This document shows, piece after piece, positions 1 to 64,000 of a stretch of DNA of 64,000 nucleotides. A program made the position numbers and the translations under genes. How positions within the stretch are numbered: position 1 is the stretch's first letter; every line of letters begins with the position of its first letter. The DNA comes from a virus. Its lineage: Duplodnaviria; Heunggongvirae; Uroviricota; Caudoviricetes. The notes under the pieces are model-generated. The model searched no databases, had not been told where the DNA came from, and saw only the letters and a list, made by a program, of their open reading frames with translations. The stretch covers positions 42,433-106,432 of the IMG/VR virus record IMGVR_UViG_3300025319_000008; one strand, given 5' to 3'.

Positions 1-28
1 TGAAATTCCAAACAAAAAAGAAGATATA

Positions 29-580
29 ATGAAATTCATTGAAGAAATTAATAAAAAACCAGAAAATCCAGAACAAAACATTGAAAATGAACCTTCCGGA
101 AAGCCAAGTGTTTATTTGGACTCTAAAGATAATATTAATTCAATAACGGAAGCGAGAAAAGTTGTAAGGAATATATTACTTGAATTTGAAAAGAATAAAA
201 CTCTTAAAAGTATTCTTGATTCTGATGAGGCTTATCTTATATTAGATTCTTCTAAAGCTACAGGAACAATGTGGACTCAGGGAGGATGTGCTATATTGGC
301 TTTTGCTTTGAGTAAGGTTTACGGTTATCCGGTATATGTCATTTATGATAACGGGTTTAATCAAGCTGACCACTTTGTTGTTAAAACTCCAAGAAATACT
401 TTTGTTGATTATAGGGGAGAAACAAAAGATATAATAAATAAATTCAAGGAAGACGAAATGCTATGGAAAAAAGATTTCAGTCTTGTTCCTTATAAAACAG
501 GAATGAATATGTCTGATATTGTAATTGATGAAAAAGCTTCTGATAAGCTCGCTGAATTAATAAAAAATAAAATGAAATGA
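29..580 (+). CDS. hypothetical protein
   Basis: 183-aa intact ORF; its stop overlaps the next start as ATGA (577-580); no recognisable motif. Confidence 0.45.
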   Translation: MKFIEEINKKPENPEQNIENEPSGKPSVYLDSKDNINSITEARKVVRNILLEFEKNKTLKSILDSDEAYLILDSSKATGTMWTQGGCAILAFALSKVYGYPVYVIYDNGFNQADHFVVKTPRNTFVDYRGETKDIINKFKEDEMLWKKDFSLVPYKTGMNMSDIVIDEKASDKLAELIKNKMK

Positions 581-1578
581 GCATTAGAAAATTAATAAGG
601 AAAATCCTAAACGAAGAAATTAATCTCGTTGATTATAAAAAATGGAAACGAAAGAATGTTACCATTCGTGGGATATCAACTTCGCCTGGTGAATTTAATG
701 GAGCCGGAGCTTCTCTTGGAGATGGATTGTACACTGCTTCTCTTTCTAATAAAGAAATGGCAAAAAAATATGGTGGCGTTTATTTTGTTGTTAACGCGAG
801 GCCTAAAAACCCTAAAGTATTCAATGATTTAAACAGAGCTGAAATCTGGCTCCAACAAAATATTTATTTTAAAAATCATAAAAATGTTAGAGAATTTTTT
901 AAAGATACCACAATAGAAAATGAAGTTCAAAAATTAGGTTATGACGGAATAGAAGTAGTTGGACGTGAAATCGTAAACTATAAACCTGAAAACGTTAAAT
1001 ACTTCAAGACTGAAAATGAATTGATTAATTATTATGAAAATTTTGTGAAACTGACAGAATCAACATTACCAACAGAAGATACTTGGGCTTCCTTTCAAGG
1101 AAAACAACCTTATCAACAAAGGAAAGAAGAATTTTTTAATTCTATTACTTCCTTTAATGATATTACTGACGAAAAAATACCTCAAATTATTGATTATTTA
1201 GGTTCACAAGGGTTTAATAGTGATGAAGATGCGATTGAGGATTTGACTGAAAAAATAAATGAATATAAAAAATTCCCTAATCCAGTTATTCTTTATAGGG
1301 TCATAGCAGTTAAAAATAAAAAATTAATTAATACGAAAGATTTGGGAGAGCATTTTACACCATATGAATGGGGAATTGATGATGATATGTTACTTTCTGT
1401 TGGAAGTGAAAATTGGGAATCATCGTGGAAACCATATATTATGAAAGTTTCTGTTCCGTTATCAGAAATCGATGTTCTTCGTACAATTATTCAAAATTTA
1501 AGTTTTCCAAGGGAAATGGAGATTAATCTGAAAAACAAAGGAAAAGGAGCTAAATTTATTAAAGCTACTAAATACTAA
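577..1578 (+). CDS. hypothetical protein, paralog of 1581..2744; possible ADP-ribosyltransferase-fold protein
   Basis: Shares the N-terminal RKxIRKIL motif, a G-x-G-x-x-G-x-G-[LY]-Y segment (GDGLYTAS, cf. PARP GKGIYFA) and LGYDG[IV] with the next ORF. Confidence 0.45.
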   Translation: MSIRKLIRKILNEEINLVDYKKWKRKNVTIRGISTSPGEFNGAGASLGDGLYTASLSNKEMAKKYGGVYFVVNARPKNPKVFNDLNRAEIWLQQNIYFKNHKNVREFFKDTTIENEVQKLGYDGIEVVGREIVNYKPENVKYFKTENELINYYENFVKLTESTLPTEDTWASFQGKQPYQQRKEEFFNSITSFNDITDEKIPQIIDYLGSQGFNSDEDAIEDLTEKINEYKKFPNPVILYRVIAVKNKKLINTKDLGEHFTPYEWGIDDDMLLSVGSENWESSWKPYIMKVSVPLSEIDVLRTIIQNLSFPREMEINLKNKGKGAKFIKATKY

Positions 1579-1580
1579 TA

Positions 1581-2744
1581 ATGGAACAATTAAGAAAATA
1601 TATAAGAAAAATCCTATTTGAATCTCACTTAGAAAGTAATTTAAATGATAATTTCCAGAAATGGTTTTTCGGTAGCAAGGTTGTTGACGCAAATGGAGAA
1701 CCCCTTGTTGTTTATCATGGAACTGGTAAAAAATTCAGCAAATTTAATTTAAAGAATGCACCACAACCTATAATTTGGTTTACTTCTGATAAATCTACTT
1801 TTAATAATGATGAATCGGGAGCTTCCGGAGCTGTAGGAAAAGGATATATTATGGAATTGTATGCCAATATAAAAAATCCTGCATCTTGGAAAGAGTATGA
1901 AAAATATGGGTTAGGGCAATTAAAAGGTTTGGGATATGATGGAGTTATTTTGCCAGAAGGTAATACATTTGATGGTTTTGTTTTTGAACCAAATCAATTA
2001 AAGTCTGTAAAGAATAAAGGAGAGTGGGATTCTAACAATAAAAACATTTTTAAAGAAGAGGAAAGTGGAAGACAATTAGGAAAAAGTCTTGCTTCGCAGA
2101 TAAAAACTCCATTTGTTACAGTTTATAGAGCTGCGCCAATGTCATCAAACGAATTTTTTGATAGAGATTTTGTTACGCTTAGTAAGAGGTTTGCTATTGA
2201 ACATGCCGAATCTAACCATGTGTATCACGAAGAACCACAACATGTAATTCAAGCATTAATTTCAACAAATAATATATATGATGCTCCAAATCCAGGAGAA
2301 TATTTTTATTCTGGTCCAAATAAAAAAGCAAAAGAGATTTATATATCAAAAGGACAGGACGAATATGAAGGGTTGGACGAGAGTTTGCAAAATGACAAGA
2401 AAGAATTAAATCATTACGTTTATCACACATCGAATATAATCAACAGAAACAGAATAGAAAAAAATGGAATAATTCCTTATAGAGGAGCTCAGTGGATGGA
2501 AGATACTGAAATTAAAGGAAATGCGGTTTTTGCAACTAATTCAGACAATAAAGAAGATTGGTTTGATTCTACGTTTGATGATGACATTTGGCAAATAGAT
2601 ATTACAAAAATTCCAAACATAAAATGGAGTGATGATCCAAATTTTAGTTGGGATAAAAATAATAAACACATCTACACAAAGCAACCAATTCCAAAAAATG
2701 CAATTAAATTAGTAAAAATAGGAACTGGCAAAGATTTGCTTTAA
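1581..2744 (+). CDS. hypothetical protein, paralog of 577..1578; H-G-T motif (VVYHGTG) resembling H-Y-E class ADP-ribosyltransferases
   Basis: 387-aa ORF; VYHGTGKKF, then GASGAVGKGYIMELYA, then LGYDGV; homologous to the preceding ORF. Confidence 0.45.
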   Translation: MEQLRKYIRKILFESHLESNLNDNFQKWFFGSKVVDANGEPLVVYHGTGKKFSKFNLKNAPQPIIWFTSDKSTFNNDESGASGAVGKGYIMELYANIKNPASWKEYEKYGLGQLKGLGYDGVILPEGNTFDGFVFEPNQLKSVKNKGEWDSNNKNIFKEEESGRQLGKSLASQIKTPFVTVYRAAPMSSNEFFDRDFVTLSKRFAIEHAESNHVYHEEPQHVIQALISTNNIYDAPNPGEYFYSGPNKKAKEIYISKGQDEYEGLDESLQNDKKELNHYVYHTSNIINRNRIEKNGIIPYRGAQWMEDTEIKGNAVFATNSDNKEDWFDSTFDDDIWQIDITKIPNIKWSDDPNFSWDKNNKHIYTKQPIPKNAIKLVKIGTGKDLL

Positions 2745-2756
2745 AAAACAAACTAA

Positions 2757-3302
2757 ATGCGAGAAATACAAATTCGAAATATATTTGTTGATATTTTCTT
2801 AACTTATTATCTAAAATTCGGATATAATATAAGTTTCGCAGCGATGCATATGTCCGGTAATAATACATTTACTGATGAGCAATCATTGAGCAAAATTTTT
2901 AATTCTATTAACAGTAAAATCCGAGCCGTTAATAAACATAACAGCAAAAATTGTTCTTTCCTTAATTTATCCGGAGTATTAAATTTACCGATTAAAGAAA
3001 TATATCCGGTTTCATTTCAATTAAAACCAGAGGAGCAATTTTGGTTTGAGTTCATCATTAATATGGAAGCCGGAAAATTCCTTGAACTTTGTGATGAAAC
3101 AAAGAATATAAGAGAACTCAGGAGATTGTATTCAATTCCAGAATCTTTCAAAGAAGAATTTTTAAGTATATTCAATAATAAAAATGCAATAGATTTAGTG
3201 AGAGCAAGATTTATCATGGGAGAAAGAATTGGAAATGAACCATCGAGAACTGGATTTTTTATTAATTATACTACCGGAGTGGCACATAGAATACATTCTT
3301 AA
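2757..3302 (+). CDS. hypothetical protein (true start may be the internal Met near 2850)
   Basis: 181-aa ORF with no motif. Confidence 0.3.
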   Translation: MREIQIRNIFVDIFLTYYLKFGYNISFAAMHMSGNNTFTDEQSLSKIFNSINSKIRAVNKHNSKNCSFLNLSGVLNLPIKEIYPVSFQLKPEEQFWFEFIINMEAGKFLELCDETKNIRELRRLYSIPESFKEEFLSIFNNKNAIDLVRARFIMGERIGNEPSRTGFFINYTTGVAHRIHS

Positions 3303-3341
3303 TTATTTTTTGTTTATCTTTGTTTTTTAATAACAATAAAG

Positions 3342-4076
3342 ATGAAAAACAAATCAGAAGCAAGACTTCGTCAATTTGATGTAGCATACATGGATATTGC
3401 AAAAAGGTGGGCTCTATTGTCTTATGCTGTAAAAAAACAAGTAGGAGCTATCATAGTTAAAGACCGGATGATAATCTCTGATGGCTTCAATGGAACGCCC
3501 AAAAATTTTGACAATAAGGCAGAAGATATGGACGGTAAGACGCACTGGTACACATTGCATGCGGAATCTAACGCCATCCTCAAATTATCAACTTCAACCC
3601 AAAGCTCAATAGGAGCTACTTTATATGTTACTTGTTGTCCATGCAGGAATTGTGCAAAATTAATTTTGCAATCCAAAATAGCAAGGGTCGTGTACGACGA
3701 AGATTATAAAACAACTGATGGCGTTGATTTCTTAAAAAAAGCCGGCATACAAGTTCAAAAAATGAGTGAGATTAAAAATAACTATACTAATATTATAGAT
3801 GCCTTTGAACTGGATATGAAAGATAATAAATGCACTCATACACATAGTGCTATTTGGAAATCTCTTACAGAAAAAGATTTAGAGTCTGTTGATAGTGCTG
3901 CTAATTTCATATTAGAAAACCACACAGAGAATCTTTCTTTGATCAGAGCATACTTAATGGAAACGAATGCATATAAGATAAATCTAAAGAATCGAAACAA
4001 AGTATATGTTAAAGCAATTCAAATTTGTGATAATTCTGGTTTAAATACTGCAGATTTCTTGTCAAATCTTAAATAA
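3342..4076 (+). CDS. dCMP / deoxycytidylate deaminase (CMP/dCMP zinc-binding fold) with a ~90-aa C-terminal extension
   Basis: HAESNAI (H-A-E) and CCPCRNCA (PCxxC) zinc ligand motifs; N-terminal FMDIAKRWALLS is typical of dCMP deaminases. Confidence 0.85.
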   Translation: MKNKSEARLRQFDVAYMDIAKRWALLSYAVKKQVGAIIVKDRMIISDGFNGTPKNFDNKAEDMDGKTHWYTLHAESNAILKLSTSTQSSIGATLYVTCCPCRNCAKLILQSKIARVVYDEDYKTTDGVDFLKKAGIQVQKMSEIKNNYTNIIDAFELDMKDNKCTHTHSAIWKSLTEKDLESVDSAANFILENHTENLSLIRAYLMETNAYKINLKNRNKVYVKAIQICDNSGLNTADFLSNLK

Positions 4077-4077
4077 T

Positions 4078-4413
4078 ATGGAATGTATTCCAGAAAATAA
4101 AATCATAGAGTATCCTATTAAAAAATTTGATAATCTTAATAGGGTAATTTATATAGATTGGAATGGAGTTGAGCGTTGCATTAATGTTTTTTGGGGTGAC
4201 ACAAATAAAATTAAAATAAAATATAGACTTTGGCATAGCGAAACAGAAGTTGAAGCTTATGACGAAAAAGGAAACGTTATTTTTCAAAGCTCTGCCGGAG
4301 TTATAGTTATAAAATTTCCAAGATTAAAAATTAAAGATGGAAAATTACTTTATACTGTTGAAAGAAAAAAAATAAAAGAATGGTTGAAAAAACTTGATTG
4401 TAATAAAAATTAA
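4078..4413 (+). CDS. hypothetical protein
   Basis: 111-aa ORF starting 2 nt after the previous stop. Confidence 0.4.
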   Translation: MECIPENKIIEYPIKKFDNLNRVIYIDWNGVERCINVFWGDTNKIKIKYRLWHSETEVEAYDEKGNVIFQSSAGVIVIKFPRLKIKDGKLLYTVERKKIKEWLKKLDCNKN

Positions 4414-4498
4414 TAATAAATTTGTAGAATAATTAAATTCATACGGAACTATAGATTTTATAATTTTTCATACTATTTATCTTCAAAAGATAAAAATT

Positions 4499-5857
4499 AT
4501 GAAAAAAAGCAAAAAAACAGAAGTCTGTTGTGCAGTGTGTAAAAAAGTAGAATTTGTATACTTAAGTAGGGCAAAAAAATATAACACTTGTTCTGTTGAA
4601 TGTATGGGTGAATATAATAAATCACCTAATAATGTAAAATGTTTTTCTTGTGGAAAAGAATTTCACTTACAACCAAAAAGAACAAAAAGACTTACTGATG
4701 AAAAACATATAACTTGCTCAATGAAATGTGCTGGTGAATTAAAAAAAATTATTTACCTCGGTAGGAATAATCCAAATACAAAATATATGATTGATGATAA
4801 TTTTTTTAAAAAAGTAGATACGGAACAAAAAGCGTATTTGCTTGGATGGATAGCTAGTGATGGAAATTTAGCTCCAAATGGTACAATAAATATTTCTATT
4901 CATAAAAAAGACAGGAAGTGCTTAGAGGAATTAAGAGATATAATTTGTAAAGATATTCCAATTTCTAATGGAAAAAAAAGTATGATAACGCTTAGAATTT
5001 GTTCAACTACAATGAATAATGATATTTGCTCACTTTTAAAAATAAAACCTGAAAAAAAATCAGACATAGTTGATTTTCCAAATTTAGAAAATGACGATTT
5101 AAAATGGGCATTTATAAGAGGTTTTTTTGACGGAGATGGGTGTGTATCTTTATTTACTGAAACACACGCTGCTCCTAGTTGTAATATAGCTACTAATTCA
5201 AAATTAATGCGTAAAGGAATTATTGAATTTGTTAATATACCAAATTGGACTAACGATGTAGACAAAATAGAATGGTATGGAAATAATGCTCTTGATTTTT
5301 TATCTAAAATATATGACAATAGCTCTATTAAATTACAAAGAAAGTATGAAAGATATTTAGACATTTCTGCTTGGGTTCCATCTATATCTTATAGCAGACA
5401 TTTTAAAACTGAACATTTTAAATTCTCAAAATCTATAAAAGAAGCTGTATCACCATCTAAAACAAGAGCTTCAGATTCTGGATATGATTTGGTTATACTT
5501 AAAAAGATTAAAACCATTGGAGAAGTTGAATTTTATGACACCGGAATAAAAGTTAAACCTACATTTGGATATTATTTTAATTTAGTACCAAGAAGTTCAA
5601 TAACAAAGACTGGATATATGTTAGCAAATTCAATTGGCGTTATTGATAGAACATATCACGGTAGTATAATAGTCCCTTTAATAAAAATTGATAAAAATGC
5701 ACCTGACATTCAATTGCCAGCAAAAATAGTTCAAATCATACCAACTTCCATAATTCATGTAGAGTTTAAGGAAGTTGAAGAACTTGAAGAAACACAGCGT
5801 GCAGAAGGGGGATTTGGAAGTACAGATTTGAAAAAAAATAAAAATAGTTCAATATAA
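4499..5857 (+). CDS. dut: fusion protein: N-terminal C4 zinc ribbons, a double-motif LAGLIDADG homing endonuclease module, then a complete C-terminal dUTPase
   Basis: CxxC pairs at the N-terminus; LLGWIASDGNL and FIRGFFDGDGCV (LAGLIDADG motifs ~100 aa apart); dUTPase motifs I-V in the last ~150 aa (SDSGYDL, VPRSS, GVIDRTYHGSI, AKIVQI, RAEGGFGSTD). Confidence 0.75.
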   Translation: MKKSKKTEVCCAVCKKVEFVYLSRAKKYNTCSVECMGEYNKSPNNVKCFSCGKEFHLQPKRTKRLTDEKHITCSMKCAGELKKIIYLGRNNPNTKYMIDDNFFKKVDTEQKAYLLGWIASDGNLAPNGTINISIHKKDRKCLEELRDIICKDIPISNGKKSMITLRICSTTMNNDICSLLKIKPEKKSDIVDFPNLENDDLKWAFIRGFFDGDGCVSLFTETHAAPSCNIATNSKLMRKGIIEFVNIPNWTNDVDKIEWYGNNALDFLSKIYDNSSIKLQRKYERYLDISAWVPSISYSRHFKTEHFKFSKSIKEAVSPSKTRASDSGYDLVILKKIKTIGEVEFYDTGIKVKPTFGYYFNLVPRSSITKTGYMLANSIGVIDRTYHGSIIVPLIKIDKNAPDIQLPAKIVQIIPTSIIHVEFKEVEELEETQRAEGGFGSTDLKKNKNSSI

Positions 5858-5964
5858 CTTTGAAAATAGTTTTGAAATTATTATTTCTGAATAAAAACAA
5901 AATATCCGCAACAATTACACAACAAATACGTTTATAATAAAAAATAACATTTAAATTTTATAAT

Positions 5965-7995
5965 ATGCAAGACGAATTAAATAATGATGAAAATCAAGGT
6001 CCGGTAAATCCGAATGAAACATCAACTCGAAAAAAAGACAAGTCAAAAACTCCTATGTTGGATAATTTTGGCAAGGATTTGACCAAAATGGCATTAGAAG
6101 GAAAACTTGAGCCTGTAATCGGAAGAGAAAAAGAAATCGACCGGGTGATTCAGATTTTGAGTAGGAAAAAGAAGAATAACCCCGTCCTTATTGGGTTTCC
6201 CGGTGTTGGAAAAACTTGTATTGCTGAAGGTTTGGCAATGAAAATAGCTCACAAAAATGTTAGTAGGATTTTGCATGGAAAGAGAATTATTTCTCTTGAT
6301 CTTTCTTTGATTGTTGCAGGTACTAAATATCGCGGACAATTTGAAGAAAGAATGAAAACTCTCATTGAAGAAATTGAACAAAATGAAGATGTAATTGTCT
6401 TTATGGATGAATTACATACAATCATTGGAGCGGGTAATGCTGCCGGAAGTTTAGATGCTTCTAATATGATTAAGCCAGCTCTTGCTAGAGGACAAATGCA
6501 ACTCATAGGTGCCACAACAATAGACGAGTATAAAAAATCTATAGAAAAAGATGGTGCTATGGAACGTCGTTTTCAAAAAGTTATGGTTGATGAACCATCA
6601 GTAGACCAAACAAAAGAAATTATCAATCAATCTAAAGGGATGTATGAAGAATTCCATGGAGTTGTATTTGAAAATGCTGCTATTAATGCGGTTGTTGATT
6701 TGGCTGATAGATATATTACTGGACGATATTTTCCAGATAAGGCATTTGATGTGCTGGATGAAGCTGGTTCAAGAATACATATTGACAATTTAAATACTCC
6801 TCCAGAAATTATTCAAATTGAACTTGAAATCGAGGAAACAAAAACACAAAAAGATATTTTTGTTAAAACTCAACAATACGAACAAGCTGCAAAAATTAGA
6901 GATAAAGAAAAAGAATTAAGCAGAAATCTTGAGTTAAGGAAAGCGGAATGGGAAAAAACTGAAAAAAACAATCGTATTCCAGTTACAGAAGCTGATGTAG
7001 CTAAAGTTATTTCAAAAATGATTGGAGTACCAGTAACAAAATTAACTGAAGATGAAGGAGTAAAGCTTATTAATATGCCGGAAGAACTTAAAAAACGTGT
7101 TGTTGGTCAAGATAATGCGGTTGTTAAAGTAGCAGAGGCTATTCAGCGAAACAGAGCTGGACTTAATAATCCAAATAAACCAATTGCATCATTTATATTT
7201 TTAGGCTCCACCGGTGTAGGTAAAACGGAATTAGCAAAAGCTTTAGCTCAATATCTTTTTAATGATGAAGATGCTATGATTAAAATTGATATGAGTGAAT
7301 ATACAGAGCCTCATAATATAAGTAGATTGACTGGAAGTCCTCCAGGATATGTGGATAGCTCCGAAGGTGGTCAGCTCACAGAGAAGGTTCGCAACAAACC
7401 ATATTCAGTTATTTTGTTTGATGAAATCGAAAAAGCTCATCCACTTGTACATAATATTTTCCTTCAAATACTTGATGAGGGTAAACTTACAAGTGGACTC
7501 GGAATAACTGTGAACTTTAAAAATACTATAATTATTATGACTTCCAATGTTGGAACTAAAGAAATGTCTGAATATAAATCTGTTGGATTTGGTCTTGGAG
7601 AACGTAAGAGTGTTGATATTGAAGAAATTGTTAAAAAAGCTCTTAAGGGAAAATTTAAACCAGAATTTTTAAATCGCCTCGATGAGCAAGTTATTTTTAA
7701 TCTTTTAACAAAAGAAAACATAAATGAAATAACCGGTATTCATATTAATAATTTTTCAAAATTAGTAGAGAAACAAGGTTATAAACTTGAAGTTAGTAAA
7801 TCTATGAGAGAAATCATTGCAAAAGACGGTTTTAGTGAAGAATTTGGCGCAAGGCCAATTTTGAGGATGATAACAAAATATATACAGACACCGATTTCTA
7901 AGGATTTACTTTTAAAAAAATTCACAGCAGGCGACACAATATATGTTGACTGGGACAAAAAAAAAGAAGAAGTAAAAGTTACTTCTAAAAAGTAA
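5965..7995 (+). CDS. Clp/Hsp100 family ATPase with two AAA+ modules (ClpC/ClpA-like, short N-domain)
   Basis: Walker A GFPGVGKT and GSTGVGKTE; sensor and arginine-finger regions; overall ClpA/ClpC architecture; 676 aa. Confidence 0.9.
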   Translation: MQDELNNDENQGPVNPNETSTRKKDKSKTPMLDNFGKDLTKMALEGKLEPVIGREKEIDRVIQILSRKKKNNPVLIGFPGVGKTCIAEGLAMKIAHKNVSRILHGKRIISLDLSLIVAGTKYRGQFEERMKTLIEEIEQNEDVIVFMDELHTIIGAGNAAGSLDASNMIKPALARGQMQLIGATTIDEYKKSIEKDGAMERRFQKVMVDEPSVDQTKEIINQSKGMYEEFHGVVFENAAINAVVDLADRYITGRYFPDKAFDVLDEAGSRIHIDNLNTPPEIIQIELEIEETKTQKDIFVKTQQYEQAAKIRDKEKELSRNLELRKAEWEKTEKNNRIPVTEADVAKVISKMIGVPVTKLTEDEGVKLINMPEELKKRVVGQDNAVVKVAEAIQRNRAGLNNPNKPIASFIFLGSTGVGKTELAKALAQYLFNDEDAMIKIDMSEYTEPHNISRLTGSPPGYVDSSEGGQLTEKVRNKPYSVILFDEIEKAHPLVHNIFLQILDEGKLTSGLGITVNFKNTIIIMTSNVGTKEMSEYKSVGFGLGERKSVDIEEIVKKALKGKFKPEFLNRLDEQVIFNLLTKENINEITGIHINNFSKLVEKQGYKLEVSKSMREIIAKDGFSEEFGARPILRMITKYIQTPISKDLLLKKFTAGDTIYVDWDKKKEEVKVTSKK

Positions 7996-8001
7996 AAAAG
8001 A

Positions 8002-8027
8002 AAGCCTGAAATTATTCAGGCTTTTTT
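8002..8027. terminator. bidirectional intrinsic terminator between convergent genes
   Basis: aagcctgaa / ttcaggctt 9-bp stem with a 4-nt loop, followed by a T-run; lies between the Clp ATPase stop (7995) and the minus-strand gene end (8026). Confidence 0.5.
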
Positions 8028-8967
8028 ATGCAAAAAAACTTTTACTTCCATTCCAATATTCTGAATAAGTTCTTTCTATGTGATATGGTAAAAAATTTGG
8101 TAAATTATTTTTTTCCTTTTCTTCTATATATTTAGAACGATTAGATATGTCTGGCCTATTGTCTTTTAACCATTTTTTTGCTTCATAAAAATTTAAAAAT
8201 TCTTTTTTTGAATATTTGTTATTATAATTATAAAGAAAATCTTCAATACTTATCCATGTATTTTTTGTTTTATATGTTCTTTCAGGATTGTATGGTAAAA
8301 AATATATTTTTTCACTTTGAATATATAATCTATAGTCTTGTAGTGTTTCTAAATTAGGATTATTATTCTTAAGAAAAATTTTTGCATCATTATAATTTAA
8401 CATTGTTTTCTTGACAGAGTTAGAGTTATAGCCTTTTGATAATTTATTTAAAAAATCTTCCCACCCAATCCATCCTTTATTTTTAAAAACATCTTTTGGG
8501 CATTTCGGTATATGAGTTGGTAATTTATATTTTATTTTTTTGAAATCACTTTCAAATATTAAATCTGGATATTTTTCGTTAATCCATTTTTTACATTCTT
8601 CATAAGTTATGAAATATTTAATTTTACCTCCGCCACGAGGTCCAAATTGTCCACCAATTTGTAGATTGGTTAGTTTGCAACCTTTTTCTTTGTAAAAATT
8701 TATCCAAAATCTTTCTCTTTCTTCCCAGTTATGTTCGTTAACTATTTCAATTATTTTAATATCTATTTTTCCGCCTTTAACTATTATAGACTGCATCCAC
8801 TTATCTTTATAGGTTTTTTTAAACTTTGAAATATATTTATGTTCACTTAATCGTCCTTTTATTGTTCTTTCTGTTTTTCCTATATATTTTATTTCCTCTG
8901 GTGTATTAGCTTCGAATAATCCATATATTATAATTTTTTTCATTTTACTGATTTTAGCCTCGTTCAT
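8026..8967 (-). CDS. freestanding GIY-YIG homing endonuclease with C-terminal repeat region
   Basis: N-terminal IIIYGLFEANTPEEIKYIGKTERTIKGRLSEH (GIY...YIG...R...E); sits on the opposite strand between the Clp ATPase and clpP. Confidence 0.7.
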   Translation of the reverse strand: MNEAKISKMKKIIIYGLFEANTPEEIKYIGKTERTIKGRLSEHKYISKFKKTYKDKWMQSIIVKGGKIDIKIIEIVNEHNWEERERFWINFYKEKGCKLTNLQIGGQFGPRGGGKIKYFITYEECKKWINEKYPDLIFESDFKKIKYKLPTHIPKCPKDVFKNKGWIGWEDFLNKLSKGYNSNSVKKTMLNYNDAKIFLKNNNPNLETLQDYRLYIQSEKIYFLPYNPERTYKTKNTWISIEDFLYNYNNKYSKKEFLNFYEAKKWLKDNRPDISNRSKYIEEKEKNNLPNFLPYHIERTYSEYWNGSKSFFA

Positions 8968-9102
8968 ACTTTTGAGGTAATATTATGTAAATATGATAAT
9001 TATTTAAGAAAATGAAATAGTTATTATTTTATTAAGATTTATTTTATTTTACAATAAAAAATATTACATTTGTCAACACATAAACAAACTAAAAAATATA
9101 AT

Positions 9103-9792
9103 ATGCAAAACATTATTGAAAAATTTGAAATAGCAGGAAAAAGCGCCAACATAAATAAAAAGCTAATCTCCAGTTCGACCAACAAATTAATTGACCATTC
9201 TATTAAAAATCTATCTCCAAGTGTAATAGAAGAATCAAGTTCTGGACAATTAATATCATATGATGTGTATTCTCGTCTTTTAAAAGATAGAATAATCTAT
9301 TTTTGCCATCCGGTAACTACTGAAACTTCTAATATTGCAATAGCACAAATATTGTTTTTAGAAATGACTGAAGGTAAAAAAGATATTACATTTTATATCA
9401 TGAGTCCGGGCGGGGAAATTGACTCAGGAAGCGCAATTTTAGACACATTCGAGCTTGTTTCGTGTGATATTAAAACGGTTGGAATGGGAGTTGTTGCAAG
9501 TATGGGTACAATGCTTTTATCAAGTGGGACGAAAGGTAAAAGATATGCATTACCAAGTTCAAGAATAATGATGCACGAATTAGCATCTGGATTTGAAGGA
9601 AAAATGAAAGATTTAAAAGTAAGTTATGAACAATGTCAAATAATGGAAAAAAGATTGTATGAAAAACTTTCTAAAAATACAGGACAGGATTATGAAACAA
9701 TATTCAATAAATGTCAAAAAGATTATTGGGTTTCAGCAGAGCAAGCAGTTGGAGAAGGATTAATTGACGAAGTTCTAATAAAAAGAAAATAA
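9103..9792 (+). CDS. clpP: ATP-dependent Clp protease proteolytic subunit
   Basis: YSRLLKDRIIYF; catalytic Ser in GVVASMGT and His in IMMHELASG; ATG at 9103 preferred over the TTG ORF start at 9070. Confidence 0.9.
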   Translation: MQNIIEKFEIAGKSANINKKLISSSTNKLIDHSIKNLSPSVIEESSSGQLISYDVYSRLLKDRIIYFCHPVTTETSNIAIAQILFLEMTEGKKDITFYIMSPGGEIDSGSAILDTFELVSCDIKTVGMGVVASMGTMLLSSGTKGKRYALPSSRIMMHELASGFEGKMKDLKVSYEQCQIMEKRLYEKLSKNTGQDYETIFNKCQKDYWVSAEQAVGEGLIDEVLIKRK

Positions 9793-9828
9793 GAGGTAGG
9801 GAGCAAAAATAACCAAATCTCAAGTAAG

Positions 9829-9860
9829 CGGAGTGTTGTATAATACAACATTCCGTTTTA
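9829..9860 (+). terminator. intrinsic terminator after clpP
   Basis: 12-bp stem (cggagtgttgta / tacaacattccg, one G-T wobble) followed by tttt. Confidence 0.5.
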
Positions 9861-9958
9861 CCTTTTTAAAAAATTAATATTTTTAAGTACAAATTTAAAT
9901 AATTAGATAAAGCGTAATAGATTTATTTTTTTTTCATATTTATTATTAAATATAAAAA

Positions 9959-10885
9959 ATGAGAAAGAAATGGACAGAAAAAGAAATTGATTTTTTAATA
10001 GAAAATGTAAAAAAAATCACATTAAATGAAATAGCAGAAAAATTAGAAAAAAAAATAAGTGTAGTTAAATCTAAATTATATAAATTAGGTATATGCACTA
10101 TTAAATGGTCAAAAGATGAGGATGATTTATTACGTGAAAATTTTCCACTTAAACCAACAAGATTATTAATTGAATTATTTAAAAACAGAACTAGGAGTTC
10201 TCTTCTAAATAGAGCAACATTTTTAGGATTGAAGAGAAATAATGAAGCTAGATTTGTTTATAAAAAATATAAATACAATGTTAATCATAATTTTTTTGAT
10301 GATTTTTCACTTGAAAATTGTTATTGGGCTGGTTTTATATCAGCTGATGGATGTGTAAAACCTATTAATTCTTTATTAAGTATAAAATTAAGTAGTAAAG
10401 ATGTTGAGCATTTAGAAGTTTTTAAAAAAACAATAAATTCTAATGCTCCAATATTCATTAGAGATAACAACTCTTTTGGTACTGAACATAAATCAGCAAC
10501 TATAGACATATATTCAAAAAATATAATAAATAAATTAAAAATAAATTTTTTAATTACTAATAAAAAAACATTTACAGCAGTGCCTCCAACAATAAAAAAT
10601 TCAAATCAAAAAATAGCATTTATAATTGGGTTATTAGATGGGGATGGTTCAATATATAAAATTAATAATAATTTAAGAATAACATTTTTAGGCACATTAA
10701 AAATGCTTGAATGGATTAAAGAAACATTAAAAACAACATTATTTGTTGATGTGAATCAAAAAATACATCAAAAAGGTAAAATATATTCTTTTGCTATATC
10801 TAACAAACCAGTATTAAGTTTAATAGAGTGGGTTAAAAAAAATGAAATATATTATTTAAATAGAAAAATTGGAAAATATGTCTGA
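9959..10885 (+). CDS. freestanding LAGLIDADG homing endonuclease with an N-terminal HTH-like DNA-binding region
   Basis: YWAGFISADGCV and IGLLDGDGSI motifs ~100 aa apart; inserted between clpP and dnaJ, overlapping the dnaJ start. Confidence 0.75.
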   Translation: MRKKWTEKEIDFLIENVKKITLNEIAEKLEKKISVVKSKLYKLGICTIKWSKDEDDLLRENFPLKPTRLLIELFKNRTRSSLLNRATFLGLKRNNEARFVYKKYKYNVNHNFFDDFSLENCYWAGFISADGCVKPINSLLSIKLSSKDVEHLEVFKKTINSNAPIFIRDNNSFGTEHKSATIDIYSKNIINKLKINFLITNKKTFTAVPPTIKNSNQKIAFIIGLLDGDGSIYKINNNLRITFLGTLKMLEWIKETLKTTLFVDVNQKIHQKGKIYSFAISNKPVLSLIEWVKKNEIYYLNRKIGKYV

Positions 10886-12011
10886 AAAAGAAAGTCTCTA
10901 TAATATTCTTGAAGTAGACAAAACAGCATCTCAAGAAGAAATAAAACAATCTTATAGAAAATTAGTAAAAAAACATCACCCAGATAAGGGTGGGGATGAA
11001 AATACTTTTAAAAAAATTTCTAACGCATATGATATTTTATCCAACCCAGAAAAGAAAGCTAAATATGAAAACGATGGCATGTTTAATGATGGTGGTTTTG
11101 GATTTAATCCTCACAGTATGGCGGATGAATTATTTAGAAGGCATGCTGAATCATTTGGGTTTAGAGGTGGTAGTAGTAGACATGCTCAACAAACAAAAAC
11201 TAGAAGAGGTGGAGATTTAAAAATAAGAATTTCATTAACTATTCATGAATTAATTACAGGTGCACATAAAAAAGTAAAATTACAAAGAGAAATAAATTGT
11301 CCAGACTGTTCTGGAACTGGTGCTAAAAATAAAGAATCGATAGTAAAATGCAGTGTATGTGATGGTACTGGTATTGTTACAATAAGACAGAATACGCAAA
11401 TGGGAATGATGATTCAACAATACACTTGTCAGCATTGTGGTGGAGAAGGAAAAGAAATTAAAGAAAAATGCAATTCCTGTAAAGGACAAGGGATGATTTC
11501 GAATAGTGATGAAGTAGAATTTGATATTCCAGCCGGTGCAGTAGAAGGAATAAATTTAAACATTAATAACGTTGGAAACGAAGCAAGAGGCGGAGGGAAT
11601 AACGGAAGTCTTATTATTGAAATAACAGAGATTGAACATCCTATTTTTAAAAGAGAAGGCAATAATATTTTAACTGATGTTTTTATTAGTTATTATGATG
11701 CTGTGATTGGGAATGATTCTTTAGAAATAAATACTGTTGATGGAAACGTTAAAGTCAAAATAGAGCCAGGAACAGAGTCTGGCAAAATCCTACGTTTAAA
11801 AGGTAAAGGAATTCCTAATATAAATAATCCTTCTCAAAGAGGCGATCAAATGGTTTATGTAAATATTTTTGTTCCAAAGACATTAACAGAAGAAGAAAGG
11901 AAATCTATTACAGAACTTAAGAATGTTAAATCAGCTGAGCCGGATAGTGAAAAAACACAACATTTAAAAGGTGTTTATTCTCGCATTAGAGAATATGATG
12001 AATTGCATTAA
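10878..12011 (+). CDS. dnaJ: chaperone DnaJ (J domain plus four CxxCxGxG zinc-finger repeats plus C-terminal domain)
   Basis: YNILEV...HHPDKGG (HPD motif); CPDCSGTG, CSVCDGTG, CQHCGGEG, CNSCKGQG; ATG at 10878 (the ORF track start at 10869 is TTG). Confidence 0.9.
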   Translation: MSEKESLYNILEVDKTASQEEIKQSYRKLVKKHHPDKGGDENTFKKISNAYDILSNPEKKAKYENDGMFNDGGFGFNPHSMADELFRRHAESFGFRGGSSRHAQQTKTRRGGDLKIRISLTIHELITGAHKKVKLQREINCPDCSGTGAKNKESIVKCSVCDGTGIVTIRQNTQMGMMIQQYTCQHCGGEGKEIKEKCNSCKGQGMISNSDEVEFDIPAGAVEGINLNINNVGNEARGGGNNGSLIIEITEIEHPIFKREGNNILTDVFISYYDAVIGNDSLEINTVDGNVKVKIEPGTESGKILRLKGKGIPNINNPSQRGDQMVYVNIFVPKTLTEEERKSITELKNVKSAEPDSEKTQHLKGVYSRIREYDELH

Positions 12012-12014
12012 AAA

Positions 12015-12689
12015 ATGAAAATCTTAACAGAAATACAGGAAAAATTATTATTAGAACAAGCCTTAATAAAAGAAGCTTTGGACAGATTTAGAGATCTAAA
12101 AATTCCTATTGAGCGCTCTGTCATTGTAGAAAAGTGGCGAAAGCCAAATGTATCTGTCCCAGAAGGTACATTATATTATACTATTAATTACATCGAAATG
12201 TGTTGGTATAATTCAAACGGAAACCTTCATAGTTTTAATGATATGCCATCTAAAATTTCTTTTAATTCAAGCGTTTGGATAAATGTGGAATGGCATAATA
12301 ATGGAGAGCCATATCGTAAAAATTTTAAGTTTAATAAAGTTATAGTTCAATCTCATTTTTTAACTAATATTATGGGAATAGAATTTCATTGGTTAAACAA
12401 AAGAGGAGAATTACACAGTTTTAATGATATGCCGGGTCTTATTAGTTCAGATGGTATTGTTTGGTATAATAAAGGACGAGCATATAGAAGAACTTATTGT
12501 TTAAATACAGAATTACCATGTAGTATAAGTAAAAATGGAGATATGGTTTTTCAAAAAAACAAAGATGATTCACCTGAATACATAAAATACCCATTTTCAA
12601 AGAAAAATTATGCCCACGCTATATTAATTGGATTAAGAAATTATGAGAAATATGTTGACTGGCCAATTAGGGCAATGTTGACATTATAA
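12015..12689 (+). CDS. hypothetical repeat protein (MORN-variant-like repeats)
   Basis: Repeated NGNLHSFNDMPSKISF...W / RGELHSFNDMPGLISSDGIVWYNKG units; the same ELHSFN[DG].P unit occurs in 48972..49298. Confidence 0.45.
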   Translation: MKILTEIQEKLLLEQALIKEALDRFRDLKIPIERSVIVEKWRKPNVSVPEGTLYYTINYIEMCWYNSNGNLHSFNDMPSKISFNSSVWINVEWHNNGEPYRKNFKFNKVIVQSHFLTNIMGIEFHWLNKRGELHSFNDMPGLISSDGIVWYNKGRAYRRTYCLNTELPCSISKNGDMVFQKNKDDSPEYIKYPFSKKNYAHAILIGLRNYEKYVDWPIRAMLTL

Positions 12690-12713
12690 ACTTTTATTGA
12701 TATATTTACAATT

Positions 12714-13061
12714 ATGAAAAAACTATTAGATTTTTTAAACAAATATGGTATTTTAATGCTTCTATCCTTTGGATTTATGACATTCTTAAATACTTGCGGG
12801 ACGAAATCAGTCAACGAAAGAAATGGACGAAGAATTGATAAACTGGAGAAAGCAATAATAATGACTGATTCAATTCTGTCATTAAAAATTTCTTCTGAGA
12901 AGATGGATATTCTTTTAAAGATTAATGCAATAGAAATAGCCAGAGAGGTAGTTTACACTAATAACGCCATAGTTAGGACATCTGAACGTCCGGATGATGT
13001 GATAAACAAATACAACATTCAAATAAAAGAACTTCAAGAAAAACTAAAAAATGTCAGATAA
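12714..13061 (+). CDS. putative lipoprotein
   Basis: Signal peptide with a lipobox-like LNTC (MLLSFGFMTFLNTCGTKS). Confidence 0.4.
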   Translation: MKKLLDFLNKYGILMLLSFGFMTFLNTCGTKSVNERNGRRIDKLEKAIIMTDSILSLKISSEKMDILLKINAIEIAREVVYTNNAIVRTSERPDDVINKYNIQIKELQEKLKNVR

Positions 13062-14007
13062 TAAACAAAAAGCTTCATGGTGGATAGTAATCGCTTTCAT
13101 GATTGTACCATTTAGTGTTAGTTTGGTAAGTGCACTCCATGTTGTTAGTTTTTTTGAGCTTAGTAATTACAAAGCAATTTCCATAGTTCTTGCTGTTGTT
13201 TTTGAGCTTGGGGCACTTTCCTCATTGGCTGGGATAGTTGCCATGGATAAAATAAATAAAGGTACAGTTTGGGCTATTTTTATCCTTTTAACAACGTTTC
13301 AAATGATGGGGAATACTTATTATTCCTACGATACCACTACAACAAAAATGATTACTGATTCTAATTTAATTAAGAATTTTACTGAATTGTTTGGGTTTAG
13401 CGTATATGATGCAAGTGATATAATATTTGTGAAAAGGATAATTGCAATATTGTCCGGAGCTATATTGCCGATTATATCTTTGTGTTTTCTTGATTTGCTT
13501 ATGAAATATATTACAAGTTCAAATAAGGAAGAAAAATTAGAAAACAAAATCGAAGAACCAGCAAAATCTATTAAAACAGAAGAGGAACCTGTAAAACCAA
13601 TCGAAGAACCGGTAAAATTCATTAAAACAGAAGAGATACCTGTAAAATCAATAAAAGAGCCTTCAGAACCAATAAAACCAATAGAAAACACACAAGAAGA
13701 TGGTTTTAATGAATATGTTAAAACCAAAAAAGAAAAACTTGAAAAAGATTGGATAAATTACTCTGAATTATTAAAAGTTCTCTATAAGGAAGGAACGGCT
13801 CAAAATGGTGAAGAACTTCCTTCTTATAAGGATTTTGTTACTATGGTTGATGAAAAAAGATTTGATGATAGTGTTGTGAAAATATTTTTGACGATTTGTA
13901 ATTACTTATCAATTACCAAAGTAAGCGGTGAACAAAAAATAGCATTAATGTCTTATGAAGATGCCAAAACTAAGTTGGAAGGTTATTTGGCGTTTGGAAA
14001 TATTTAA
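13051..14007 (+). CDS. membrane protein with a Pro/Glu/Lys-rich repeat segment
   Basis: At least four hydrophobic helices at the N-terminus; EEPAKSIKTEEEPVKPIEEPVKFIKTEEIPVKSIKEP repeats. Confidence 0.5.
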   Translation: MSDNKQKASWWIVIAFMIVPFSVSLVSALHVVSFFELSNYKAISIVLAVVFELGALSSLAGIVAMDKINKGTVWAIFILLTTFQMMGNTYYSYDTTTTKMITDSNLIKNFTELFGFSVYDASDIIFVKRIIAILSGAILPIISLCFLDLLMKYITSSNKEEKLENKIEEPAKSIKTEEEPVKPIEEPVKFIKTEEIPVKSIKEPSEPIKPIENTQEDGFNEYVKTKKEKLEKDWINYSELLKVLYKEGTAQNGEELPSYKDFVTMVDEKRFDDSVVKIFLTICNYLSITKVSGEQKIALMSYEDAKTKLEGYLAFGNI

Positions 14008-14008
14008 T

Positions 14009-14293
14009 CATATGAAAGATTACAAAGGATTAAGGTTAGAAGATTATATTGAAATTACTGGAGATTCTATTATCAATACAATCAATTCCTTTAATCTTGA
14101 TTTTGACATAAATTCTTTGCAAATAAAAGAATTAATAAAAGAAAAAGCAGAAGAAGTTTTTAGAGAAAAAAAATTAATATCTGATTTATACGATTCTATT
14201 AAAAAAAGACCAGCCTTTAAAGAAGATATTATTGATTTTTTGTATAGAGATGCAGTTAGAAAAGTTTTGGTAGAAAAATATAATCATGGATAG
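14009..14293 (+). CDS. hypothetical protein
   Basis: ORF track 13955..14293; an internal Met at 14009 removes the overlap with the previous gene. Confidence 0.35.
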   Translation, partial: HMKDYKGLRLEDYIEITGDSIINTINSFNLDFDINSLQIKELIKEKAEEVFREKKLISDLYDSIKKRPAFKEDIIDFLYRDAVRKVLVEKYNHG

Positions 14294-14693
14294 TTTACAT
14301 ATTTATCTCGATGATTTCCGGCATCCATATGACGCTTTTAATATTTTAAAAGATACTGACTATCTTAAATTGAAATGGGTTGTAGTTCGCTCTCATGATG
14401 AATTTGTTAAAACTATAACAAATTTTTTTTCAGAAGGAAAATGGCCAGCAATTATATCTTTTGATCATGATCTCGATGATGAACACTATACTATCGGAGA
14501 AAAGACTGGGTATAAAGAATTTGACTACTCCTTAACAACTATTCCTACAGGATTTCATTCAGCTCAGTGGATAATAGAATTTTGTAAAACAAACAATCTT
14601 AATCTCCCGGCATTTAAAGTGCATTCTCAAAGTACTGCAGGAAGAAAAAATATCACTGCTATTTTAGAAGAATTTTCCAATTCTAAAAAATAA
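14286..14693 (+). CDS. hypothetical protein
   Basis: 135-aa ORF with an 8-nt overlap with the previous gene. Confidence 0.4.
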   Translation: MDSLHIYLDDFRHPYDAFNILKDTDYLKLKWVVVRSHDEFVKTITNFFSEGKWPAIISFDHDLDDEHYTIGEKTGYKEFDYSLTTIPTGFHSAQWIIEFCKTNNLNLPAFKVHSQSTAGRKNITAILEEFSNSKK

Positions 14694-14781
14694 TCTTAAT
14701 TGTTAATAAATATATTTTTTAATATTGAAAAATTTATTATTTTTGTCGGGAATTAATTTATTAACCTAAAACCTAAAAAAT

Positions 14782-15831
14782 ATGTCACACTACACCGTAT
14801 TAGTCTTGAATGATAACCCAGAAGAGCAATTAAAACCATTCGATGAAAGTTTAAAAATAGATTTTCAAGATTGTACCGAAGAAGTAAATAAAAGCTGGGA
14901 AAAAGATACTATTAGTGAATGGTATGCCGATGTAGATGCAACAATTACAAAAGAAGATTTTGAAATTCTTGAAAAAGAAGGAAAGTTAGAATTGAAGGAT
15001 TTTCCTCCTGACCCATGTCATAGTTACAAATTTATAACCGGAAATAGAGTAAGAGTGAATTATGAATTTCCAGAAGAAATCTGGAGAAATACAGAACATG
15101 CAAGATTTTCAGAAGATATATATGTGAAATTAATCAATGTAATAAAAGATGAAGAATCCAGACCTATTAAAATAATTTTTGCTTCACTTGAAAAAATTGA
15201 TTCTCCTAAACAAATTTCTATGAAAGAAAAATATGGTTCATTTGAAAAATTTTTGGATGAATATCATGGATACAAAAAAGAAGAAGATGGACGTATGGGT
15301 TATTGGAATAATGAAAAAGCAACTTGGGATTGGTATACACTTGGTGGACGTTGGACCGGAATGTTAAAATTAAAAGAAGGAGCTACCGGTAAAACTGGTA
15401 AACCAGGATTGCAAACAGAAAAAGCTGATGCTGGATGTGTAGATTCTGCAAGAAAGTGTGATATTGATTTTGTAGAAATGTCAAAGAAAGGCTTAGAAGA
15501 AAGTGCTATAACTTATGATAAATTTCTTGAGAAATATGAAAACGATAAGGAATGTAAATCATATCATCCATATTTTGAATATGGAGTAAAAGGAGAAATG
15601 GAAGATAAAGTTTTTATTCCGGAAACAAAAGAATCTTATATAAAAAGACATGCAAGTTTTGTGACATTTGCTGTTTTAAAAAATGGAGAATGGTTTGAAC
15701 GTGGAAGAATGGGCTGGTGGGGAATCGCATCTGATGAAAAATCTAATGAAGTTTGGGATAATGAATTCAACAAATTAATCAGTGAGTTACCGGAAGAAAC
15801 TTTATTATCAGTGTATGATTGCCATATCTAA
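14782..15831 (+). CDS. hypothetical acidic protein
   Basis: 349-aa ORF; contains LGGRWTG, a heptapeptide also present in 58919..59875. Confidence 0.5.
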   Translation: MSHYTVLVLNDNPEEQLKPFDESLKIDFQDCTEEVNKSWEKDTISEWYADVDATITKEDFEILEKEGKLELKDFPPDPCHSYKFITGNRVRVNYEFPEEIWRNTEHARFSEDIYVKLINVIKDEESRPIKIIFASLEKIDSPKQISMKEKYGSFEKFLDEYHGYKKEEDGRMGYWNNEKATWDWYTLGGRWTGMLKLKEGATGKTGKPGLQTEKADAGCVDSARKCDIDFVEMSKKGLEESAITYDKFLEKYENDKECKSYHPYFEYGVKGEMEDKVFIPETKESYIKRHASFVTFAVLKNGEWFERGRMGWWGIASDEKSNEVWDNEFNKLISELPEETLLSVYDCHI

Positions 15832-15834
15832 ACA

Positions 15835-16404
15835 ATGATAACTCTACATTTTCCATATAAACTTGAGAGAAAAGTACTGTTTGAAAAAACAGGAATTAAT
15901 ACTGAAGATGATATTAAACATAATTTCGAAAAAATGAACTCAAAAAATAAAATTGCTATTTTTATATCTTCTATTATAAGTATGTTTTTTGCATACATAA
16001 CTACAGCATTTTTTGCTTTAAATTATAATTTAATATTTTGGAGCACGCCTTCCAGATTTATGTTTCTTATAATTTCTCTTATAGGAACCGCTCTTACTTA
16101 TTTTTACTGCAGTTATCAAGTTTCTATGCGGTATGATACTGAAAATAAACGTTATAATGAAATTGAAATAAAATCTTTAACTATAAACTGGTTTAAAAAG
16201 TTATTATCCATTTTTGTATTTTATTTTTTTACAGTATTCGGTTTTAGTTTAATTATTATATTTTGTACAATGAGTATAGATATAACAAAGATGAGTGATG
16301 GAGAAAGAGCAATAATGGGATTGTTTTTTTATATAGGAACAATAATATTTTGTTTGTTAGCTTATAATAATAATTTGAAATTCATTTTAAAAATAGAACA
16401 ATGA
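15835..16404 (+). CDS. membrane protein carrying an N-terminal KLERKVLFEK motif
   Basis: Four predicted TM helices; the motif is at residues 9-18. Confidence 0.45.
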   Translation: MITLHFPYKLERKVLFEKTGINTEDDIKHNFEKMNSKNKIAIFISSIISMFFAYITTAFFALNYNLIFWSTPSRFMFLIISLIGTALTYFYCSYQVSMRYDTENKRYNEIEIKSLTINWFKKLLSIFVFYFFTVFGFSLIIIFCTMSIDITKMSDGERAIMGLFFYIGTIIFCLLAYNNNLKFILKIEQ

Positions 16405-16619
16405 AAAAAGGTAAATCCTATCTATTCGAAGTTCCAGATGGTAAAAAGCTGGTAGCTCAGTTTGTTAAAACTGAAAATGGTTGTCATGTTTTAAAATTTA
16501 GTAAGTGCGATTGGAAGTTTTATTCCAACCGAACAAAGAAAATATCCACATCAAGATTTGAATCTGGTGTTGCTTGTTTTGAAGGGACTGACCATTTGAT
16601 ATTGAAAGAAATAAAATGA
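16401..16619 (+). CDS. hypothetical protein
   Basis: 72-aa ORF with ATGA overlaps on both sides. Confidence 0.35.
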   Translation: MKKGKSYLFEVPDGKKLVAQFVKTENGCHVLKFSKCDWKFYSNRTKKISTSRFESGVACFEGTDHLILKEIK

Positions 16620-17398
16620 TAGAAGATGTAAAATATAATTCCGAAGGGAAGTTATCTGTTAATCAAACTCTATTTGGAGACTGCCTTGAGGTTATGAAAT
16701 TAATTCAGGACAAATCCATAGATTTTATTTTTGCAGACCTTCCCTTCGGTTGAGAAACTACTCAATGTCCATGGGATTCCATAATTGACATTCCTAAATT
16801 ATGGGAACAATATGAACGTATTATTAAAGATAATGGTTGTATTGCTTTATTTGCTCAGACACCATTTGATAAAGTTCTTGGTGCCAGCAACCTGCCTTTA
16901 TTGAGATATGAATGGATTTGGGAAAAAACACATGCAACTGGGCATTATAATGCAAAGAAGATGTGTATGAAATCGCATGAAAACATTTTGATATACTATA
17001 AGAATCTTCCTACATATAATCCACAAAAAACAACCGGGCATAAACCTGTAAATTCATTTACCAAGAAAATTGATATTGGAAACAAGACAAGAGTTTATGG
17101 TAAAGGAAATAAAGAAATTGTTGGTGGAGGAAACACCGACAGATATCCAAGAAGTGTATTGAAATTTTCTTCTGATAAACAAAAAAATAAAAACACAGAA
17201 TTTATTCATGATACCCAAAAACCATTGGAGTTGTGTAAGTATTTCATTAAGACATATACCAATGAAGGTGATTTAGTTTTGGACAATTGTTCCGGCAGTG
17301 GCACAACCGGTTTAGCAAGCAAAGAGCTAAAAAGGAATTGGATAATGATTGAAAATGATGAGAAATTTTATGAAATGAGCAAAAGGAGGACTATCTAA
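16616..17398 (+). pseudogene. N-4/N-6 DNA methyltransferase (ParB-associated type) interrupted by one in-frame TGA at 16751-16753
   Basis: N-terminal part MIEDVKY...SIDFIFADLPFG (motif IV, DPPY-like) runs into TGA; the same frame continues as ETTQCPWDSII...EWIWEKT...TQKPLEL...VLDNCSGSGTT (C-terminal N4/N6 MTase motifs). Confidence 0.7.
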
Positions 17399-17625
17399 TG
17401 TCTGAATTATTAGAACAATTAAAAAAGGAACATAATTCAATGTTTGCATCGTTTTTTAAAGAATTTCATTCCGAGCCTTATTGTAGGAAACATCCAAATG
17501 TTTTAAAAGTTTCCACAATTGAAAGTGTTGATTATGGTGTTTCTGGAAATGTAACATTTTGTAAACGATGTCCTATTTGTTTAAACACATTTGAAAGAGT
17601 AGTTTTAATTGAGAAATATAAGTAA
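17398..17625 (+). CDS. hypothetical protein ending in ERVVLIEKYK
   Basis: 75-aa ORF with a TAATG overlap; CKRCPICLN zinc-ribbon-like. Confidence 0.4.
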   Translation: MSELLEQLKKEHNSMFASFFKEFHSEPYCRKHPNVLKVSTIESVDYGVSGNVTFCKRCPICLNTFERVVLIEKYK

Positions 17626-17639
17626 AATTATTGAAAATG

Positions 17640-18002
17640 TCATTCTGATGCTTTACGTTTTTTTAAGCACTCGTTTATCTTATCAAATTTTGAATTTATT
17701 AAATTCATTGTATCTGTAAGTTTGTTCATTTTTAATGTTCTAATTTTATTTTTTGAAGCACGTTTGTAATTTTCTTTAAGCTTCGAATAATCTGTAGTAT
17801 CTGAAAAGCTAATTTTAAATATTTTAACAGAATCTATTTTTATTGAATCTAAAATTGATAACAAAGCTGAGTCTACCATTTCAAAAGAATGAATTGAGTC
17901 TGATTGAAATTTTTGACCACATTTTCTATCGCTTTGTTGAGCGCATGAAAAAATAATAAATAAAATAGATAAGTAAAAAAGGTATTTAATTTTATGCAAC
18001 AT
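17640..18002 (-). CDS. putative lipoprotein
   Basis: Signal peptide with LFIIFSC lipobox. Confidence 0.4.
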   Translation of the reverse strand: MLHKIKYLFYLSILFIIFSCAQQSDRKCGQKFQSDSIHSFEMVDSALLSILDSIKIDSVKIFKISFSDTTDYSKLKENYKRASKNKIRTLKMNKLTDTMNLINSKFDKINECLKKRKASE

Positions 18003-18262
18003 TATTTAGCAGTTATTATGTCGTATATTTTATCGGCTTTTTCATTTAACTTAGAAACCTCCTTCGTTAATTCATTTAAACGATAATCCATAACTTCCGG
18101 ATTGTATTTACTTAACTTATTTTCAAGTTCTATAACCTTAGCTTGATTATCATCTACTTTGAATTTCATTGTATAGTATATTCCCACCAATGAAGATATA
18201 TAAATAACTACCATAACAACTGTTTTTAAAGGTACGTTAAGTTTTTCTAAATCGATTGCCAT
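18002..18262 (-). CDS. small membrane protein
   Basis: ORF track 18002..18355; the internal Met at 18262 is the likely start; one TM helix. Confidence 0.3.
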   Translation of the reverse strand: MAIDLEKLNVPLKTVVMVVIYISSLVGIYYTMKFKVDDNQAKVIELENKLSKYNPEVMDYRLNELTKEVSKLNEKADKIYDIITAK

Positions 18263-18331
18263 GGTGGTTAATTTATAATAAATATTGCGTTTTTTATTTT
18301 TTCTTATATATTTACTTAAAAACTTACAGAT

Positions 18332-18490
18332 ATGAAAGAGAAAAAAGAAGAACAAAATGAAGTAAGATTAAACTTCATGGTTTCAAAAGAATTAAGAAAA
18401 AACTATAAAAAACATTGTATTAATAATGACATTGACATGTCAAAGAGAATACGAGAGCTTATGGAAATGGATTTAGAAGGGAAGATTTAA
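18332..18490 (+). CDS. small ribbon-helix-helix (CopG/Arc-like) DNA-binding protein
   Basis: 52-aa ORF not in the ORF track; beta strand VRLNFMVSKEL then two helices; ends 2 nt before the nuclease gene. Confidence 0.45.
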   Translation: MKEKKEEQNEVRLNFMVSKELRKNYKKHCINNDIDMSKRIRELMEMDLEGKI

Positions 18491-18491
18491 G

Positions 18492-19646
18492 ATGTCAAAA
18501 AAATTAACAACAGAAGAGTTTATTGAAAGAGCTAAAATTATACATGTAAACAGAATAACTAATGAATCAAAATATGATTACAGTTTAGTTGAATATAAAA
18601 ATAGCAAAACTAAGATTAAAATAATTTGTAAAGAACATGGTGTTTTTGAGCAAACGCCAAATGATCATTTATCTGGTTGTGGATGTGTTGAATGTTCTGG
18701 ACTCAAAAAATTAACAACCGAAGAATTTATTGAAAAGTCTAACAAAGTTCATAGTAATATATATGATTATTCATTAGTAGAATATTTTAACAATAATACA
18801 AAAGTTAAAATAATATGTAATAATCATGGAGTTTTTGAACAAATTCCAGCAAGTCATTTGGGTGGGCATGGATGTGGTAAGTGTGGCGGAACCGCATTAA
18901 GAAACACGATAGAGTTTATTGAAAAATCTATAATTATTTATGGATATACATATAATTATGAGTTAGTTGAATATGTTAATTCTATAATTAAAGTTAAGAT
19001 AATTTGTAAGAAACATGGTGTTTTTGAGCAATCACCAGATAAACATTTAGCTGGACACCAATGTCCTTTTTGCGGATTTGAAGAAAGTTCCTTAAAAAGA
19101 GCTAATACTTCTGAATATTTTATTGAAAAATCGAAAATTATACACATAAATGAAAAAACATGTGAACCAAAATACGATTATTCAAAAGTTAACTACGTTC
19201 AAAACAAAACTAAGGTAATAGTAATTTGTCCATTACATGGAGATTTTCAAATAACTCCAAGCTCACATTTGAATGGATATGGATGTAAAAAATGTAATTT
19301 TTCAAAAATATCAAAGGGAGAAAAAGGTATAATTGAATTTTTAAAAAAGAATAACATCGAATTTATACATCAACATAAATTTAATGATTGCATAGGAATA
19401 TCAAATAAATTACCATTTGATTTTTATTTACCAAAATACAATACTTGTATAGAATTTGATGGGAGACAGCATTTTGAATCAGTCAAAAAATTTGGAGGAG
19501 AAAAAAATTTTTTGGATATACAAAGAACTGATAACATAAAAAATAAATATTGTTTAAATAACAATATAAAACTTATTAGAATTTCATATTTAAATTTGAA
19601 AAATATAAATGAAATTTTAGAGAAAGAATTCAACTGTATTGAGTAA
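18492..19646 (+). CDS. zinc-ribbon repeat protein with a C-terminal PD-(D/E)XK (Vsr/DUF559-like) endonuclease domain
   Basis: Five ~60-aa repeats of KYDYSLVEY...K.KIICK.HGVFEQ.P..HL.G.GC..C; C-terminal LPFDFYLPKYNTCIEFDGRQHF; paralog at 34194..35321. Confidence 0.65.
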   Translation: MSKKLTTEEFIERAKIIHVNRITNESKYDYSLVEYKNSKTKIKIICKEHGVFEQTPNDHLSGCGCVECSGLKKLTTEEFIEKSNKVHSNIYDYSLVEYFNNNTKVKIICNNHGVFEQIPASHLGGHGCGKCGGTALRNTIEFIEKSIIIYGYTYNYELVEYVNSIIKVKIICKKHGVFEQSPDKHLAGHQCPFCGFEESSLKRANTSEYFIEKSKIIHINEKTCEPKYDYSKVNYVQNKTKVIVICPLHGDFQITPSSHLNGYGCKKCNFSKISKGEKGIIEFLKKNNIEFIHQHKFNDCIGISNKLPFDFYLPKYNTCIEFDGRQHFESVKKFGGEKNFLDIQRTDNIKNKYCLNNNIKLIRISYLNLKNINEILEKEFNCIE

Positions 19647-19649
19647 TGT

Positions 19650-20093
19650 TTAGTTTTTAGTTCCTGGTTCTACGCTTAAATGCGAAAGAGTTATTATATT
19701 ATTTCTCTTTTTAATAAATTCTAATTTATTTAACATCCATTCTAAGGATTTTAAATGAGTGTTTTCTGTTGGTTTTAATAATGCTCTGTGTTGTTCTGTT
19801 GATTCCATAATTTCGCCGTCAAAGGTATATTCCTCATTATTTTCATACCAAATTTTTTCTTTTGAGTCATATAAAAATAAAGGGAACTGTTGGCCATAAC
19901 TTACTGTGATGTAGCTTTTGTCTGGAAAAGATTCACCCCAGCAATGGCTACCTATAAAATTCTCTTTATTGCGAACTTTTTCTAACCCATCCTCATTAGT
20001 AAGTCTTTCTTCGTCAATCATCATTTCATCCATTATACCACATTCAAACAAATGTTTTCTTATGGCCTTTCTTATTTTATTTTCGTTAATCAT
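19650..20093 (-). CDS. hypothetical protein
   Basis: 147-aa ORF. Confidence 0.4.
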   Translation of the reverse strand: MINENKIRKAIRKHLFECGIMDEMMIDEERLTNEDGLEKVRNKENFIGSHCWGESFPDKSYITVSYGQQFPLFLYDSKEKIWYENNEEYTFDGEIMESTEQHRALLKPTENTHLKSLEWMLNKLEFIKKRNNIITLSHLSVEPGTKN

Positions 20094-21787
20094 TTTTTTA
20101 ATTCTTTTAATATTCGTATGTTAACACGTTTCATTATTTCATTTACAATAAAAGATTCAGTAAGTGATTGGTCATCCGGACCTAAATCTTCTATATTTTC
20201 AGGTTCTTCTTCTTTTTCTTCTGGTTCTACTTTGAAAAGATATTTATCAGAAGGTATTGATACTTCTTTGCCGGCATTATCAATTATAATAAAATTATCT
20301 AATCCTTGAGGTTCAAAAAATTCTTTCGGCTCTATTCTTTGTATTGTATATTCTTTTTTGCTTGAAAGATTTTTATATTCTTCTGGATTTATTTTCATGA
20401 GTACAGGAAGATTGGATATTTTAACTTTTTCTCCAACTTGTATTCTTTTTGGAAATGCAATATCTCCTAATGTATCCGAATCAACTCCTTCTTCTTTCTC
20501 TGTTTCTAATGGAACCCATTCCCCTTTTGGATCTCCTGTTGCTATGTCAATTCCTGTTTGCTTAAAATATTCTAAAGGATTTTCTTTTTCTCCTTCTTCT
20601 CCAACTCCTTGTACTGAAAAAGCGTATTTATTATTGGTGAAATTTACTTTTATTCCTGTTTTGTCTTTAATGTATTTTTGAAAAGAGCCATTTTGAACGT
20701 AAAATGTTATAACTTCTTCCATTCTTTTTTTTATTTGTCTCACTGTTCCGGCTGGTTTTCCTAAAATATCAGATATTTCAGATAAAATATGTCCTTGAAA
20801 TAATAATTTTGCTACTTCTAAAAATGAAGGATTTATACCACCGTGTTTTATATTTGATTGTAAACGACTTATAATAAAATTTTGCATTACATCTGATAAT
20901 TCTTTTGCAGCTTCTTTTTGAGAAGTGCTTTTTTGTCCTTCTTCTCCAGTGATTCTATCACTTTTTGTTTGGTCAACATCTTCATCTGAATCTCCAAGTG
21001 GCTCATCTAATGAGCTTCCTTTTAATCCTCCACTTGATTGACCTAATGCTGTTTTTGCATACTTAGATTGAACTTGTGATTTCGCTCTTGAAGTAGCATT
21101 AAATATTATATTAGAAGGAAGTTGTCCTCCTCTACTTGGATTAAAGTTTTCTAAAGAATAATCAAAAGCATCTTCAATAGCACTTGAAACTATTGCTCGT
21201 AAATTCTCACCATCAATTGTCTTTCTGCCGGTTTTTTCAACAAAATTATAAATACCAGCATTTTTAGCAACAATTCTTGAAATTAATGAAGGTCTATTTC
21301 CTCCACTACCTTTTTCAAAAGAAGTAAATTCATCTGGTTGAACCATTGCTATAAATAATACATCTCTAATATTTTTCTTTTCATTTTCAAGAGTGCTATC
21401 ATCTTTATATAATGAAGCTAATACTGTTGTAATGAAATTAAACTGTTTAATCTTATGTCCTTCAGACATTTTGTTATAATTGAAATTATTTCCAAGTCTT
21501 CCAGTTGTTTTTGCTTTTTCTATTAATTCATATAAATCAACTAATTCATCTTCACTAAAATTTTTTGATAATTCATTAATTTTTGCACTTATATTAGAGA
21601 AATCCAAATCCAAATTAGACTCTTCTGGGTTCATCGTATCTACTTGGCCAACGTCTTCTTTGCTGTCTAATTCAGAACTGTCATCAAATTCTTCATCATT
21701 AGCAATTTCTTCTTCTTTCAAGATTTTAAAAGTTCTACTTATGATGAACTTTTTTAAACTTTCAAATGTTAATTTTTTGTTTTCCAT
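20090..21787 (-). CDS. large sigma-70-like protein with a region 4 HTH and a C-terminal extension
   Basis: INPSFLEVAKLLFQGHILSEISDILGKPAGTVRQIKKRMEEV matches sigma-70 region 4.2 (TLEEIG..LGVTRERVRQIE-like); its C-terminal module is paralogous to the upstream gene. Confidence 0.55.
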   Translation of the reverse strand: MENKKLTFESLKKFIISRTFKILKEEEIANDEEFDDSSELDSKEDVGQVDTMNPEESNLDLDFSNISAKINELSKNFSEDELVDLYELIEKAKTTGRLGNNFNYNKMSEGHKIKQFNFITTVLASLYKDDSTLENEKKNIRDVLFIAMVQPDEFTSFEKGSGGNRPSLISRIVAKNAGIYNFVEKTGRKTIDGENLRAIVSSAIEDAFDYSLENFNPSRGGQLPSNIIFNATSRAKSQVQSKYAKTALGQSSGGLKGSSLDEPLGDSDEDVDQTKSDRITGEEGQKSTSQKEAAKELSDVMQNFIISRLQSNIKHGGINPSFLEVAKLLFQGHILSEISDILGKPAGTVRQIKKRMEEVITFYVQNGSFQKYIKDKTGIKVNFTNNKYAFSVQGVGEEGEKENPLEYFKQTGIDIATGDPKGEWVPLETEKEEGVDSDTLGDIAFPKRIQVGEKVKISNLPVLMKINPEEYKNLSSKKEYTIQRIEPKEFFEPQGLDNFIIIDNAGKEVSIPSDKYLFKVEPEEKEEEPENIEDLGPDDQSLTESFIVNEIMKRVNIRILKELKK

Positions 21788-21788
21788 T

Positions 21789-24197
21789 TTATTTATTTGT
21801 TTTTTTAAATCTTTCTACCATAAGCTCTCTTACAACTTTTCTTATATGATTTTCTGATAATTGTGATGACATTTCATAATTTTTAAGTAAATCATTTAAT
21901 AAATCTCTATCTTTCTTTATTGCTGGATTCTCTAACCCTTCAAATCCGAAAAACTTTCTTAATCCCAATCTTAAAGAATTTATAAATTCTAATGTTTTGT
22001 CTGTTAATGATTTTTTTTCTTCTGCAGACTCTGCTGTTTTATATAGAGCTTGTTTTGTTTCTGGATTAAATAAATTTTGAGGCAATTCTATATTTTTTGC
22101 AAAAGCAACTTTAGAAAGTTGATCAATAATTTTTTCTGTATTTCCAACTAATTTCCCACCTGTATCCCATACATAACTAAACGGTACCTCTCTTATTTTT
22201 TGATACTTATTTATAAGTCCACTATCCTTGTATGGGAGAGCAATTTTCCCATTTTCTTTTTCTACTTTTCCACCTTTGTGAGTATAAGGATTATAAGCGT
22301 TTACTATTTTTGGTGTACCATCTACATTTCTAAAATAAACTGTTCTTGTGTATTTTGGAACCATTCTACCATATTGCAACATAAGTCTTAGTGCTTCGAT
22401 TAAAGCATCTTTGTATTTCGTACCTAATTCTTGTGGTAGTGCCGATGTTTTTGAAGTTGATTTAACATATCTATTAGAAAGATTTATTTCTTTTCCAGCA
22501 TCATCAAGTATAGTGTATATATAAACCGTATTCCCGTTTTTATCGTTTTTGCCTGTTGCTTCTTTTTTTGTTACTGTGTATTCTTTTTTCGAATTAAGAT
22601 TTTGAAATATTTCTGGACTTTTTGTTTTCTCCGGGTCTAATAATTCATTAACCCTTTCTAATCTAACTTTCTCTCCAATTTTTAAATCAGTACTTAACAT
22701 TTCAATAGAAATTTCATCAAGAATGTTATCAATTTCAGTTTTTGCTAAACGCATTGCTTCGCTAACAGGAACTCCTTCATACATGGCTTTTTCAGCTATG
22801 GAGCCTTCTCCTGGTTCGTATATTGCTTTAGTTAAATCCTCCGGCTTGTCCTTTGAAACGCTTTTATAAAATTCATTTGGATTTTTCAGAAATCTAGCAC
22901 TTAGAGGAGAAATTTTTCCATCTTCTTCTTTTGCTCCAAAAAGCCCTATAGCATCCATTGCATCCTTAAATGTATATCTGAAAAAGGGTTTTTTTACTAT
23001 TTCACCATCTTTAGTTTTAACTTTAAATGTGAATGGACTAATTGTAACTTCATAATTTCCTTCAATAGCTTTTTCAGGATTTAATTTAGAATCAACAACA
23101 AGAGGAGCAGTTTCTGCAACAAGTCTTCGTTCAACCTCTGTTCTATCCAATACGTAGTCACTTATGCTTCTTAATTGGTCAATTACTTTATGTTTAACAA
23201 CTTGAATAAACCAAGCTCCATAATTATTATATTTTTCCTGAGAATATTGTTTTTCTTTTGTTTGGTCTATAGCATGGTTTATACCATTTTCTGCAAATAC
23301 AATGAATTGACTATCCTTTGGATTTTTTTTCCTTTTAAGTGTTTGTGCAAGTATTGGTATTACAGCTTTTCCATAAAAATCTCTAATAATATGTTCAGCA
23401 TTAGCTATTACTAAATTTTTATATGGCCAGTTACCTAATAAAATCTCTTCTATATCAATATTTTCATCACCATTTGCTGGTAATGGCCTACCTGATAACA
23501 TTCTTTGTAAAAATTCAAGTTGTTGTTTTCCTAAATCTGAAATCCCAACTAATTTTTTGCCATTTTCTTCAAATGTATGATAGCTAATTATGTTTTTATC
23601 TTTTATTTTTGGTTGCCATTTTGCTGATTGTACATTACCACCTTCTTGTCCAAATGTAACGGCGCTTCTTTTTGTTTTTTTATCTTTTTCTATAATTGCA
23701 TCAATTTCTTCTTGGCTCATTCCAGCTTTTTTAAGACGACTAATTTCAGCTGGACTAATAATTGGAGTTACTAATCTTCCATATTCTCTTGAAGCTCCTG
23801 GTAGTTTTTGTATAGGCTTCTTTTCGATAACAGTTCCTTCTACACCACCTTCTTCTTCTGGCCTTGCACCAAGTGTTTTTGGTTTGTATTCTCCTGAAAG
23901 TTTTAAATTCGCAGCTTCATATTGATTTATATTATTCAATACCATGGATGCTTTCATGTCTTTCGTCAGTACTCCTTCGGATTTCCCTTTTATTTCTAAA
24001 GCTCTTCCTTCATCACCCATTAAATCTCCAATATCTCCAAAAATATCATCATCATCTTCTTTTAAAAGTTTTTTTGGCTCTGTTTTTTTTGAGTTTATAA
24101 TGGTAGAATCGCTTTCATTAATGGTGTTTTGTGAAACTCCAGCTAATTTTGACATTCTTTGCAACTCATGAAGAAGATTTTCGTTTAATAAGGTCAT
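21789..24197 (-). CDS. large sigma-70-like protein with region 2 signature, acidic N-terminus and long C-terminus
   Basis: ENGINHAIDQTKEKQYSQEKYNNYGAWFIQVVKHKVIDQLRS aligns with sigma-70 region 2.2-2.4 (EGNIGLMKAVDKF...YATWWIRQAITRSIADQAR); shares the KEYT..DDAGKE[IV] module with 20090..21787. Confidence 0.5.
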   Translation of the reverse strand: MTLLNENLLHELQRMSKLAGVSQNTINESDSTIINSKKTEPKKLLKEDDDDIFGDIGDLMGDEGRALEIKGKSEGVLTKDMKASMVLNNINQYEAANLKLSGEYKPKTLGARPEEEGGVEGTVIEKKPIQKLPGASREYGRLVTPIISPAEISRLKKAGMSQEEIDAIIEKDKKTKRSAVTFGQEGGNVQSAKWQPKIKDKNIISYHTFEENGKKLVGISDLGKQQLEFLQRMLSGRPLPANGDENIDIEEILLGNWPYKNLVIANAEHIIRDFYGKAVIPILAQTLKRKKNPKDSQFIVFAENGINHAIDQTKEKQYSQEKYNNYGAWFIQVVKHKVIDQLRSISDYVLDRTEVERRLVAETAPLVVDSKLNPEKAIEGNYEVTISPFTFKVKTKDGEIVKKPFFRYTFKDAMDAIGLFGAKEEDGKISPLSARFLKNPNEFYKSVSKDKPEDLTKAIYEPGEGSIAEKAMYEGVPVSEAMRLAKTEIDNILDEISIEMLSTDLKIGEKVRLERVNELLDPEKTKSPEIFQNLNSKKEYTVTKKEATGKNDKNGNTVYIYTILDDAGKEINLSNRYVKSTSKTSALPQELGTKYKDALIEALRLMLQYGRMVPKYTRTVYFRNVDGTPKIVNAYNPYTHKGGKVEKENGKIALPYKDSGLINKYQKIREVPFSYVWDTGGKLVGNTEKIIDQLSKVAFAKNIELPQNLFNPETKQALYKTAESAEEKKSLTDKTLEFINSLRLGLRKFFGFEGLENPAIKKDRDLLNDLLKNYEMSSQLSENHIRKVVRELMVERFKKTNK

Positions 24198-24320
24198 AGC
24201 ATTAGTTTTACAACTAAATAGATAGAAAAAGATAAAAAACTTGATAAAATTTTTTGGAATTAATAAAAAAATTTATAGATTTGCAGTGATTAAAAACAAA
24301 CAAAAAAATAAAATTAAAAC

Positions 24321-26378
24321 ATGGTAATGAAACAACATTCATTTTTGGTAGATATCGGCAAAACTATGGTCGATACAAATAAAATAAGCTCAGAAGGAAA
24401 AGACAGTCAAAGAATGTACTGCCATTGCGGTAATAAAAAAGAGCTAAAAAGTAAAGCGAGAAGATTGCTTGTAAAAAAACACGACACTACTGTTGAAGAC
24501 AAGCATAGTATTGAAACAATTAAATGTGATAAGTGCGGAAGCGTTTATGACAGTAAAAATCGTTTATTTCTTATTATTCCAGATGAAGATGAAATTTATA
24601 AAGTTTCATTTTTAGTAGAAGAAAAAGGAAAAACAATAACTCTTTTAAGACAAAAAACATTTGTTAGATACGATTCTTCTACTGATAAATTAAATGATAA
24701 TATTGTCAGAACCGATTCAATTAAATTTGATAGAAGCAAAAACAAAACTGAAATTTTCTTAGAAAAGCCATTACTTGATAAAATATCAGTAAATAATAAG
24801 CAGAATGATGTGAATAACATTACGGAAGAAGTAGGTCTTTCAAAAATAGGAAGATTAGAACATTTTTTCCAATTTTATGATTTTGCTTCTTATGGTGGTC
24901 TTATAAATATATTCAATTTTTTTAACAAAATTGATGTTGTAGTAACTGACCTTGACGATATTAAGAAATTGATTCCTCAAATAAGTTATGCTTATAATAA
25001 TCATGATGTTTTTGAAAAAACAGATGAAATAACCGGAGAGTCAATAACTTATAATAAAGTTGATAGCGGTTTTGGAGACGGAAAAAAAGAAGAGAAAAAA
25101 TTAAATATAGGTGGGTATTTATCCAGATATGTTGAATTGTCTAAAATTTTTCTTTGTGTATCTGACTTCCAGAGTATTTCAACAATATTACTTACTAAAG
25201 GACAAGTGTTTTTTAAAGAATTTATCCACAGTAAAAACATTTTATCTTCTCAAGTTTATGAATTGTTTGAAGCAACATCTCCTACTAAAATATTGGAAAT
25301 TTCTATGAATTGCGATATTAACGGTATGTTAAAAGGAAGTGGAGATAATGATACTAAGGAAGTTGCTAAAAAAGTCGTTAAAATATCAAAAACCATAGAA
25401 GATAGTCCTAACTATTTAAAGGTTAGTCCTTTGATTTATAAACACATAAGCACTCCACAGGATATGGAAATTTTGCTTAGTATATATCGTAAAAAATATA
25501 TTTCCAAAACTGATATTGAAACTTTGTTTCAAAGTTATGATACTGAGCGTATTTATAAATTCTACAGAAATTTAGAAAAACAAAGAATTCAAGATAATGC
25601 CAGTTTTACAATCAAAAACATTAAACACATCTTAGATAGAAATATAGATGATGTTGTAAAAGGTGGCAATTCTGATTATTTGCATTTGTATACAGATACT
25701 ATTAACTCAATGAGGCTGTTGGAGCTTTCTGATAATTATATTTATCGTATTAAAAGTAATGTCGAGTTAAAAACTATACATGATGACCTTGCAGCGAGAT
25801 ATGGAGCTATTAAAGATGCTAAAAAAGCAGAATTTTATAAAAAAGCAGCTAAGGAATTGTCAAACATAAATACAATTGTTGGCGATGTTGAATTGACAGT
25901 TATTCCAACTCTTGAGGACTTAAATAAAGAAGGTATGCTTATGAATCATTGTATTTATACATACCTTGATCGAATTGTTAATAGAGATTATATGGCTGTC
26001 CATGTACAACATATAATTTCAAATGAAAGAGCAACTTTGGGTTTATATCGTAAAAATGGAGGCCTTGAATTTGATCAGTTAAAAGGTTATCGTAACTCAA
26101 GAGCCTCAAGAGAGTTAATTGAAGGAGTACTGGAGTTTATACAAATTAACAAAATACAATCTTCTTCCAGAAACAGTGATTTAACACCTTCTGCCGGAAG
26201 CATAACCAGAATGCATGATTATTTAAGTGACGAAGAAGTCATGAAAATAAGAAAAGAAAGAGAAAAAAAGGAAAATATTGAGATGGAAAAAGCAAAATCA
26301 GAAGGAAAAGAGTATGTTCCTAAGTATTCAAAGTCACATCAAAAAAATAAAAAAGGATTTTTTGGATTATTTGCTTAA
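24321..26378 (+). CDS. large protein with N-terminal zinc ribbons and a C-terminal domain resembling PcfJ-like proteins
   Basis: CHCG...CDKCGS; C-terminal EGMLMNHCIYTYLDRIVNRDYMAVHV...LGLYRKNGGLEF; the PcfJ assignment is from memory of the family and is low confidence. Confidence 0.4.
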   Translation: MVMKQHSFLVDIGKTMVDTNKISSEGKDSQRMYCHCGNKKELKSKARRLLVKKHDTTVEDKHSIETIKCDKCGSVYDSKNRLFLIIPDEDEIYKVSFLVEEKGKTITLLRQKTFVRYDSSTDKLNDNIVRTDSIKFDRSKNKTEIFLEKPLLDKISVNNKQNDVNNITEEVGLSKIGRLEHFFQFYDFASYGGLINIFNFFNKIDVVVTDLDDIKKLIPQISYAYNNHDVFEKTDEITGESITYNKVDSGFGDGKKEEKKLNIGGYLSRYVELSKIFLCVSDFQSISTILLTKGQVFFKEFIHSKNILSSQVYELFEATSPTKILEISMNCDINGMLKGSGDNDTKEVAKKVVKISKTIEDSPNYLKVSPLIYKHISTPQDMEILLSIYRKKYISKTDIETLFQSYDTERIYKFYRNLEKQRIQDNASFTIKNIKHILDRNIDDVVKGGNSDYLHLYTDTINSMRLLELSDNYIYRIKSNVELKTIHDDLAARYGAIKDAKKAEFYKKAAKELSNINTIVGDVELTVIPTLEDLNKEGMLMNHCIYTYLDRIVNRDYMAVHVQHIISNERATLGLYRKNGGLEFDQLKGYRNSRASRELIEGVLEFIQINKIQSSSRNSDLTPSAGSITRMHDYLSDEEVMKIRKEREKKENIEMEKAKSEGKEYVPKYSKSHQKNKKGFFGLFA

Positions 26379-26390
26379 AATTATATAAAA

Positions 26391-26594
26391 ATGGAAAAAC
26401 AAGAAGTAATAGAGTTGATGAAATCAAGTAAAAATTCCAAAGAATGGAATGAAAACTGCGATAAAGTTAAAAAAGATAATAATAATGATTATCCATCTTG
26501 GTGGTATTTTGAAATTATCTTATCTGGATTATGTGATAACACATTGGGATCGGGCTCGTCTAAAATGAAAATATCATCTATAGGCGAATCTTAA
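26391..26594 (+). CDS. hypothetical protein
   Basis: 67-aa ORF. Confidence 0.3.
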   Translation: MEKQEVIELMKSSKNSKEWNENCDKVKKDNNNDYPSWWYFEIILSGLCDNTLGSGSSKMKISSIGES

Positions 26595-26679
26595 AAAGAA
26601 TTTTGAAAAATAATTTTGGAAGTTAATTTTATTTATTATATTTGTACAACTATTCATAAACAATTTAAAAACCAAAAAA

Positions 26680-27156
26680 ATGGCATCAGTAAACAAAGTA
26701 ATTTTAGTAGGAAGAGTTGGAGCTAATCCGGAACTCAAAAACTTCGAAGGAGGAAGTAAAGTGGTAAATTTTGCTATAGCAACGTCTGAAAATTTCAAAG
26801 ACAAAGCTGGAGTAAAACAACAAAAAACAGAATGGCACAATATTGTTGCCTGGGCTGAAAAAGCTGAATTAATTTCTAAATATGTATCAAAAGGAAGTTT
26901 GGTTTATATTGAAGGAAAACTGCAGACCCGTAGTTGGGATGATAAAGATGGTGTTAAAAGATATACCACAGAAGTTAATGCATTCACTATTGAATTTCTT
27001 GACTCTAAAAAATCTGAAGATGGAGAAACTTCTACAAAAACAGAGGCTCCGACAAAAACAGTAACACCTGTAAATGTAAAAACAGCTGGAAAAACAACAG
27101 CAACAGCAGCCACCGTAACAACTGGAAGTGATTCAGACGACGATCTTCCTTTCTAA
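26680..27156 (+). CDS. ssb: single-stranded DNA-binding protein (bacterial/phage OB-fold type)
   Basis: VNKVILVGRVGANPE...TEWHNIVAW...YIEGKLQTRSW; acidic tail DDDLPF. Confidence 0.9.
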   Translation: MASVNKVILVGRVGANPELKNFEGGSKVVNFAIATSENFKDKAGVKQQKTEWHNIVAWAEKAELISKYVSKGSLVYIEGKLQTRSWDDKDGVKRYTTEVNAFTIEFLDSKKSEDGETSTKTEAPTKTVTPVNVKTAGKTTATAATVTTGSDSDDDLPF

Positions 27157-27180
27157 CTTTTTGATTTTCAATTAATTAAG

Positions 27181-27208
27181 AGGGAGCAATTATTTAGCTC
27201 CCTTTTTT
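27181..27208 (+). terminator. intrinsic terminator after ssb
   Basis: agggagc / gctccct stem followed by tttttt. Confidence 0.5.
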
Positions 27209-27228
27209 AATTTTACATAATTATTGAT

Positions 27229-27987
27229 ATGAACAAAGAACATTTTCAAATACTTTTGGAAGATTTATATGAAAAATATAATCACACCAAAAAATCAGAT
27301 GTACCAAATTTGGTCGAAAAATATAACGGTCAAGAATTTGATGCTATAAAAACATTTTATTTTAAGTATAACTTTAAGTCGAACGCTAACTATGATCAAA
27401 AGGCCGGAACTGACGAATATATAAAAAATTTAATAGTAAATTATTCAAATGGTAAAAGACCAATAAAAGATAATTTAAATCCTCCAAATCCAGAAGAAGA
27501 AAGTTTATCTGCTATTAAAAAAGGAACAGAACAAGCCAATGTTGAAATAAATAATGTTTCTGAAACAAAAAAAGAGGAACTATTAAAGCTGGCCGACGAA
27601 AAGATAAAATCATTAGTAATCATAATTCAAGACAAGGAAAAGAAATTGGAAGACATGATTCAACGAATGGATGCTATGATTCAGGAAAAGGCACAAAAGA
27701 TAGAAGATAAGATAAAAAGAATAAGTGAAGAGTCTTTAGAATTGTTGACTTTAAATAAAAATTCAAAAGTTGAAGATGAAGAGCATGTTGAAATAAGAAT
27801 AAACTTAGATTACGCCGAAACAGATATTGAACTACCGAAAGAAGTTAGAACAATGGCTACCGGAACCAGGTTTCTAATGCTTGACCAAAATAAAAAAATG
27901 CTGGCTTTTGAAATAAAAGATATTTTTTGCGACTATGTTTCAATTACTGGTAAATTCATAAAAGAAATAAACATTCAAAGAATCTAA
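27229..27987 (+). CDS. hypothetical coiled-coil protein
   Basis: 252-aa ORF; the central region is Lys/Glu-rich heptad-like. Confidence 0.45.
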   Translation: MNKEHFQILLEDLYEKYNHTKKSDVPNLVEKYNGQEFDAIKTFYFKYNFKSNANYDQKAGTDEYIKNLIVNYSNGKRPIKDNLNPPNPEEESLSAIKKGTEQANVEINNVSETKKEELLKLADEKIKSLVIIIQDKEKKLEDMIQRMDAMIQEKAQKIEDKIKRISEESLELLTLNKNSKVEDEEHVEIRINLDYAETDIELPKEVRTMATGTRFLMLDQNKKMLAFEIKDIFCDYVSITGKFIKEINIQRI

Positions 27988-27988
27988 A

Positions 27989-28387
27989 ATGAAACCCTAT
28001 AAGTCGATTTCAAAATGTGATAGATATGAGGGAGCGTCATCAGAATTCAATAATATTCATATAAATGAAGAATCTATTTTTGGAATTGTTAAAATCAATG
28101 AAAGCTTTATTTCAACAATTATACAAGATAATGACTGTAATGTAATTGTTTCCGAAACACAAATTGATAGTTTTCTATGTGTTTTTTTTAAAAATAGGAT
28201 TGTTTTAACTGAAAAGATAAGAAGTAATAATAGATTTGTCACATTAATTGAGAAAAAGTATTGGGTAAGAACAGAGCTTGATGAAATGGAAGGAATTTAT
28301 TTTTTTATTTTTCGACATGTTGAATTTGACTTCGTGACAATGAGCAACTCAACAGAAATATTAATTCCATTTTTTGAAAGGGGTTAA
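27989..28387 (+). CDS. hypothetical protein (contains the NRIVLTEK motif variant)
   Basis: 132-aa ORF starting 1 nt after the previous stop. Confidence 0.4.
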   Translation: MKPYKSISKCDRYEGASSEFNNIHINEESIFGIVKINESFISTIIQDNDCNVIVSETQIDSFLCVFFKNRIVLTEKIRSNNRFVTLIEKKYWVRTELDEMEGIYFFIFRHVEFDFVTMSNSTEILIPFFERG

Positions 28388-28572
28388 TACTTTTTCAATT
28401 TTAGTTTAAATAGTATTGTCTTCTCAGAAACATCAACTTTATCTACTTCATAAAGGTTTTCTGTAAACTCTTTCCTTATATCATCCCAAATAGCATCAAA
28501 TCCTCTTTGTTTAAGCTCTATGTTAGTAATTTCAACAATTGCTGCTTTATTACTTCTATCAATAATCTTCAT
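28384..28572 (-). CDS. hypothetical protein
   Basis: 62-aa ORF convergent with the previous gene. Confidence 0.3.
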   Translation of the reverse strand: MKIIDRSNKAAIVEITNIELKQRGFDAIWDDIRKEFTENLYEVDKVDVSEKTILFKLKLKKY

Positions 28573-28691
28573 AACATTAATTTATTATAAATAGCTACAA
28601 ACATATTGAAATGAAATATTTTAATTGCATAATTCACACATTGCAACATTTAAGCTCTTAATCCGTTTAATATTAAAAAGAGCAAACAAAT

Positions 28692-29603
28692 ATGGAAACT
28701 GTAATTAAAAGTCAAAAAGTTAAAGAGGTAAAATTGAGTAATGAACCTACTTTAAAAACTGGTAATGAAAAATTTGATAACTGGTTATCAAATAAAGGTG
28801 GATTAGTAAAAGGTAGTTCTATTCTTTTGAGTGGAACATCAGGAGCTGGCAAGACTAGTTTAATGCTCAACCTAATGAGTGTAATGTCAAATACTGTTAT
28901 TTCTATGTATGAAAGGGAGGTGAGCTTAAATTCAGTTTGTGAGCAAACATCAAATGTGAAACCGAAACATAGTAATGCTTATATTGCTGACAAAAAAACT
29001 CATCCTCATTTTAATGATTATATCAAAGAATTAAATACTTTAAAACCAGAAATAGTTATTCTTGATTCAATTCAGGCAGTAGCTATGGAGGATTTTACTG
29101 AATTATCTGAAGAAGATGCGTTAAATCATATTAGTAAAATTTTAAGAACATGGGCAGAGGAAAATAATGCTGTTGTTTTTATTATTTCGCATAATACTAA
29201 AGCTGGTGACTACAAAGGAGCGGCTTGTCTTAAACAGCTTATTGATATTCATATGATTATGAATTTTGATAAAAAAACAAATGAAAGAACAATTACCTTC
29301 TCAAAAAACAGAAAAGGAGCCGTTGACTCTATGTTTTATATTTTCACAAATTCTGGTATAGAATTCTTTACCACAGAAGAATGGGAATTAAGAACAGAAA
29401 AAAGAGATTTTAGAGAAAGTTTTATTAACTTTGCTAATAAATATGTTTCTAACATTAATTCTAATACTAAAGCCGGAGATAAATTCTTAGAAGAATATAA
29501 TAAAGAAGTTAAGAAAATTAACAAATCCAATGACGGTAATGAAATCTGTCTTAATTTATTGAATTTATTAATGGAGCTTTCGGATAAACATGAGAATATT
29601 TAA
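28692..29603 (+). CDS. RecA-superfamily ATPase (RadA / DnaB C-terminal / Sak4-like)
   Basis: Walker A LLSGTSGAGKTSL; Walker B IVILDSIQAV; RITFSKNRKGAVDSMFYIFTNSGIE resembles the RadA/KaiC C-terminal strand. Confidence 0.55.
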   Translation: METVIKSQKVKEVKLSNEPTLKTGNEKFDNWLSNKGGLVKGSSILLSGTSGAGKTSLMLNLMSVMSNTVISMYEREVSLNSVCEQTSNVKPKHSNAYIADKKTHPHFNDYIKELNTLKPEIVILDSIQAVAMEDFTELSEEDALNHISKILRTWAEENNAVVFIISHNTKAGDYKGAACLKQLIDIHMIMNFDKKTNERTITFSKNRKGAVDSMFYIFTNSGIEFFTTEEWELRTEKRDFRESFINFANKYVSNINSNTKAGDKFLEEYNKEVKKINKSNDGNEICLNLLNLLMELSDKHENI

Positions 29604-29633
29604 GGGTGTAGTTTTTAATTTTAATAACTATAT

Positions 29634-30263
29634 TTGCTACAATATAACAAAATTATGAACATTCACGCACTAATTGAAACTTCACACATTCTTGGTCGAG
29701 ACCACGGGTTCTGGGAAAAAGAAAAAGACTTAAGAGAAGAAATGTTATACATATTTTCTAATTTAGGAGATATTGCTAAAGCATTTAAAAAAGGACGAAG
29801 AGCTGATTGGAATTCTTATGAAAAGGATTTACTTAGTTTAGAAAGTTATCCAGACGTTCAAAATATAAATCTTGAAAAAAGAGCAATATATAAAGAATGT
29901 ATTAAAGATACTTTTGAAGACGAAATAGCTAATGTCATCCTTAGAATAACCGATTTGATTGGTGGCAAAAAAATTGATATAATTTCTGCACATCCTTGGA
30001 TTGAGCCATTTGAAAACTCTGAATTAAATCATTTTTTTGTTAATGTAAGACCCAGAGAGGAATTCAATAAAAATGTTGCTCACTGGTTAAATGAAGCTTT
30101 GTCGATGTGTTTATTTTCTTCTGACAAAGATGAAGATTATGGGCTTTCTCATATTTTATTTCATTTAGGCTCACTTATTGAGTTTTACAATATTGACATA
30201 GAAAGACATTTAGCTAAAAAAATAGAATACAACCGGTTGAGACCCTCCCTTTATAAATCTTAA
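29634..30263 (+). CDS. possible MazG-like all-alpha NTP pyrophosphohydrolase
   Basis: EEMLYIFSNLGDIAKA and EDEIANVILRITDLIG resemble the paired E-x-x-E/D helices of MazG/HisE; weak. Confidence 0.35.
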   Translation: MLQYNKIMNIHALIETSHILGRDHGFWEKEKDLREEMLYIFSNLGDIAKAFKKGRRADWNSYEKDLLSLESYPDVQNINLEKRAIYKECIKDTFEDEIANVILRITDLIGGKKIDIISAHPWIEPFENSELNHFFVNVRPREEFNKNVAHWLNEALSMCLFSSDKDEDYGLSHILFHLGSLIEFYNIDIERHLAKKIEYNRLRPSLYKS

Positions 30264-30265
30264 AT

Positions 30266-30712
30266 ATGTCAAATGCTATTTTGAAAGAAAAGCAAGAAAA
30301 AGTTAAGGATACACCATGGACAAACCTTGGGATAAAGGTGGACTTGTGTTCATTTTTGACGAGAAAAGTGTTGTTTGAGAAATACATTTCTCAAAAAGCC
30401 AAGGAAACAGAAATGAAAGAATTTTTTATTTCGAAAATTGATGGGTGTGAATTATATACAAACTCAGAGTACAAAGATTACATATTTTACATTAAAAATA
30501 TCAATGGAAATAATGAGATTTTAATGGAAAAATATGAAAAAAACAAGACGTTTTATATAAAATATACCAACTTTTGGTCAGTTTTTGAGAGCTTGTACCT
30601 ACTTGAATACTCTGAGATTCAATCATTTACACAGATTACCCTTGAAGATGGTCTAAAATCTAACGGTTATAAAACTTCCATTGTTGCCGAAGAGTTTGGT
30701 TACCAGCCTTGA
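30266..30712 (+). CDS. hypothetical protein; its 3' end runs into the first CRISPR-like repeat
   Basis: 148-aa ORF; the last ~24 codons are repeat plus spacer sequence. Confidence 0.4.
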   Translation: MSNAILKEKQEKVKDTPWTNLGIKVDLCSFLTRKVLFEKYISQKAKETEMKEFFISKIDGCELYTNSEYKDYIFYIKNINGNNEILMEKYEKNKTFYIKYTNFWSVFESLYLLEYSEIQSFTQITLEDGLKSNGYKTSIVAEEFGYQP

Positions 30713-30875
30713 AGATGGTCTAAAATCTAACGGTTATAAAACAATACCAGGGAAATATACCACTGCCAACTTCCTTGAAGATGGTCTAAAATCTAACGGT
30801 TATAAAACATGGAGCAATGGCGAAACAAACCAAATTATACCTTGAAGATGGTCTAAAATCTAACGGTTATAAAAC
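30640..30875 (-). CRISPR. orphan CRISPR-like mini-array: four identical 36-nt repeats and three unique 30-31 nt spacers
   Basis: CCTTGAAGATGGTCTAAAATCTAACGGTTATAAAAC at 30640, 30707, 30773 and 30840; spacers at 30676-30706, 30743-30772 and 30809-30839 share no similarity; the AT-rich leader-like 200 nt at 30876-31070 suggests minus-strand transcription, giving the repeat as GTTTTATAACCGTTAGATTTTAGACCATCTTCAAGG. Confidence 0.6.
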
Positions 30876-31072
30876 TATTATAACATTTCCTGTAAAAGAC
30901 GTTTGTATGTTATTTTTTGTTAAAAAATATTGCAATTAATATTATAACAGGAATCCATTTCCAAAAAATATATGATTCTGTTTTAATTTCTATTATTCTG
31001 CAACAAAAAACACTTCCTAAATAAGAAGCAATAAGATAAGTTAAAATAATATTCTCATTCATCGTTTTAGAT

Positions 31073-31534
31073 TTAGAAATTGAATTCCACCGGTACACCT
31101 GGAAATTTGCTTAATTGTAAAAGAAGCGTTGCAGCTTTGTTTCTTAATCCTAAATCGGTTTTACGACATTCTATTTTGACACACCACTCTGTTAGTGTTA
31201 CTGAAATTTCTCCACCACCATATATTTCAGTATAACCTTTTTCTGTTTTAGATTTTCTTTTTTTCAGTTTATCTAAATAGAAAAAAGCTTCTTTTAGTTG
31301 AATTTTTTGGTCTTTATATTTTTGACTTCCATCATCAATTATTTGTAAAAGTTTTTTATTAGTAGGATTTTCCATTCTTCCAGATTTATCATATGTACTA
31401 TAGTCGATACCGGCTATTTTTGTTTTAGTATCTTCGTGTTTAAAAATACTAATATCAACAGAATGTGGCTCCGGAAGAAGTTTTAATATCTTCTCAATAA
31501 TTTCTTTTCTGATTTTTGGGACAGTTTTCACCAT
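31073..31534 (-). CDS. hypothetical protein
   Basis: ORF track 31073..31627 overlaps the topA end; the internal Met at 31534 (MVKTVP) is the likely start. Confidence 0.4.
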   Translation of the reverse strand: MVKTVPKIRKEIIEKILKLLPEPHSVDISIFKHEDTKTKIAGIDYSTYDKSGRMENPTNKKLLQIIDDGSQKYKDQKIQLKEAFFYLDKLKKRKSKTEKGYTEIYGGGEISVTLTEWCVKIECRKTDLGLRNKAATLLLQLSKFPGVPVEFNF

Positions 31535-31553
31535 AATGTTATAATTTAAATAT

Positions 31554-33959
31554 TTATTCTTTCTTTTTGAATTTAGTGAATTTTTTCTTCTTCGGTGAAT
31601 TTTTAGATTCTTTAATAATTTCTTCACAATCTTTTAAAGTTAAAGTATCAGCTTCTTTTCCTAGAGGAATTTTATGGTTGCCTGTCTTAGATTTTATGTA
31701 CGCTCCGAATTTACCATTAAGTACGCTTATGCCTTCTTTTTTAAATTCTTTAATGGTATTACTACTCTTTGCTGCACTTTTCTCTTCAAAGATTTCTATT
31801 GCACGTTTTAAAGATATTGTGGAAGGGTCTTCTTCTTTAGAAATTGAACTGTAGATTTGACCGACTTTGACGTATGGGCCGAAGCGTCCTATTGCAATTG
31901 AAACGTCTTCACCTTTATGTTTACCCATATTTCTTGGCCATATAAGAAGTTCTAATGCCTCTTCTATAGTGATGTTTTCTATTGTTTGTCCTTCTTTTAA
32001 TTTGGCGAATTTTGGCTTTTCTTCATCACTTTTTTTGTCAACACTCTCTCCCATTTGTATCATTGGTCCGAATTTACCTAAACGAGCGTAGATTATTTTG
32101 CCTGTTTTTGGGTCTTTGCCAATTTCTCTTATTCCGGCTTTTCCTTCTTCGCCTGCAGCTTCTTTTAATGTCTTGCTGAATGGTTCATAAAACTCTCCAA
32201 TCATCTGTTGCCACTCTTTATTTCCTTCTGCTATCTCATCAAGTTTTTCTTCAGTCTCTGCAGTAAATTTATAATCCATGATGTCCGGGAAATGTTTTTT
32301 TAGATAGTCAACTACCACTCCGGCAACTTCTGTTGGAACTAATTTTCCTTTTTCTCCTCCAAATTTATCTATTACTTCACTTTCTTCTATTTTATTGTTT
32401 GTTGATGATAGAGTTAATGTTTGGATTTTACGTTCCTTTGGTTCAATATCTTTTTTTTCAACGTATCCACGGTCTTGGATTGTTTGGATTATCGTAGCGT
32501 AGGTTGATGGCCTGCCAATTTGAAGCTCCTCCATGGATTTAACAAGTCCAGGTTCATTAAATCTTGGTACTGGTTTTGAAAATGATTGTGATGAAACTAA
32601 TTCTTTATAATAAAGTTTATCACCTTTTTCTAAAGGTGGAAGGATTTTAGAATCACTATCTTCATTTTCATTATCTTCTTTATTATCATCTGTGTCGTTG
32701 TATACTTTTAAAAACCCATCAAATTTTATAATTGTCCCTTTAGTTACAAATTGTTCTTTTATGTTTTGTGTGCCAATAGTAATTTTTGTAAGTTCTGTAA
32801 CTGCATCACTCATTTGTGAAGCCAAAGCTCTTTTATATATTAAATCATAAAGTCTAACTTCATCAGAAGAGCCAGATATTGTTTCTTGTTCGAAATGAGA
32901 ACAACGGATTCCTTCATGAGCTTCCTGACTTCCTTTGTTTTTGTTCTTATATTGCTTGTTGCATAAATATTTATCTCCGTATTTTGATTTTATTTGTGTG
33001 GAAATCTCTTTAATAGAATCTTCTGAAAGCATTACAGAATCAGTTCTGTGATAAGAAATAAACCCCTTGGAAAAAAGCGATTGAGCAGTATCCATACATC
33101 TTTTAACGCTAAATCCTAATTTATTTCCAGCAGTTTGTTGTAATGTACTTGTTGTAAATGGTGCTGAAGCTGTACGTTTTCCAATTTTTGTTTCTTTATT
33201 GTTAACTATAAATTCTTTTCCAATACATTCATTTAAAAATTTATGTGCAGTTTGCTTATCTTTAAATCTTTTATCTAAAATAGATTTTATTGAAACTCTT
33301 TTTTTTGTTTCAAAAGCTCCAGTAGTTTTAAAATCTACATCCGATTCAAAAGATTTTATTTCCCTTTCTTTTTCAACTATCAGTCTAACGGAGCTACTTT
33401 GCACCCTTCCAGCACTTAAATTAGGGGCTACTTTTTTCCAGAGCAACCCACTTAAATCAAACCCTACAATTCTATCCAAAACACGTCTTGCTTGTTGAGA
33501 ATTAGTTAAATTTTTATCAATTATTCCAGGATTATCTATTGCGTTTTTTACTGCTGTTTTTGTTATCTCATTAAATACAGCACGTTTAGTTGTTTCTAAT
33601 GGAAGGTCTAAAGTTATAGCCACTGAATGAGCTATAAATGAGCCTTCTCGGTCTAAGTCAGAAGCAAGAATAAATTCGTATCCATTTTTCTTAAATTCTT
33701 TTAATGTTTTAACAACATCTTTCTTGCTTTCAGATACAATGTAATGTGGTTCAAAATTATTTTTTTTATCCACTCCTTTTGCACCTTTATCTAATTCCAA
33801 GATATGTCCCACCGAAGCTATACAATCATAATTATGATATCCTATTTCTTTTAATATCTCTTTTATCTTTTTTATTTTTGATGGAGACTCTACCACCATA
33901 ACGTATTTCTGATTATCGGAACCTATTTTTTTCTTTGCCATTTTACAAATGTAATACAT
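31554..33959 (-). CDS. topA: DNA topoisomerase I (type IA)
   Basis: N-terminal TOPRIM VMVVESPSKIKKI; the catalytic region has the family-typical Tyr segment; 801 aa; alternative start at 33941 (MAKKK). Confidence 0.9.
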   Translation of the reverse strand: MYYICKMAKKKIGSDNQKYVMVVESPSKIKKIKEILKEIGYHNYDCIASVGHILELDKGAKGVDKKNNFEPHYIVSESKKDVVKTLKEFKKNGYEFILASDLDREGSFIAHSVAITLDLPLETTKRAVFNEITKTAVKNAIDNPGIIDKNLTNSQQARRVLDRIVGFDLSGLLWKKVAPNLSAGRVQSSSVRLIVEKEREIKSFESDVDFKTTGAFETKKRVSIKSILDKRFKDKQTAHKFLNECIGKEFIVNNKETKIGKRTASAPFTTSTLQQTAGNKLGFSVKRCMDTAQSLFSKGFISYHRTDSVMLSEDSIKEISTQIKSKYGDKYLCNKQYKNKNKGSQEAHEGIRCSHFEQETISGSSDEVRLYDLIYKRALASQMSDAVTELTKITIGTQNIKEQFVTKGTIIKFDGFLKVYNDTDDNKEDNENEDSDSKILPPLEKGDKLYYKELVSSQSFSKPVPRFNEPGLVKSMEELQIGRPSTYATIIQTIQDRGYVEKKDIEPKERKIQTLTLSSTNNKIEESEVIDKFGGEKGKLVPTEVAGVVVDYLKKHFPDIMDYKFTAETEEKLDEIAEGNKEWQQMIGEFYEPFSKTLKEAAGEEGKAGIREIGKDPKTGKIIYARLGKFGPMIQMGESVDKKSDEEKPKFAKLKEGQTIENITIEEALELLIWPRNMGKHKGEDVSIAIGRFGPYVKVGQIYSSISKEEDPSTISLKRAIEIFEEKSAAKSSNTIKEFKKEGISVLNGKFGAYIKSKTGNHKIPLGKEADTLTLKDCEEIIKESKNSPKKKKFTKFKKKE

Positions 33960-34053
33960 TTTATTAGAATGTAAAATTTTTTATACTATTTATAATTATA
34001 AGTAATACTTTACAATATAATAATAATGTTTTATAATTACCAAAACACTAAAA

Positions 34054-34197
34054 ATGGCTACGAAAACTAAAACATTCACATTACCAGAAGAAATTTTGGA
34101 AAAACTTGCTTCATATAGCGAGGAAAGCTTAATTCCTCAATCGGCATTAATTGCAAAGTTATTAAAAGAATTTTTTGAAAAAGAAAATAAAAAATGA
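34054..34197 (+). CDS. small ribbon-helix-helix DNA-binding protein
   Basis: 47-aa ORF not in the ORF track; KTFTLPEEILEKLASY...SALIAKLLKEFF; its stop overlaps the nuclease start (ATGA). Confidence 0.45.
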   Translation: MATKTKTFTLPEEILEKLASYSEESLIPQSALIAKLLKEFFEKENKK

Positions 34198-35321
34198 GTG
34201 GGAAAGCTATAAGTATTGAAAAATTTATTTTTAATGCAAAACAAATTCATGGAGAAAGGTACGATTATTCAAAATTTGAATATGTTAATTCCTCAGTAAA
34301 ATCCACAATTATATGTGAGAAACATGGCGAATTTTTACAATCTCCAAGAAATCACATGAAAGGATATAATTGTAAGAAATGTATGTACGAAGGAGAAAGA
34401 ACATTACCAAGTAAACATACTTTAGAATCATTTATTATTAAATCAAATGAAGTTCATGATAATAAATACGATTATTCAAAAGTGGTATATAAAAATAATA
34501 AACAACCAATTATTATAATTTGTCCAGAGCATGGAGAATTTAATCAAAGACCTGATAGTCATTTAAGTGGAAGGGGTTGTATTTATTGTTCAGGAACGTA
34601 TCAATATGCAAAAGAAGATTTTATAAAAAAATCTAATGAAAAACATAATAATAAATACGATTATTCTGAAGTTTTATACACAAAAAATGATAATAAAGTA
34701 ACAATAATTTGTAATAAACATGGAAAGTTCAGTCAATTAGCCAAAGACCATTTAAGAGGACGCGGATGTGACATATGTAGTGGTGGATATGTTGGAACTA
34801 AAGAAATATTTTTGGCAAAATCTTTTGAAGTTCATGGAAATACTTATAATTATGATAATGTAAAATATGTAAATAACCAAACAAAAGTAGATATAATTTG
34901 TAATAAACATGGTATTTTCAAACAAAGGCCAGCAATGCATTTATTTGGAAATGGTTGTCCAAAGTGTTCAAATTTTTCAAAAGGAGAAATTAAAATTACT
35001 AAAATTTTAGAAGAAAAAAATATAATATTTACATATCAAAAAACTTTTGATGATTGTAAAAATGTTTTTAAATTACCTTTCGATTTTTATTTACCAGATT
35101 ATAATACTTGTGTAGAATTTGATGGAGCTCAACATTTTAAAGCTTTTAAATACTTTGGTGGTGAAAAAACATTTAAAGCAAGGCAACTAAACGACCAAAT
35201 AAAAAACGAATACTGCAAAAACAATAACATTCCATTATTAAGAATTCCTTACTGGGACTTTAAGAACATTGAGACTATATTGACTGATTATTTAAAGTCA
35301 ATCCTTATCAACTCTAATTAA
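34194..35321 (+). CDS. zinc-ribbon repeat protein with a C-terminal PD-(D/E)XK (Vsr/DUF559-like) endonuclease domain; paralog of 18492..19646
   Basis: Five repeats (C..HG.F.Q.P..H..G.GC..C) plus LPFDFYLPDYNTCVEFDGAQHF. Confidence 0.65.
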   Translation: MSGKAISIEKFIFNAKQIHGERYDYSKFEYVNSSVKSTIICEKHGEFLQSPRNHMKGYNCKKCMYEGERTLPSKHTLESFIIKSNEVHDNKYDYSKVVYKNNKQPIIIICPEHGEFNQRPDSHLSGRGCIYCSGTYQYAKEDFIKKSNEKHNNKYDYSEVLYTKNDNKVTIICNKHGKFSQLAKDHLRGRGCDICSGGYVGTKEIFLAKSFEVHGNTYNYDNVKYVNNQTKVDIICNKHGIFKQRPAMHLFGNGCPKCSNFSKGEIKITKILEEKNIIFTYQKTFDDCKNVFKLPFDFYLPDYNTCVEFDGAQHFKAFKYFGGEKTFKARQLNDQIKNEYCKNNNIPLLRIPYWDFKNIETILTDYLKSILINSN

Positions 35322-35573
35322 ATTAAAAGAATCCCATAATGACGGTAATCCTACTCTATCATTTGTAGTAAACCATAATATTGTTACTTCGTTCCATTCT
35401 TTATCACAGGAAAATACAGTCCCTAAACTTTCTTTAAATTCACGCCAATAATAATAAGGCTCTATAATTTTAGTATTTATTCTAACGGTATCACCTTTTT
35501 TAAAATAATAACTTTTTTCTATAAGTACTATACGTTTTAGTACTGAAATTTCATCGTGATTAATTTTTTTCAT
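35298..35573 (-). CDS. hypothetical protein with an LKRIVLIEK motif
   Basis: 91-aa ORF convergent with the previous gene. Confidence 0.4.
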   Translation of the reverse strand: MKKINHDEISVLKRIVLIEKSYYFKKGDTVRINTKIIEPYYYWREFKESLGTVFSCDKEWNEVTILWFTTNDRVGLPSLWDSFNLIRVDKD

Positions 35574-36241
35574 TATTTTTTAACAACCGAATCACCAACA
35601 ACCGGTTTTGAATATATTTCATAACTATTCCCGGTTAGCCCTTTTATTTTTTTAAAATATTCTTTTTCAATGCTTTTAACTCTATCTGAATATCCTACTG
35701 TTTCTGAATAATTTTTTTCGATATAATCATAATATTGTTCTTTTGTTTTTAAATCTCTCAGGTAACAACAAGAAAATAAAACATAATCAACAACAGATTG
35801 TCTCCAGGAATTATAAACACCGTAACCGTTTTGCGTTTTTATCTGTAGTGTAGCTCGTGAACTTACTGTCCTCATTCCAAAAATGTTGTTATTTTCAAAA
35901 AACAATTTACTGCTGAAGTTTCCACTTTCTAATCTTGCTTGAGAATAAATTATCTCTGGAAATGGCACATTAAGCTCATTAAGAAAAAGTATTAATTTTT
36001 CTTCACTAAATTTATCTCCATTTTTTATTATCAACATTTTTTCTTTATCACTATATTTATTCATCATTTCAAGCTCCGTTTCTTTTGTAATAATACCCCC
36101 AGATACGAATGCTATAATTAAGCAAAATAAAACAATCATAGTAAAAAATCCATGTGTTCTTTTAAATTGAAGTTCATTTTCATCAAAATAAAATAGTTTT
36201 GATTTGCTAATAAATGATAATAAAAAGTTCTTGTTTTTCAT
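35573..36241 (-). CDS. membrane-anchored cell-wall hydrolase (mannosyl-glycoprotein endo-beta-N-acetylglucosaminidase / FlgJ-like, GH73)
   Basis: N-terminal TM helix; PEIIYSQARLESGNFSSKLFFENNNIFGMRT...YNSWRQSVVDY matches the glucosaminidase signature. Confidence 0.65.
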   Translation of the reverse strand: MKNKNFLLSFISKSKLFYFDENELQFKRTHGFFTMIVLFCLIIAFVSGGIITKETELEMMNKYSDKEKMLIIKNGDKFSEEKLILFLNELNVPFPEIIYSQARLESGNFSSKLFFENNNIFGMRTVSSRATLQIKTQNGYGVYNSWRQSVVDYVLFSCCYLRDLKTKEQYYDYIEKNYSETVGYSDRVKSIEKEYFKKIKGLTGNSYEIYSKPVVGDSVVKK

Positions 36242-36244
36242 ATG

Positions 36245-36475
36245 TTATTTTTTAAAAAAAGTTAAAATACTAATTGTTATAACTATTAACGCTATTATCA
36301 CATTAAACAATCGTTGTTTTCTAAAGGTTTTATAACCTTGCGGACCACCACCTATTATTATCGTTCTTGGATAATGCCACTCGTACCAGAAATCGTTCCA
36401 AATGCGTTTAAAACGAGAATTTTTCATATTTTTTGGTTTAATTAATAATCGCCTATCCATCCACAACAAGAGCAA
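36245..36475 (-). CDS. small membrane protein (holin/spanin-like position next to the hydrolase)
   Basis: C-terminal TM helix NVIIALIVITISILTFF. Confidence 0.3.
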   Translation of the reverse strand: MLLLWMDRRLLIKPKNMKNSRFKRIWNDFWYEWHYPRTIIIGGGPQGYKTFRKQRLFNVIIALIVITISILTFFKK

Positions 36476-36645
36476 GATTCAACGATAAAACTCATTTTTA
36501 CATTACATTGGCCTCTACACTCTTCTGGATGTTCACCGTTTTTCCAAGTATTTTTTACTTCTTCTAATTTTGAATAATGAAAAGGATTATCACGCTTTTC
36601 AATTAACACCACTCTTGTTCTAATATCAAAACCACCGTCTTCCAT
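36442..36645 (-). CDS. hypothetical protein with a TRVVLIEK motif
   Basis: 67-aa ORF; CxxC pair. Confidence 0.35.
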   Translation of the reverse strand: MEDGGFDIRTRVVLIEKRDNPFHYSKLEEVKNTWKNGEHPEECRGQCNVKMSFIVESCSCCGWIGDY

Positions 36646-36652
36646 ATTTAAT

Positions 36653-36898
36653 CTAAATGTCTAACATCTTTTTATCTCTAATTATCTTATTCCTAATAGA
36701 ATTTATTCTTTCTTTAACTTCAATTACTTTCTCCATCATAACAGTTCTTGTATTTTCAGCCATATAAGCACATTTATAACAAGCATCTTTGGTTTCTATC
36801 GGTGTTCTGAAAATAAAAACACTACGATTATTTAATGTTTCAGAAAACCACATAACACTTTTCTCACAATAAACACATTTAAAATTTGCTATTCCCAT
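36653..36898 (-). CDS. hypothetical zinc-ribbon protein
   Basis: CVYC...CYKC. Confidence 0.35.
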   Translation of the reverse strand: MGIANFKCVYCEKSVMWFSETLNNRSVFIFRTPIETKDACYKCAYMAENTRTVMMEKVIEVKERINSIRNKIIRDKKMLDI

Positions 36899-36900
36899 TT

Positions 36901-37341
36901 TTAATCTAAATGTCTTTTGTCTTTATGCGAAGCTTTTTTATGATTATTATGAGTCCATAGTCGCGCAAAAGGGCTTGAAAAGTAGTTATTATATCTCATT
37001 GTGTCATCAATACATAAATCTATTTTATGCTCAGCACAATAATCACCTTTAGTTCTATCCCATAGAATTTCATCTTGTTGCTTATCGCCAGTATCAATCC
37101 ATGGGTCATCAGGTGTGCTATAACGCATTGGAGTACCAATAGAAAGATGATAATCAGTAATACTAAAATGATGAGTATATTTTATACCATATTTTTCAAG
37201 CTGGTCTTCTACTTTTTTGCTCCATTTTGATCCGGTAAGAATGTGAATTTCATGTTTGTTTTCTACTAACAATTTAGAAATAACAGAAAATAATTCCGGT
37301 AAACTATCAACCACGCCATGTATATCAAAAGCTAATTTCAT
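36901..37341 (-). CDS. hypothetical protein (possibly a degenerate HAD-like N-terminus)
   Basis: MKLAFDIHGVVD resembles the nucleotidase MKIAVDMDGVL start, but the catalytic Asp pair is not conserved. Confidence 0.35.
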   Translation of the reverse strand: MKLAFDIHGVVDSLPELFSVISKLLVENKHEIHILTGSKWSKKVEDQLEKYGIKYTHHFSITDYHLSIGTPMRYSTPDDPWIDTGDKQQDEILWDRTKGDYCAEHKIDLCIDDTMRYNNYFSSPFARLWTHNNHKKASHKDKRHLD

Positions 37342-37353
37342 GTTTTTGCTATT

Positions 37354-37581
37354 TTAAAATTTTCTTCTCCATTTATCAATTGATTCTCCAACATAACTTC
37401 CATTACCTGTTTTTTCTCCATCTTCGTCATGATAAATATTACCTCCACCAAACGTATAATGATTACCGCTATCTTTAAATTTTTTTGTTTTAGTTTTTAT
37501 TCCAAAAAACTTTTCTAAGAAATTTGGCTCAAAAGTTACTAAGTATACCCATTTTTCTCTCTCGATTTTTGTTATTTTCAT
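37354..37581 (-). CDS. hypothetical protein
   Basis: 75-aa ORF. Confidence 0.3.
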   Translation of the reverse strand: MKITKIEREKWVYLVTFEPNFLEKFFGIKTKTKKFKDSGNHYTFGGGNIYHDEDGEKTGNGSYVGESIDKWRRKF

Positions 37582-37586
37582 TGTGT

Positions 37587-38072
37587 TTAAATTTTTGGTA
37601 ACAGTTTAAAAATTGTTTCACCTTTGTATTCGCGTTTCATTTCTAAGATACAGGTTTGAACTCTACTTCCTTTGAATGTACTTCTTGGCAAGTGAGTAAT
37701 TGATTTCAATCCAAAATTCATGATGTCTTGTGTTCTCTTTTCTCCATTTATAATAGCTAAATAAGGCATCAAAGCTATGATATTATTAGTCATTTCCATG
37801 CATTTATAAAGTATTTTATAACCTTCAGACATTGGAGTAAATGGAGGGTTCATTACGATGTAGTCGAATTTATTTAATATCAAAGTGTTGAAGTTATCCG
37901 GAGCTATTACATTGCCAAAAGGTTGTAATGCTCTTACTAAATTTCCTTTTCCTGGAGTTGGTTCCAAAATAGAACCGGCATTCTCTGGAAGAAATGATGT
38001 CATGTATTTACAAATGTTTTCAGGTGTTTGAAAATGGTTTTCCCAGTCTTTAAACGGCTTTTCTTGTTCCAT
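37587..38072 (-). CDS. small N6-adenine DNA methyltransferase (gamma-class motif order)
   Basis: FQTPENI (motif X), ILEPTPGKGN (motif I), DYIVMNPPF (motif IV); at only 161 aa there is little room for a target-recognition domain. Confidence 0.6.
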   Translation of the reverse strand: MEQEKPFKDWENHFQTPENICKYMTSFLPENAGSILEPTPGKGNLVRALQPFGNVIAPDNFNTLILNKFDYIVMNPPFTPMSEGYKILYKCMEMTNNIIALMPYLAIINGEKRTQDIMNFGLKSITHLPRSTFKGSRVQTCILEMKREYKGETIFKLLPKI

Positions 38073-38074
38073 AG

Positions 38075-38311
38075 TTATTTTTTATTTTCCATGAATTTAA
38101 CAAAACCTTCCATATCATCACAACTTTGTTCAATTGCTATTTCTTGTTCTTGTTTATATTGGATTTTGCGTTTTAAACATTTTTTACAATCAACTAAATC
38201 CCAATCATCTTCTAAATTTTCAGATTCTATTCCACATATAGCATCGCTCCAGTATGTAGTGTTGTCACTTTCATTGGCATGACTTTCTATTTCTGCAAAA
38301 TGAATTTTCAT
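38075..38311 (-). CDS. hypothetical zinc-ribbon protein
   Basis: C...C...CKKC. Confidence 0.3.
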   Translation of the reverse strand: MKIHFAEIESHANESDNTTYWSDAICGIESENLEDDWDLVDCKKCLKRKIQYKQEQEIAIEQSCDDMEGFVKFMENKK

Positions 38312-38313
38312 AT

Positions 38314-39108
38314 TTAAAATTTCTTTTTAAGAATTAACTTAATGTGCGTATTTTCTTTTAATGTAATCCCAAACTCCTTTTTAATAGACTTAGCTATAAA
38401 CGGCAAAATATAATGCTCATAAAAATCAAAAGAATAATCGTTTGTTGGTATCCGGCTTAGCATATCCTCTAATGTGATTGGCATGTAGTTTTCTCGTAAT
38501 TCCCGGAACCAGTTTTTATTATAACGATATTTTAAAAGATAATGCAATAAGTTTTTGTGATTAGAAATGGAGCCCCAAACAGATTCAAATTCAGCTATGT
38601 GCTGGTCGTTAGTATTGTATACTTTTTCAACATCCTTTAATGAGGATTCATGATTTACGTTTTTACTAACAAGCATATCTCTGATTATAATATAATCAAA
38701 GCCAGTATTAAAAATATTATCCCAAAATTCCTTAACGCTTTCTTCATTTCCATAGGAATATACTTCATGAATAACAGATGAAAGAGTTATGGCGGTTTCT
38801 ATTCCTTTTTTTTGACAATCTTCTACTATGGATTTTATTCTATTCCAATGACAAGTAAATATTGGTCTACTTTTGCCTTCCCAAATATCGCTATTATCAG
38901 CTATGTCTATCATTTCTTGTGATACGTCATAACCTACAAGTTTTATATCCGGACGTAAGTTTTTAATGAATTTTAGCATGGTACCATCAGCGCACCCGAA
39001 ATCAACTATTAATTTAGCGTCAATTCGTTCTATAAAGAAAAGCTTATCCACCATGGATTTTGCCATTTCTTTCCTGTAAATTGAAATATCTGTTATTGTG
39101 TGTTCCAT
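38314..39108 (-). CDS. class I SAM-dependent methyltransferase
   Basis: IVDFGCADGTMLKFI (motif I) and acidic motif II; substrate unknown. Confidence 0.55.
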   Translation of the reverse strand: MEHTITDISIYRKEMAKSMVDKLFFIERIDAKLIVDFGCADGTMLKFIKNLRPDIKLVGYDVSQEMIDIADNSDIWEGKSRPIFTCHWNRIKSIVEDCQKKGIETAITLSSVIHEVYSYGNEESVKEFWDNIFNTGFDYIIIRDMLVSKNVNHESSLKDVEKVYNTNDQHIAEFESVWGSISNHKNLLHYLLKYRYNKNWFRELRENYMPITLEDMLSRIPTNDYSFDFYEHYILPFIAKSIKKEFGITLKENTHIKLILKKKF

Positions 39109-39110
39109 AA

Positions 39111-39632
39111 TTAACCGAAAGTAATAATTCCTTGTGGATGATTGGTGAAAAATGTTTTAATTCCATTCATAACCATTTCTTTTCTATCTTCATCTAAGTG
39201 AAAATCAAAATGTTTTCCCTCTTTGTCGGTATAACCAGTTTTCATAAATTCAACCATTTCATCATAAGAATGGATTATATCATCTGGATAACCGCCTATT
39301 CTTGGCTCATCTGAATAAGATTCTAACACGTTATTTTTATCAAAAAACGTATCATATTTGTAATAGCTCGTTCCGTTTTCTTTATTATATTTTTCAACAG
39401 AAAAATTTCTAATATCCTTGTATAGAATCCAGTTTTCGTTTCTATTACATTCTGTTTCAAATGTTGCTAATTCACAAACCGGCTCTTCTAATTCGTTATC
39501 AATTGCCCATTGATACATTTTTCTGTGTCCAGCTGAAATATACTCTGTTTTATTTAGCCATTCCTGAGCTAAGTTAATTATTTTTTTCTTATCAGTTTCA
39601 TAAGGAGCTGAAAACCAAGTATGACATCCCAT
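39111..39632 (-). CDS. hypothetical protein
   Basis: 173-aa ORF. Confidence 0.4.
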   Translation of the reverse strand: MGCHTWFSAPYETDKKKIINLAQEWLNKTEYISAGHRKMYQWAIDNELEEPVCELATFETECNRNENWILYKDIRNFSVEKYNKENGTSYYKYDTFFDKNNVLESYSDEPRIGGYPDDIIHSYDEMVEFMKTGYTDKEGKHFDFHLDEDRKEMVMNGIKTFFTNHPQGIITFG

Positions 39633-39740
39633 AATATTAATGTTTTATAAATTAAACGAAAAAGTTTATTGTTTGTTATATTTATAATTTTAACAAATGT
39701 AGGGAGGAAAATTTGAATTAAAAACACCTCCCTACAATGA

Positions 39741-41165
39741 TTATCCTACTTTAGGTTTAAATTTGTCTAAAATAGACAGAATGCTTTTTCCTTCATCTGT
39801 TTGCTTTAATCCCTCAATCATTCCATTTAGTTGAGAAGCTCCTTTAGCGGTAAATAAGTCTGACAATTTACCTATACCAGAATGTACATCACCGCTATTG
39901 ATTAAAAGTTTTAAATCAGCTTTCGATAAAGCAGTTGCTATTGATTCGTATTGAGTAACACCAATTACTTGGCTAACTTCAACCTCTTTAATCTTTATCA
40001 AATATTCTTGATAAGGTTTGTTTTCACCAATCTCTTTCGCCAGTGTTGTTTGAGCTGTTACACCTGCTAATTCCATTGCTTTCTTAGATTCTGCCATAGA
40101 AATACCTTTAGCTTGAATAACAAAAGCTTCAGCCTCACCGAAAGTTTTTTCACCCTCTGCCAATTTCTTTTTGGCTTCCAGTTGAGCAGAAGCATCAGTT
40201 TCTACTCTAAATTTATTGGCTTCTGCTGAAATTTCCATTTTTCTCTTATCTTGTTCAGCTAAGATAATGGCATTCTCCTTATTGATTTCAGCTTGTTTGA
40301 TTTGATTTACTTTAATAACTTCCATCTGTTGCTCGGCTGTCAATCTTTCTGATTTTGCAATCTCTGAAACTGCTTGTTGATTAGCAATACCTGATTGTTT
40401 GTCTGATTCTGCTTGTGCTATACCAATTGCTTGTTTGGATTTAGCTTGTGCCTCTCCGGACATCTTTTCTGTATCAGCTTTTGTTATATCAATTTCTTTT
40501 TGTGCTTCAAGTTCCGCTTGTTGAGCAAACTTTCTATTTTTAGCAACTTCTGTTCTTGATTCCATATCAATTGCAGAAATTCTTTTTGCCATTATCTGAT
40601 GAATAACATTTGAGCCATCAGCATCTCTCACATCCATCAACTCGATATTTTTTATTGGCTCAACGCCCCAATTTTGCAAATCGGTTTTTACATTTTCAGT
40701 AAACTTATCTCCAAAAATAGAACGCTCTTCCATTATTTCTTCCAATTTTGATTTTGCCAATATAGAACGGACAGCACCTTGAACAACATTTTCTAATTGC
40801 TTTCTCATTTCATCAAATGATTCTACTTTCTCTGCGGCTTTATTAGTATCTGCTATATGAAAGAACGCTTTAACATCAACCACAAAAGGTACTCGGTCTT
40901 TATCATAAGCAGAATACTTTAATAAATCAATATCAAAATTTGATACAGGCAATTCTCGCTTAATAACACCTATTTTTGGTAGCCATCCAGGAAATTCATA
41001 ATAGACATTAGATTCTTTTCCCACTCCGTATGAAACTGTTTTATTTCCCCTTTGAACAATATGAACTACATTTGTAGGAACAATTCTTCGTAGAGAGAAA
41101 ACATAAATAGAAATAGCAATCAATATTATTGAAGGAATACCATAGATTAAAATTATTTGTTGCAT
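39741..41165 (-). CDS. SPFH/Band-7 (flotillin/YqiK-like) membrane protein with a long coiled-coil
   Basis: N-terminal TM helix; SPFH core; a ~200-aa Ala/Glu/Lys/Gln-rich coiled-coil typical of flotillins. Confidence 0.7.
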   Translation of the reverse strand: MQQIILIYGIPSIILIAISIYVFSLRRIVPTNVVHIVQRGNKTVSYGVGKESNVYYEFPGWLPKIGVIKRELPVSNFDIDLLKYSAYDKDRVPFVVDVKAFFHIADTNKAAEKVESFDEMRKQLENVVQGAVRSILAKSKLEEIMEERSIFGDKFTENVKTDLQNWGVEPIKNIELMDVRDADGSNVIHQIMAKRISAIDMESRTEVAKNRKFAQQAELEAQKEIDITKADTEKMSGEAQAKSKQAIGIAQAESDKQSGIANQQAVSEIAKSERLTAEQQMEVIKVNQIKQAEINKENAIILAEQDKRKMEISAEANKFRVETDASAQLEAKKKLAEGEKTFGEAEAFVIQAKGISMAESKKAMELAGVTAQTTLAKEIGENKPYQEYLIKIKEVEVSQVIGVTQYESIATALSKADLKLLINSGDVHSGIGKLSDLFTAKGASQLNGMIEGLKQTDEGKSILSILDKFKPKVG

Positions 41166-41370
41166 TTTGTTTGTTTTTAATTGTTTAATTAATAAATTAT
41201 TTATTTTTCCACGCTATTTTTTCAATTTAAATCTTCTTTCGTGTTTTGTGGTAAACTTGATGCATGAAAATAAACTGCCACTAACATTAGATAAATAAAA
41301 ACTGGTGGTGGTCTAATTTGTGTAAATATTTGTTGTGTTTTGAAAGTCATATCTTCATCAAGTTTTGTGG

Positions 41371-42312
41371 TTAATCACTCTTTTTACTAACAAGTTCTAA
41401 ATCGTTTTCATGGTGCCATACTTGGCAATTTCTTTTATCTGACTTCTCTCCATAAACCAAGTACCCTTCGCCTTGCTTCCAATATTCCACTTTGTTTACT
41501 ATATAAGTTTCCTTACCAACATTCTTCGCTCCGTCTTTATTGTGTTCTGTTTCAGAAAATGCATCATTTATTGAAATCACTGTATCTCCAACACTAAAAC
41601 GGCATGAAACATTACTTTTTAACTCATCAATTTGTCTTTTTAATTCTCTAATAACCTGTGCAACAGCATAATCGTTAACCCATTTTGGGTCTTCTATGAA
41701 TGTTAATATAACAGACTCGCATCTATTTAAATCATACAACATGCCTCCGGCTGGTTGTTTAACAAATTCTTTTAATGGCATTGCTTGAATACCATCAAAT
41801 GTTGCTGTTACTATGTTTCCATTTTTGTATTCTGATAATACTAAATCTTTAATGTTCTCAGCCGGAACACGTCCGTCAAAAACAACTATCATACTATCTT
41901 TTGTCCCACTTTGTGTTTTTCCTTTTGAATTTAATGGTAAATAGAATTTTCCAGTTTCATCTATTTTGCCGAACTTAATTCTTCCTTTTATAAATTCAAT
42001 TTTGGTTGCATTTGGTTTAATGTATTCTTGGAATAATTTCGTTGAAGTTGAAACAGGGAGCAGGAAAACACAAACTTTGCCTTTTTTCATTTCTTCGATT
42101 CCTTTTTTAATAAATTTCTCTTTTAATTTTTGACTATAAGGAGGATTAATGAAGTTTGAATTACCCCATTCAATTTTTAATCCATCAACTGTAATTTCGT
42201 TTTCACTGTAAGGACATGGATCAAAATCAAAATTAAATCTACTGTTTAACTCTTCGTAAAACTCTGGTGGAGTAGCATAATTATCATCATTGTTTATGTG
42301 TATCTTTTTCAT
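41371..42312 (-). CDS. phage-type DNA N6-adenine methyltransferase (Dam-like) with a C-terminal extension
   Basis: YATPPEFYEELNSRFNFDFDPCP and NFINPPYSQ are signatures of the phage Dam family. Confidence 0.75.
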   Translation of the reverse strand: MKKIHINNDDNYATPPEFYEELNSRFNFDFDPCPYSENEITVDGLKIEWGNSNFINPPYSQKLKEKFIKKGIEEMKKGKVCVFLLPVSTSTKLFQEYIKPNATKIEFIKGRIKFGKIDETGKFYLPLNSKGKTQSGTKDSMIVVFDGRVPAENIKDLVLSEYKNGNIVTATFDGIQAMPLKEFVKQPAGGMLYDLNRCESVILTFIEDPKWVNDYAVAQVIRELKRQIDELKSNVSCRFSVGDTVISINDAFSETEHNKDGAKNVGKETYIVNKVEYWKQGEGYLVYGEKSDKRNCQVWHHENDLELVSKKSD

Positions 42313-42337
42313 TTTTTGATATCAATTATTAGAAACG

Positions 42338-42691
42338 TTAATTTACCCCAAACAAACTAGCCAAATCAAACATGCTGTATTTTTTACTTCTTTGTTGGAA
42401 CACGAATTTCACAATTCTTTTTTGTGAATTAGTTAAGTCTGAAAATTTGCTTCCACCTTTATCATTTTCTAAATCCTGGCATCTCCATTTATAGTTTGCT
42501 GACATTTTCTTAAAATGAATAGCAACATTTCCAACTTCTACTTTTTGATGGAAATCTAAACTATTCCACCAAATATCCACTTTACGTTTTTTAGTCTTAA
42601 GTGCTGGATATTGGTCATAATTTTTACCTTTACCCTTATTTAGTTTGTGCAAAGCTAATATTGCTGCTGGAAGCACTGATATATTTGTCAT
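42338..42691 (-). CDS. hypothetical protein
   Basis: 117-aa ORF. Confidence 0.4.
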   Translation of the reverse strand: MTNISVLPAAILALHKLNKGKGKNYDQYPALKTKKRKVDIWWNSLDFHQKVEVGNVAIHFKKMSANYKWRCQDLENDKGGSKFSDLTNSQKRIVKFVFQQRSKKYSMFDLASLFGVN

Positions 42692-42700
42692 TATTATAAA

Positions 42701-43261
42701 TTAATAACCGTAATAAAACATTATATTATTTTTCCAATCAAAACTTTTATAAATTCTAACAAGCTCAAAAATTGAATATTCGTATTTCCAGCTTGTTGTA
42801 ATCTCATCTCCTTCATCCAAATTATAAGGAGTTAAATGTGTCCACTCTATTGCATTTCCTCTTACCCAGTTAAATAATTCTTCAGCTTTTTTCTGAGGTA
42901 TGTTGCTGATGTTTTCATCTGTGATTCCGGAAATTAATTCCGTATATAAGAATTTCATTTTTTCATTATTGTGCTCAATTATATGTTTTAGGAAATCTTT
43001 ACCAACAATATAAAAATCTTGTTCGGCTGTGAAATTCTCTTGTAAATCTTTATTCATAAAGAATGGTTTATAAAACTTTTCATCACCAAATTCACAATAT
43101 TTTCCAAATCCATATAACTCCTTTTCAGCCATATCACAAACTCCAACACAACCATCTTCTATGTCTTCGTTTTTATATTCATAAAGCTCTTTCTTTGTGA
43201 AGTCTTTAATTTTGTCATACTCTTCCTTTGTGATAGAAGCAATGTAGTTTCGATAGCCCAT
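42701..43261 (-). CDS. hypothetical protein
   Basis: 186-aa ORF. Confidence 0.4.
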   Translation of the reverse strand: MGYRNYIASITKEEYDKIKDFTKKELYEYKNEDIEDGCVGVCDMAEKELYGFGKYCEFGDEKFYKPFFMNKDLQENFTAEQDFYIVGKDFLKHIIEHNNEKMKFLYTELISGITDENISNIPQKKAEELFNWVRGNAIEWTHLTPYNLDEGDEITTSWKYEYSIFELVRIYKSFDWKNNIMFYYGY

Positions 43262-43262
43262 T

Positions 43263-43691
43263 TTATTTATTTTCTATTTCTGAAATTTGTAGATTTATGT
43301 ATTTTAATTTGTCTTCCAAAATGCTTTTGTTCTTACGTAAATAATCGATATAATCAGTATCATCTTTTTTGTATATTAAAAAAAATTCATCATTTATTTT
43401 ATGAAACAAGGAAGCATAAATTTTATCTGAATAAATTAAATCTTCATGTTTTTTTAATTGAACACAAACGTTTGCATGATTCCTGTTGACTGCCTTTCCT
43501 AATGTTTCTACCTTTGAATTTGGAAAATTCATTTTTAAAATTTTCACAACGACCCTTCTTGTGTTGGCGAGTTCCCTGGTTTTAATGTTTGATAGAAAGT
43601 ATTCCAAAGGAATATCTAATTTTTCGTCCACAATTCTATAAAGTAACTCTTTACATTGTTCGAAATCTAATTGATCTTTTTTTGTCATCAT
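43263..43691 (-). CDS. hypothetical protein with a DnaA C-terminal-like helix-turn-helix
   Basis: LANTRRVVVKILKMNFPNSKVETLGKAVNRNHANV resembles the DnaA domain IV segment (..IG..FGGRDHSTV). Confidence 0.35.
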   Translation of the reverse strand: MMTKKDQLDFEQCKELLYRIVDEKLDIPLEYFLSNIKTRELANTRRVVVKILKMNFPNSKVETLGKAVNRNHANVCVQLKKHEDLIYSDKIYASLFHKINDEFFLIYKKDDTDYIDYLRKNKSILEDKLKYINLQISEIENK

Positions 43692-43706
43692 ATTATTGTT
43701 GTTATA

Positions 43707-44225
43707 TTATATCATGTCCCATCCACAAATTTTCCCATCTGGACCACAATAAACTAATTCCAACTGCGGAGGGATATGTTTACCAGTATAAGCATTTGTT
43801 GTTGAATATTTATAAATATCTTCGCTTGTTATTTCTGTAAGAATTGTATTTTCCCCTTTACTTTCAACTTTAAATCCCCACATTTCTCTTATCATTTTTT
43901 TATCATCTATTTTCTGATTCATATTACATACAAGTATGACAATGACAGAATTTGAAGTAGTTAAATAATTTAATATTGTTGTTTTAAAGTTTAAAGATAA
44001 TCTTAAAAATTCAGATACTTCATCATATGGAATAAATTTATATCTTCCATTTTTTTGTTTTTTTACAAGCCACCTTCCATTAATTTGTTCTCCATTACTA
44101 TTGTAAGCTGAATAAACAATACTTGATAAATATTTTGTTCTTTTACGAATATTTTTCATTAATAAATTAACTCCTGTACGGTCGATATTTTTGTTTATTT
44201 TATAATTGCTAAAAATTTTATCCAT
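43707..44225 (-). CDS. hypothetical protein
   Basis: ORF track start 44375; the internal Met at 44225 avoids an out-of-frame overlap. Confidence 0.35.
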   Translation of the reverse strand: MDKIFSNYKINKNIDRTGVNLLMKNIRKRTKYLSSIVYSAYNSNGEQINGRWLVKKQKNGRYKFIPYDEVSEFLRLSLNFKTTILNYLTTSNSVIVILVCNMNQKIDDKKMIREMWGFKVESKGENTILTEITSEDIYKYSTTNAYTGKHIPPQLELVYCGPDGKICGWDMI

Positions 44226-44490
44226 GATTGAGAATGTTAATATTTTCGTTTTCAATAAATGATATTGCCGGAGCTGTTTCTTCTTCCTCTTTGAATTTCC
44301 AAACGTACCAATAAGACTTTTTCTGAGCCCCTTTACAACATCTAAGAATTGCGCTCTTATCAAATCCAAGCTCATTATTTATTTGAGAAGCAGAATCCCA
44401 TTCTTTAATTAATTCACCAGAATCATCATATTGACAGATTTTTTTTCTATCGTATTTTCCTATAGTAATTCTATTATAGACTTTTGGCAT
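44218..44490 (-). CDS. small DNA-binding protein resembling the NUMOD1-type module of phage homing endonucleases
   Basis: CQYDDSGELIKEWDSASQINNELGFDKSAILRCCKGAQKKSYWYVWKF (V.qYd..G.li..w.S...a...lg.....I..cc.G..k...G..W.y pattern). Confidence 0.35.
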   Translation of the reverse strand: MPKVYNRITIGKYDRKKICQYDDSGELIKEWDSASQINNELGFDKSAILRCCKGAQKKSYWYVWKFKEEEETAPAISFIENENINILNHG

Positions 44491-44496
44491 TATTTT

Positions 44497-44685
44497 CTAC
44501 TTTTTTAAAATCTCATAACCAAATCTCCAGAATACAACAATTAATGCAAATATAGGAAATAAAAGTATAAAACAATATTGTGATATTGTTAATATGCTGG
44601 TTACAACAAAAAATAATAACAAAAAGCGTATTGGCTCTAATAAATTATTATACCACTCATTTGATTTTATTATCCAGTTTTTCAT
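44497..44685 (-). CDS. small membrane protein
   Basis: Two hydrophobic helices. Confidence 0.3.
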   Translation of the reverse strand: MKNWIIKSNEWYNNLLEPIRFLLLFFVVTSILTISQYCFILLFPIFALIVVFWRFGYEILKK

Positions 44686-44690
44686 GAGAT

Positions 44691-45380
44691 TTATTTTTTA
44701 GGACTACTAACAAATACTAAACCATTCCGGGACATCATTCTTCTTAAAATTATAGCCTGTGCTTTCCAATCTTCTAATTGTGGCACATCTTTCATGGTTA
44801 TCCAATCTACAGAGGCTCCTAATTCAACTGGGTTTTTTGTTGTTTTTTCTCCTTGTAAAAGTTTATCAACCTCTACTGAAAATAAATGGCAAAATTGATT
44901 ACTTTGTGTTGATACCATTACTTTCCCATGATAATCTATGGATTCAATTTTCACATCAAATCCGGACTCTTCTATGGTTTCGTCTTTCACTAATGTTCTT
45001 AAGTCGGCATGATATTTTTCATCATCTATTGAGCCTCCAAAAGCACTGGTTAAATGTCTTCCTAAAGGGTCTTTGTACTCGTGAATTAATCCTATTCGTC
45101 GTTCATCAGAAGCGTTTATAGCAATTAATATAAAAGCAACAGAATCTACTCCTTTTCGTTCTGAATAAATGAATCCACCGGCTCTTTTCACCTTCAAAAA
45201 AGGATTATCAAATAATAACTCATGTTGATGTTCTATTTCCGGAGCGTGTTTTATTGAGTTGATGTCTATTACTATATCTTCTGATTCTATTTTCTCTTGT
45301 GGTTTTTCTCCGCCAAATGTTAAATTATCAGAGCCCCAAGTTGAGGATGATTTATCTTTTACTTCGTCTAAATTTTCCAT
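44691..45380 (-). CDS. NUDIX hydrolase (ADP-ribose pyrophosphatase-like), with a divergent Nudix box
   Basis: GGSIDDEKYHADLRTLVKDETIEESGF approximates Gx5Ex7REUxEExGU, with an insertion. Confidence 0.5.
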   Translation of the reverse strand: MENLDEVKDKSSSTWGSDNLTFGGEKPQEKIESEDIVIDINSIKHAPEIEHQHELLFDNPFLKVKRAGGFIYSERKGVDSVAFILIAINASDERRIGLIHEYKDPLGRHLTSAFGGSIDDEKYHADLRTLVKDETIEESGFDVKIESIDYHGKVMVSTQSNQFCHLFSVEVDKLLQGEKTTKNPVELGASVDWITMKDVPQLEDWKAQAIILRRMMSRNGLVFVSSPKK

Positions 45381-45397
45381 GTTGCAAATATAATAAA

Positions 45398-45937
45398 TTA
45401 TTTTTTAGTTTTTGATTTTTTTACGATTTTGATTTTTTTCTCAAATAAAACTTCTCTTGTTATGATTGGAGTTATTTTGTACATTTCACCTAAAAGAGTT
45501 TTTATTACTTTCACTTCCTCTTGAGATTGATATGCTTTATTAGTAAGCTCTCTTGAAAGATAAAATAAAAAAGCATTTTCATATACAACACCGTCAAACA
45601 TTTTATTAAAATCTTCAAAAAGAACAACTTCATTAATTAGCTCTACTGTGCCAGCTAATCCAAAGTTTAAATTTTCACAAATAGATATTTGTCCATCTGA
45701 CCTTATATTGAATATTAAAATTTGAATATTGTTCCCTTTATCATCTTTTATTGTTTGTAAATTTTGAAATGGAAATTCCAAGCTTAAATGATTAAAAAAA
45801 CAAAGTGATTGCTGTGGATTTATATGAATATGTGAATATAGCATTCCCATCTCTTGTAAGCTTGACATTATGCTTGGTATGACGTTCTCTCTTAATACCA
45901 TGAACATTTCTTGGAATAACGTTATTTTCTTGCTCAT
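45398..45937 (-). CDS. hypothetical protein ending in ITREVLFEK
   Basis: 179-aa ORF. Confidence 0.45.
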   Translation of the reverse strand: MSKKITLFQEMFMVLRENVIPSIMSSLQEMGMLYSHIHINPQQSLCFFNHLSLEFPFQNLQTIKDDKGNNIQILIFNIRSDGQISICENLNFGLAGTVELINEVVLFEDFNKMFDGVVYENAFLFYLSRELTNKAYQSQEEVKVIKTLLGEMYKITPIITREVLFEKKIKIVKKSKTKK

Positions 45938-46455
45938 TATTTTATTTTTTCTAATAATACTTTTCTTGTTTCTATATTATTTAAATCCATATTTGGACTA
46001 AGACCTAAAATTTTCTTTATAGCTCCAACGCTACAATTTTCTGGTACTTCATGATTTTCAATCTCCTGTAAAGCACACATTCCAAGTTTTAAAACATAAG
46101 AATTATTAAGTATTCTACAAAGCTCATTTATTGCTGTATTTTTGTTGTCAAAATTAAAATCTAATGTTTCTGGTTCTACTCTTTGTAAATGTTCTAACAT
46201 TATGTGACCAAGGGACGCCCTTACTCTTATTTTGGAAACAGTACAACGTTCAAAAAATCCATCCTTATTTATTGCAACATAAAAATAAATTTCATATCCA
46301 TCGGTATTCAAACGTATATTTTCTTTAAGAAGAAAAAAATTTGGATTCCATTGATCTTTTTCAGGTGATAAAAGTCTATAATAACCAATTAATTTAGGAA
46401 TAAATTCATTAAACAATTTTTCTAAAATTAATCTTTTTACAGTTTCTGAATCCAT
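45937..46455 (-). CDS. hypothetical protein
   Basis: 172-aa ORF. Confidence 0.45.
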   Translation of the reverse strand: MDSETVKRLILEKLFNEFIPKLIGYYRLLSPEKDQWNPNFFLLKENIRLNTDGYEIYFYVAINKDGFFERCTVSKIRVRASLGHIMLEHLQRVEPETLDFNFDNKNTAINELCRILNNSYVLKLGMCALQEIENHEVPENCSVGAIKKILGLSPNMDLNNIETRKVLLEKIK

Positions 46456-46457
46456 TT

Positions 46458-46736
46458 TTAATAAAATTTGAATTTTTCAACTAAAACTTCTCTTGTTATT
46501 ATTGGATTCCTTGAAGTTTCCTTAAAGGTTTCTAATGACCATTCACCAGAAATTCCAATAATTTTTAGTCCTGTTATTTCTTCGGGATAATATACGCCGG
46601 ACATTTTCCCCCAAAATGCTTCTTTTTTAATAACTTCGCTTATTTGTACTTTTGTTCCTTTATGAAAAATTATTCTTCCAGATTCACTGAATATTTCATC
46701 TTTAATAGTAACTACATCACCGCATGCTATGTCCAT
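46458..46736 (-). CDS. hypothetical protein ending in ITREVLVEKFKFY
   Basis: 92-aa ORF. Confidence 0.4.
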   Translation of the reverse strand: MDIACGDVVTIKDEIFSESGRIIFHKGTKVQISEVIKKEAFWGKMSGVYYPEEITGLKIIGISGEWSLETFKETSRNPIITREVLVEKFKFY

Positions 46737-46943
46737 TTAAATGTTTTTTATGACGTAAAATAAGCTTATAATAATTCCTAACGCTTCAAATAAAACAAAT
46801 AAAAAATTAAATAAAAAACTGCTTATATTAATAGTTTCTAGCGTTATGCTGTTTGCCATGCCAACGTAGCCTGAAACAAGTCCAAGTGAACAACAAATTA
46901 TTCCTATTATCCCAAGTGTAAATTGTCTAGTTTCTTTATTCAT
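46737..46943 (-). CDS. small membrane protein
   Basis: Two TM helices. Confidence 0.3.
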   Translation of the reverse strand: MNKETRQFTLGIIGIICCSLGLVSGYVGMANSITLETINISSFLFNFLFVLFEALGIIISLFYVIKNI

Positions 46944-46951
46944 ATTTTTAT

Positions 46952-47227
46952 TTATTTTGATATTGTCATTAAAAGTTCTAAAATATTATGGACAGCTTCT
47001 GAATTGCTTTTGCAGTTCTCATCTGTAAACCAGGCATTTTTACCATCATCTTCACCGCGACCTCCAATAGCAGAACTCATAGTTTTTATATGAGAAGAAA
47101 CTAAAAGTCCACCATCTCCTTTGCAATTAACTTCGAAATGACCTAATTTGGATTTTATAATGTAAATTATATCATCATTATCTGATGTTGATTTTAATTC
47201 AATACTAATATTTGATTTAGTTTTCAT
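46952..47227 (-). CDS. hypothetical protein
   Basis: 91-aa ORF. Confidence 0.35.
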   Translation of the reverse strand: MKTKSNISIELKSTSDNDDIIYIIKSKLGHFEVNCKGDGGLLVSSHIKTMSSAIGGRGEDDGKNAWFTDENCKSNSEAVHNILELLMTISK

Positions 47228-47228
47228 A

Positions 47229-47600
47229 TTAATTTTTTTTTATTGGCACATTATATCTTTCCTTAAACCAGCCAATTGGAATATCAACTCCATCTTTTGT
47301 GGCTTTATCTTGTATGTCGTCCCAAATATCTTCTGGCTCTACAATTACAGCATACTTTTTAAAACCTCCTCTATTACAGTGAATTCCTTCCGGCTCTATG
47401 TATACTTCCTCAATCTCAAATTCCACTTCTTTGCCTTCTGGGTTTAGTGTTAAACTATCCATGTCTGTTTCATCTGGATGCAGTGGTAATAGTTCTACTA
47501 TTTCTGAACATGTTCTTCCTGGCATTCCATGGAAACATGGATCTTTTATCCAATGTTTTATTACCCAGACATTTCCTATTTTAGTTAGTGTTCCTTTCAT
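47229..47600 (-). CDS. hypothetical protein
   Basis: 123-aa ORF. Confidence 0.4.
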   Translation of the reverse strand: MKGTLTKIGNVWVIKHWIKDPCFHGMPGRTCSEIVELLPLHPDETDMDSLTLNPEGKEVEFEIEEVYIEPEGIHCNRGGFKKYAVIVEPEDIWDDIQDKATKDGVDIPIGWFKERYNVPIKKN

Positions 47601-48072
47601 GATTGTTATTTTTTAATTGTTCTAAATACCCAGTATCTTCTGTTTGTGGATTTCTTGATGACATAGCAACTGCTAAAACATCACATTTTTCATTTTCCTC
47701 ATGTCCATTATGTCCTTTTACCCATGAAAATTCAATATTTGGAAAACTCCTATACAAATTTAGGAGCCGAATGAAAAGGTCAGCATTAGTCCTTTTATAA
47801 AATCCTTCTCTTTCCCAGTTATATATCCATCCTTTATCAAAAGAATCTATAACATACTTTGAATCCGAATAAATTATAACTTTTTTATCTTTTGTTTTAA
47901 TTGCTTCTAAACCAATTATAACTGCCATAAGCTCCATTCTGTTGTTTGTTGTAAGCTTATATCCGGAACTTAATTCTTTTTTATTTCCTTTATATTCAAG
48001 TATGCAAGCACAGCCTCCATAACCAGGATTTTTTAGGCAACTTCCGTCTGTGTATAAGTTTATTATTTCCAT
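47581..48072 (-). CDS. rnhA: ribonuclease HI
   Basis: YTDGSCLKNPGYGG, DSKYVI, VKGHNGHEENEKCDVLA: the RNase H DEDD signature. Confidence 0.85.
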   Translation of the reverse strand: MEIINLYTDGSCLKNPGYGGCACILEYKGNKKELSSGYKLTTNNRMELMAVIIGLEAIKTKDKKVIIYSDSKYVIDSFDKGWIYNWEREGFYKRTNADLFIRLLNLYRSFPNIEFSWVKGHNGHEENEKCDVLAVAMSSRNPQTEDTGYLEQLKNNNHERNTN

Positions 48073-48171
48073 TGTATTTAATTAAACGAAGATAATAAAA
48101 TTTTGTTATTAATTGTTTGAAATGTAAGAAAAATATGTTTTATTTACAGAATCAATAAATTAATAGTGTAA

Positions 48172-48915
48172 ATGAAAAAAACCAAAATTGTATTAATGAG
48201 TGATAGTCACTCAAAGCACAATGGAATATATATACTTAAACAAGGAGAGAAATTTGATGATGAATATGTAAAAGAATACATTATCTCTGGAGTTTATTTA
48301 CCTGCAGAAGCCGACGTAATTATATGTTCAGGAGATATTTCTATGAGTGGAAGCGAAAATGAGATTGATAATTTTTTAGCATGGTATTCAAAACTTCCAT
48401 ATACTCATAAGATTTTAGTTCCAGGAAATCATGACCGACTTTTTGAACAAAAAAGAAGCATAGCTCAAGAATTATTAAAAAAATATCCAAATATTATTTA
48501 TCTTGAAAGTCAAGGCGTTACTATTGATGGAATTAAATTTTACGGAGAACCAGTTCAACCTACTTTTGGATATAATTGGGCGTTTAATGTTGATAGAGGA
48601 GAAAAGATAAAAAGATATTGGGATGCTATACCTGATGACGTTGAATTCTTAATACTTCATGGACCACCTTATTCTATTTTAGATTCTACTATTAGAGGAG
48701 AACAGGTTGGATGTAAAGATTTACTAAAAAGGATATATGAATTGAAAAATTTGAAGCTTGTAAGTTTTGGACACATTCACGAGCATGCCGGATATAAATT
48801 CATAGATGGAGTTCATTTTGTGAATGCATCTGTTTTAAATCTTAGATATGAAATTCAAAATAAACCTATGATTTTTGAAATTGATGAAAATAAAAATATA
48901 ACAAGAATTGAATAA
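48172..48915 (+). CDS. calcineurin-like metallophosphoesterase
   Basis: GDISMSG and GNHD motifs plus a downstream GH..HE region. Confidence 0.7.
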   Translation: MKKTKIVLMSDSHSKHNGIYILKQGEKFDDEYVKEYIISGVYLPAEADVIICSGDISMSGSENEIDNFLAWYSKLPYTHKILVPGNHDRLFEQKRSIAQELLKKYPNIIYLESQGVTIDGIKFYGEPVQPTFGYNWAFNVDRGEKIKRYWDAIPDDVEFLILHGPPYSILDSTIRGEQVGCKDLLKRIYELKNLKLVSFGHIHEHAGYKFIDGVHFVNASVLNLRYEIQNKPMIFEIDENKNITRIE

Positions 48916-48971
48916 TGCAAAAATTTTCTATTATAAACACCAAAACAGCATTAAAGTACAAAAATTTTCTA

Positions 48972-49298
48972 TTATAACTCTCTTTTTTTGGCTCTTTCTT
49001 GAAAATCTCGAGCTTTAATTTTTTCTGCTATTATTTCTGATCTTGGTATAATTTGTACGGTTAATGATTTTATTTCCTTACCATGTTTGTGCCATCTTAA
49101 ATAACATACTCTATTAAATATTGATCTTTCTATACAAGAAGGGAAGCCGTTAAAACTATGTAATTCATCATTCCTATCATTCCAACGAATTGCCCAATAA
49201 CTAACAACTGGCTCTTTGAATTTTTCAATTAAGACTCCATGTAAAGTTGGTATATCAATATTTAAATTGGTGTATAAATTTTCGCTATTCTTATTCAT
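48972..49298 (-). CDS. hypothetical protein with an ELHSFNGFPS repeat unit and an HGVLIEK motif
   Basis: 108-aa ORF. Confidence 0.4.
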   Translation of the reverse strand: MNKNSENLYTNLNIDIPTLHGVLIEKFKEPVVSYWAIRWNDRNDELHSFNGFPSCIERSIFNRVCYLRWHKHGKEIKSLTVQIIPRSEIIAEKIKARDFQERAKKREL

Positions 49299-49797
49299 TT
49301 GCTAATAGTTCTAACTTTTTGAATTCTGAACTTAAAAAACGTTTGATAATATCAAAATCTTTTTCGAAATTTTTAGAATTTCCACTATTATATTTTTTCA
49401 TTAAAATTTTCACTTCACCTACTGATTTTAAACAAATAGATAAAACTGAAAGGTACCAATGTATAAACTCAGGAATTTTTAAATTTTTTGATTTTTCTGA
49501 ATAATTACAGTCAAATATTGATGCTACATTAAGTGCGTCACTGTTGTTTTTTTCTCCAAAGTTATGAAATACAAACGAGGAATTAGATTCATCTTTTGGG
49601 GAAATTATAAAAAAAATTATTTTTTTACTTGTTTCGTTTATTGCAATCATCATATAATAGTCCATATAAATAACATCTGTCCATCCTGCGTCATTTACTA
49701 TATCTAAAAACAATTCAGCGCTTTTGTTTCTCTTTTCGAAAAGGACAAATCTATGATAAGGTTGATTAATTACATATTGATTTAAATGCTCGGTCAT
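49291..49797 (-). CDS. hypothetical protein with an HRFVLFEK motif
   Basis: 168-aa ORF. Confidence 0.4.
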   Translation of the reverse strand: MTEHLNQYVINQPYHRFVLFEKRNKSAELFLDIVNDAGWTDVIYMDYYMMIAINETSKKIIFFIISPKDESNSSFVFHNFGEKNNSDALNVASIFDCNYSEKSKNLKIPEFIHWYLSVLSICLKSVGEVKILMKKYNSGNSKNFEKDFDIIKRFLSSEFKKLELLANE

Positions 49798-49798
49798 T

Positions 49799-50077
49799 TT
49801 AAAAACCTAATAGTTCACCCATTTGAAATTCTATAATATCAAAGAACCCTTTTGGCTGTTTACTGATTCTTCCATATTCAAGTATATCAATTCTTTCGCC
49901 ATTAAATATACTATGATAGCCCTCAATATAATTATTTTTGAGTTGAATTAAAAAATCATTAAACTCATATTCGTTTACGGTTCCAATTTTTTCTCCATCA
50001 GGATTGTATAAATCAACTGTTGGAGGAGTTATTCTATTTATTTTCATAATCTTTTTCTTTGAAATTAAATGGTTCAT
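49799..50077 (-). CDS. hypothetical protein
   Basis: 92-aa ORF. Confidence 0.35.
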   Translation of the reverse strand: MNHLISKKKIMKINRITPPTVDLYNPDGEKIGTVNEYEFNDFLIQLKNNYIEGYHSIFNGERIDILEYGRISKQPKGFFDIIEFQMGELLGF

Positions 50078-50342
50078 TTATTTTTTCAATAATAACAAAA
50101 CGTTTATTTGCCGGATTTGGACTAAAATAATCTTGTATGCGATACATTCCGGCTTGTTTATAGTATTGTTTGGTAAATCGGAGTTGTGGTTTTTCAAAAC
50201 CAAAAAACCGTCCTTGATTATCTAAGATGTGTATAAAATCATGATTTTTGTCTGACCTGATTTCATATAATTTATTTCTCGTAAAAGCATTTCCTTTATA
50301 CGTTGATTTGTAAAGAGTTTTTATACATCTTAATTTAATCAT
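50034..50342 (-). CDS. small protein, tandem paralog 1 of 3 (ends NPANKRFVIIEK...)
   Basis: MIKLRCIK start; homologous to the next two genes. Confidence 0.45.
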   Translation of the reverse strand: MIKLRCIKTLYKSTYKGNAFTRNKLYEIRSDKNHDFIHILDNQGRFFGFEKPQLRFTKQYYKQAGMYRIQDYFSPNPANKRFVIIEKINEPFNFKEKDYENK

Positions 50343-50604
50343 TTAGTTGCTTTAATTTAAAATTAAATGGTTCACTTGTTTTTTCGAAAATAACAAATCT
50401 TTTATTAGCTGGATTCGGATTAAAATATTTAAATACATAATGAAAATAAGAGCCGGAAATTTTGCTAAAACTTATTTCTCTTCCTCTATTATCTAAAAGT
50501 TCAATAAAATGTCCATCTTGATATGTGATTTTATAATTTTTACCCAATGTAAAAGATTTATAATCTACTTCATAAAGCCGTTTTATACACTCTAATTTAA
50601 TCAT
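50335..50604 (-). CDS. small protein, tandem paralog 2 of 3
   Basis: MIKLECIK start; ...NPANKRFVIFEK. Confidence 0.45.
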   Translation of the reverse strand: MIKLECIKRLYEVDYKSFTLGKNYKITYQDGHFIELLDNRGREISFSKISGSYFHYVFKYFNPNPANKRFVIFEKTSEPFNFKLKQLND

Positions 50605-50887
50605 TTAAATCGAATAATTTTATAAACTTTTTTAAATTAGATGTTCTACATTTCTTCTCAAAAATAACGAAGCGTTTATTTGATTCAAAGAAGTCATCTA
50701 CCCAACAACAAAAACCTTCTGGATCATATTCTAATGCGAAAATATAAGGTTGACCGTTATTATTTAATATAGAAATAGTATATTCTTCAATTGAATGTAT
50801 TGTATAGCTTGTACCTATTTCAAAAGCTGTTTTTGAAAAACCTGTTCCGCATGTGATATAGTTTTTTATACATCTTAATTTAAGCAT
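50597..50887 (-). CDS. small protein, tandem paralog 3 of 3
   Basis: MLKLRCIK start; ...NKRFVIFEK. Confidence 0.45.
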   Translation of the reverse strand: MLKLRCIKNYITCGTGFSKTAFEIGTSYTIHSIEEYTISILNNNGQPYIFALEYDPEGFCCWVDDFFESNKRFVIFEKKCRTSNLKKFIKLFDLND

Positions 50888-50900
50888 TCTTATCGTATGA

Positions 50901-51218
50901 TTAAGAATTTAGATTAATAAAATCCCAAATTCCACTTTCGTTATTTCTGCCGTAAACACATTGTATCGCTTCTTCAAAAATATAATGTTCGCCATCTTTC
51001 AGTCGCTTATTTTCGGGGTCTTGTTTGCTGTCCAAATATTGCTCACATAATTTTATCAACGAGCTAAAATCAGGATTAGCACTTAGCTTCGGTCTTGTGC
51101 CTCTAATTTCTTTGTAAGTTTCGGGTGCATCAGAATAAATTGTTTTTAGCAATCCCGATTTTTCCAATGTGTCGAACTCTTTTTCTGTTAGTTCTCTAAG
51201 TGATTTTACTTTTTCCAT
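50901..51218 (-). CDS. hypothetical protein
   Basis: 105-aa ORF. Confidence 0.4.
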   Translation of the reverse strand: MEKVKSLRELTEKEFDTLEKSGLLKTIYSDAPETYKEIRGTRPKLSANPDFSSLIKLCEQYLDSKQDPENKRLKDGEHYIFEEAIQCVYGRNNESGIWDFINLNS

Positions 51219-51293
51219 TTGTTTGATTCTTAATTTATGAATTTTTTAATTATCCCTTAAATTGTCGGACGCGACAAGTAATAGAAACAAACG

Positions 51294-51569
51294 CTATACA
51301 CCTGTTTCAATTCCACATTCTCTTACATTTCTAATGTCAACGTTTTTTTCTCCATCATTTAAAATTAACTGTGAATATTTCACACCAAATATAATCCCAT
51401 ATCTCACAAAATATGTTCCTCTGTGTGGTTCTACATAATCAACATAACATATTTTTTTGCCAATATTCGCTTTTATATTTTCTTTTGTTAGCTGAAATGG
51501 TTCATAGCCCTTTTCACATTTTTCGTTTTCAAAATCAAGTAATTTTCCCATAACTATGTTTGTTTTCAT
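51294..51569 (-). CDS. hypothetical protein
   Basis: 91-aa ORF. Confidence 0.35.
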   Translation of the reverse strand: MKTNIVMGKLLDFENEKCEKGYEPFQLTKENIKANIGKKICYVDYVEPHRGTYFVRYGIIFGVKYSQLILNDGEKNVDIRNVRECGIETGV

Positions 51570-51692
51570 TATTTAAACGAAAAACATGTTAAAATGTTTA
51601 AATCTTCTCGATTAATACAATTCTCTCAATCTTAGTAAATTCAAAAAACTGATTTCTGAATTTTTCTTGAGCTTTTTCAAATTCTTCTCTTG

Positions 51693-52025
51693 TTATTTCT
51701 TTTTTAAAAAAACATAGAGTGCATTATCTAAGAATTCTTTATGATCTTTATAAAATTTTGATGCACATTTTGTATTATCTATTTTAAAATAATCAATAAT
51801 GCCATAATTGCAATAATCATCAAACGCATCTTCTTCAATTCCGGATTTTTTGCAGTACGAATAGGTTATTGCGTTAACGTTGTCATTTTTCCAAAATTTA
51901 CCAACAAACATTTTATCAAAATTATCTCTTACGAATTTGTTTTTTTTATTTTGTAATTCTGAACGCTTAGTTTCAAGTTCAAAAATTTCATTTTTTAAAC
52001 TGTCATATGTTTTTTTTATATCCAT
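51693..52025 (-). CDS. hypothetical protein
   Basis: ORF track start 52073; the internal Met at 52025 removes the overlap. Confidence 0.35.
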   Translation of the reverse strand: MDIKKTYDSLKNEIFELETKRSELQNKKNKFVRDNFDKMFVGKFWKNDNVNAITYSYCKKSGIEEDAFDDYCNYGIIDYFKIDNTKCASKFYKDHKEFLDNALYVFLKKK

Positions 52026-52030
52026 AATTG

Positions 52031-52264
52031 CTATTCCTCGTTTATTGTGCAGACAATGAAAGCATGCTTCCATTTATTTTTACAAAAATCGCTGTCTCTG
52101 TAATTTTTTGCTTTTTCGTATGTGTTTAATCCTTGTGTTATTTGCTCCCAGTTATCTTCGTTATTTCTTGCAACTACGAAAAATAAACAAGGCATAACAA
52201 CACGCCAAGAAGTAGAGCCTTCTGCTTCATTAGAAATATTTGTGGCTGTATTATCTTTTATCAT
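52031..52264 (-). CDS. hypothetical protein
   Basis: 77-aa ORF. Confidence 0.3.
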   Translation of the reverse strand: MIKDNTATNISNEAEGSTSWRVVMPCLFFVVARNNEDNWEQITQGLNTYEKAKNYRDSDFCKNKWKHAFIVCTINEE

Positions 52265-52446
52265 AATATAATTGGTCGCTTTTTTGGATAAAACTTCTTA
52301 GCCTCTTTCATGTATGCATCTATGATTTCTTGTTCAATAACACTGTCTTTAACGTTAAACAAATACAATAACTGTTCAGTAGCTTGTGATACTGTTATTT
52401 TCATGTCATTTAGTTCTGTGCAAATATTTCTTATTTTTTCTTCCAT
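52261..52446 (-). CDS. hypothetical protein
   Basis: 61-aa ORF. Confidence 0.3.
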   Translation of the reverse strand: MEEKIRNICTELNDMKITVSQATEQLLYLFNVKDSVIEQEIIDAYMKEAKKFYPKKRPIIL

Positions 52447-52460
52447 ATCGATACTTGTTT

Positions 52461-52937
52461 TTAATTACCATTTTTTTCTATTAAAACTTCTCTTGTTGGT
52501 GAAAACTCAGGTCTATCTCTACATTCTGCACACAATACATAAACCCAACCATTATCTATATACTCAACATTATTATTGCTTCCACAATCCATACAAGTGT
52601 TAGCACATTCTTTTACTGCTTCTGTAATTATATCATCAATTTCTTTACCAAAGTATCCATAAATTCTTAATGAGCCATATTTTTCTTTAATATCTTGTAT
52701 TATTTGACTGCCTGTGAGTTTGTTTCTTAGGTTGTATGCCCACCAAAATTTAATACGGACAACGGAGCCTCCGGTGGCCAAAAAATGGATGGCTCTCATA
52801 ATAAATCGCGGCATCCACCACTGTTTCCACATTACTTTTTCTATTCTTACCAAGTGTTTCTCTACTACTGGTTTCCAATGTCTGGGCACACCTGCGTAAC
52901 TATTTCCTATGTGACGATATTTTTTGCTAAATTCCAT
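52461..52937 (-). CDS. hypothetical zinc-ribbon protein ending in PTREVLIEKNGN
   Basis: CMDC...CAEC; 158 aa. Confidence 0.45.
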   Translation of the reverse strand: MEFSKKYRHIGNSYAGVPRHWKPVVEKHLVRIEKVMWKQWWMPRFIMRAIHFLATGGSVVRIKFWWAYNLRNKLTGSQIIQDIKEKYGSLRIYGYFGKEIDDIITEAVKECANTCMDCGSNNNVEYIDNGWVYVLCAECRDRPEFSPTREVLIEKNGN

Positions 52938-53008
52938 GACGCAAATAAAACAAAAAACCCCCTAAAAAGCAAATTTTAGGAGGAGAAATATAATTATATT
53001 AAAATAAG

Positions 53009-53215
53009 TTATCTACAAATTTTGTGGCCAGTTCCATTATTAAGTGAATATGGAATGTTTTTACAACTATGACTATCATTGCAAACTAATTTACCTAAAA
53101 ATTCGGTACCAGATTTAGTAACAATAACTTTATAGCCCCATTCGCTTTTTAACTTTTGACCAACAAAAATTGGTTTTCCATTATCATCCTTGTAACCGGT
53201 AAATTCTTTTTTCAT
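53009..53215 (-). CDS. hypothetical protein
   Basis: 68-aa ORF. Confidence 0.3.
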   Translation of the reverse strand: MKKEFTGYKDDNGKPIFVGQKLKSEWGYKVIVTKSGTEFLGKLVCNDSHSCKNIPYSLNNGTGHKICR

Positions 53216-53391
53216 TTTTTCATAGTTTTAATAAATTCAGCAATATCCATAACAATCATGCAACATAATGTTATTACTAAAAAGTGAATTACATTTTTAT
53301 CTGTTAGCCAGTCTTTTCTTGTAGCATCAGCTATTGCTGTTAATCCTAAAAATATTGCTGTTCTCATTTTGTATTTTAATAAAATAAACTT

Positions 53392-53889
53392 TTATATTAC
53401 GTCAATATAAACTACAGTTTTTGCGATGTGATATTCTTGATCAAGTAAAGAAGTGTTGACATCATCGCTTATCATTTTGTTTGTGAAATACAATTTTCTT
53501 CCTGACAGTTTTTTCTCATCAAAAAGTTCAGCCGGTAATTGAGCCAAAACTTCTTCGATGCTTGGTTTATAAAATCCATAATATCCAAAATTATGAAGAG
53601 TTATGAACATACCAACTTTATCAGCTACTTTTTTACAATACCAACCTCCATTTTCTGCAGGTCTATCTCTTTTAGAAAGTCCATCATGACTTATTAAACC
53701 AACGTTTTTACCTTTTTTAGCATCCCATGAAAAAGAATAATTTATTGGGTTGCCTATATTTTTTATTAAAAAAATTTCATTTTCTTCCACCACACAAGGA
53801 AAAATAAGTGTCATTCTCTTGGATAGTTCTAATTTATCGATTTTAGGAATTCTTTCTTTGCTATAGTCGAATTTATGTAATTTTGTCAT
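53392..53889 (-). CDS. hypothetical protein
   Basis: 165-aa ORF. Confidence 0.4.
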   Translation of the reverse strand: MTKLHKFDYSKERIPKIDKLELSKRMTLIFPCVVEENEIFLIKNIGNPINYSFSWDAKKGKNVGLISHDGLSKRDRPAENGGWYCKKVADKVGMFITLHNFGYYGFYKPSIEEVLAQLPAELFDEKKLSGRKLYFTNKMISDDVNTSLLDQEYHIAKTVVYIDVI

Positions 53890-53906
53890 GATAATGTATT
53901 TTTGGT

Positions 53907-54287
53907 TTAACTAAATTCAATATTTTCATCTAATGAATATGCGAGCAAGCATCCTTCTCTGAATTGTTTTGCTTTATTGTAATTGCTAAAAGAATATTCA
54001 TTTTCTGGATGTTCAATTTCTTCTTTGCTCATATTTTTCAATACTTCTTCAATGCCTTCTGCTATTTGTTTACATTCATCCGGAGTTAAAATTCCTTCAC
54101 AATCTGAGTGATTAAACAATGGCATTAGTTTATGGTCAATAGAAGTTAGCTTTTTGGTGGCACTTTCATTTCTATATCCGATATAATCATTAAGATTTAT
54201 TTCGATTTTCTCAGCGAGCCATCGTCTAAAATTATTAAAGCTGCTGTATGGTCCGTGCCATGCGTTGTGTGATGTATCCAATCCCAT
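53907..54287 (-). CDS. hypothetical protein
   Basis: ORF track start 54371; the internal Met at 54287 avoids an overlap with the NADAR gene. Confidence 0.4.
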   Translation of the reverse strand: MGLDTSHNAWHGPYSSFNNFRRWLAEKIEINLNDYIGYRNESATKKLTSIDHKLMPLFNHSDCEGILTPDECKQIAEGIEEVLKNMSKEEIEHPENEYSFSNYNKAKQFREGCLLAYSLDENIEFS

Positions 54288-54292
54288 TTGTT

Positions 54293-54787
54293 TTACTTTT
54301 TTAAACTTTGTTCTTTTAGATTTTCTCTGAGCGTAGTTAAAATTTCTCCTAACCAATTTGTCCCGTTCCATTTTTCTTCAGGAATATTTTTTGCATCAGT
54401 TTCAGAAAGCCCAATTCCCCAAATTTTATCAAACGGACTTGCTTCAGTTAATTTTGTGTTGCCGGTAGCCATTAAAGCTTTCAATAAAGTCGGATTTTGA
54501 GTGAATTTTGCGTAATTCCCATCATAAACAAATTGTTTACAATTTTCTTCCCAAATGTTCTTATCAAATCCTTTTACTTTTCTACCAAAATCTTTGCAAT
54601 CTCTTGGGTGTTTTGCTTTTAAAATATCTTCTGCTGTGTCTGCATCTCCAAATAACATAGCTTTCTTCCACATCATATGCATTTCTGTGTTCTTAAATTT
54701 AACTCCGTCAATTGTGAATTCGGCGTGGTGCCAGTTAGAAAACGGTGATTCGGTTTTCCAGAAAAAAGTGTATTTTTTGTCTTCCAT
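54293..54787 (-). CDS. NADAR / YbiA-like (DUF1768) ADP-ribose-processing hydrolase
   Basis: FFWKTESPFSNWHHAEFTIDGVKFKNTEMHMMWKKA...KFTQNPTLLKALMATGNTKLTEASPFDKIWGIGL...NWLGEIL matches the YbiA/NADAR pattern. Confidence 0.8.
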   Translation of the reverse strand: MEDKKYTFFWKTESPFSNWHHAEFTIDGVKFKNTEMHMMWKKAMLFGDADTAEDILKAKHPRDCKDFGRKVKGFDKNIWEENCKQFVYDGNYAKFTQNPTLLKALMATGNTKLTEASPFDKIWGIGLSETDAKNIPEEKWNGTNWLGEILTTLRENLKEQSLKK

Positions 54788-54830
54788 ATTATATTAAACG
54801 ATAAGATTGTTTGAATGTTGCTAAAATTAA

Positions 54831-55916
54831 TTATTTTTTACGAGATTTCCAACCAAATTCTGTATAAATTTTTTCTTTCCATTCTAAATTAGAACGTAAA
54901 ATTTCATAGTCTCTTTTGTTCTTTGTCCTGAATTCAAAAAGAGTTTTATGATTTTTTGCAATATTGTAAATTTTTTCAAAAGTCCAAATTTCTTTCAGTA
55001 ATTTCATATGAGAACAAATTTCTTCAAGCCATTTATTTTTACAAGCATAATCATGTGCTCGTGGATATTTTTGAATAAATTCTGTTCTGCTTTCACATTG
55101 AAGAGCTACATTTATACAATTTTCTTTAATATTCCAATAGCCATTTGGTTTTTTACGTCTAACCATGTGTTTACAACAATCATCTCCCCAGTTATTTCTT
55201 ATGACGGCACTATATGCAGAATTATTTTTTATTTTAAATTCAGAACGAGATTCGTATTTTTTAGCTTCTTCTGTACATTTTTCTTTTGTCCATTTTCTTG
55301 GAGCACTTCCAAGGGAACCAGTTTTTGCTATATTTAAAATAACATATCCTTCTTTTTCATATTTTTCTTTAAAAACACCTTCCTGTATTGAGGCATTTTC
55401 GTTATCCAAATAATCTGTTAATTTTATAAATTTTGGTTTTAACTCTGTTCTATTAATGTGTTTATAAACAATGCATCTATTATCAGTTAAATGTTCATCA
55501 AATCTTTTATTTGGATTTCCAGTTAAACCAACATAAATATGATTATCTGCAAAAACAGCTACATAAATAAGTCTTTTATATAAATCTCCAAGAATTTCCA
55601 TATGTGAACAACATTCTTCAACCCATTTATTTCTATAAACAGAATCATATGCTCCACTGGATTTTTTCGCAAAATCTGTTTTTGTTCTATATTTTAATGC
55701 CTCTTCTAAACATTTTTCTTTTGTCCAATATCCGTTTGGTTTCTTTTTAGTAATCATATGTTTACAAATATCATTTAACCAATTGTTTTTTAAAGATTTA
55801 TCATAAGCTCCATTTGAACCTCTTTCAAAATTGCTTCTTGAGCTGTATTTTAATGCTTCTTTCTCACAATTTTCTTTTGTCCAATAACCCATTGGTTTTC
55901 TTTCTTTATTTTTCAT
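54831..55916 (-). CDS. GIY-YIG nuclease flanked by four ~48-aa Trp/Cys repeats
   Basis: Central LIYVAVFADNHIYVGLTGNPNKRFDEH; repeats of KPNGYWTKEKC.EEALKY..R..F....GAY....N.W....C.HM; ATG at 55916 (the ORF track start at 55925 is TTG). Confidence 0.6.
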   Translation of the reverse strand: MKNKERKPMGYWTKENCEKEALKYSSRSNFERGSNGAYDKSLKNNWLNDICKHMITKKKPNGYWTKEKCLEEALKYRTKTDFAKKSSGAYDSVYRNKWVEECCSHMEILGDLYKRLIYVAVFADNHIYVGLTGNPNKRFDEHLTDNRCIVYKHINRTELKPKFIKLTDYLDNENASIQEGVFKEKYEKEGYVILNIAKTGSLGSAPRKWTKEKCTEEAKKYESRSEFKIKNNSAYSAVIRNNWGDDCCKHMVRRKKPNGYWNIKENCINVALQCESRTEFIQKYPRAHDYACKNKWLEEICSHMKLLKEIWTFEKIYNIAKNHKTLFEFRTKNKRDYEILRSNLEWKEKIYTEFGWKSRKK

Positions 55917-56055
55917 TTTTTCCAATGTATTGCAATATTAACCATTCTATTAATTGTGATTTATTAATAGCTCTTTCTTCACAAAAATTATCAAACTCCT
56001 TTCTAAGTTCACTAGATAATGTTAGTGGAAATTGTACTCTTTTATCTGTTTTCAT
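55906..56055 (-). CDS. small ribbon-helix-helix DNA-binding protein
   Basis: 49-aa ORF not in the ORF track: MKTDKRVQFPLTLSSELRKEFDNFCEERAINKSQLIEWLILQYIGKNEK; overlaps the GIY-YIG start. Confidence 0.45.
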   Translation of the reverse strand: MKTDKRVQFPLTLSSELRKEFDNFCEERAINKSQLIEWLILQYIGKNEK

Positions 56056-56099
56056 ATTATTTGTTATTTAATACTAAATAGGTACTAAAAAAGTAAAAC

Positions 56100-56252
56100 T
56101 CACATATTGTTAGAAATATGTTCTTTAATAAGTTTTTCTATTAATTTAGATTTGTTAATATTATTATCCTCACAAAATTGATTAAATTTATCAATTGTAC
56201 TTTCTTTAATTGTTGTATTAACTCTTTCGCGTCTTTGTTTTTTTGTTTTCAT
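56100..56252 (-). CDS. small ribbon-helix-helix DNA-binding protein, paralog of 55906..56055
   Basis: 50-aa ORF: MKTKKQRRERVNTTIKESTIDKFNQFCEDNNINKSKLIEKLIKEHISNNM. Confidence 0.45.
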   Translation of the reverse strand: MKTKKQRRERVNTTIKESTIDKFNQFCEDNNINKSKLIEKLIKEHISNNM

Positions 56253-56302
56253 AATTTAAAATTAACCTATTTGTTTATAAAAAGCAACCCTATTTATTTA
56301 AG

Positions 56303-57289
56303 ATGAAAAAAGATAAAAATATATCTCTCTTAATAAAAGAAATTAGAAGCATTTTATTAACTGAGGCTAAAAATACCGATATTATAGTAAATAAAATAGG
56401 TCTTCCTTCTGAAATTTCTGAATGGCTCACAAATGATTACAACGAGAAGTTTCAGCTGTGGATAGCAAACAACTTCAAAAAAGAGGCTGTCAAAAGAATT
56501 TCTGGAGGCAAAGAAATAGTTGCAAATATTATGATTAAAATGCTAAAAGGAGATAAAACACAATCTTCTTTAAAAATACAACTCAATAGACAAAAATTAT
56601 ATTTTCAAGGAGTTTTTCAATTAGTTGTTACGTGGCTTCAAAATAGAAGAGAAATTTCACCAGAAACTGATGAGATTAATTTAAATACTCTCACATTTGA
56701 ACTGGCAGTACAAAGAGCAGATATCTGGCACGAAAAAGTACAGAGATTAAAAGCAGAACAAATTACAGATGAAAGTGGGAAAATAATTAAAACATATCCA
56801 GACGGATTTTATTGGCTTGATTTACAAACAGGAAATTGTAGAGCTGAAGCTAATGCGATGGGACATTGCGGACAAGCTGGAGCAAGTGGAACATTGTATT
56901 CATTTAGAAAAAATCGTCAACCATATCTAACAGGAGAAGTAAATAAAATTAATGGAGTTTTAGTTCAACTAAGAGGAAGGGCAAATACAAAACCAAAAGT
57001 AGAATATCACGATAGGATAATGGACTTTTTACTCGAGCCTAAAGTTGGTGTTATTTCTTTTTCGCCAAGTACTTATAGACCTGACGCTAACTTTGAACTT
57101 AAGGACTTAAATTTAAATCAAATAATTCAATTATATTCCCAAAAACCAACCCTTTTTTCAGAAAATGAATTATATAAAGTTTTATTGAAATATCCAGATT
57201 TCGCTACTCAGGTTAATTTTAGGGTTACTCCATTGCACGAAGACCAAAAAGAAAATTTTAAAAGAAGATATCCAAATATTCAGATTTAA
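56303..57289 (+). CDS. hypothetical protein
   Basis: 328-aa ORF. Confidence 0.5.
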   Translation: MKKDKNISLLIKEIRSILLTEAKNTDIIVNKIGLPSEISEWLTNDYNEKFQLWIANNFKKEAVKRISGGKEIVANIMIKMLKGDKTQSSLKIQLNRQKLYFQGVFQLVVTWLQNRREISPETDEINLNTLTFELAVQRADIWHEKVQRLKAEQITDESGKIIKTYPDGFYWLDLQTGNCRAEANAMGHCGQAGASGTLYSFRKNRQPYLTGEVNKINGVLVQLRGRANTKPKVEYHDRIMDFLLEPKVGVISFSPSTYRPDANFELKDLNLNQIIQLYSQKPTLFSENELYKVLLKYPDFATQVNFRVTPLHEDQKENFKRRYPNIQI

Positions 57290-57601
57290 TCAATGTTCTA
57301 AATTGTTATCATTTACATCTTCTTGGGTTATATTAAGTGCTCTTAATATATAATGTGAGCTAAAAAGTGAATCATTGTTGATTGTGTTTCTTAAATGTTC
57401 ATTCAAAAATTGCCACACCCCTATATTGAGTTTGCTTGTTTTTTCAATTAATACTTTTCTTGTAAGCGCCTCCGGTTTTTCTTCTTCTACTTTTTCATAT
57501 TTAGATAAATCATCGAGTAAATTTTTTGAATATAAATCAAATGTTGAAGTGTTAATCCAATCATTTAAAAACTTATCTATTATTTTTTTATTGTGTGGCA
57601 T
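57290..57601 (-). CDS. hypothetical protein with a TRKVLIEK motif
   Basis: 103-aa ORF. Confidence 0.4.
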   Translation of the reverse strand: MPHNKKIIDKFLNDWINTSTFDLYSKNLLDDLSKYEKVEEEKPEALTRKVLIEKTSKLNIGVWQFLNEHLRNTINNDSLFSSHYILRALNITQEDVNDNNLEH

Positions 57602-57604
57602 TAG

Positions 57605-57805
57605 CTATTTTTTAAGTAGAATTTTTTGTATTTCAACAAACCAATAATTGATAACTGGGCGTATTATTATAAAATACGCTATTGTGTAAGAAATAAACAT
57701 CTTAATATCGTACCAGCAAAAATCTATGATTAAAAAATATTGCCAAGAAATCAATCCAACAATTAATAAAATTAAAGAAATTATATATATAATTATGTAC
57801 TTCAT
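57605..57805 (-). CDS. small membrane protein
   Basis: Two TM helices. Confidence 0.3.
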   Translation of the reverse strand: MKYIIIYIISLILLIVGLISWQYFLIIDFCWYDIKMFISYTIAYFIIIRPVINYWFVEIQKILLKK

Positions 57806-58041
57806 TTTTTTTCGTTTAAAAAATTCAAATTAGGTGTTAGTACATAACCTTTTTTATCGTTTATTTCTGGCGGTATAATCATTTTAGGAGCCGGAAGTGG
57901 TTCTTTTTTCTTTTTTTCCTTAAGAAGATAAGGTGCTTTTTCTTTCGCCCACTCAATATATGAAGGATTAGTTTGTTTTACTATCTTATATGTAATCCCT
58001 GCGTATTTCCCGATTTTAAACACAAAGTCGTCGCTTATCAT
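57802..58041 (-). CDS. hypothetical protein
   Basis: 79-aa ORF. Confidence 0.35.
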   Translation of the reverse strand: MISDDFVFKIGKYAGITYKIVKQTNPSYIEWAKEKAPYLLKEKKKKEPLPAPKMIIPPEINDKKGYVLTPNLNFLNEKK

Positions 58042-58916
58042 ATTTTATTGTATTTTAAATAATAATCAGATAAGAATTCTCCACATGAAGATGAAACATC
58101 TTTTCCTGGAGGCTTGTAGTATTCTGTTTTAATTTCATTATTTTCAAGAAGGGTTCTAAAATGACCTATTCGTGATAATTCAGCCTTTCTGCTTTCACTT
58201 GTTTCTTTCTCGTTAAATCTAAGAAATTTAACAGGTATATCTCTATTTGTTAACATAACAAGAAGAGTACTCAAATCATTATTCGTATCATTTTCATCTT
58301 TAATTAGTGTATAATGAATTTCTACTGAATTGCCGGTAACTTGTTTATAAAATTCAAGAGCTGCAATGCTGGCTTTAATATTTAAAGCATTCGGCATTGA
58401 TTTATTCCTTTGATCATCTTTTGTATAGTGAAGAGAAAGATGCACTTTGAGTGGAATTTTATGAAAATTAACATAACTTGCAAGGGTGAAAATGTTTTTC
58501 CATTGACCTTTAGGTAGACTGGTTGCTAAGCCAAATCTAACATTTTCATAATGTCCTTTAAGTAACCTCATACTTTCGGTTACATTATCAATATTAAGAA
58601 GAGGCTCGCCAATTCCCATATAAGAAATCAAAAGAGCTCTGTTGTTATCTTTTAATTTTAAATCATCATAAATATAATCAACCGGTTCTGTCATTTCCCA
58701 ATTACTAAGGTTTCTCAATTTTAGTTTACCTATATAATCTGTTAAGTGACAAAAAGTGCAACCCATAGCGCAAAGCGTTTGACAACTTATACAAATAATA
58801 TCTTTGCCGGTATTATTATCGATATAAGTTGCTTCTGAAATTAAACCGTCTTTTAATTTAAAAACATACTTAATTGTTTTATCCTGTGTTGATTTAACTT
58901 TTTCTAATAATTTCAT
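58038..58916 (-). CDS. radical SAM enzyme, RlmN/Cfr-like
   Basis: CISCQTLCAMGCTFCHLTD: the Cx3Cx2C cluster sits in an RlmN-like context (cf. CVSSQVGCALECKFCST). Confidence 0.55.
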   Translation of the reverse strand: MKLLEKVKSTQDKTIKYVFKLKDGLISEATYIDNNTGKDIICISCQTLCAMGCTFCHLTDYIGKLKLRNLSNWEMTEPVDYIYDDLKLKDNNRALLISYMGIGEPLLNIDNVTESMRLLKGHYENVRFGLATSLPKGQWKNIFTLASYVNFHKIPLKVHLSLHYTKDDQRNKSMPNALNIKASIAALEFYKQVTGNSVEIHYTLIKDENDTNNDLSTLLVMLTNRDIPVKFLRFNEKETSESRKAELSRIGHFRTLLENNEIKTEYYKPPGKDVSSSCGEFLSDYYLKYNKI

Positions 58917-58918
58917 AT

Positions 58919-59875
58919 TTAATTCGTTTTGTTTTTATAAATTTCTCTCACTAAATCAACATCAAGCACATTTGCACTTAACAATTGTTCATGATTTCCA
59001 TATCTTGCACCATCAATTATATGTAAATCTCTATCATTTATTTGAGGATTTAAAATTCCGTCCCATCTACCTCCAAGCATTGGTTTATAAGAATAAACTT
59101 GCTCCTTAGTGACTTTGGAATCATCCAATAATAATTTTACAACATAGTTGTGTTTATTAGCAATTTTTAGGAGTAACCATTTTAAAATAGTTTTTGATAT
59201 TGAATTTTTTGAATAATGTATTTTCCAAGCTATCTGAGTCATTGTATAAGATGGGAACAATGCATTACCAACAATTTTTTGCCATTTAGTTTTAACTGGT
59301 TTAGGTGTGGAACAAAATTCTTCTTGGCTCAATTCCGGAGAAAACGGCGCTATTAAATAACAAAATTTTTGCCATAATACATTTATGCTCATTAAAGATA
59401 TTTCAACAATTGGTGACAAAATTTTCGCCCACCATATGCCGGAAACAGCTCTTGACCACAACCATAAATCTAATGTTTGATTATACTTCTCACTGAGTTT
59501 CCAATTAACATGAGTAACAAATTCTTTAACTTCACCTTCGGTATGATTAGATGCAATGAGCGTTAAAATTGTATTCAAATAATGGTCTCTTGATAGAGTT
59601 TTATCATCATGTGAAGGAAATCTATAGCCTTGGTAATAATAACCATGTTCACTTTCTAGATCTATTTCAACCCAACAACTTTTAATAGCATCCACAAAAC
59701 GTTTATCTCGATATGTGTAATATGCCTCAAATGTTCTTCCTATTGAATCTCCTTTACCTAAATCACCGGTTGAATCCCACAATTGGTTAATTTGTAGCAT
59801 CATGTGGTATTCTGGGTCAACAAAATAACAAGTTCCTACGGCATCGAAATTGAAATTATTTGTATTATTACTCAT
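58919..59875 (-). CDS. hypothetical protein
   Basis: 318-aa ORF; contains LGGRWDG, as does 14782..15831. Confidence 0.5.
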   Translation of the reverse strand: MSNNTNNFNFDAVGTCYFVDPEYHMMLQINQLWDSTGDLGKGDSIGRTFEAYYTYRDKRFVDAIKSCWVEIDLESEHGYYYQGYRFPSHDDKTLSRDHYLNTILTLIASNHTEGEVKEFVTHVNWKLSEKYNQTLDLWLWSRAVSGIWWAKILSPIVEISLMSINVLWQKFCYLIAPFSPELSQEEFCSTPKPVKTKWQKIVGNALFPSYTMTQIAWKIHYSKNSISKTILKWLLLKIANKHNYVVKLLLDDSKVTKEQVYSYKPMLGGRWDGILNPQINDRDLHIIDGARYGNHEQLLSANVLDVDLVREIYKNKTN

Positions 59876-60144
59876 ATGATGAATTTTTCTAATAATATGT
59901 TAATGTTATCTGTTATGAATTCTTTATCATGAATACTAATTTCAGTATCATCCACAACTTCTTTAATGCAATTTTTAAGAACAATCTTTGGATTAAATAA
60001 TGAATAAGTGTGTTCTGTTTTTGAAAATACTGAGAAATCCTCAGTTATCAAATCTCTCACACAAATTTCGCTTTCATTCACACCAAGAATTTCAAATGCG
60101 TTTCTTTCATTTGTTGTTATTATATTTCCTTTTTTAAATATCAT
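59872..60144 (-). CDS. hypothetical protein
   Basis: 90-aa ORF. Confidence 0.35.
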   Translation of the reverse strand: MIFKKGNIITTNERNAFEILGVNESEICVRDLITEDFSVFSKTEHTYSLFNPKIVLKNCIKEVVDDTEISIHDKEFITDNINILLEKFII

Positions 60145-60145
60145 T

Positions 60146-60628
60146 TTAATTATTTTTTTCTATTAATACTTCTCGAGTTGGTGAAAATATTGGAAGTTCT
60201 TCTATTTTGCTTCTTAATTCTTCGTATTTTTTTTCTTCATCCAACAATTCTTGCATTGTGCATTTAATTTGTTCAAACCATTCAGAGTAAATTTCTGGTC
60301 TTGAATTTATGAATTTAATTTCTCCGCATATAAAATATATAAATGGGTCTTCTAATTGTTCTAGAGATATGTTATTTAAAGGTACATAACCAATATTTTT
60401 AATGAGAATATTTTTTTCTGTGATTGTATAAAATTGAATTTTTTCACTTTCACTTTCATTTATAAGTAATTTAAAATTACCAAATTTTTCGTGCTTTATT
60501 ATTATTTCTAATTTATTTACCGATAACATCAATTCTGATAGTTTTCTATAAATCATATCGCACATATCGTATTGTGTATCAAATAAAACTCTTTTTGTTT
60601 TTAAGGATGATTTCTTTTGCTTGCTCAT
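60146..60628 (-). CDS. hypothetical protein ending in SPTREVLIEKNN
   Basis: 160-aa ORF. Confidence 0.45.
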   Translation of the reverse strand: MSKQKKSSLKTKRVLFDTQYDMCDMIYRKLSELMLSVNKLEIIIKHEKFGNFKLLINESESEKIQFYTITEKNILIKNIGYVPLNNISLEQLEDPFIYFICGEIKFINSRPEIYSEWFEQIKCTMQELLDEEKKYEELRSKIEELPIFSPTREVLIEKNN

Positions 60629-60655
60629 GTGAAAACAAAGATAAATAATTTTTTG

Positions 60656-61420
60656 TTAAGAGCGAATAAAATCTCTAAGTTTTTCAGAGCCTTCAAAATT
60701 TGTTGCGAATACATATTCTAATGCAGAATATATATTATTTTCTGCACTCCTTGGTCCGGAAGAAAATTCCAATTCCTCAACGGAAGATTCTAATGCTGGT
60801 TTTTTACTTGTAACATATCCAGCAACGCATCTAAAAGGAAGAGGAAAAACTCTCTTTGCATATCCTATTCCGATTATGCGGTCATAAAACTTTGCATCAT
60901 CGAATGGGTCTGATGTTCTTGTGTCAATATTGCCGTAATATCGTAACCAAGATGCTTCTTGGTCGGCGTACTTATTTAATTCTTCTTTTGTCATTTTTCT
61001 GTTTTCTGTAATGAAATTTAAATATGGCCGAACACCTTCAAGTATAAATTTTGTTCTTGTTTTTTCTATAAGTACTTTTCTTTCAGCAAGTCCTTCTGGT
61101 TGACCAGGTATTGAATACCATATAACTTCGTTGTCTCTAACTATTGCCATTCCGTTTTGTTCTTTAATATTAACATGATTAACAAGTCCATATTCATGAC
61201 AAAAATTTACCCAATATAATTTATAATAAAATATATCTCCGGTTATAACGAAATTACAGCCAGTCTTTTTTCTTATGCTTCTTGCTTGAGCTTTATTAAT
61301 GATTGGTTTTCTAAAATCGGGATGAAATTTAGCGTGTGAATGGGATTCATCATGATGAATAGAAAGAGTATTATTAAATTCATTTAGTGCTGGATATCGG
61401 TATAATCTACTGTTGTTCAT
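60656..61420 (-). CDS. hypothetical protein with an internal ERKVLIEK motif
   Basis: 254-aa ORF; its first 12 codons are tandemly duplicated upstream. Confidence 0.5.
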   Translation of the reverse strand: MNNSRLYRYPALNEFNNTLSIHHDESHSHAKFHPDFRKPIINKAQARSIRKKTGCNFVITGDIFYYKLYWVNFCHEYGLVNHVNIKEQNGMAIVRDNEVIWYSIPGQPEGLAERKVLIEKTRTKFILEGVRPYLNFITENRKMTKEELNKYADQEASWLRYYGNIDTRTSDPFDDAKFYDRIIGIGYAKRVFPLPFRCVAGYVTSKKPALESSVEELEFSSGPRSAENNIYSALEYVFATNFEGSEKLRDFIRS

Positions 61421-61456
61421 TGAATAGTGCTGGATATTGGTATAATCTACTGTTGT

Positions 61457-61876
61457 TCATCGAAGTAATAATCTAAGATTATTAAAGCTAAATGTTTCCA
61501 TCCAATCAATTTCTTCAATTAATTTAAATTTTTCTATTAAAACTTTTCTTTCTAAAGATAAAATAGAGTTCCTTTTTAATTCTACTTTTAATATTGATTT
61601 TGGAAGTCCATGTATTATTCCCGAACATTCTACAAAACCAATAGCAGTTCCGGAACGTCTTTGTTCTGAAAAATCATAAATTCCTAAACCGTATTTATCT
61701 GTAAATTTCCTATTTGTGCATGACATAACACCAATAAATTCATCTTTAAAAAACACATCAACAGATATAGAACCTTCTTTATTTTGTGTGGCATTTTTAA
61801 ATGAAAAATCTCCACATTGCTTTGACCATTTTTTCTTTGGTTTGCTATTTTTGGTTCTTTTCATTTTACTGCTCAA
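61457..61876 (-). CDS. hypothetical protein (ERKVLIEK), paralog of 61873..62310
   Basis: Shares the WxxxxGDFxFKxAT...FIG core with the next gene. Confidence 0.4.
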   Translation of the reverse strand: MSSKMKRTKNSKPKKKWSKQCGDFSFKNATQNKEGSISVDVFFKDEFIGVMSCTNRKFTDKYGLGIYDFSEQRRSGTAIGFVECSGIIHGLPKSILKVELKRNSILSLERKVLIEKFKLIEEIDWMETFSFNNLRLLLR

Positions 61877-62310
61877 AATAATTCGCCATGGTTTAACTCT
61901 CTCAAAATAACATCAAGAGTAACAAATTTAAGCTTTTCTGGATATTTTTCAAATAATATTTTTCTAATTGAAACCATGTCTGATTTATCAGCAAATAATT
62001 CTGCTTTAATTATTGTGGTTGGGAAATTGCTTCTTAATCCAATGCAAAACACATTACCAATTGGTTGTTTTCCTCCATTAGCAAAATCATATGCACTATA
62101 TTTAGTTCCTGAATCTTCTTTTGAGAAAATTTCCAACTTTTGAATGTTATTTTTTGATCTATAAAATGGCACTATACAATCCCCTATAAAATCGTTTTTA
62201 TACCACACTTCAAATGATTTTTTGCCGGCAGGATGATAAGTAGCTTTTTTAAATTCAAAATCTCCTAAAGTGAAATGCCATTTATTTTTTACTCTTTTTC
62301 TTCTTGTCAT
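61873..62310 (-). CDS. hypothetical protein (IRKILFEK), paralog of 61457..61876
   Basis: 145-aa ORF. Confidence 0.4.
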   Translation of the reverse strand: MTRRKRVKNKWHFTLGDFEFKKATYHPAGKKSFEVWYKNDFIGDCIVPFYRSKNNIQKLEIFSKEDSGTKYSAYDFANGGKQPIGNVFCIGLRSNFPTTIIKAELFADKSDMVSIRKILFEKYPEKLKFVTLDVILRELNHGELF

Positions 62311-62650
62311 CCGACTTTATTTCTTTTTTAATATCATCAAACATCTCTTTGAGATATTTTTTATTTTCAGCGCTTATTCTTTTATTGTCAGCAATAAGCT
62401 CTTCGATTTCTTTATTGCTCATTCCAAGGAGTCCAATCACTGACTCAGCAAGTTTTATATGACCAGTGCAATATCCAGAAGTATAACTAAGTCCAGTTTG
62501 AATTTCAATGTGATACGCTTTATGAATTTCTTTATTGATTCCATTTTTGCGAATGTCGCTCAGCTGTTCTTCTTGATTTTTAAGAGTTTTTTTAATTCCT
62601 TTTAAATCTTCTGTAAGAATTCCAATTATTAATTTTTCTTTTTTTTCCAT
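62282..62650 (-). CDS. hypothetical protein
   Basis: 122-aa ORF. Confidence 0.4.
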   Translation of the reverse strand: MEKKEKLIIGILTEDLKGIKKTLKNQEEQLSDIRKNGINKEIHKAYHIEIQTGLSYTSGYCTGHIKLAESVIGLLGMSNKEIEELIADNKRISAENKKYLKEMFDDIKKEIKSDDKKKKSKK

Positions 62651-62654
62651 GGTA

Positions 62655-62981
62655 TTATTTATTGAGAACTTTGTTTATGATTAATCTTAAATTATCTTTT
62701 TCAAATAAGACTTTTCTTTCCTGGCAAAGATACTCTTTTTTAAATTGATTATAACTCATTTCGTTCCTAAATTCACCTTCTGAAATTCCATCTTCTGCGA
62801 ATTCAGAACATGAATGAAAATAAGCGTCACATAAATCACACCAATAAGTAGTTCCGAATACTCCATCTTCAACTCCTACCACATATGTCATAATTCTTCC
62901 AATTGGCACAATATCCAAACAACCAAAACATTTTCTCGGCTTTCTTATTTTTACTTCTTTGTTTTTTAGTATGTTATACAT
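62655..62981 (-). CDS. hypothetical Cys-rich protein with a QERKVLFEK motif
   Basis: CFGC...CDLCDAYFHSC. Confidence 0.4.
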   Translation of the reverse strand: MYNILKNKEVKIRKPRKCFGCLDIVPIGRIMTYVVGVEDGVFGTTYWCDLCDAYFHSCSEFAEDGISEGEFRNEMSYNQFKKEYLCQERKVLFEKDNLRLIINKVLNK

Positions 62982-63494
62982 TTACCAATTATTACATTTT
63001 TCGAACAATACCTTTCTTGTGCTTTCTGCAATTAATATTTTTTGTTTAAAGTCTTTTGTTCTTTGTGCGGACAAACTTCTGTGAAAAGAACAATCTTCAT
63101 TGTGATTGATAAATCCAACACTTGTTTTTTTGATTATTTTATGAGGGAATTTTATTTTCGGTTTAATCCATTCAATAATTTCAGTATGACGTATTGGAAT
63201 AAAAAAAGTATAATACCCATCCGAAAGCAAAAACCTATAAATTCCATGAGTTTCTTGTATTTCTTCTATCATACAATCGTATGGCTCAAATAAGTATTCT
63301 GAAAACCAATATTCCTGTTTTTTGCCAGTAATTTTTTTCACTAAAGCCAATAAAAAATTACAGCTCGCAACAGCTCTATCACAATGTTGTTTTGGGACTC
63401 CTCCACCATCTCTATGCCATTTATCCAATATCCTTTTATCAGCATAAAATCTGAACTTGAAAATAAAATAATCTTTACACTTAAGGTAGTTCAT
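62982..63494 (-). CDS. hypothetical protein ending in STRKVLFEKCNNW
   Basis: 170-aa ORF. Confidence 0.45.
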   Translation of the reverse strand: MNYLKCKDYFIFKFRFYADKRILDKWHRDGGGVPKQHCDRAVASCNFLLALVKKITGKKQEYWFSEYLFEPYDCMIEEIQETHGIYRFLLSDGYYTFFIPIRHTEIIEWIKPKIKFPHKIIKKTSVGFINHNEDCSFHRSLSAQRTKDFKQKILIAESTRKVLFEKCNNW

Positions 63495-64000
63495 GATTTA
63501 GCTAAAAATTTTTGAAATTTTTGGAGTTCTTTTATTCTTGTTTTTTTTCCTGCTTGTTTTTCAATACTCATATTTCCTCTAAATAAATTTTCTTGTATTT
63601 TCTTTATTAGTAATGGAATATATTTTTTTAATGAAATTAAAACATCTTCTTCTGAAGAACATATAAGTTTATCACCAGACGAATGACCTCCATATAAATG
63701 AAAAGTATTTAATGTATTATTTGTATCTAAAAAAACATGCATCATTGTATGAATTTCACGAAATTTCCCTTTTTTATCGAAAAAAAATATTTTACTCCCA
63801 TTTTCTAATATTTCTGGGACTAAAGAAATTATATATCTTTCTATAACAAGACTATTAGCGTCTATCACCCATACGTATTCACCGGGAGCTACTATCGAAT
63901 TGCGGTAATTTTCTAAAACTTTTTTTAAAGGATATTCTTTATAAATAAATTTTTCAACAAGCACTCTTCTTTTCTGTGGAAAGTTAATTAAATTAGGAGG
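63491..64000 (-). CDS. hypothetical protein, 5' end beyond the window (KRRVLVEKF motif near the N-terminus)
   Basis: The reading frame stays open upstream of the GTG at 63964 to the window edge. Confidence 0.4.
   Translation of the reverse strand, partial: PPNLINFPQKRRVLVEKFIYKEYPLKKVLENYRNSIVAPGEYVWVIDANSLVIERYIISLVPEILENGSKIFFFDKKGKFREIHTMMHVFLDTNNTLNTFHLYGGHSSGDKLICSSEEDVLISLKKYIPLLIKKIQENLFRGNMSIEKQAGKKTRIKELQKFQKFLAKS

Follow-up and report, generated by a model that had tools for sequence, protein, structure and literature searches.

A short peptide tag with the consensus x-T-R-[K/E/F]-V-[L/I]-[I/F]-E-K-[Y/F] recurs in small proteins encoded by the window, i.e. the whole 64,000-nucleotide stretch of viral DNA analysed here. 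The tag, whose core across the copies (T-R-x-V-L-[I/F]-E-K) comprises 8–10 residues, is very probably real and recognised in trans as a peptide. It is probably an address label read by one factor, and its function may tentatively (probability about 0.3) correspond to that of the T4 signal for capsid targeting and prohead-protease cleavage. Roughly one in four small (≤316 aa) accessory proteins carries it in a clade of very large phages comprising this phage and its relatives. Literature searches yielded no published description of the tag.

Copies were counted in the 109 called proteins (20,362 aa) of the whole window, itself part of a 503 kb phage contig, using a strict (R-x-V-[LI]-[IFVL]-E-K) and a loose pattern ([RK]-x-[VI]-[LIV]-[IFVLT]-E-K). 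Strict matches number 21, whereas 2000 within-protein shuffles yield 0.012 on average and never more than 1 (more than 1000-fold enrichment); loose matches number 23, with 0.30 expected. The original prediction of a recurrent peptide in more than 20 small ORFs is thereby borne out more strongly than it was put, and a frequency equal to that of shuffled sequences, named at the time as a possible refutation, is not observed. All 25 six-frame matches to the loose pattern in the window fall in the sense frame of an ORF (plus-strand genes at 12–30 kb, minus-strand genes at 35–64 kb), compared with 0.8 matches in DNA simulated by a third-order Markov model. Under a position-specific matrix, 23 sites score at least 17.7 bits and none from 10 to 17.7 bits, while shuffled sequences yield 0.4 sites that reach 10 bits; the scores are bimodal, without decayed copies. 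The copies are located as follows.

12114..12134, plus strand: RSVIVEK, weak variant, aa 34–40 of the 224-aa protein 12015..12689
14258..14278, plus: RKVLVEK, stop of 13955..14293 4 aa later
15868..15888, plus: RKVLFEK, aa 12–18 of 15835..16404
17596..17616, plus: RVVLIEK, stop of 17398..17625 2 aa later
28196..28216, plus: RIVLTEK, lowest score (17.7 bits), internal in 27989..28387
30362..30382, plus: RKVLFEK, aa 33–39 of 30266..30712
35514..35534, minus strand: RIVLIEK, aa 14–20 of 35298..35573
36595..36615, minus: RVVLIEK, aa 11–17 of 36442..36645
45437..45457, minus: REVLFEK, stop of 45398..45937 12 aa later
45946..45966, minus: RKVLLEK, stop of 45937..46455 2 aa later
46473..46493, minus: REVLVEK, stop of 46458..46736 4 aa later
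49221..49241, minus: HGVLIEK, degenerate, aa 20–26 of 48972..49298, a homologue of 12015..12689
49732..49752, minus: RFVLFEK, aa 16–22 of 49291..49797
50082..50102, minus: RFVIIEK, tandem paralogue 50034..50342
50380..50400, minus: RFVIFEK, tandem paralogue 50335..50604
50654..50674, minus: RFVIFEK, tandem paralogue 50597..50887
51604..51624, minus: RIVLIEK, in a start-less 33-codon frame, readable only as a -1 frameshift extension of 51693..52073
52473..52493, minus: REVLIEK, stop of 52461..52937 3 aa later
57440..57460, minus: RKVLIEK, internal, aa 48–54 of 103, in 57290..57601
60155..60175, minus: REVLIEK, stop of 60146..60628 2 aa later
61061..61081, minus: RKVLIEK, between the two modules of 60656..61420
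61529..61549, minus: RKVLIEK, in 61457..61876
61945..61965, minus: RKILFEK, in 61873..62310
62697..62717, minus: RKVLFEK, stop of 62655..62981 13 aa later
62997..63017, minus: RKVLFEK, stop of 62982..63494 4 aa later
63950..63970, minus: RRVLVEK, near the N-terminus of a gene running off the window end (180 aa in L001)

The coordinates listed in the original prediction are nearly all correct, except that the copy in 48972..49298 has His in place of Arg, and four copies (those in 13955..14293, 30266..30712 and 45937..46455 and the one at 51604..51624) were left out. With the copies outside that list, including 13955..14293 and 30266..30712, the range of the tag is wider than 45–64 kb.

Conservation among relatives and at the codon level

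In a 518 kb relative the tag is retained in orthologues that share about 30–40% identity, and all five orthologue pairs that were aligned keep it (32–36% identity in the three measured). The orthologue of 12015..12689 in this relative reads RNVLFEK, that of 60146..60628 in L014 retains REVIIEK-N-stop, that of 62982..63494 (36% identical) retains RKLLIEK-HHNG-stop and that of the gene at the window end retains REVLFEK. In L184, the ClpC locus of the 518 kb relative, a start-proximal copy directly follows the start codon (M-RFVIFEK). We take this copy to belong to the orthologue of 15835..16404 (L184:17565-18128); given this pairing, it suggests that the leader length varies between orthologues. 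The protein 30266..30712 is homologous to a paralogue family of L100 with the tag at aa 9–15. The 212 kb contig L100/L104 represents one of at least three further lineages with the tag, the others being L031/L048 and L264–L273. In other lineages the tag is very dense, with up to 25 copies in 14.9 kb, and 22 of the 37 genes of L100 are carriers. Loci of other T4-like phages, 840 kb in all, gave no match.

The tag is conserved and selected as a protein and not as a nucleotide site. The commonest synonym is used in 117 of 175 motif codons, as compared to 119.8 expected from genome usage, with Arg encoded by AGA, AGG, CGT, CGC and CGA and Leu by TTA, TTG, CTT and CTG. The information in the motif DNA is 3-periodic, being high at codon positions 1 and 2 and about zero at position 3, and a search with a DNA matrix revealed no off-frame, antisense or untranslatable intergenic copies. 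The earlier statement that the peptide rather than the DNA is conserved thus holds; DNA-level conservation, which would have spoken against it, was looked for and not found. A promoter, recombination site or mobile mini-repeat with merely incidental translation would fit the many copies near gene boundaries, and stops in the other frames of some codon versions could restrict the frame of such an element. Contrary to this, codon choice within the motif equals genome-wide usage, several different Arg and Leu codons are used, third positions carry almost no information and no copy lies outside the coding frame, so that a nucleotide element is extremely improbable.

Position of the tag and relatedness of its carriers

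The tag forms the exact C-terminus of a protein in L038 (...RKVLIEK-stop) and the exact N-terminus in L014 (M-RIVLIEK). C-terminal copies number 28 versus 12.4 expected and N-terminal copies 26 versus 15.5 expected. In about one third of the copies the C-terminus is no more than 15 aa away, in some with only 0–2 residues behind the Lys, and about one third are internal, at module junctions. This positional census confirms the N-terminal, C-terminal and internal locations in small ORFs described originally. Since it can be either exact terminus, the tag is an autonomous, portable linear motif with a preference for exposed parts of the chain, namely its two ends and the junctions between modules.

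All-against-all BLASTP among the carriers links only 50034/50335/50597, 61457/61873 and 12015/48972 as well as the last 23 aa of 52461/60146. The flanks, held to be unrelated, are indeed non-alignable in most carriers, but these four small sets are exceptions. A single fast-evolving paralogous family with the motif as its best-conserved core, a possible refutation named beforehand, is not what BLASTP depicts. Such a family would be in line with the small paralogue sets in the window and with large paralogue families in L100. It is nevertheless highly improbable: the distance of the tag from the N-terminus is 0 aa in some proteins, as is its distance from the C-terminus in others, which leaves no common domain beyond a few residues on either side, and the carriers comprise unrelated known folds (Tad3, Acb3 and the N-terminal region of Gp23).

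The tagged Tad3 and Acb3 proteins are homologues of anti-defence proteins. Gp23 is represented by a 23-member family in which the first 70 profile positions of the T4-type major capsid protein, propeptide region included, are copied and flanked by a tag on either side. Two members also contain a tagged portal-like fragment; in P0021 this fragment comes first, followed by a tag, the capsid N-terminus and a second tag. The predicted capsid maturation site of this family, L-I-N-E, lacks the Arg and Lys of the tag. Both the tagged Gp23 N-terminus and the portal fragment are found in sister lineages. As the window contains no head genes, we infer a T4-type head of the tag-bearing phages from these sequence relics only.

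Docking, degradation and processing as possible alternative roles

Sliding-clamp-binding motifs and PIP/APIM boxes are likewise position-independent, occurring at the N-terminus, the C-terminus or internally in otherwise unrelated proteins, although they bear no sequence resemblance to the tag. By analogy, the tag might be a short linear motif with no role in the virion, by which one abundant host or phage protein recruits many effectors. This would agree with its occurrence wherever a chain is exposed and at the borders of modules, with strong purifying selection among orthologues and with its location in a low-confidence coil in the sole usable model, the predicted structures being otherwise of poor quality. 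A further element consistent with docking is found in 51693..52073.

51699..51705, minus strand: A_AAA_AAG slippery heptamer, stop of 51693..52073 two codons later

A -1 slip at this heptamer yields ...KK-EITREEFEKAQEKFRNQFFEFTKIERIVLIEKI followed by a stop. The slippery-site sequence is identical in three other assemblies, and no significant structure is present downstream of it. As judged from the sequence, the heptamer is a candidate programmed frameshift site that would give rise to tagged and untagged isoforms, which would fit docked and free pools. On the other hand, the analysis yielded no candidate for the hub, the larger window proteins scanned contain no recognisable peptide-binding domain, and seven fixed positions are long for a docking motif that would have to originate repeatedly. 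Docking is also a catch-all with few specific predictions. No observation contradicts it and none points to it in particular; it is a possible but doubtful role.

The window also encodes chaperone and protease components, the first two of which had been predicted originally; both Clp genes proved to be real, and the closest relative has them too.

5965..7995: ClpC-like ATPase with an M-domain UVR motif
9070..9792: ClpP
10869..12011: DnaJ

The tag could therefore be a degron, read by the ClpC-like unfoldase either directly or via an adaptor, by which early proteins are removed on schedule by ClpP. An example of such an adaptor is MecA, which reads short peptide signals in ComK and ComS. Like AAA+ degrons (ssrA-type, ClpX N- and C-motifs, the MecA-ClpC signal of ComK/ComS), the tag is short, lies near chain ends and would impose a common fate on unrelated proteins, and a ClpC-like/ClpP pair is encoded alongside it. 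The 518 kb relative, also tag-bearing, shows synteny of the Clp genes and DnaJ, chain ends, at which unfoldases take hold of their substrates, are enriched in tag copies, and the carriers resemble early or accessory genes. However, known AAA+ degrons are shorter and less sharply defined than the tag, one third of the copies are internal, and in some proteins a module is flanked by two or three copies. The ClpC-like protein lacks the Clp_N domain, and 8026..8967, the ORF between ClpC and ClpP, has no tblastn match in L184 and is thus a poor adaptor candidate. Furthermore, the 1.39 Mb of DNA around ClpC homologues in 79 other viral contigs contain only three six-frame matches, i.e. chance level. 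A degron is rather unlikely.

A third alternative role is that of a site for a dedicated, highly specific cytoplasmic protease, which would release leaders, tails and fused modules by a cut between Glu and Lys in the manner of a polyprotein and independently of capsid assembly. The two halves of 60656..61420, fused in the window, are separate ORFs in the 518 kb relative, and its homologues (140–146 aa) end about 20 aa past the tag. In 61457..61876 alignable homology with both paralogue and orthologue stops at the tag, and in P0021 modules alternate with tags. Seven fixed residues ending in Glu resemble specific viral protease sites such as that of 3C (LEVLFQ/GP, cut at the slash). Encapsulin cargo-loading peptides and polyprotein cleavage sites are also terminal or inter-domain, conserved at the protein level and address or delimit modules, but these systems are unrelated to the tag and provide an analogy only. 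No candidate processing protease was found in the window, and trimming of 0–4 C-terminal residues has no obvious use, yet such copies are equally conserved. This role is improbable.

Capsid targeting as the preferred reading

Of the three roles proposed originally (degron, capsid targeting or L-x-E cleavage, docking), capsid targeting or cleavage gains indirect support. Points counted for capsid targeting are the anti-defence families among the carriers, as with T4 internal proteins, the tagged Gp23 N-terminus and portal-like fragment, and the V-[LI]-x-E core, which fits a Glu-specific protease. The -1 slippery site is counted for it as well, since such a device is typical of phage assembly genes. 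The tag shares the hydrophobic-[L/I]-x-Glu ending of gp21-type prohead-protease sites, and the phage relatives share T4-type capsid (Gp23) homology with the system of gp21 and the capsid-targeting sequence. In T-even phages this conserved sequence is the sole common feature of highly diverse anti-defence internal proteins, and the tag resembles it as a short conserved peptide that is all that diverse, fast-evolving small anti-defence proteins have in common (PMC3012670). Prohead proteases of giant phages cut after x-x-E with Val favoured at P4; in SPN3US 13 of 14 cuts take off N-terminal propeptides, and C-termini are almost never processed by known prohead proteases (PMC10052503).

Counted against capsid targeting are the one third of copies that are C-terminal with few residues left behind the Lys, the maturation site without Arg and Lys, the absence of head genes from the window and the number of carriers, which, as in L100, far exceeds any known set of internal proteins. 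The T4 capsid-targeting sequence, MKTYQEFIAE, is unlike the tag and strictly N-terminal, whereas the tag occurs at either end or internally and has an invariant Arg and Lys. It is found in tens of genes per genome region, as compared to a handful. Signal sponges such as Tad and Acb proteins should moreover be needed in large amounts, so that delivery in small packaged doses is less likely.

Whatever that fate may be, one trans-acting reader probably binds the extended peptide and gives every carrier the same fate. In the capsid-targeting reading, additional binding specificity would be provided by the invariant Arg and Lys, and the invariant V-[L/I]-x-E core would be a Glu-specific prohead-protease site cut between Glu and Lys, by which leaders and tails would be trimmed and fused modules separated. 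Accessory and anti-defence proteins would in this way be addressed to the assembling T4-type prohead, packaged and then injected together with the DNA.

Recurrence and extent of the tag

A six-frame scan of the window with the loose pattern [RK]-x-[VI]-[LIV]-[IFVLT]-E-K yields 25 sites, all of them in the sense frame of open reading frames, with plus-strand genes carrying the tag between 12 and 30 kb and minus-strand genes between 35 and 64 kb. The 109 called proteins (20,362 aa) contain 21 matches to the strict pattern R-x-V-[LI]-[IFVL]-E-K versus a mean of 0.012 in 2000 within-protein shuffles, and 23 matches to the loose pattern versus 0.30 in the shuffles, while a third-order Markov model of the DNA produces 0.8 six-frame matches. 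When scored with a position-specific matrix, 23 sites at 17.7–30.2 bits stand apart from everything else, and not a single site in the window lies between 10 and 17.7 bits; decayed copies, which would fill this gap, are absent. The recurrence put forward in the original prediction is thus real.

Most of the coordinates proposed there hold, but the copy in 48972..49298 is the variant H-G-V-L-I-E-K and four copies had been overlooked.

Tag copies absent from the original prediction
14258, C-terminal copy
30362, tag copy
45946, tag copy
51604..51624, minus strand, copy in a frame without a start codon

The tag is found within the initially assigned range of 45398-63964 but actually extends over 12–64 kb and runs past the window end, as seen in locus L001. 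Recoded stop codons creating artificial small ORFs were rejected, since the stops after C-terminal tags are nearly all TAA, with a single TAG after the copy at 14258.

The conserved unit is the peptide and not a DNA site, as had been concluded from differing codon usage. The commonest synonym is used in 117 of the 175 motif codons versus 119.8 expected from the codon usage of the genome, and the log-likelihood of the synonymous choices in the motif is ordinary. Within the tag, arginine is encoded by AGA, AGG, CGT, CGC and CGA and leucine by TTA, TTG, CTT and CTG; the information content of the DNA is high at codon positions 1 and 2 and about 0–0.3 bits at most third positions. A dispersed nucleotide repeat or a regulatory DNA site is not supported, because there is no excess nucleotide conservation and a DNA matrix search detected no off-frame, antisense or untranslatable intergenic copies. 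Selection acts on the peptide, not on the DNA.

Position within the carriers and carrier families

In the pooled set of the window and related loci (340 genes), 86 tags are present in 83 proteins, the largest of which has 316 aa, and 24% of the genes are tagged. The consensus of these 86 tags is x-T-R-[KEF]-V-[LI]-[IF]-E-K-[YF], with the succession of V/I/L, L/I, any residue and E fixed in every copy, and E and K invariant. The positional classes suggested originally comprise 26 N-terminal tags (at most 20 aa from the start; 15.5 ± 3.5 expected), 28 C-terminal tags (at most 15 aa from the stop; 12.4 ± 3.2 expected, with 28 reached in 0 of 10,000 random placements) and 32 internal ones (37%), corresponding to a terminal enrichment of 1.7- to 2.3-fold. 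The internal copies are located at module junctions. For 60656..61420 (254 aa), homologues of 140–146 aa end about 20 aa past the tag, and the counterpart in the syntenic 518 kb IMG/VR contig (IMGVR_UViG_3300014205_000170) consists of two separate ORFs; in the genes starting at 61457 and 61873 and in their orthologue, the alignable sequence stops at the tag.

The flanking sequences are mostly unrelated, in line with what had been noted before. All-against-all BLASTP of the carriers links a few small paralogue sets and nothing else, and joint alignments of the carriers have mean column identities of 11% and 6%. Furthermore, the tag forms the first residues after the methionine in the related locus L014 (M-RIVLIEK...) and the last residues in the related locus L038 (...RKVLIEK-stop). 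A shared domain is excluded by this occurrence at either extreme end, and the explanation of all carriers as a single paralogous family is not supported by the three observations. In the 518 kb relative, one copy directly follows the start codon (M-RFVIFEK); we read this gene as the orthologue of 15835..16404 (MITLHFPYKLE-RKVLFEK...), in which case the length of the leader would vary between orthologues. The tag is an autonomous, position-flexible element, enriched at the termini and junctions of small accessory proteins.

Searches of Pfam and PHROGs gave no informative family for the carriers of the window, the matches being a weak one to DUF6501 and three to PHROGs of unknown function. Three kinds of carriers in related contigs belong to recognisable families by Pfam match, namely Tad3, Acb3 and the N-terminal part of Gp23. 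The tag is the literal C-terminus of the homologue of Tad3, a Thoeris inhibitor, and an internal copy is found in the homologue of Acb3, a CBASS inhibitor, where it may be no more than a native stretch of this family's sequence. The third kind exceeds the threshold for Pfam Gp23 and is formed by 23 proteins of 177–330 aa copying the N-terminal part of T4-type major capsid proteins.

Loci of the capsid-mimic family (proteins P0005-P0027)
L031:9946-10896, further tag-bearing lineage
L048:2875-3450, further tag-bearing lineage
L104:9965-10783, 212 kb contig

The copied region extends from a propeptide-like ...LLESQASQLINE... segment through ...DLVSVQPLxLPTGLLFYMD, with one tag just upstream and one just downstream of it, and two members also hold a portal-like fragment with tags on its flanks. 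These genes have nucleases, a Dcm methylase and a PcfJ-like gene as neighbours instead of lying in a head module. Of the capsid proteins, they copy no more than the propeptide region at the N-terminus and the 'VQPM..PTG' region, with one to three copies of the propeptide-like segment; in T4, the corresponding region harbors the Gol peptide. The capsid mimics could be decoys or modulators of assembly or of the protease.

AlphaFold2 models provide no usable structural context, neither for the capsid mimic P0014, modelled at pLDDT 55 with its tags in coil below 50, nor for 60656..61420 at pLDDT 36. In an ATPase of locus L062, a tag-like RVVIFEK may align with the Walker-B strand, the alignment not being significant. 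A paralogue family on the 212 kb contig (L100:1220-5894 and 14157-14708) bears the tag at aa 9–15 and C-terminal tandem peptide repeats (LETHVKLEGYTP); a repeat of 12–13 aa is common to its homologue in the window, 30266..30712, and the ORF 30681..30845 overlapping this homologue.

The copy at 51604..51624 may be added to a protein by frameshifting. The 3′ end of 51693..52073 (minus strand) reads ...TTA AAA AAG AAA TAA and harbors, two codons before the stop, the heptamer A_AAA_AAG (51699..51705, minus strand), a classic −1 slippery sequence. A slip into the −1 frame at this position leads to a 33-aa extension ending in ERIVLIEKI-stop. The slippery run is identical in three other, independent assemblies, and no significant RNA structure was found downstream of it (z = 0.5). 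From one gene, this candidate −1 frameshift would thus produce a protein with the tag and an isoform without it.

Spread of the tag and its genomic context

The window matches contig CACVIJ010000001.1 (503,412 bp; NCBI assembly GCA_902731165.1) and its genes recur in many metagenome assemblies, while no cultured or deposited relative was found among 50,697 phage records by megablast and tblastn. The genomic context is a huge phage, and the recognised genes of the window encode ART-PolyVal, dCMP deaminase, an endonuclease-dUTPase fusion, a ClpC-like ATPase without N-domain, ClpP, DnaJ, a PcfJ-like protein, topoisomerase, Dam, a GIY-YIG nuclease, a radical-SAM protein and an SPFH protein.

A search of related genomes, as originally proposed, reveals that the tag is kept in the 518 kb relative (ClpC 78% identical) in five of five aligned orthologue pairs, with 32–36% identity in the three measured; examples are RKVLFEK-CNNW-stop versus RKLLIEK-HHNG-stop and REVLIEK-NN-stop versus REVIIEK-N-stop. 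The tag is denser in L031 (10 tags in 12.7 kb) and in L100 of the 212 kb contig IMGVR_UViG_3300025319_000005 (25 tags in 14.9 kb, 22 of 37 genes tagged), and several short metagenome contigs contain 2–6 copies apiece when counted with a looser pattern.

Strict-pattern matches in control sequences
79 other T4-like capsid loci, 840 kb: 0
79 other ClpC-encoding viral loci, 1.39 Mb: 3 (six-frame)
LR756502, deposited huge phage nearest by ClpC, 42 kb: 0
LR756508, deposited huge phage nearest by capsid protein, 40 kb: 0

Together, the conservation between orthologues, the dense sister lineages and the near-empty controls show that the tag is a clade-specific character under strong purifying selection.

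The same controls bear on the proposal that the tag is a degron for ClpC-ClpP. The cognate genes are encoded in the window (a ClpC-like AAA_2/AAA_lid_9/ClpB_D2-small protein and a CLP_protease) and conserved in the 518 kb relative, so that tag and protease co-occur there. However, a Clp_N domain was not detected in the ClpC-like protein, the other ClpC phages are practically free of the tag, and there are internal and duplicate copies: the enrichment at chain termini, where a degron would be exposed, goes along with 37% internal tags. We consider this function unlikely. A DnaK/DnaJ binding site was rejected, because Hsp70 sites disfavour acidic residues and the Glu of the tag is invariant.

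Several further loci stand out.

Other loci of the window and its relatives
4499..5857, one ORF combining a LAGLIDADG-type endonuclease (aa 91-289) and a dUTPase (aa 308-449)
5965..12011, chaperone/protease cluster of ClpC-like ATPase (no Clp_N), unrelated opposite-strand ORF of 313 aa, ClpP, LAGLIDADG endonuclease gene and full-length DnaJ
9959..10885, LAGLIDADG ORF of 308 aa
18492..19646 and 34194..35321, paralogues of 375-384 aa (47% identical) with repeated treble-clef zinc-finger (DUF4379) units
20090..24197, minus strand, two large adjacent ORFs of 565 and 802 aa, partly similar to each other
1581..2744, L001:1-757, L001:18708-19202 and L007:271-2127, NAD/ADP-ribose genes

Synteny of the chaperone/protease cluster with the 518 kb relative holds for all but the opposite-strand ORF and the endonuclease gene, neither of which has a tblastn match there. 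The relative matches the dUTPase part only of 4499..5857, and the endonuclease part therefore looks like a mobile addition. The LAGLIDADG ORF 9959..10885 is intact in the window and in one assembly (compared with L007:19383-20311) and called as two ORFs (212 and 101 aa) in the NCBI contig, which points to a polymorphism or, alternatively, to a homing endonuclease gene in decay. A unit related to the DUF4379 repeats is found at the end of L104. The 565- and 802-aa ORFs have no family match except a weak one to sigma-70 region 4, and the former has a conserved counterpart in the 518 kb relative, where the stored locus stops short of its end. The genome is rich in NAD/ADP-ribose genes (PARG-like, NADAR, NAD synthase, ART-PolyVal); a modification of the tag's invariant Arg, considered on account of these genes, found no evidence.

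Possible function of the tag

One trans-acting reader presumably serves all copies. We tentatively consider the tag, with a probability of about 0.3, to function analogously to the T4 capsid-targeting sequence and to include a prohead-protease site. This is suggested by the diverse anti-defence internal proteins of T-even phages, which have the capsid-targeting sequence as their sole common feature (PMC3012670), and by the invariant V-[LI]-x-E core, which fits the logic of Glu-specific prohead proteases such as that of SPN3US, cutting after A-x-E with Val preferred at P4 (PMC10052503). The existence of tagged relics of capsid and portal in sister lineages and the small size of the carriers point in the same direction. 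Furthermore, isoforms generated by frameshifting are typical of phage assembly genes.

On the other hand, C-terminal copies are common, whereas 13 of the 14 prohead-protease cuts in SPN3US are N-terminal (PMC10052503), the capsid protein has neither the R nor the K of the tag at its own predicted site (L-I-N-E), and the number of carriers is very large. The window contains no head genes, and searches with capsid homologues for the head module of a tag-bearing genome returned just ordinary T4-like/bS21-encoding phages without the tag. The tag shares the hydrophobic-[L/I]-x-E ending of T4-type prohead-protease signals, but the T4-type capsid-targeting sequence is located right at the N-terminus, about 10 aa after the methionine, and only 26 of the 86 tags lie within 20 aa of the start. 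For this reason, and with packaging still putative, the tag is not classed as a member of that system, although among the systems compared it behaves most like the T4 capsid-targeting sequence. By this analogy, it would serve diverse accessory proteins of the phage as a common address; no description of the motif was found in the literature searched.

A motif docking the carriers onto a hub is an improbable alternative to head targeting, and a site for a cytoplasmic processing protease a very improbable one. Similarly, we give little credence to a general protein-sorting or protein-joining code of the huge-phage clade with no described counterpart, although there is a small but real chance that the tag is something categorically new. 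Such a code could be a universal address bringing dozens of accessory proteins into one shared compartment or complex or, more radically, a donor/acceptor site (...V-L-x-E|K...) at which a transpeptidase-like enzyme would cut modules and re-join them post-translationally. The latter would explain why the K is never lost, not even where the tag forms the literal C-terminus, why tags lie exactly on module boundaries and why modules found fused in one place are split in another.

The genomes of huge phages are mostly dark matter composed of small orphan genes, and the tag is a sequence handle that places about one quarter of the sampled small genes in one functional class, some members of which belong to known anti-defence families. 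As a capsid address, it would mark which proteins these uncultured phages inject as their arsenal and would provide engineers with a portable packaging signal; as a degron or docking motif, it would point to a central node in the control of infection. Under each reading, the reader of the tag is directly findable by peptide pull-downs or docking screens, and the tag itself can serve as a query for finding new accessory and anti-defence proteins in metagenomes.
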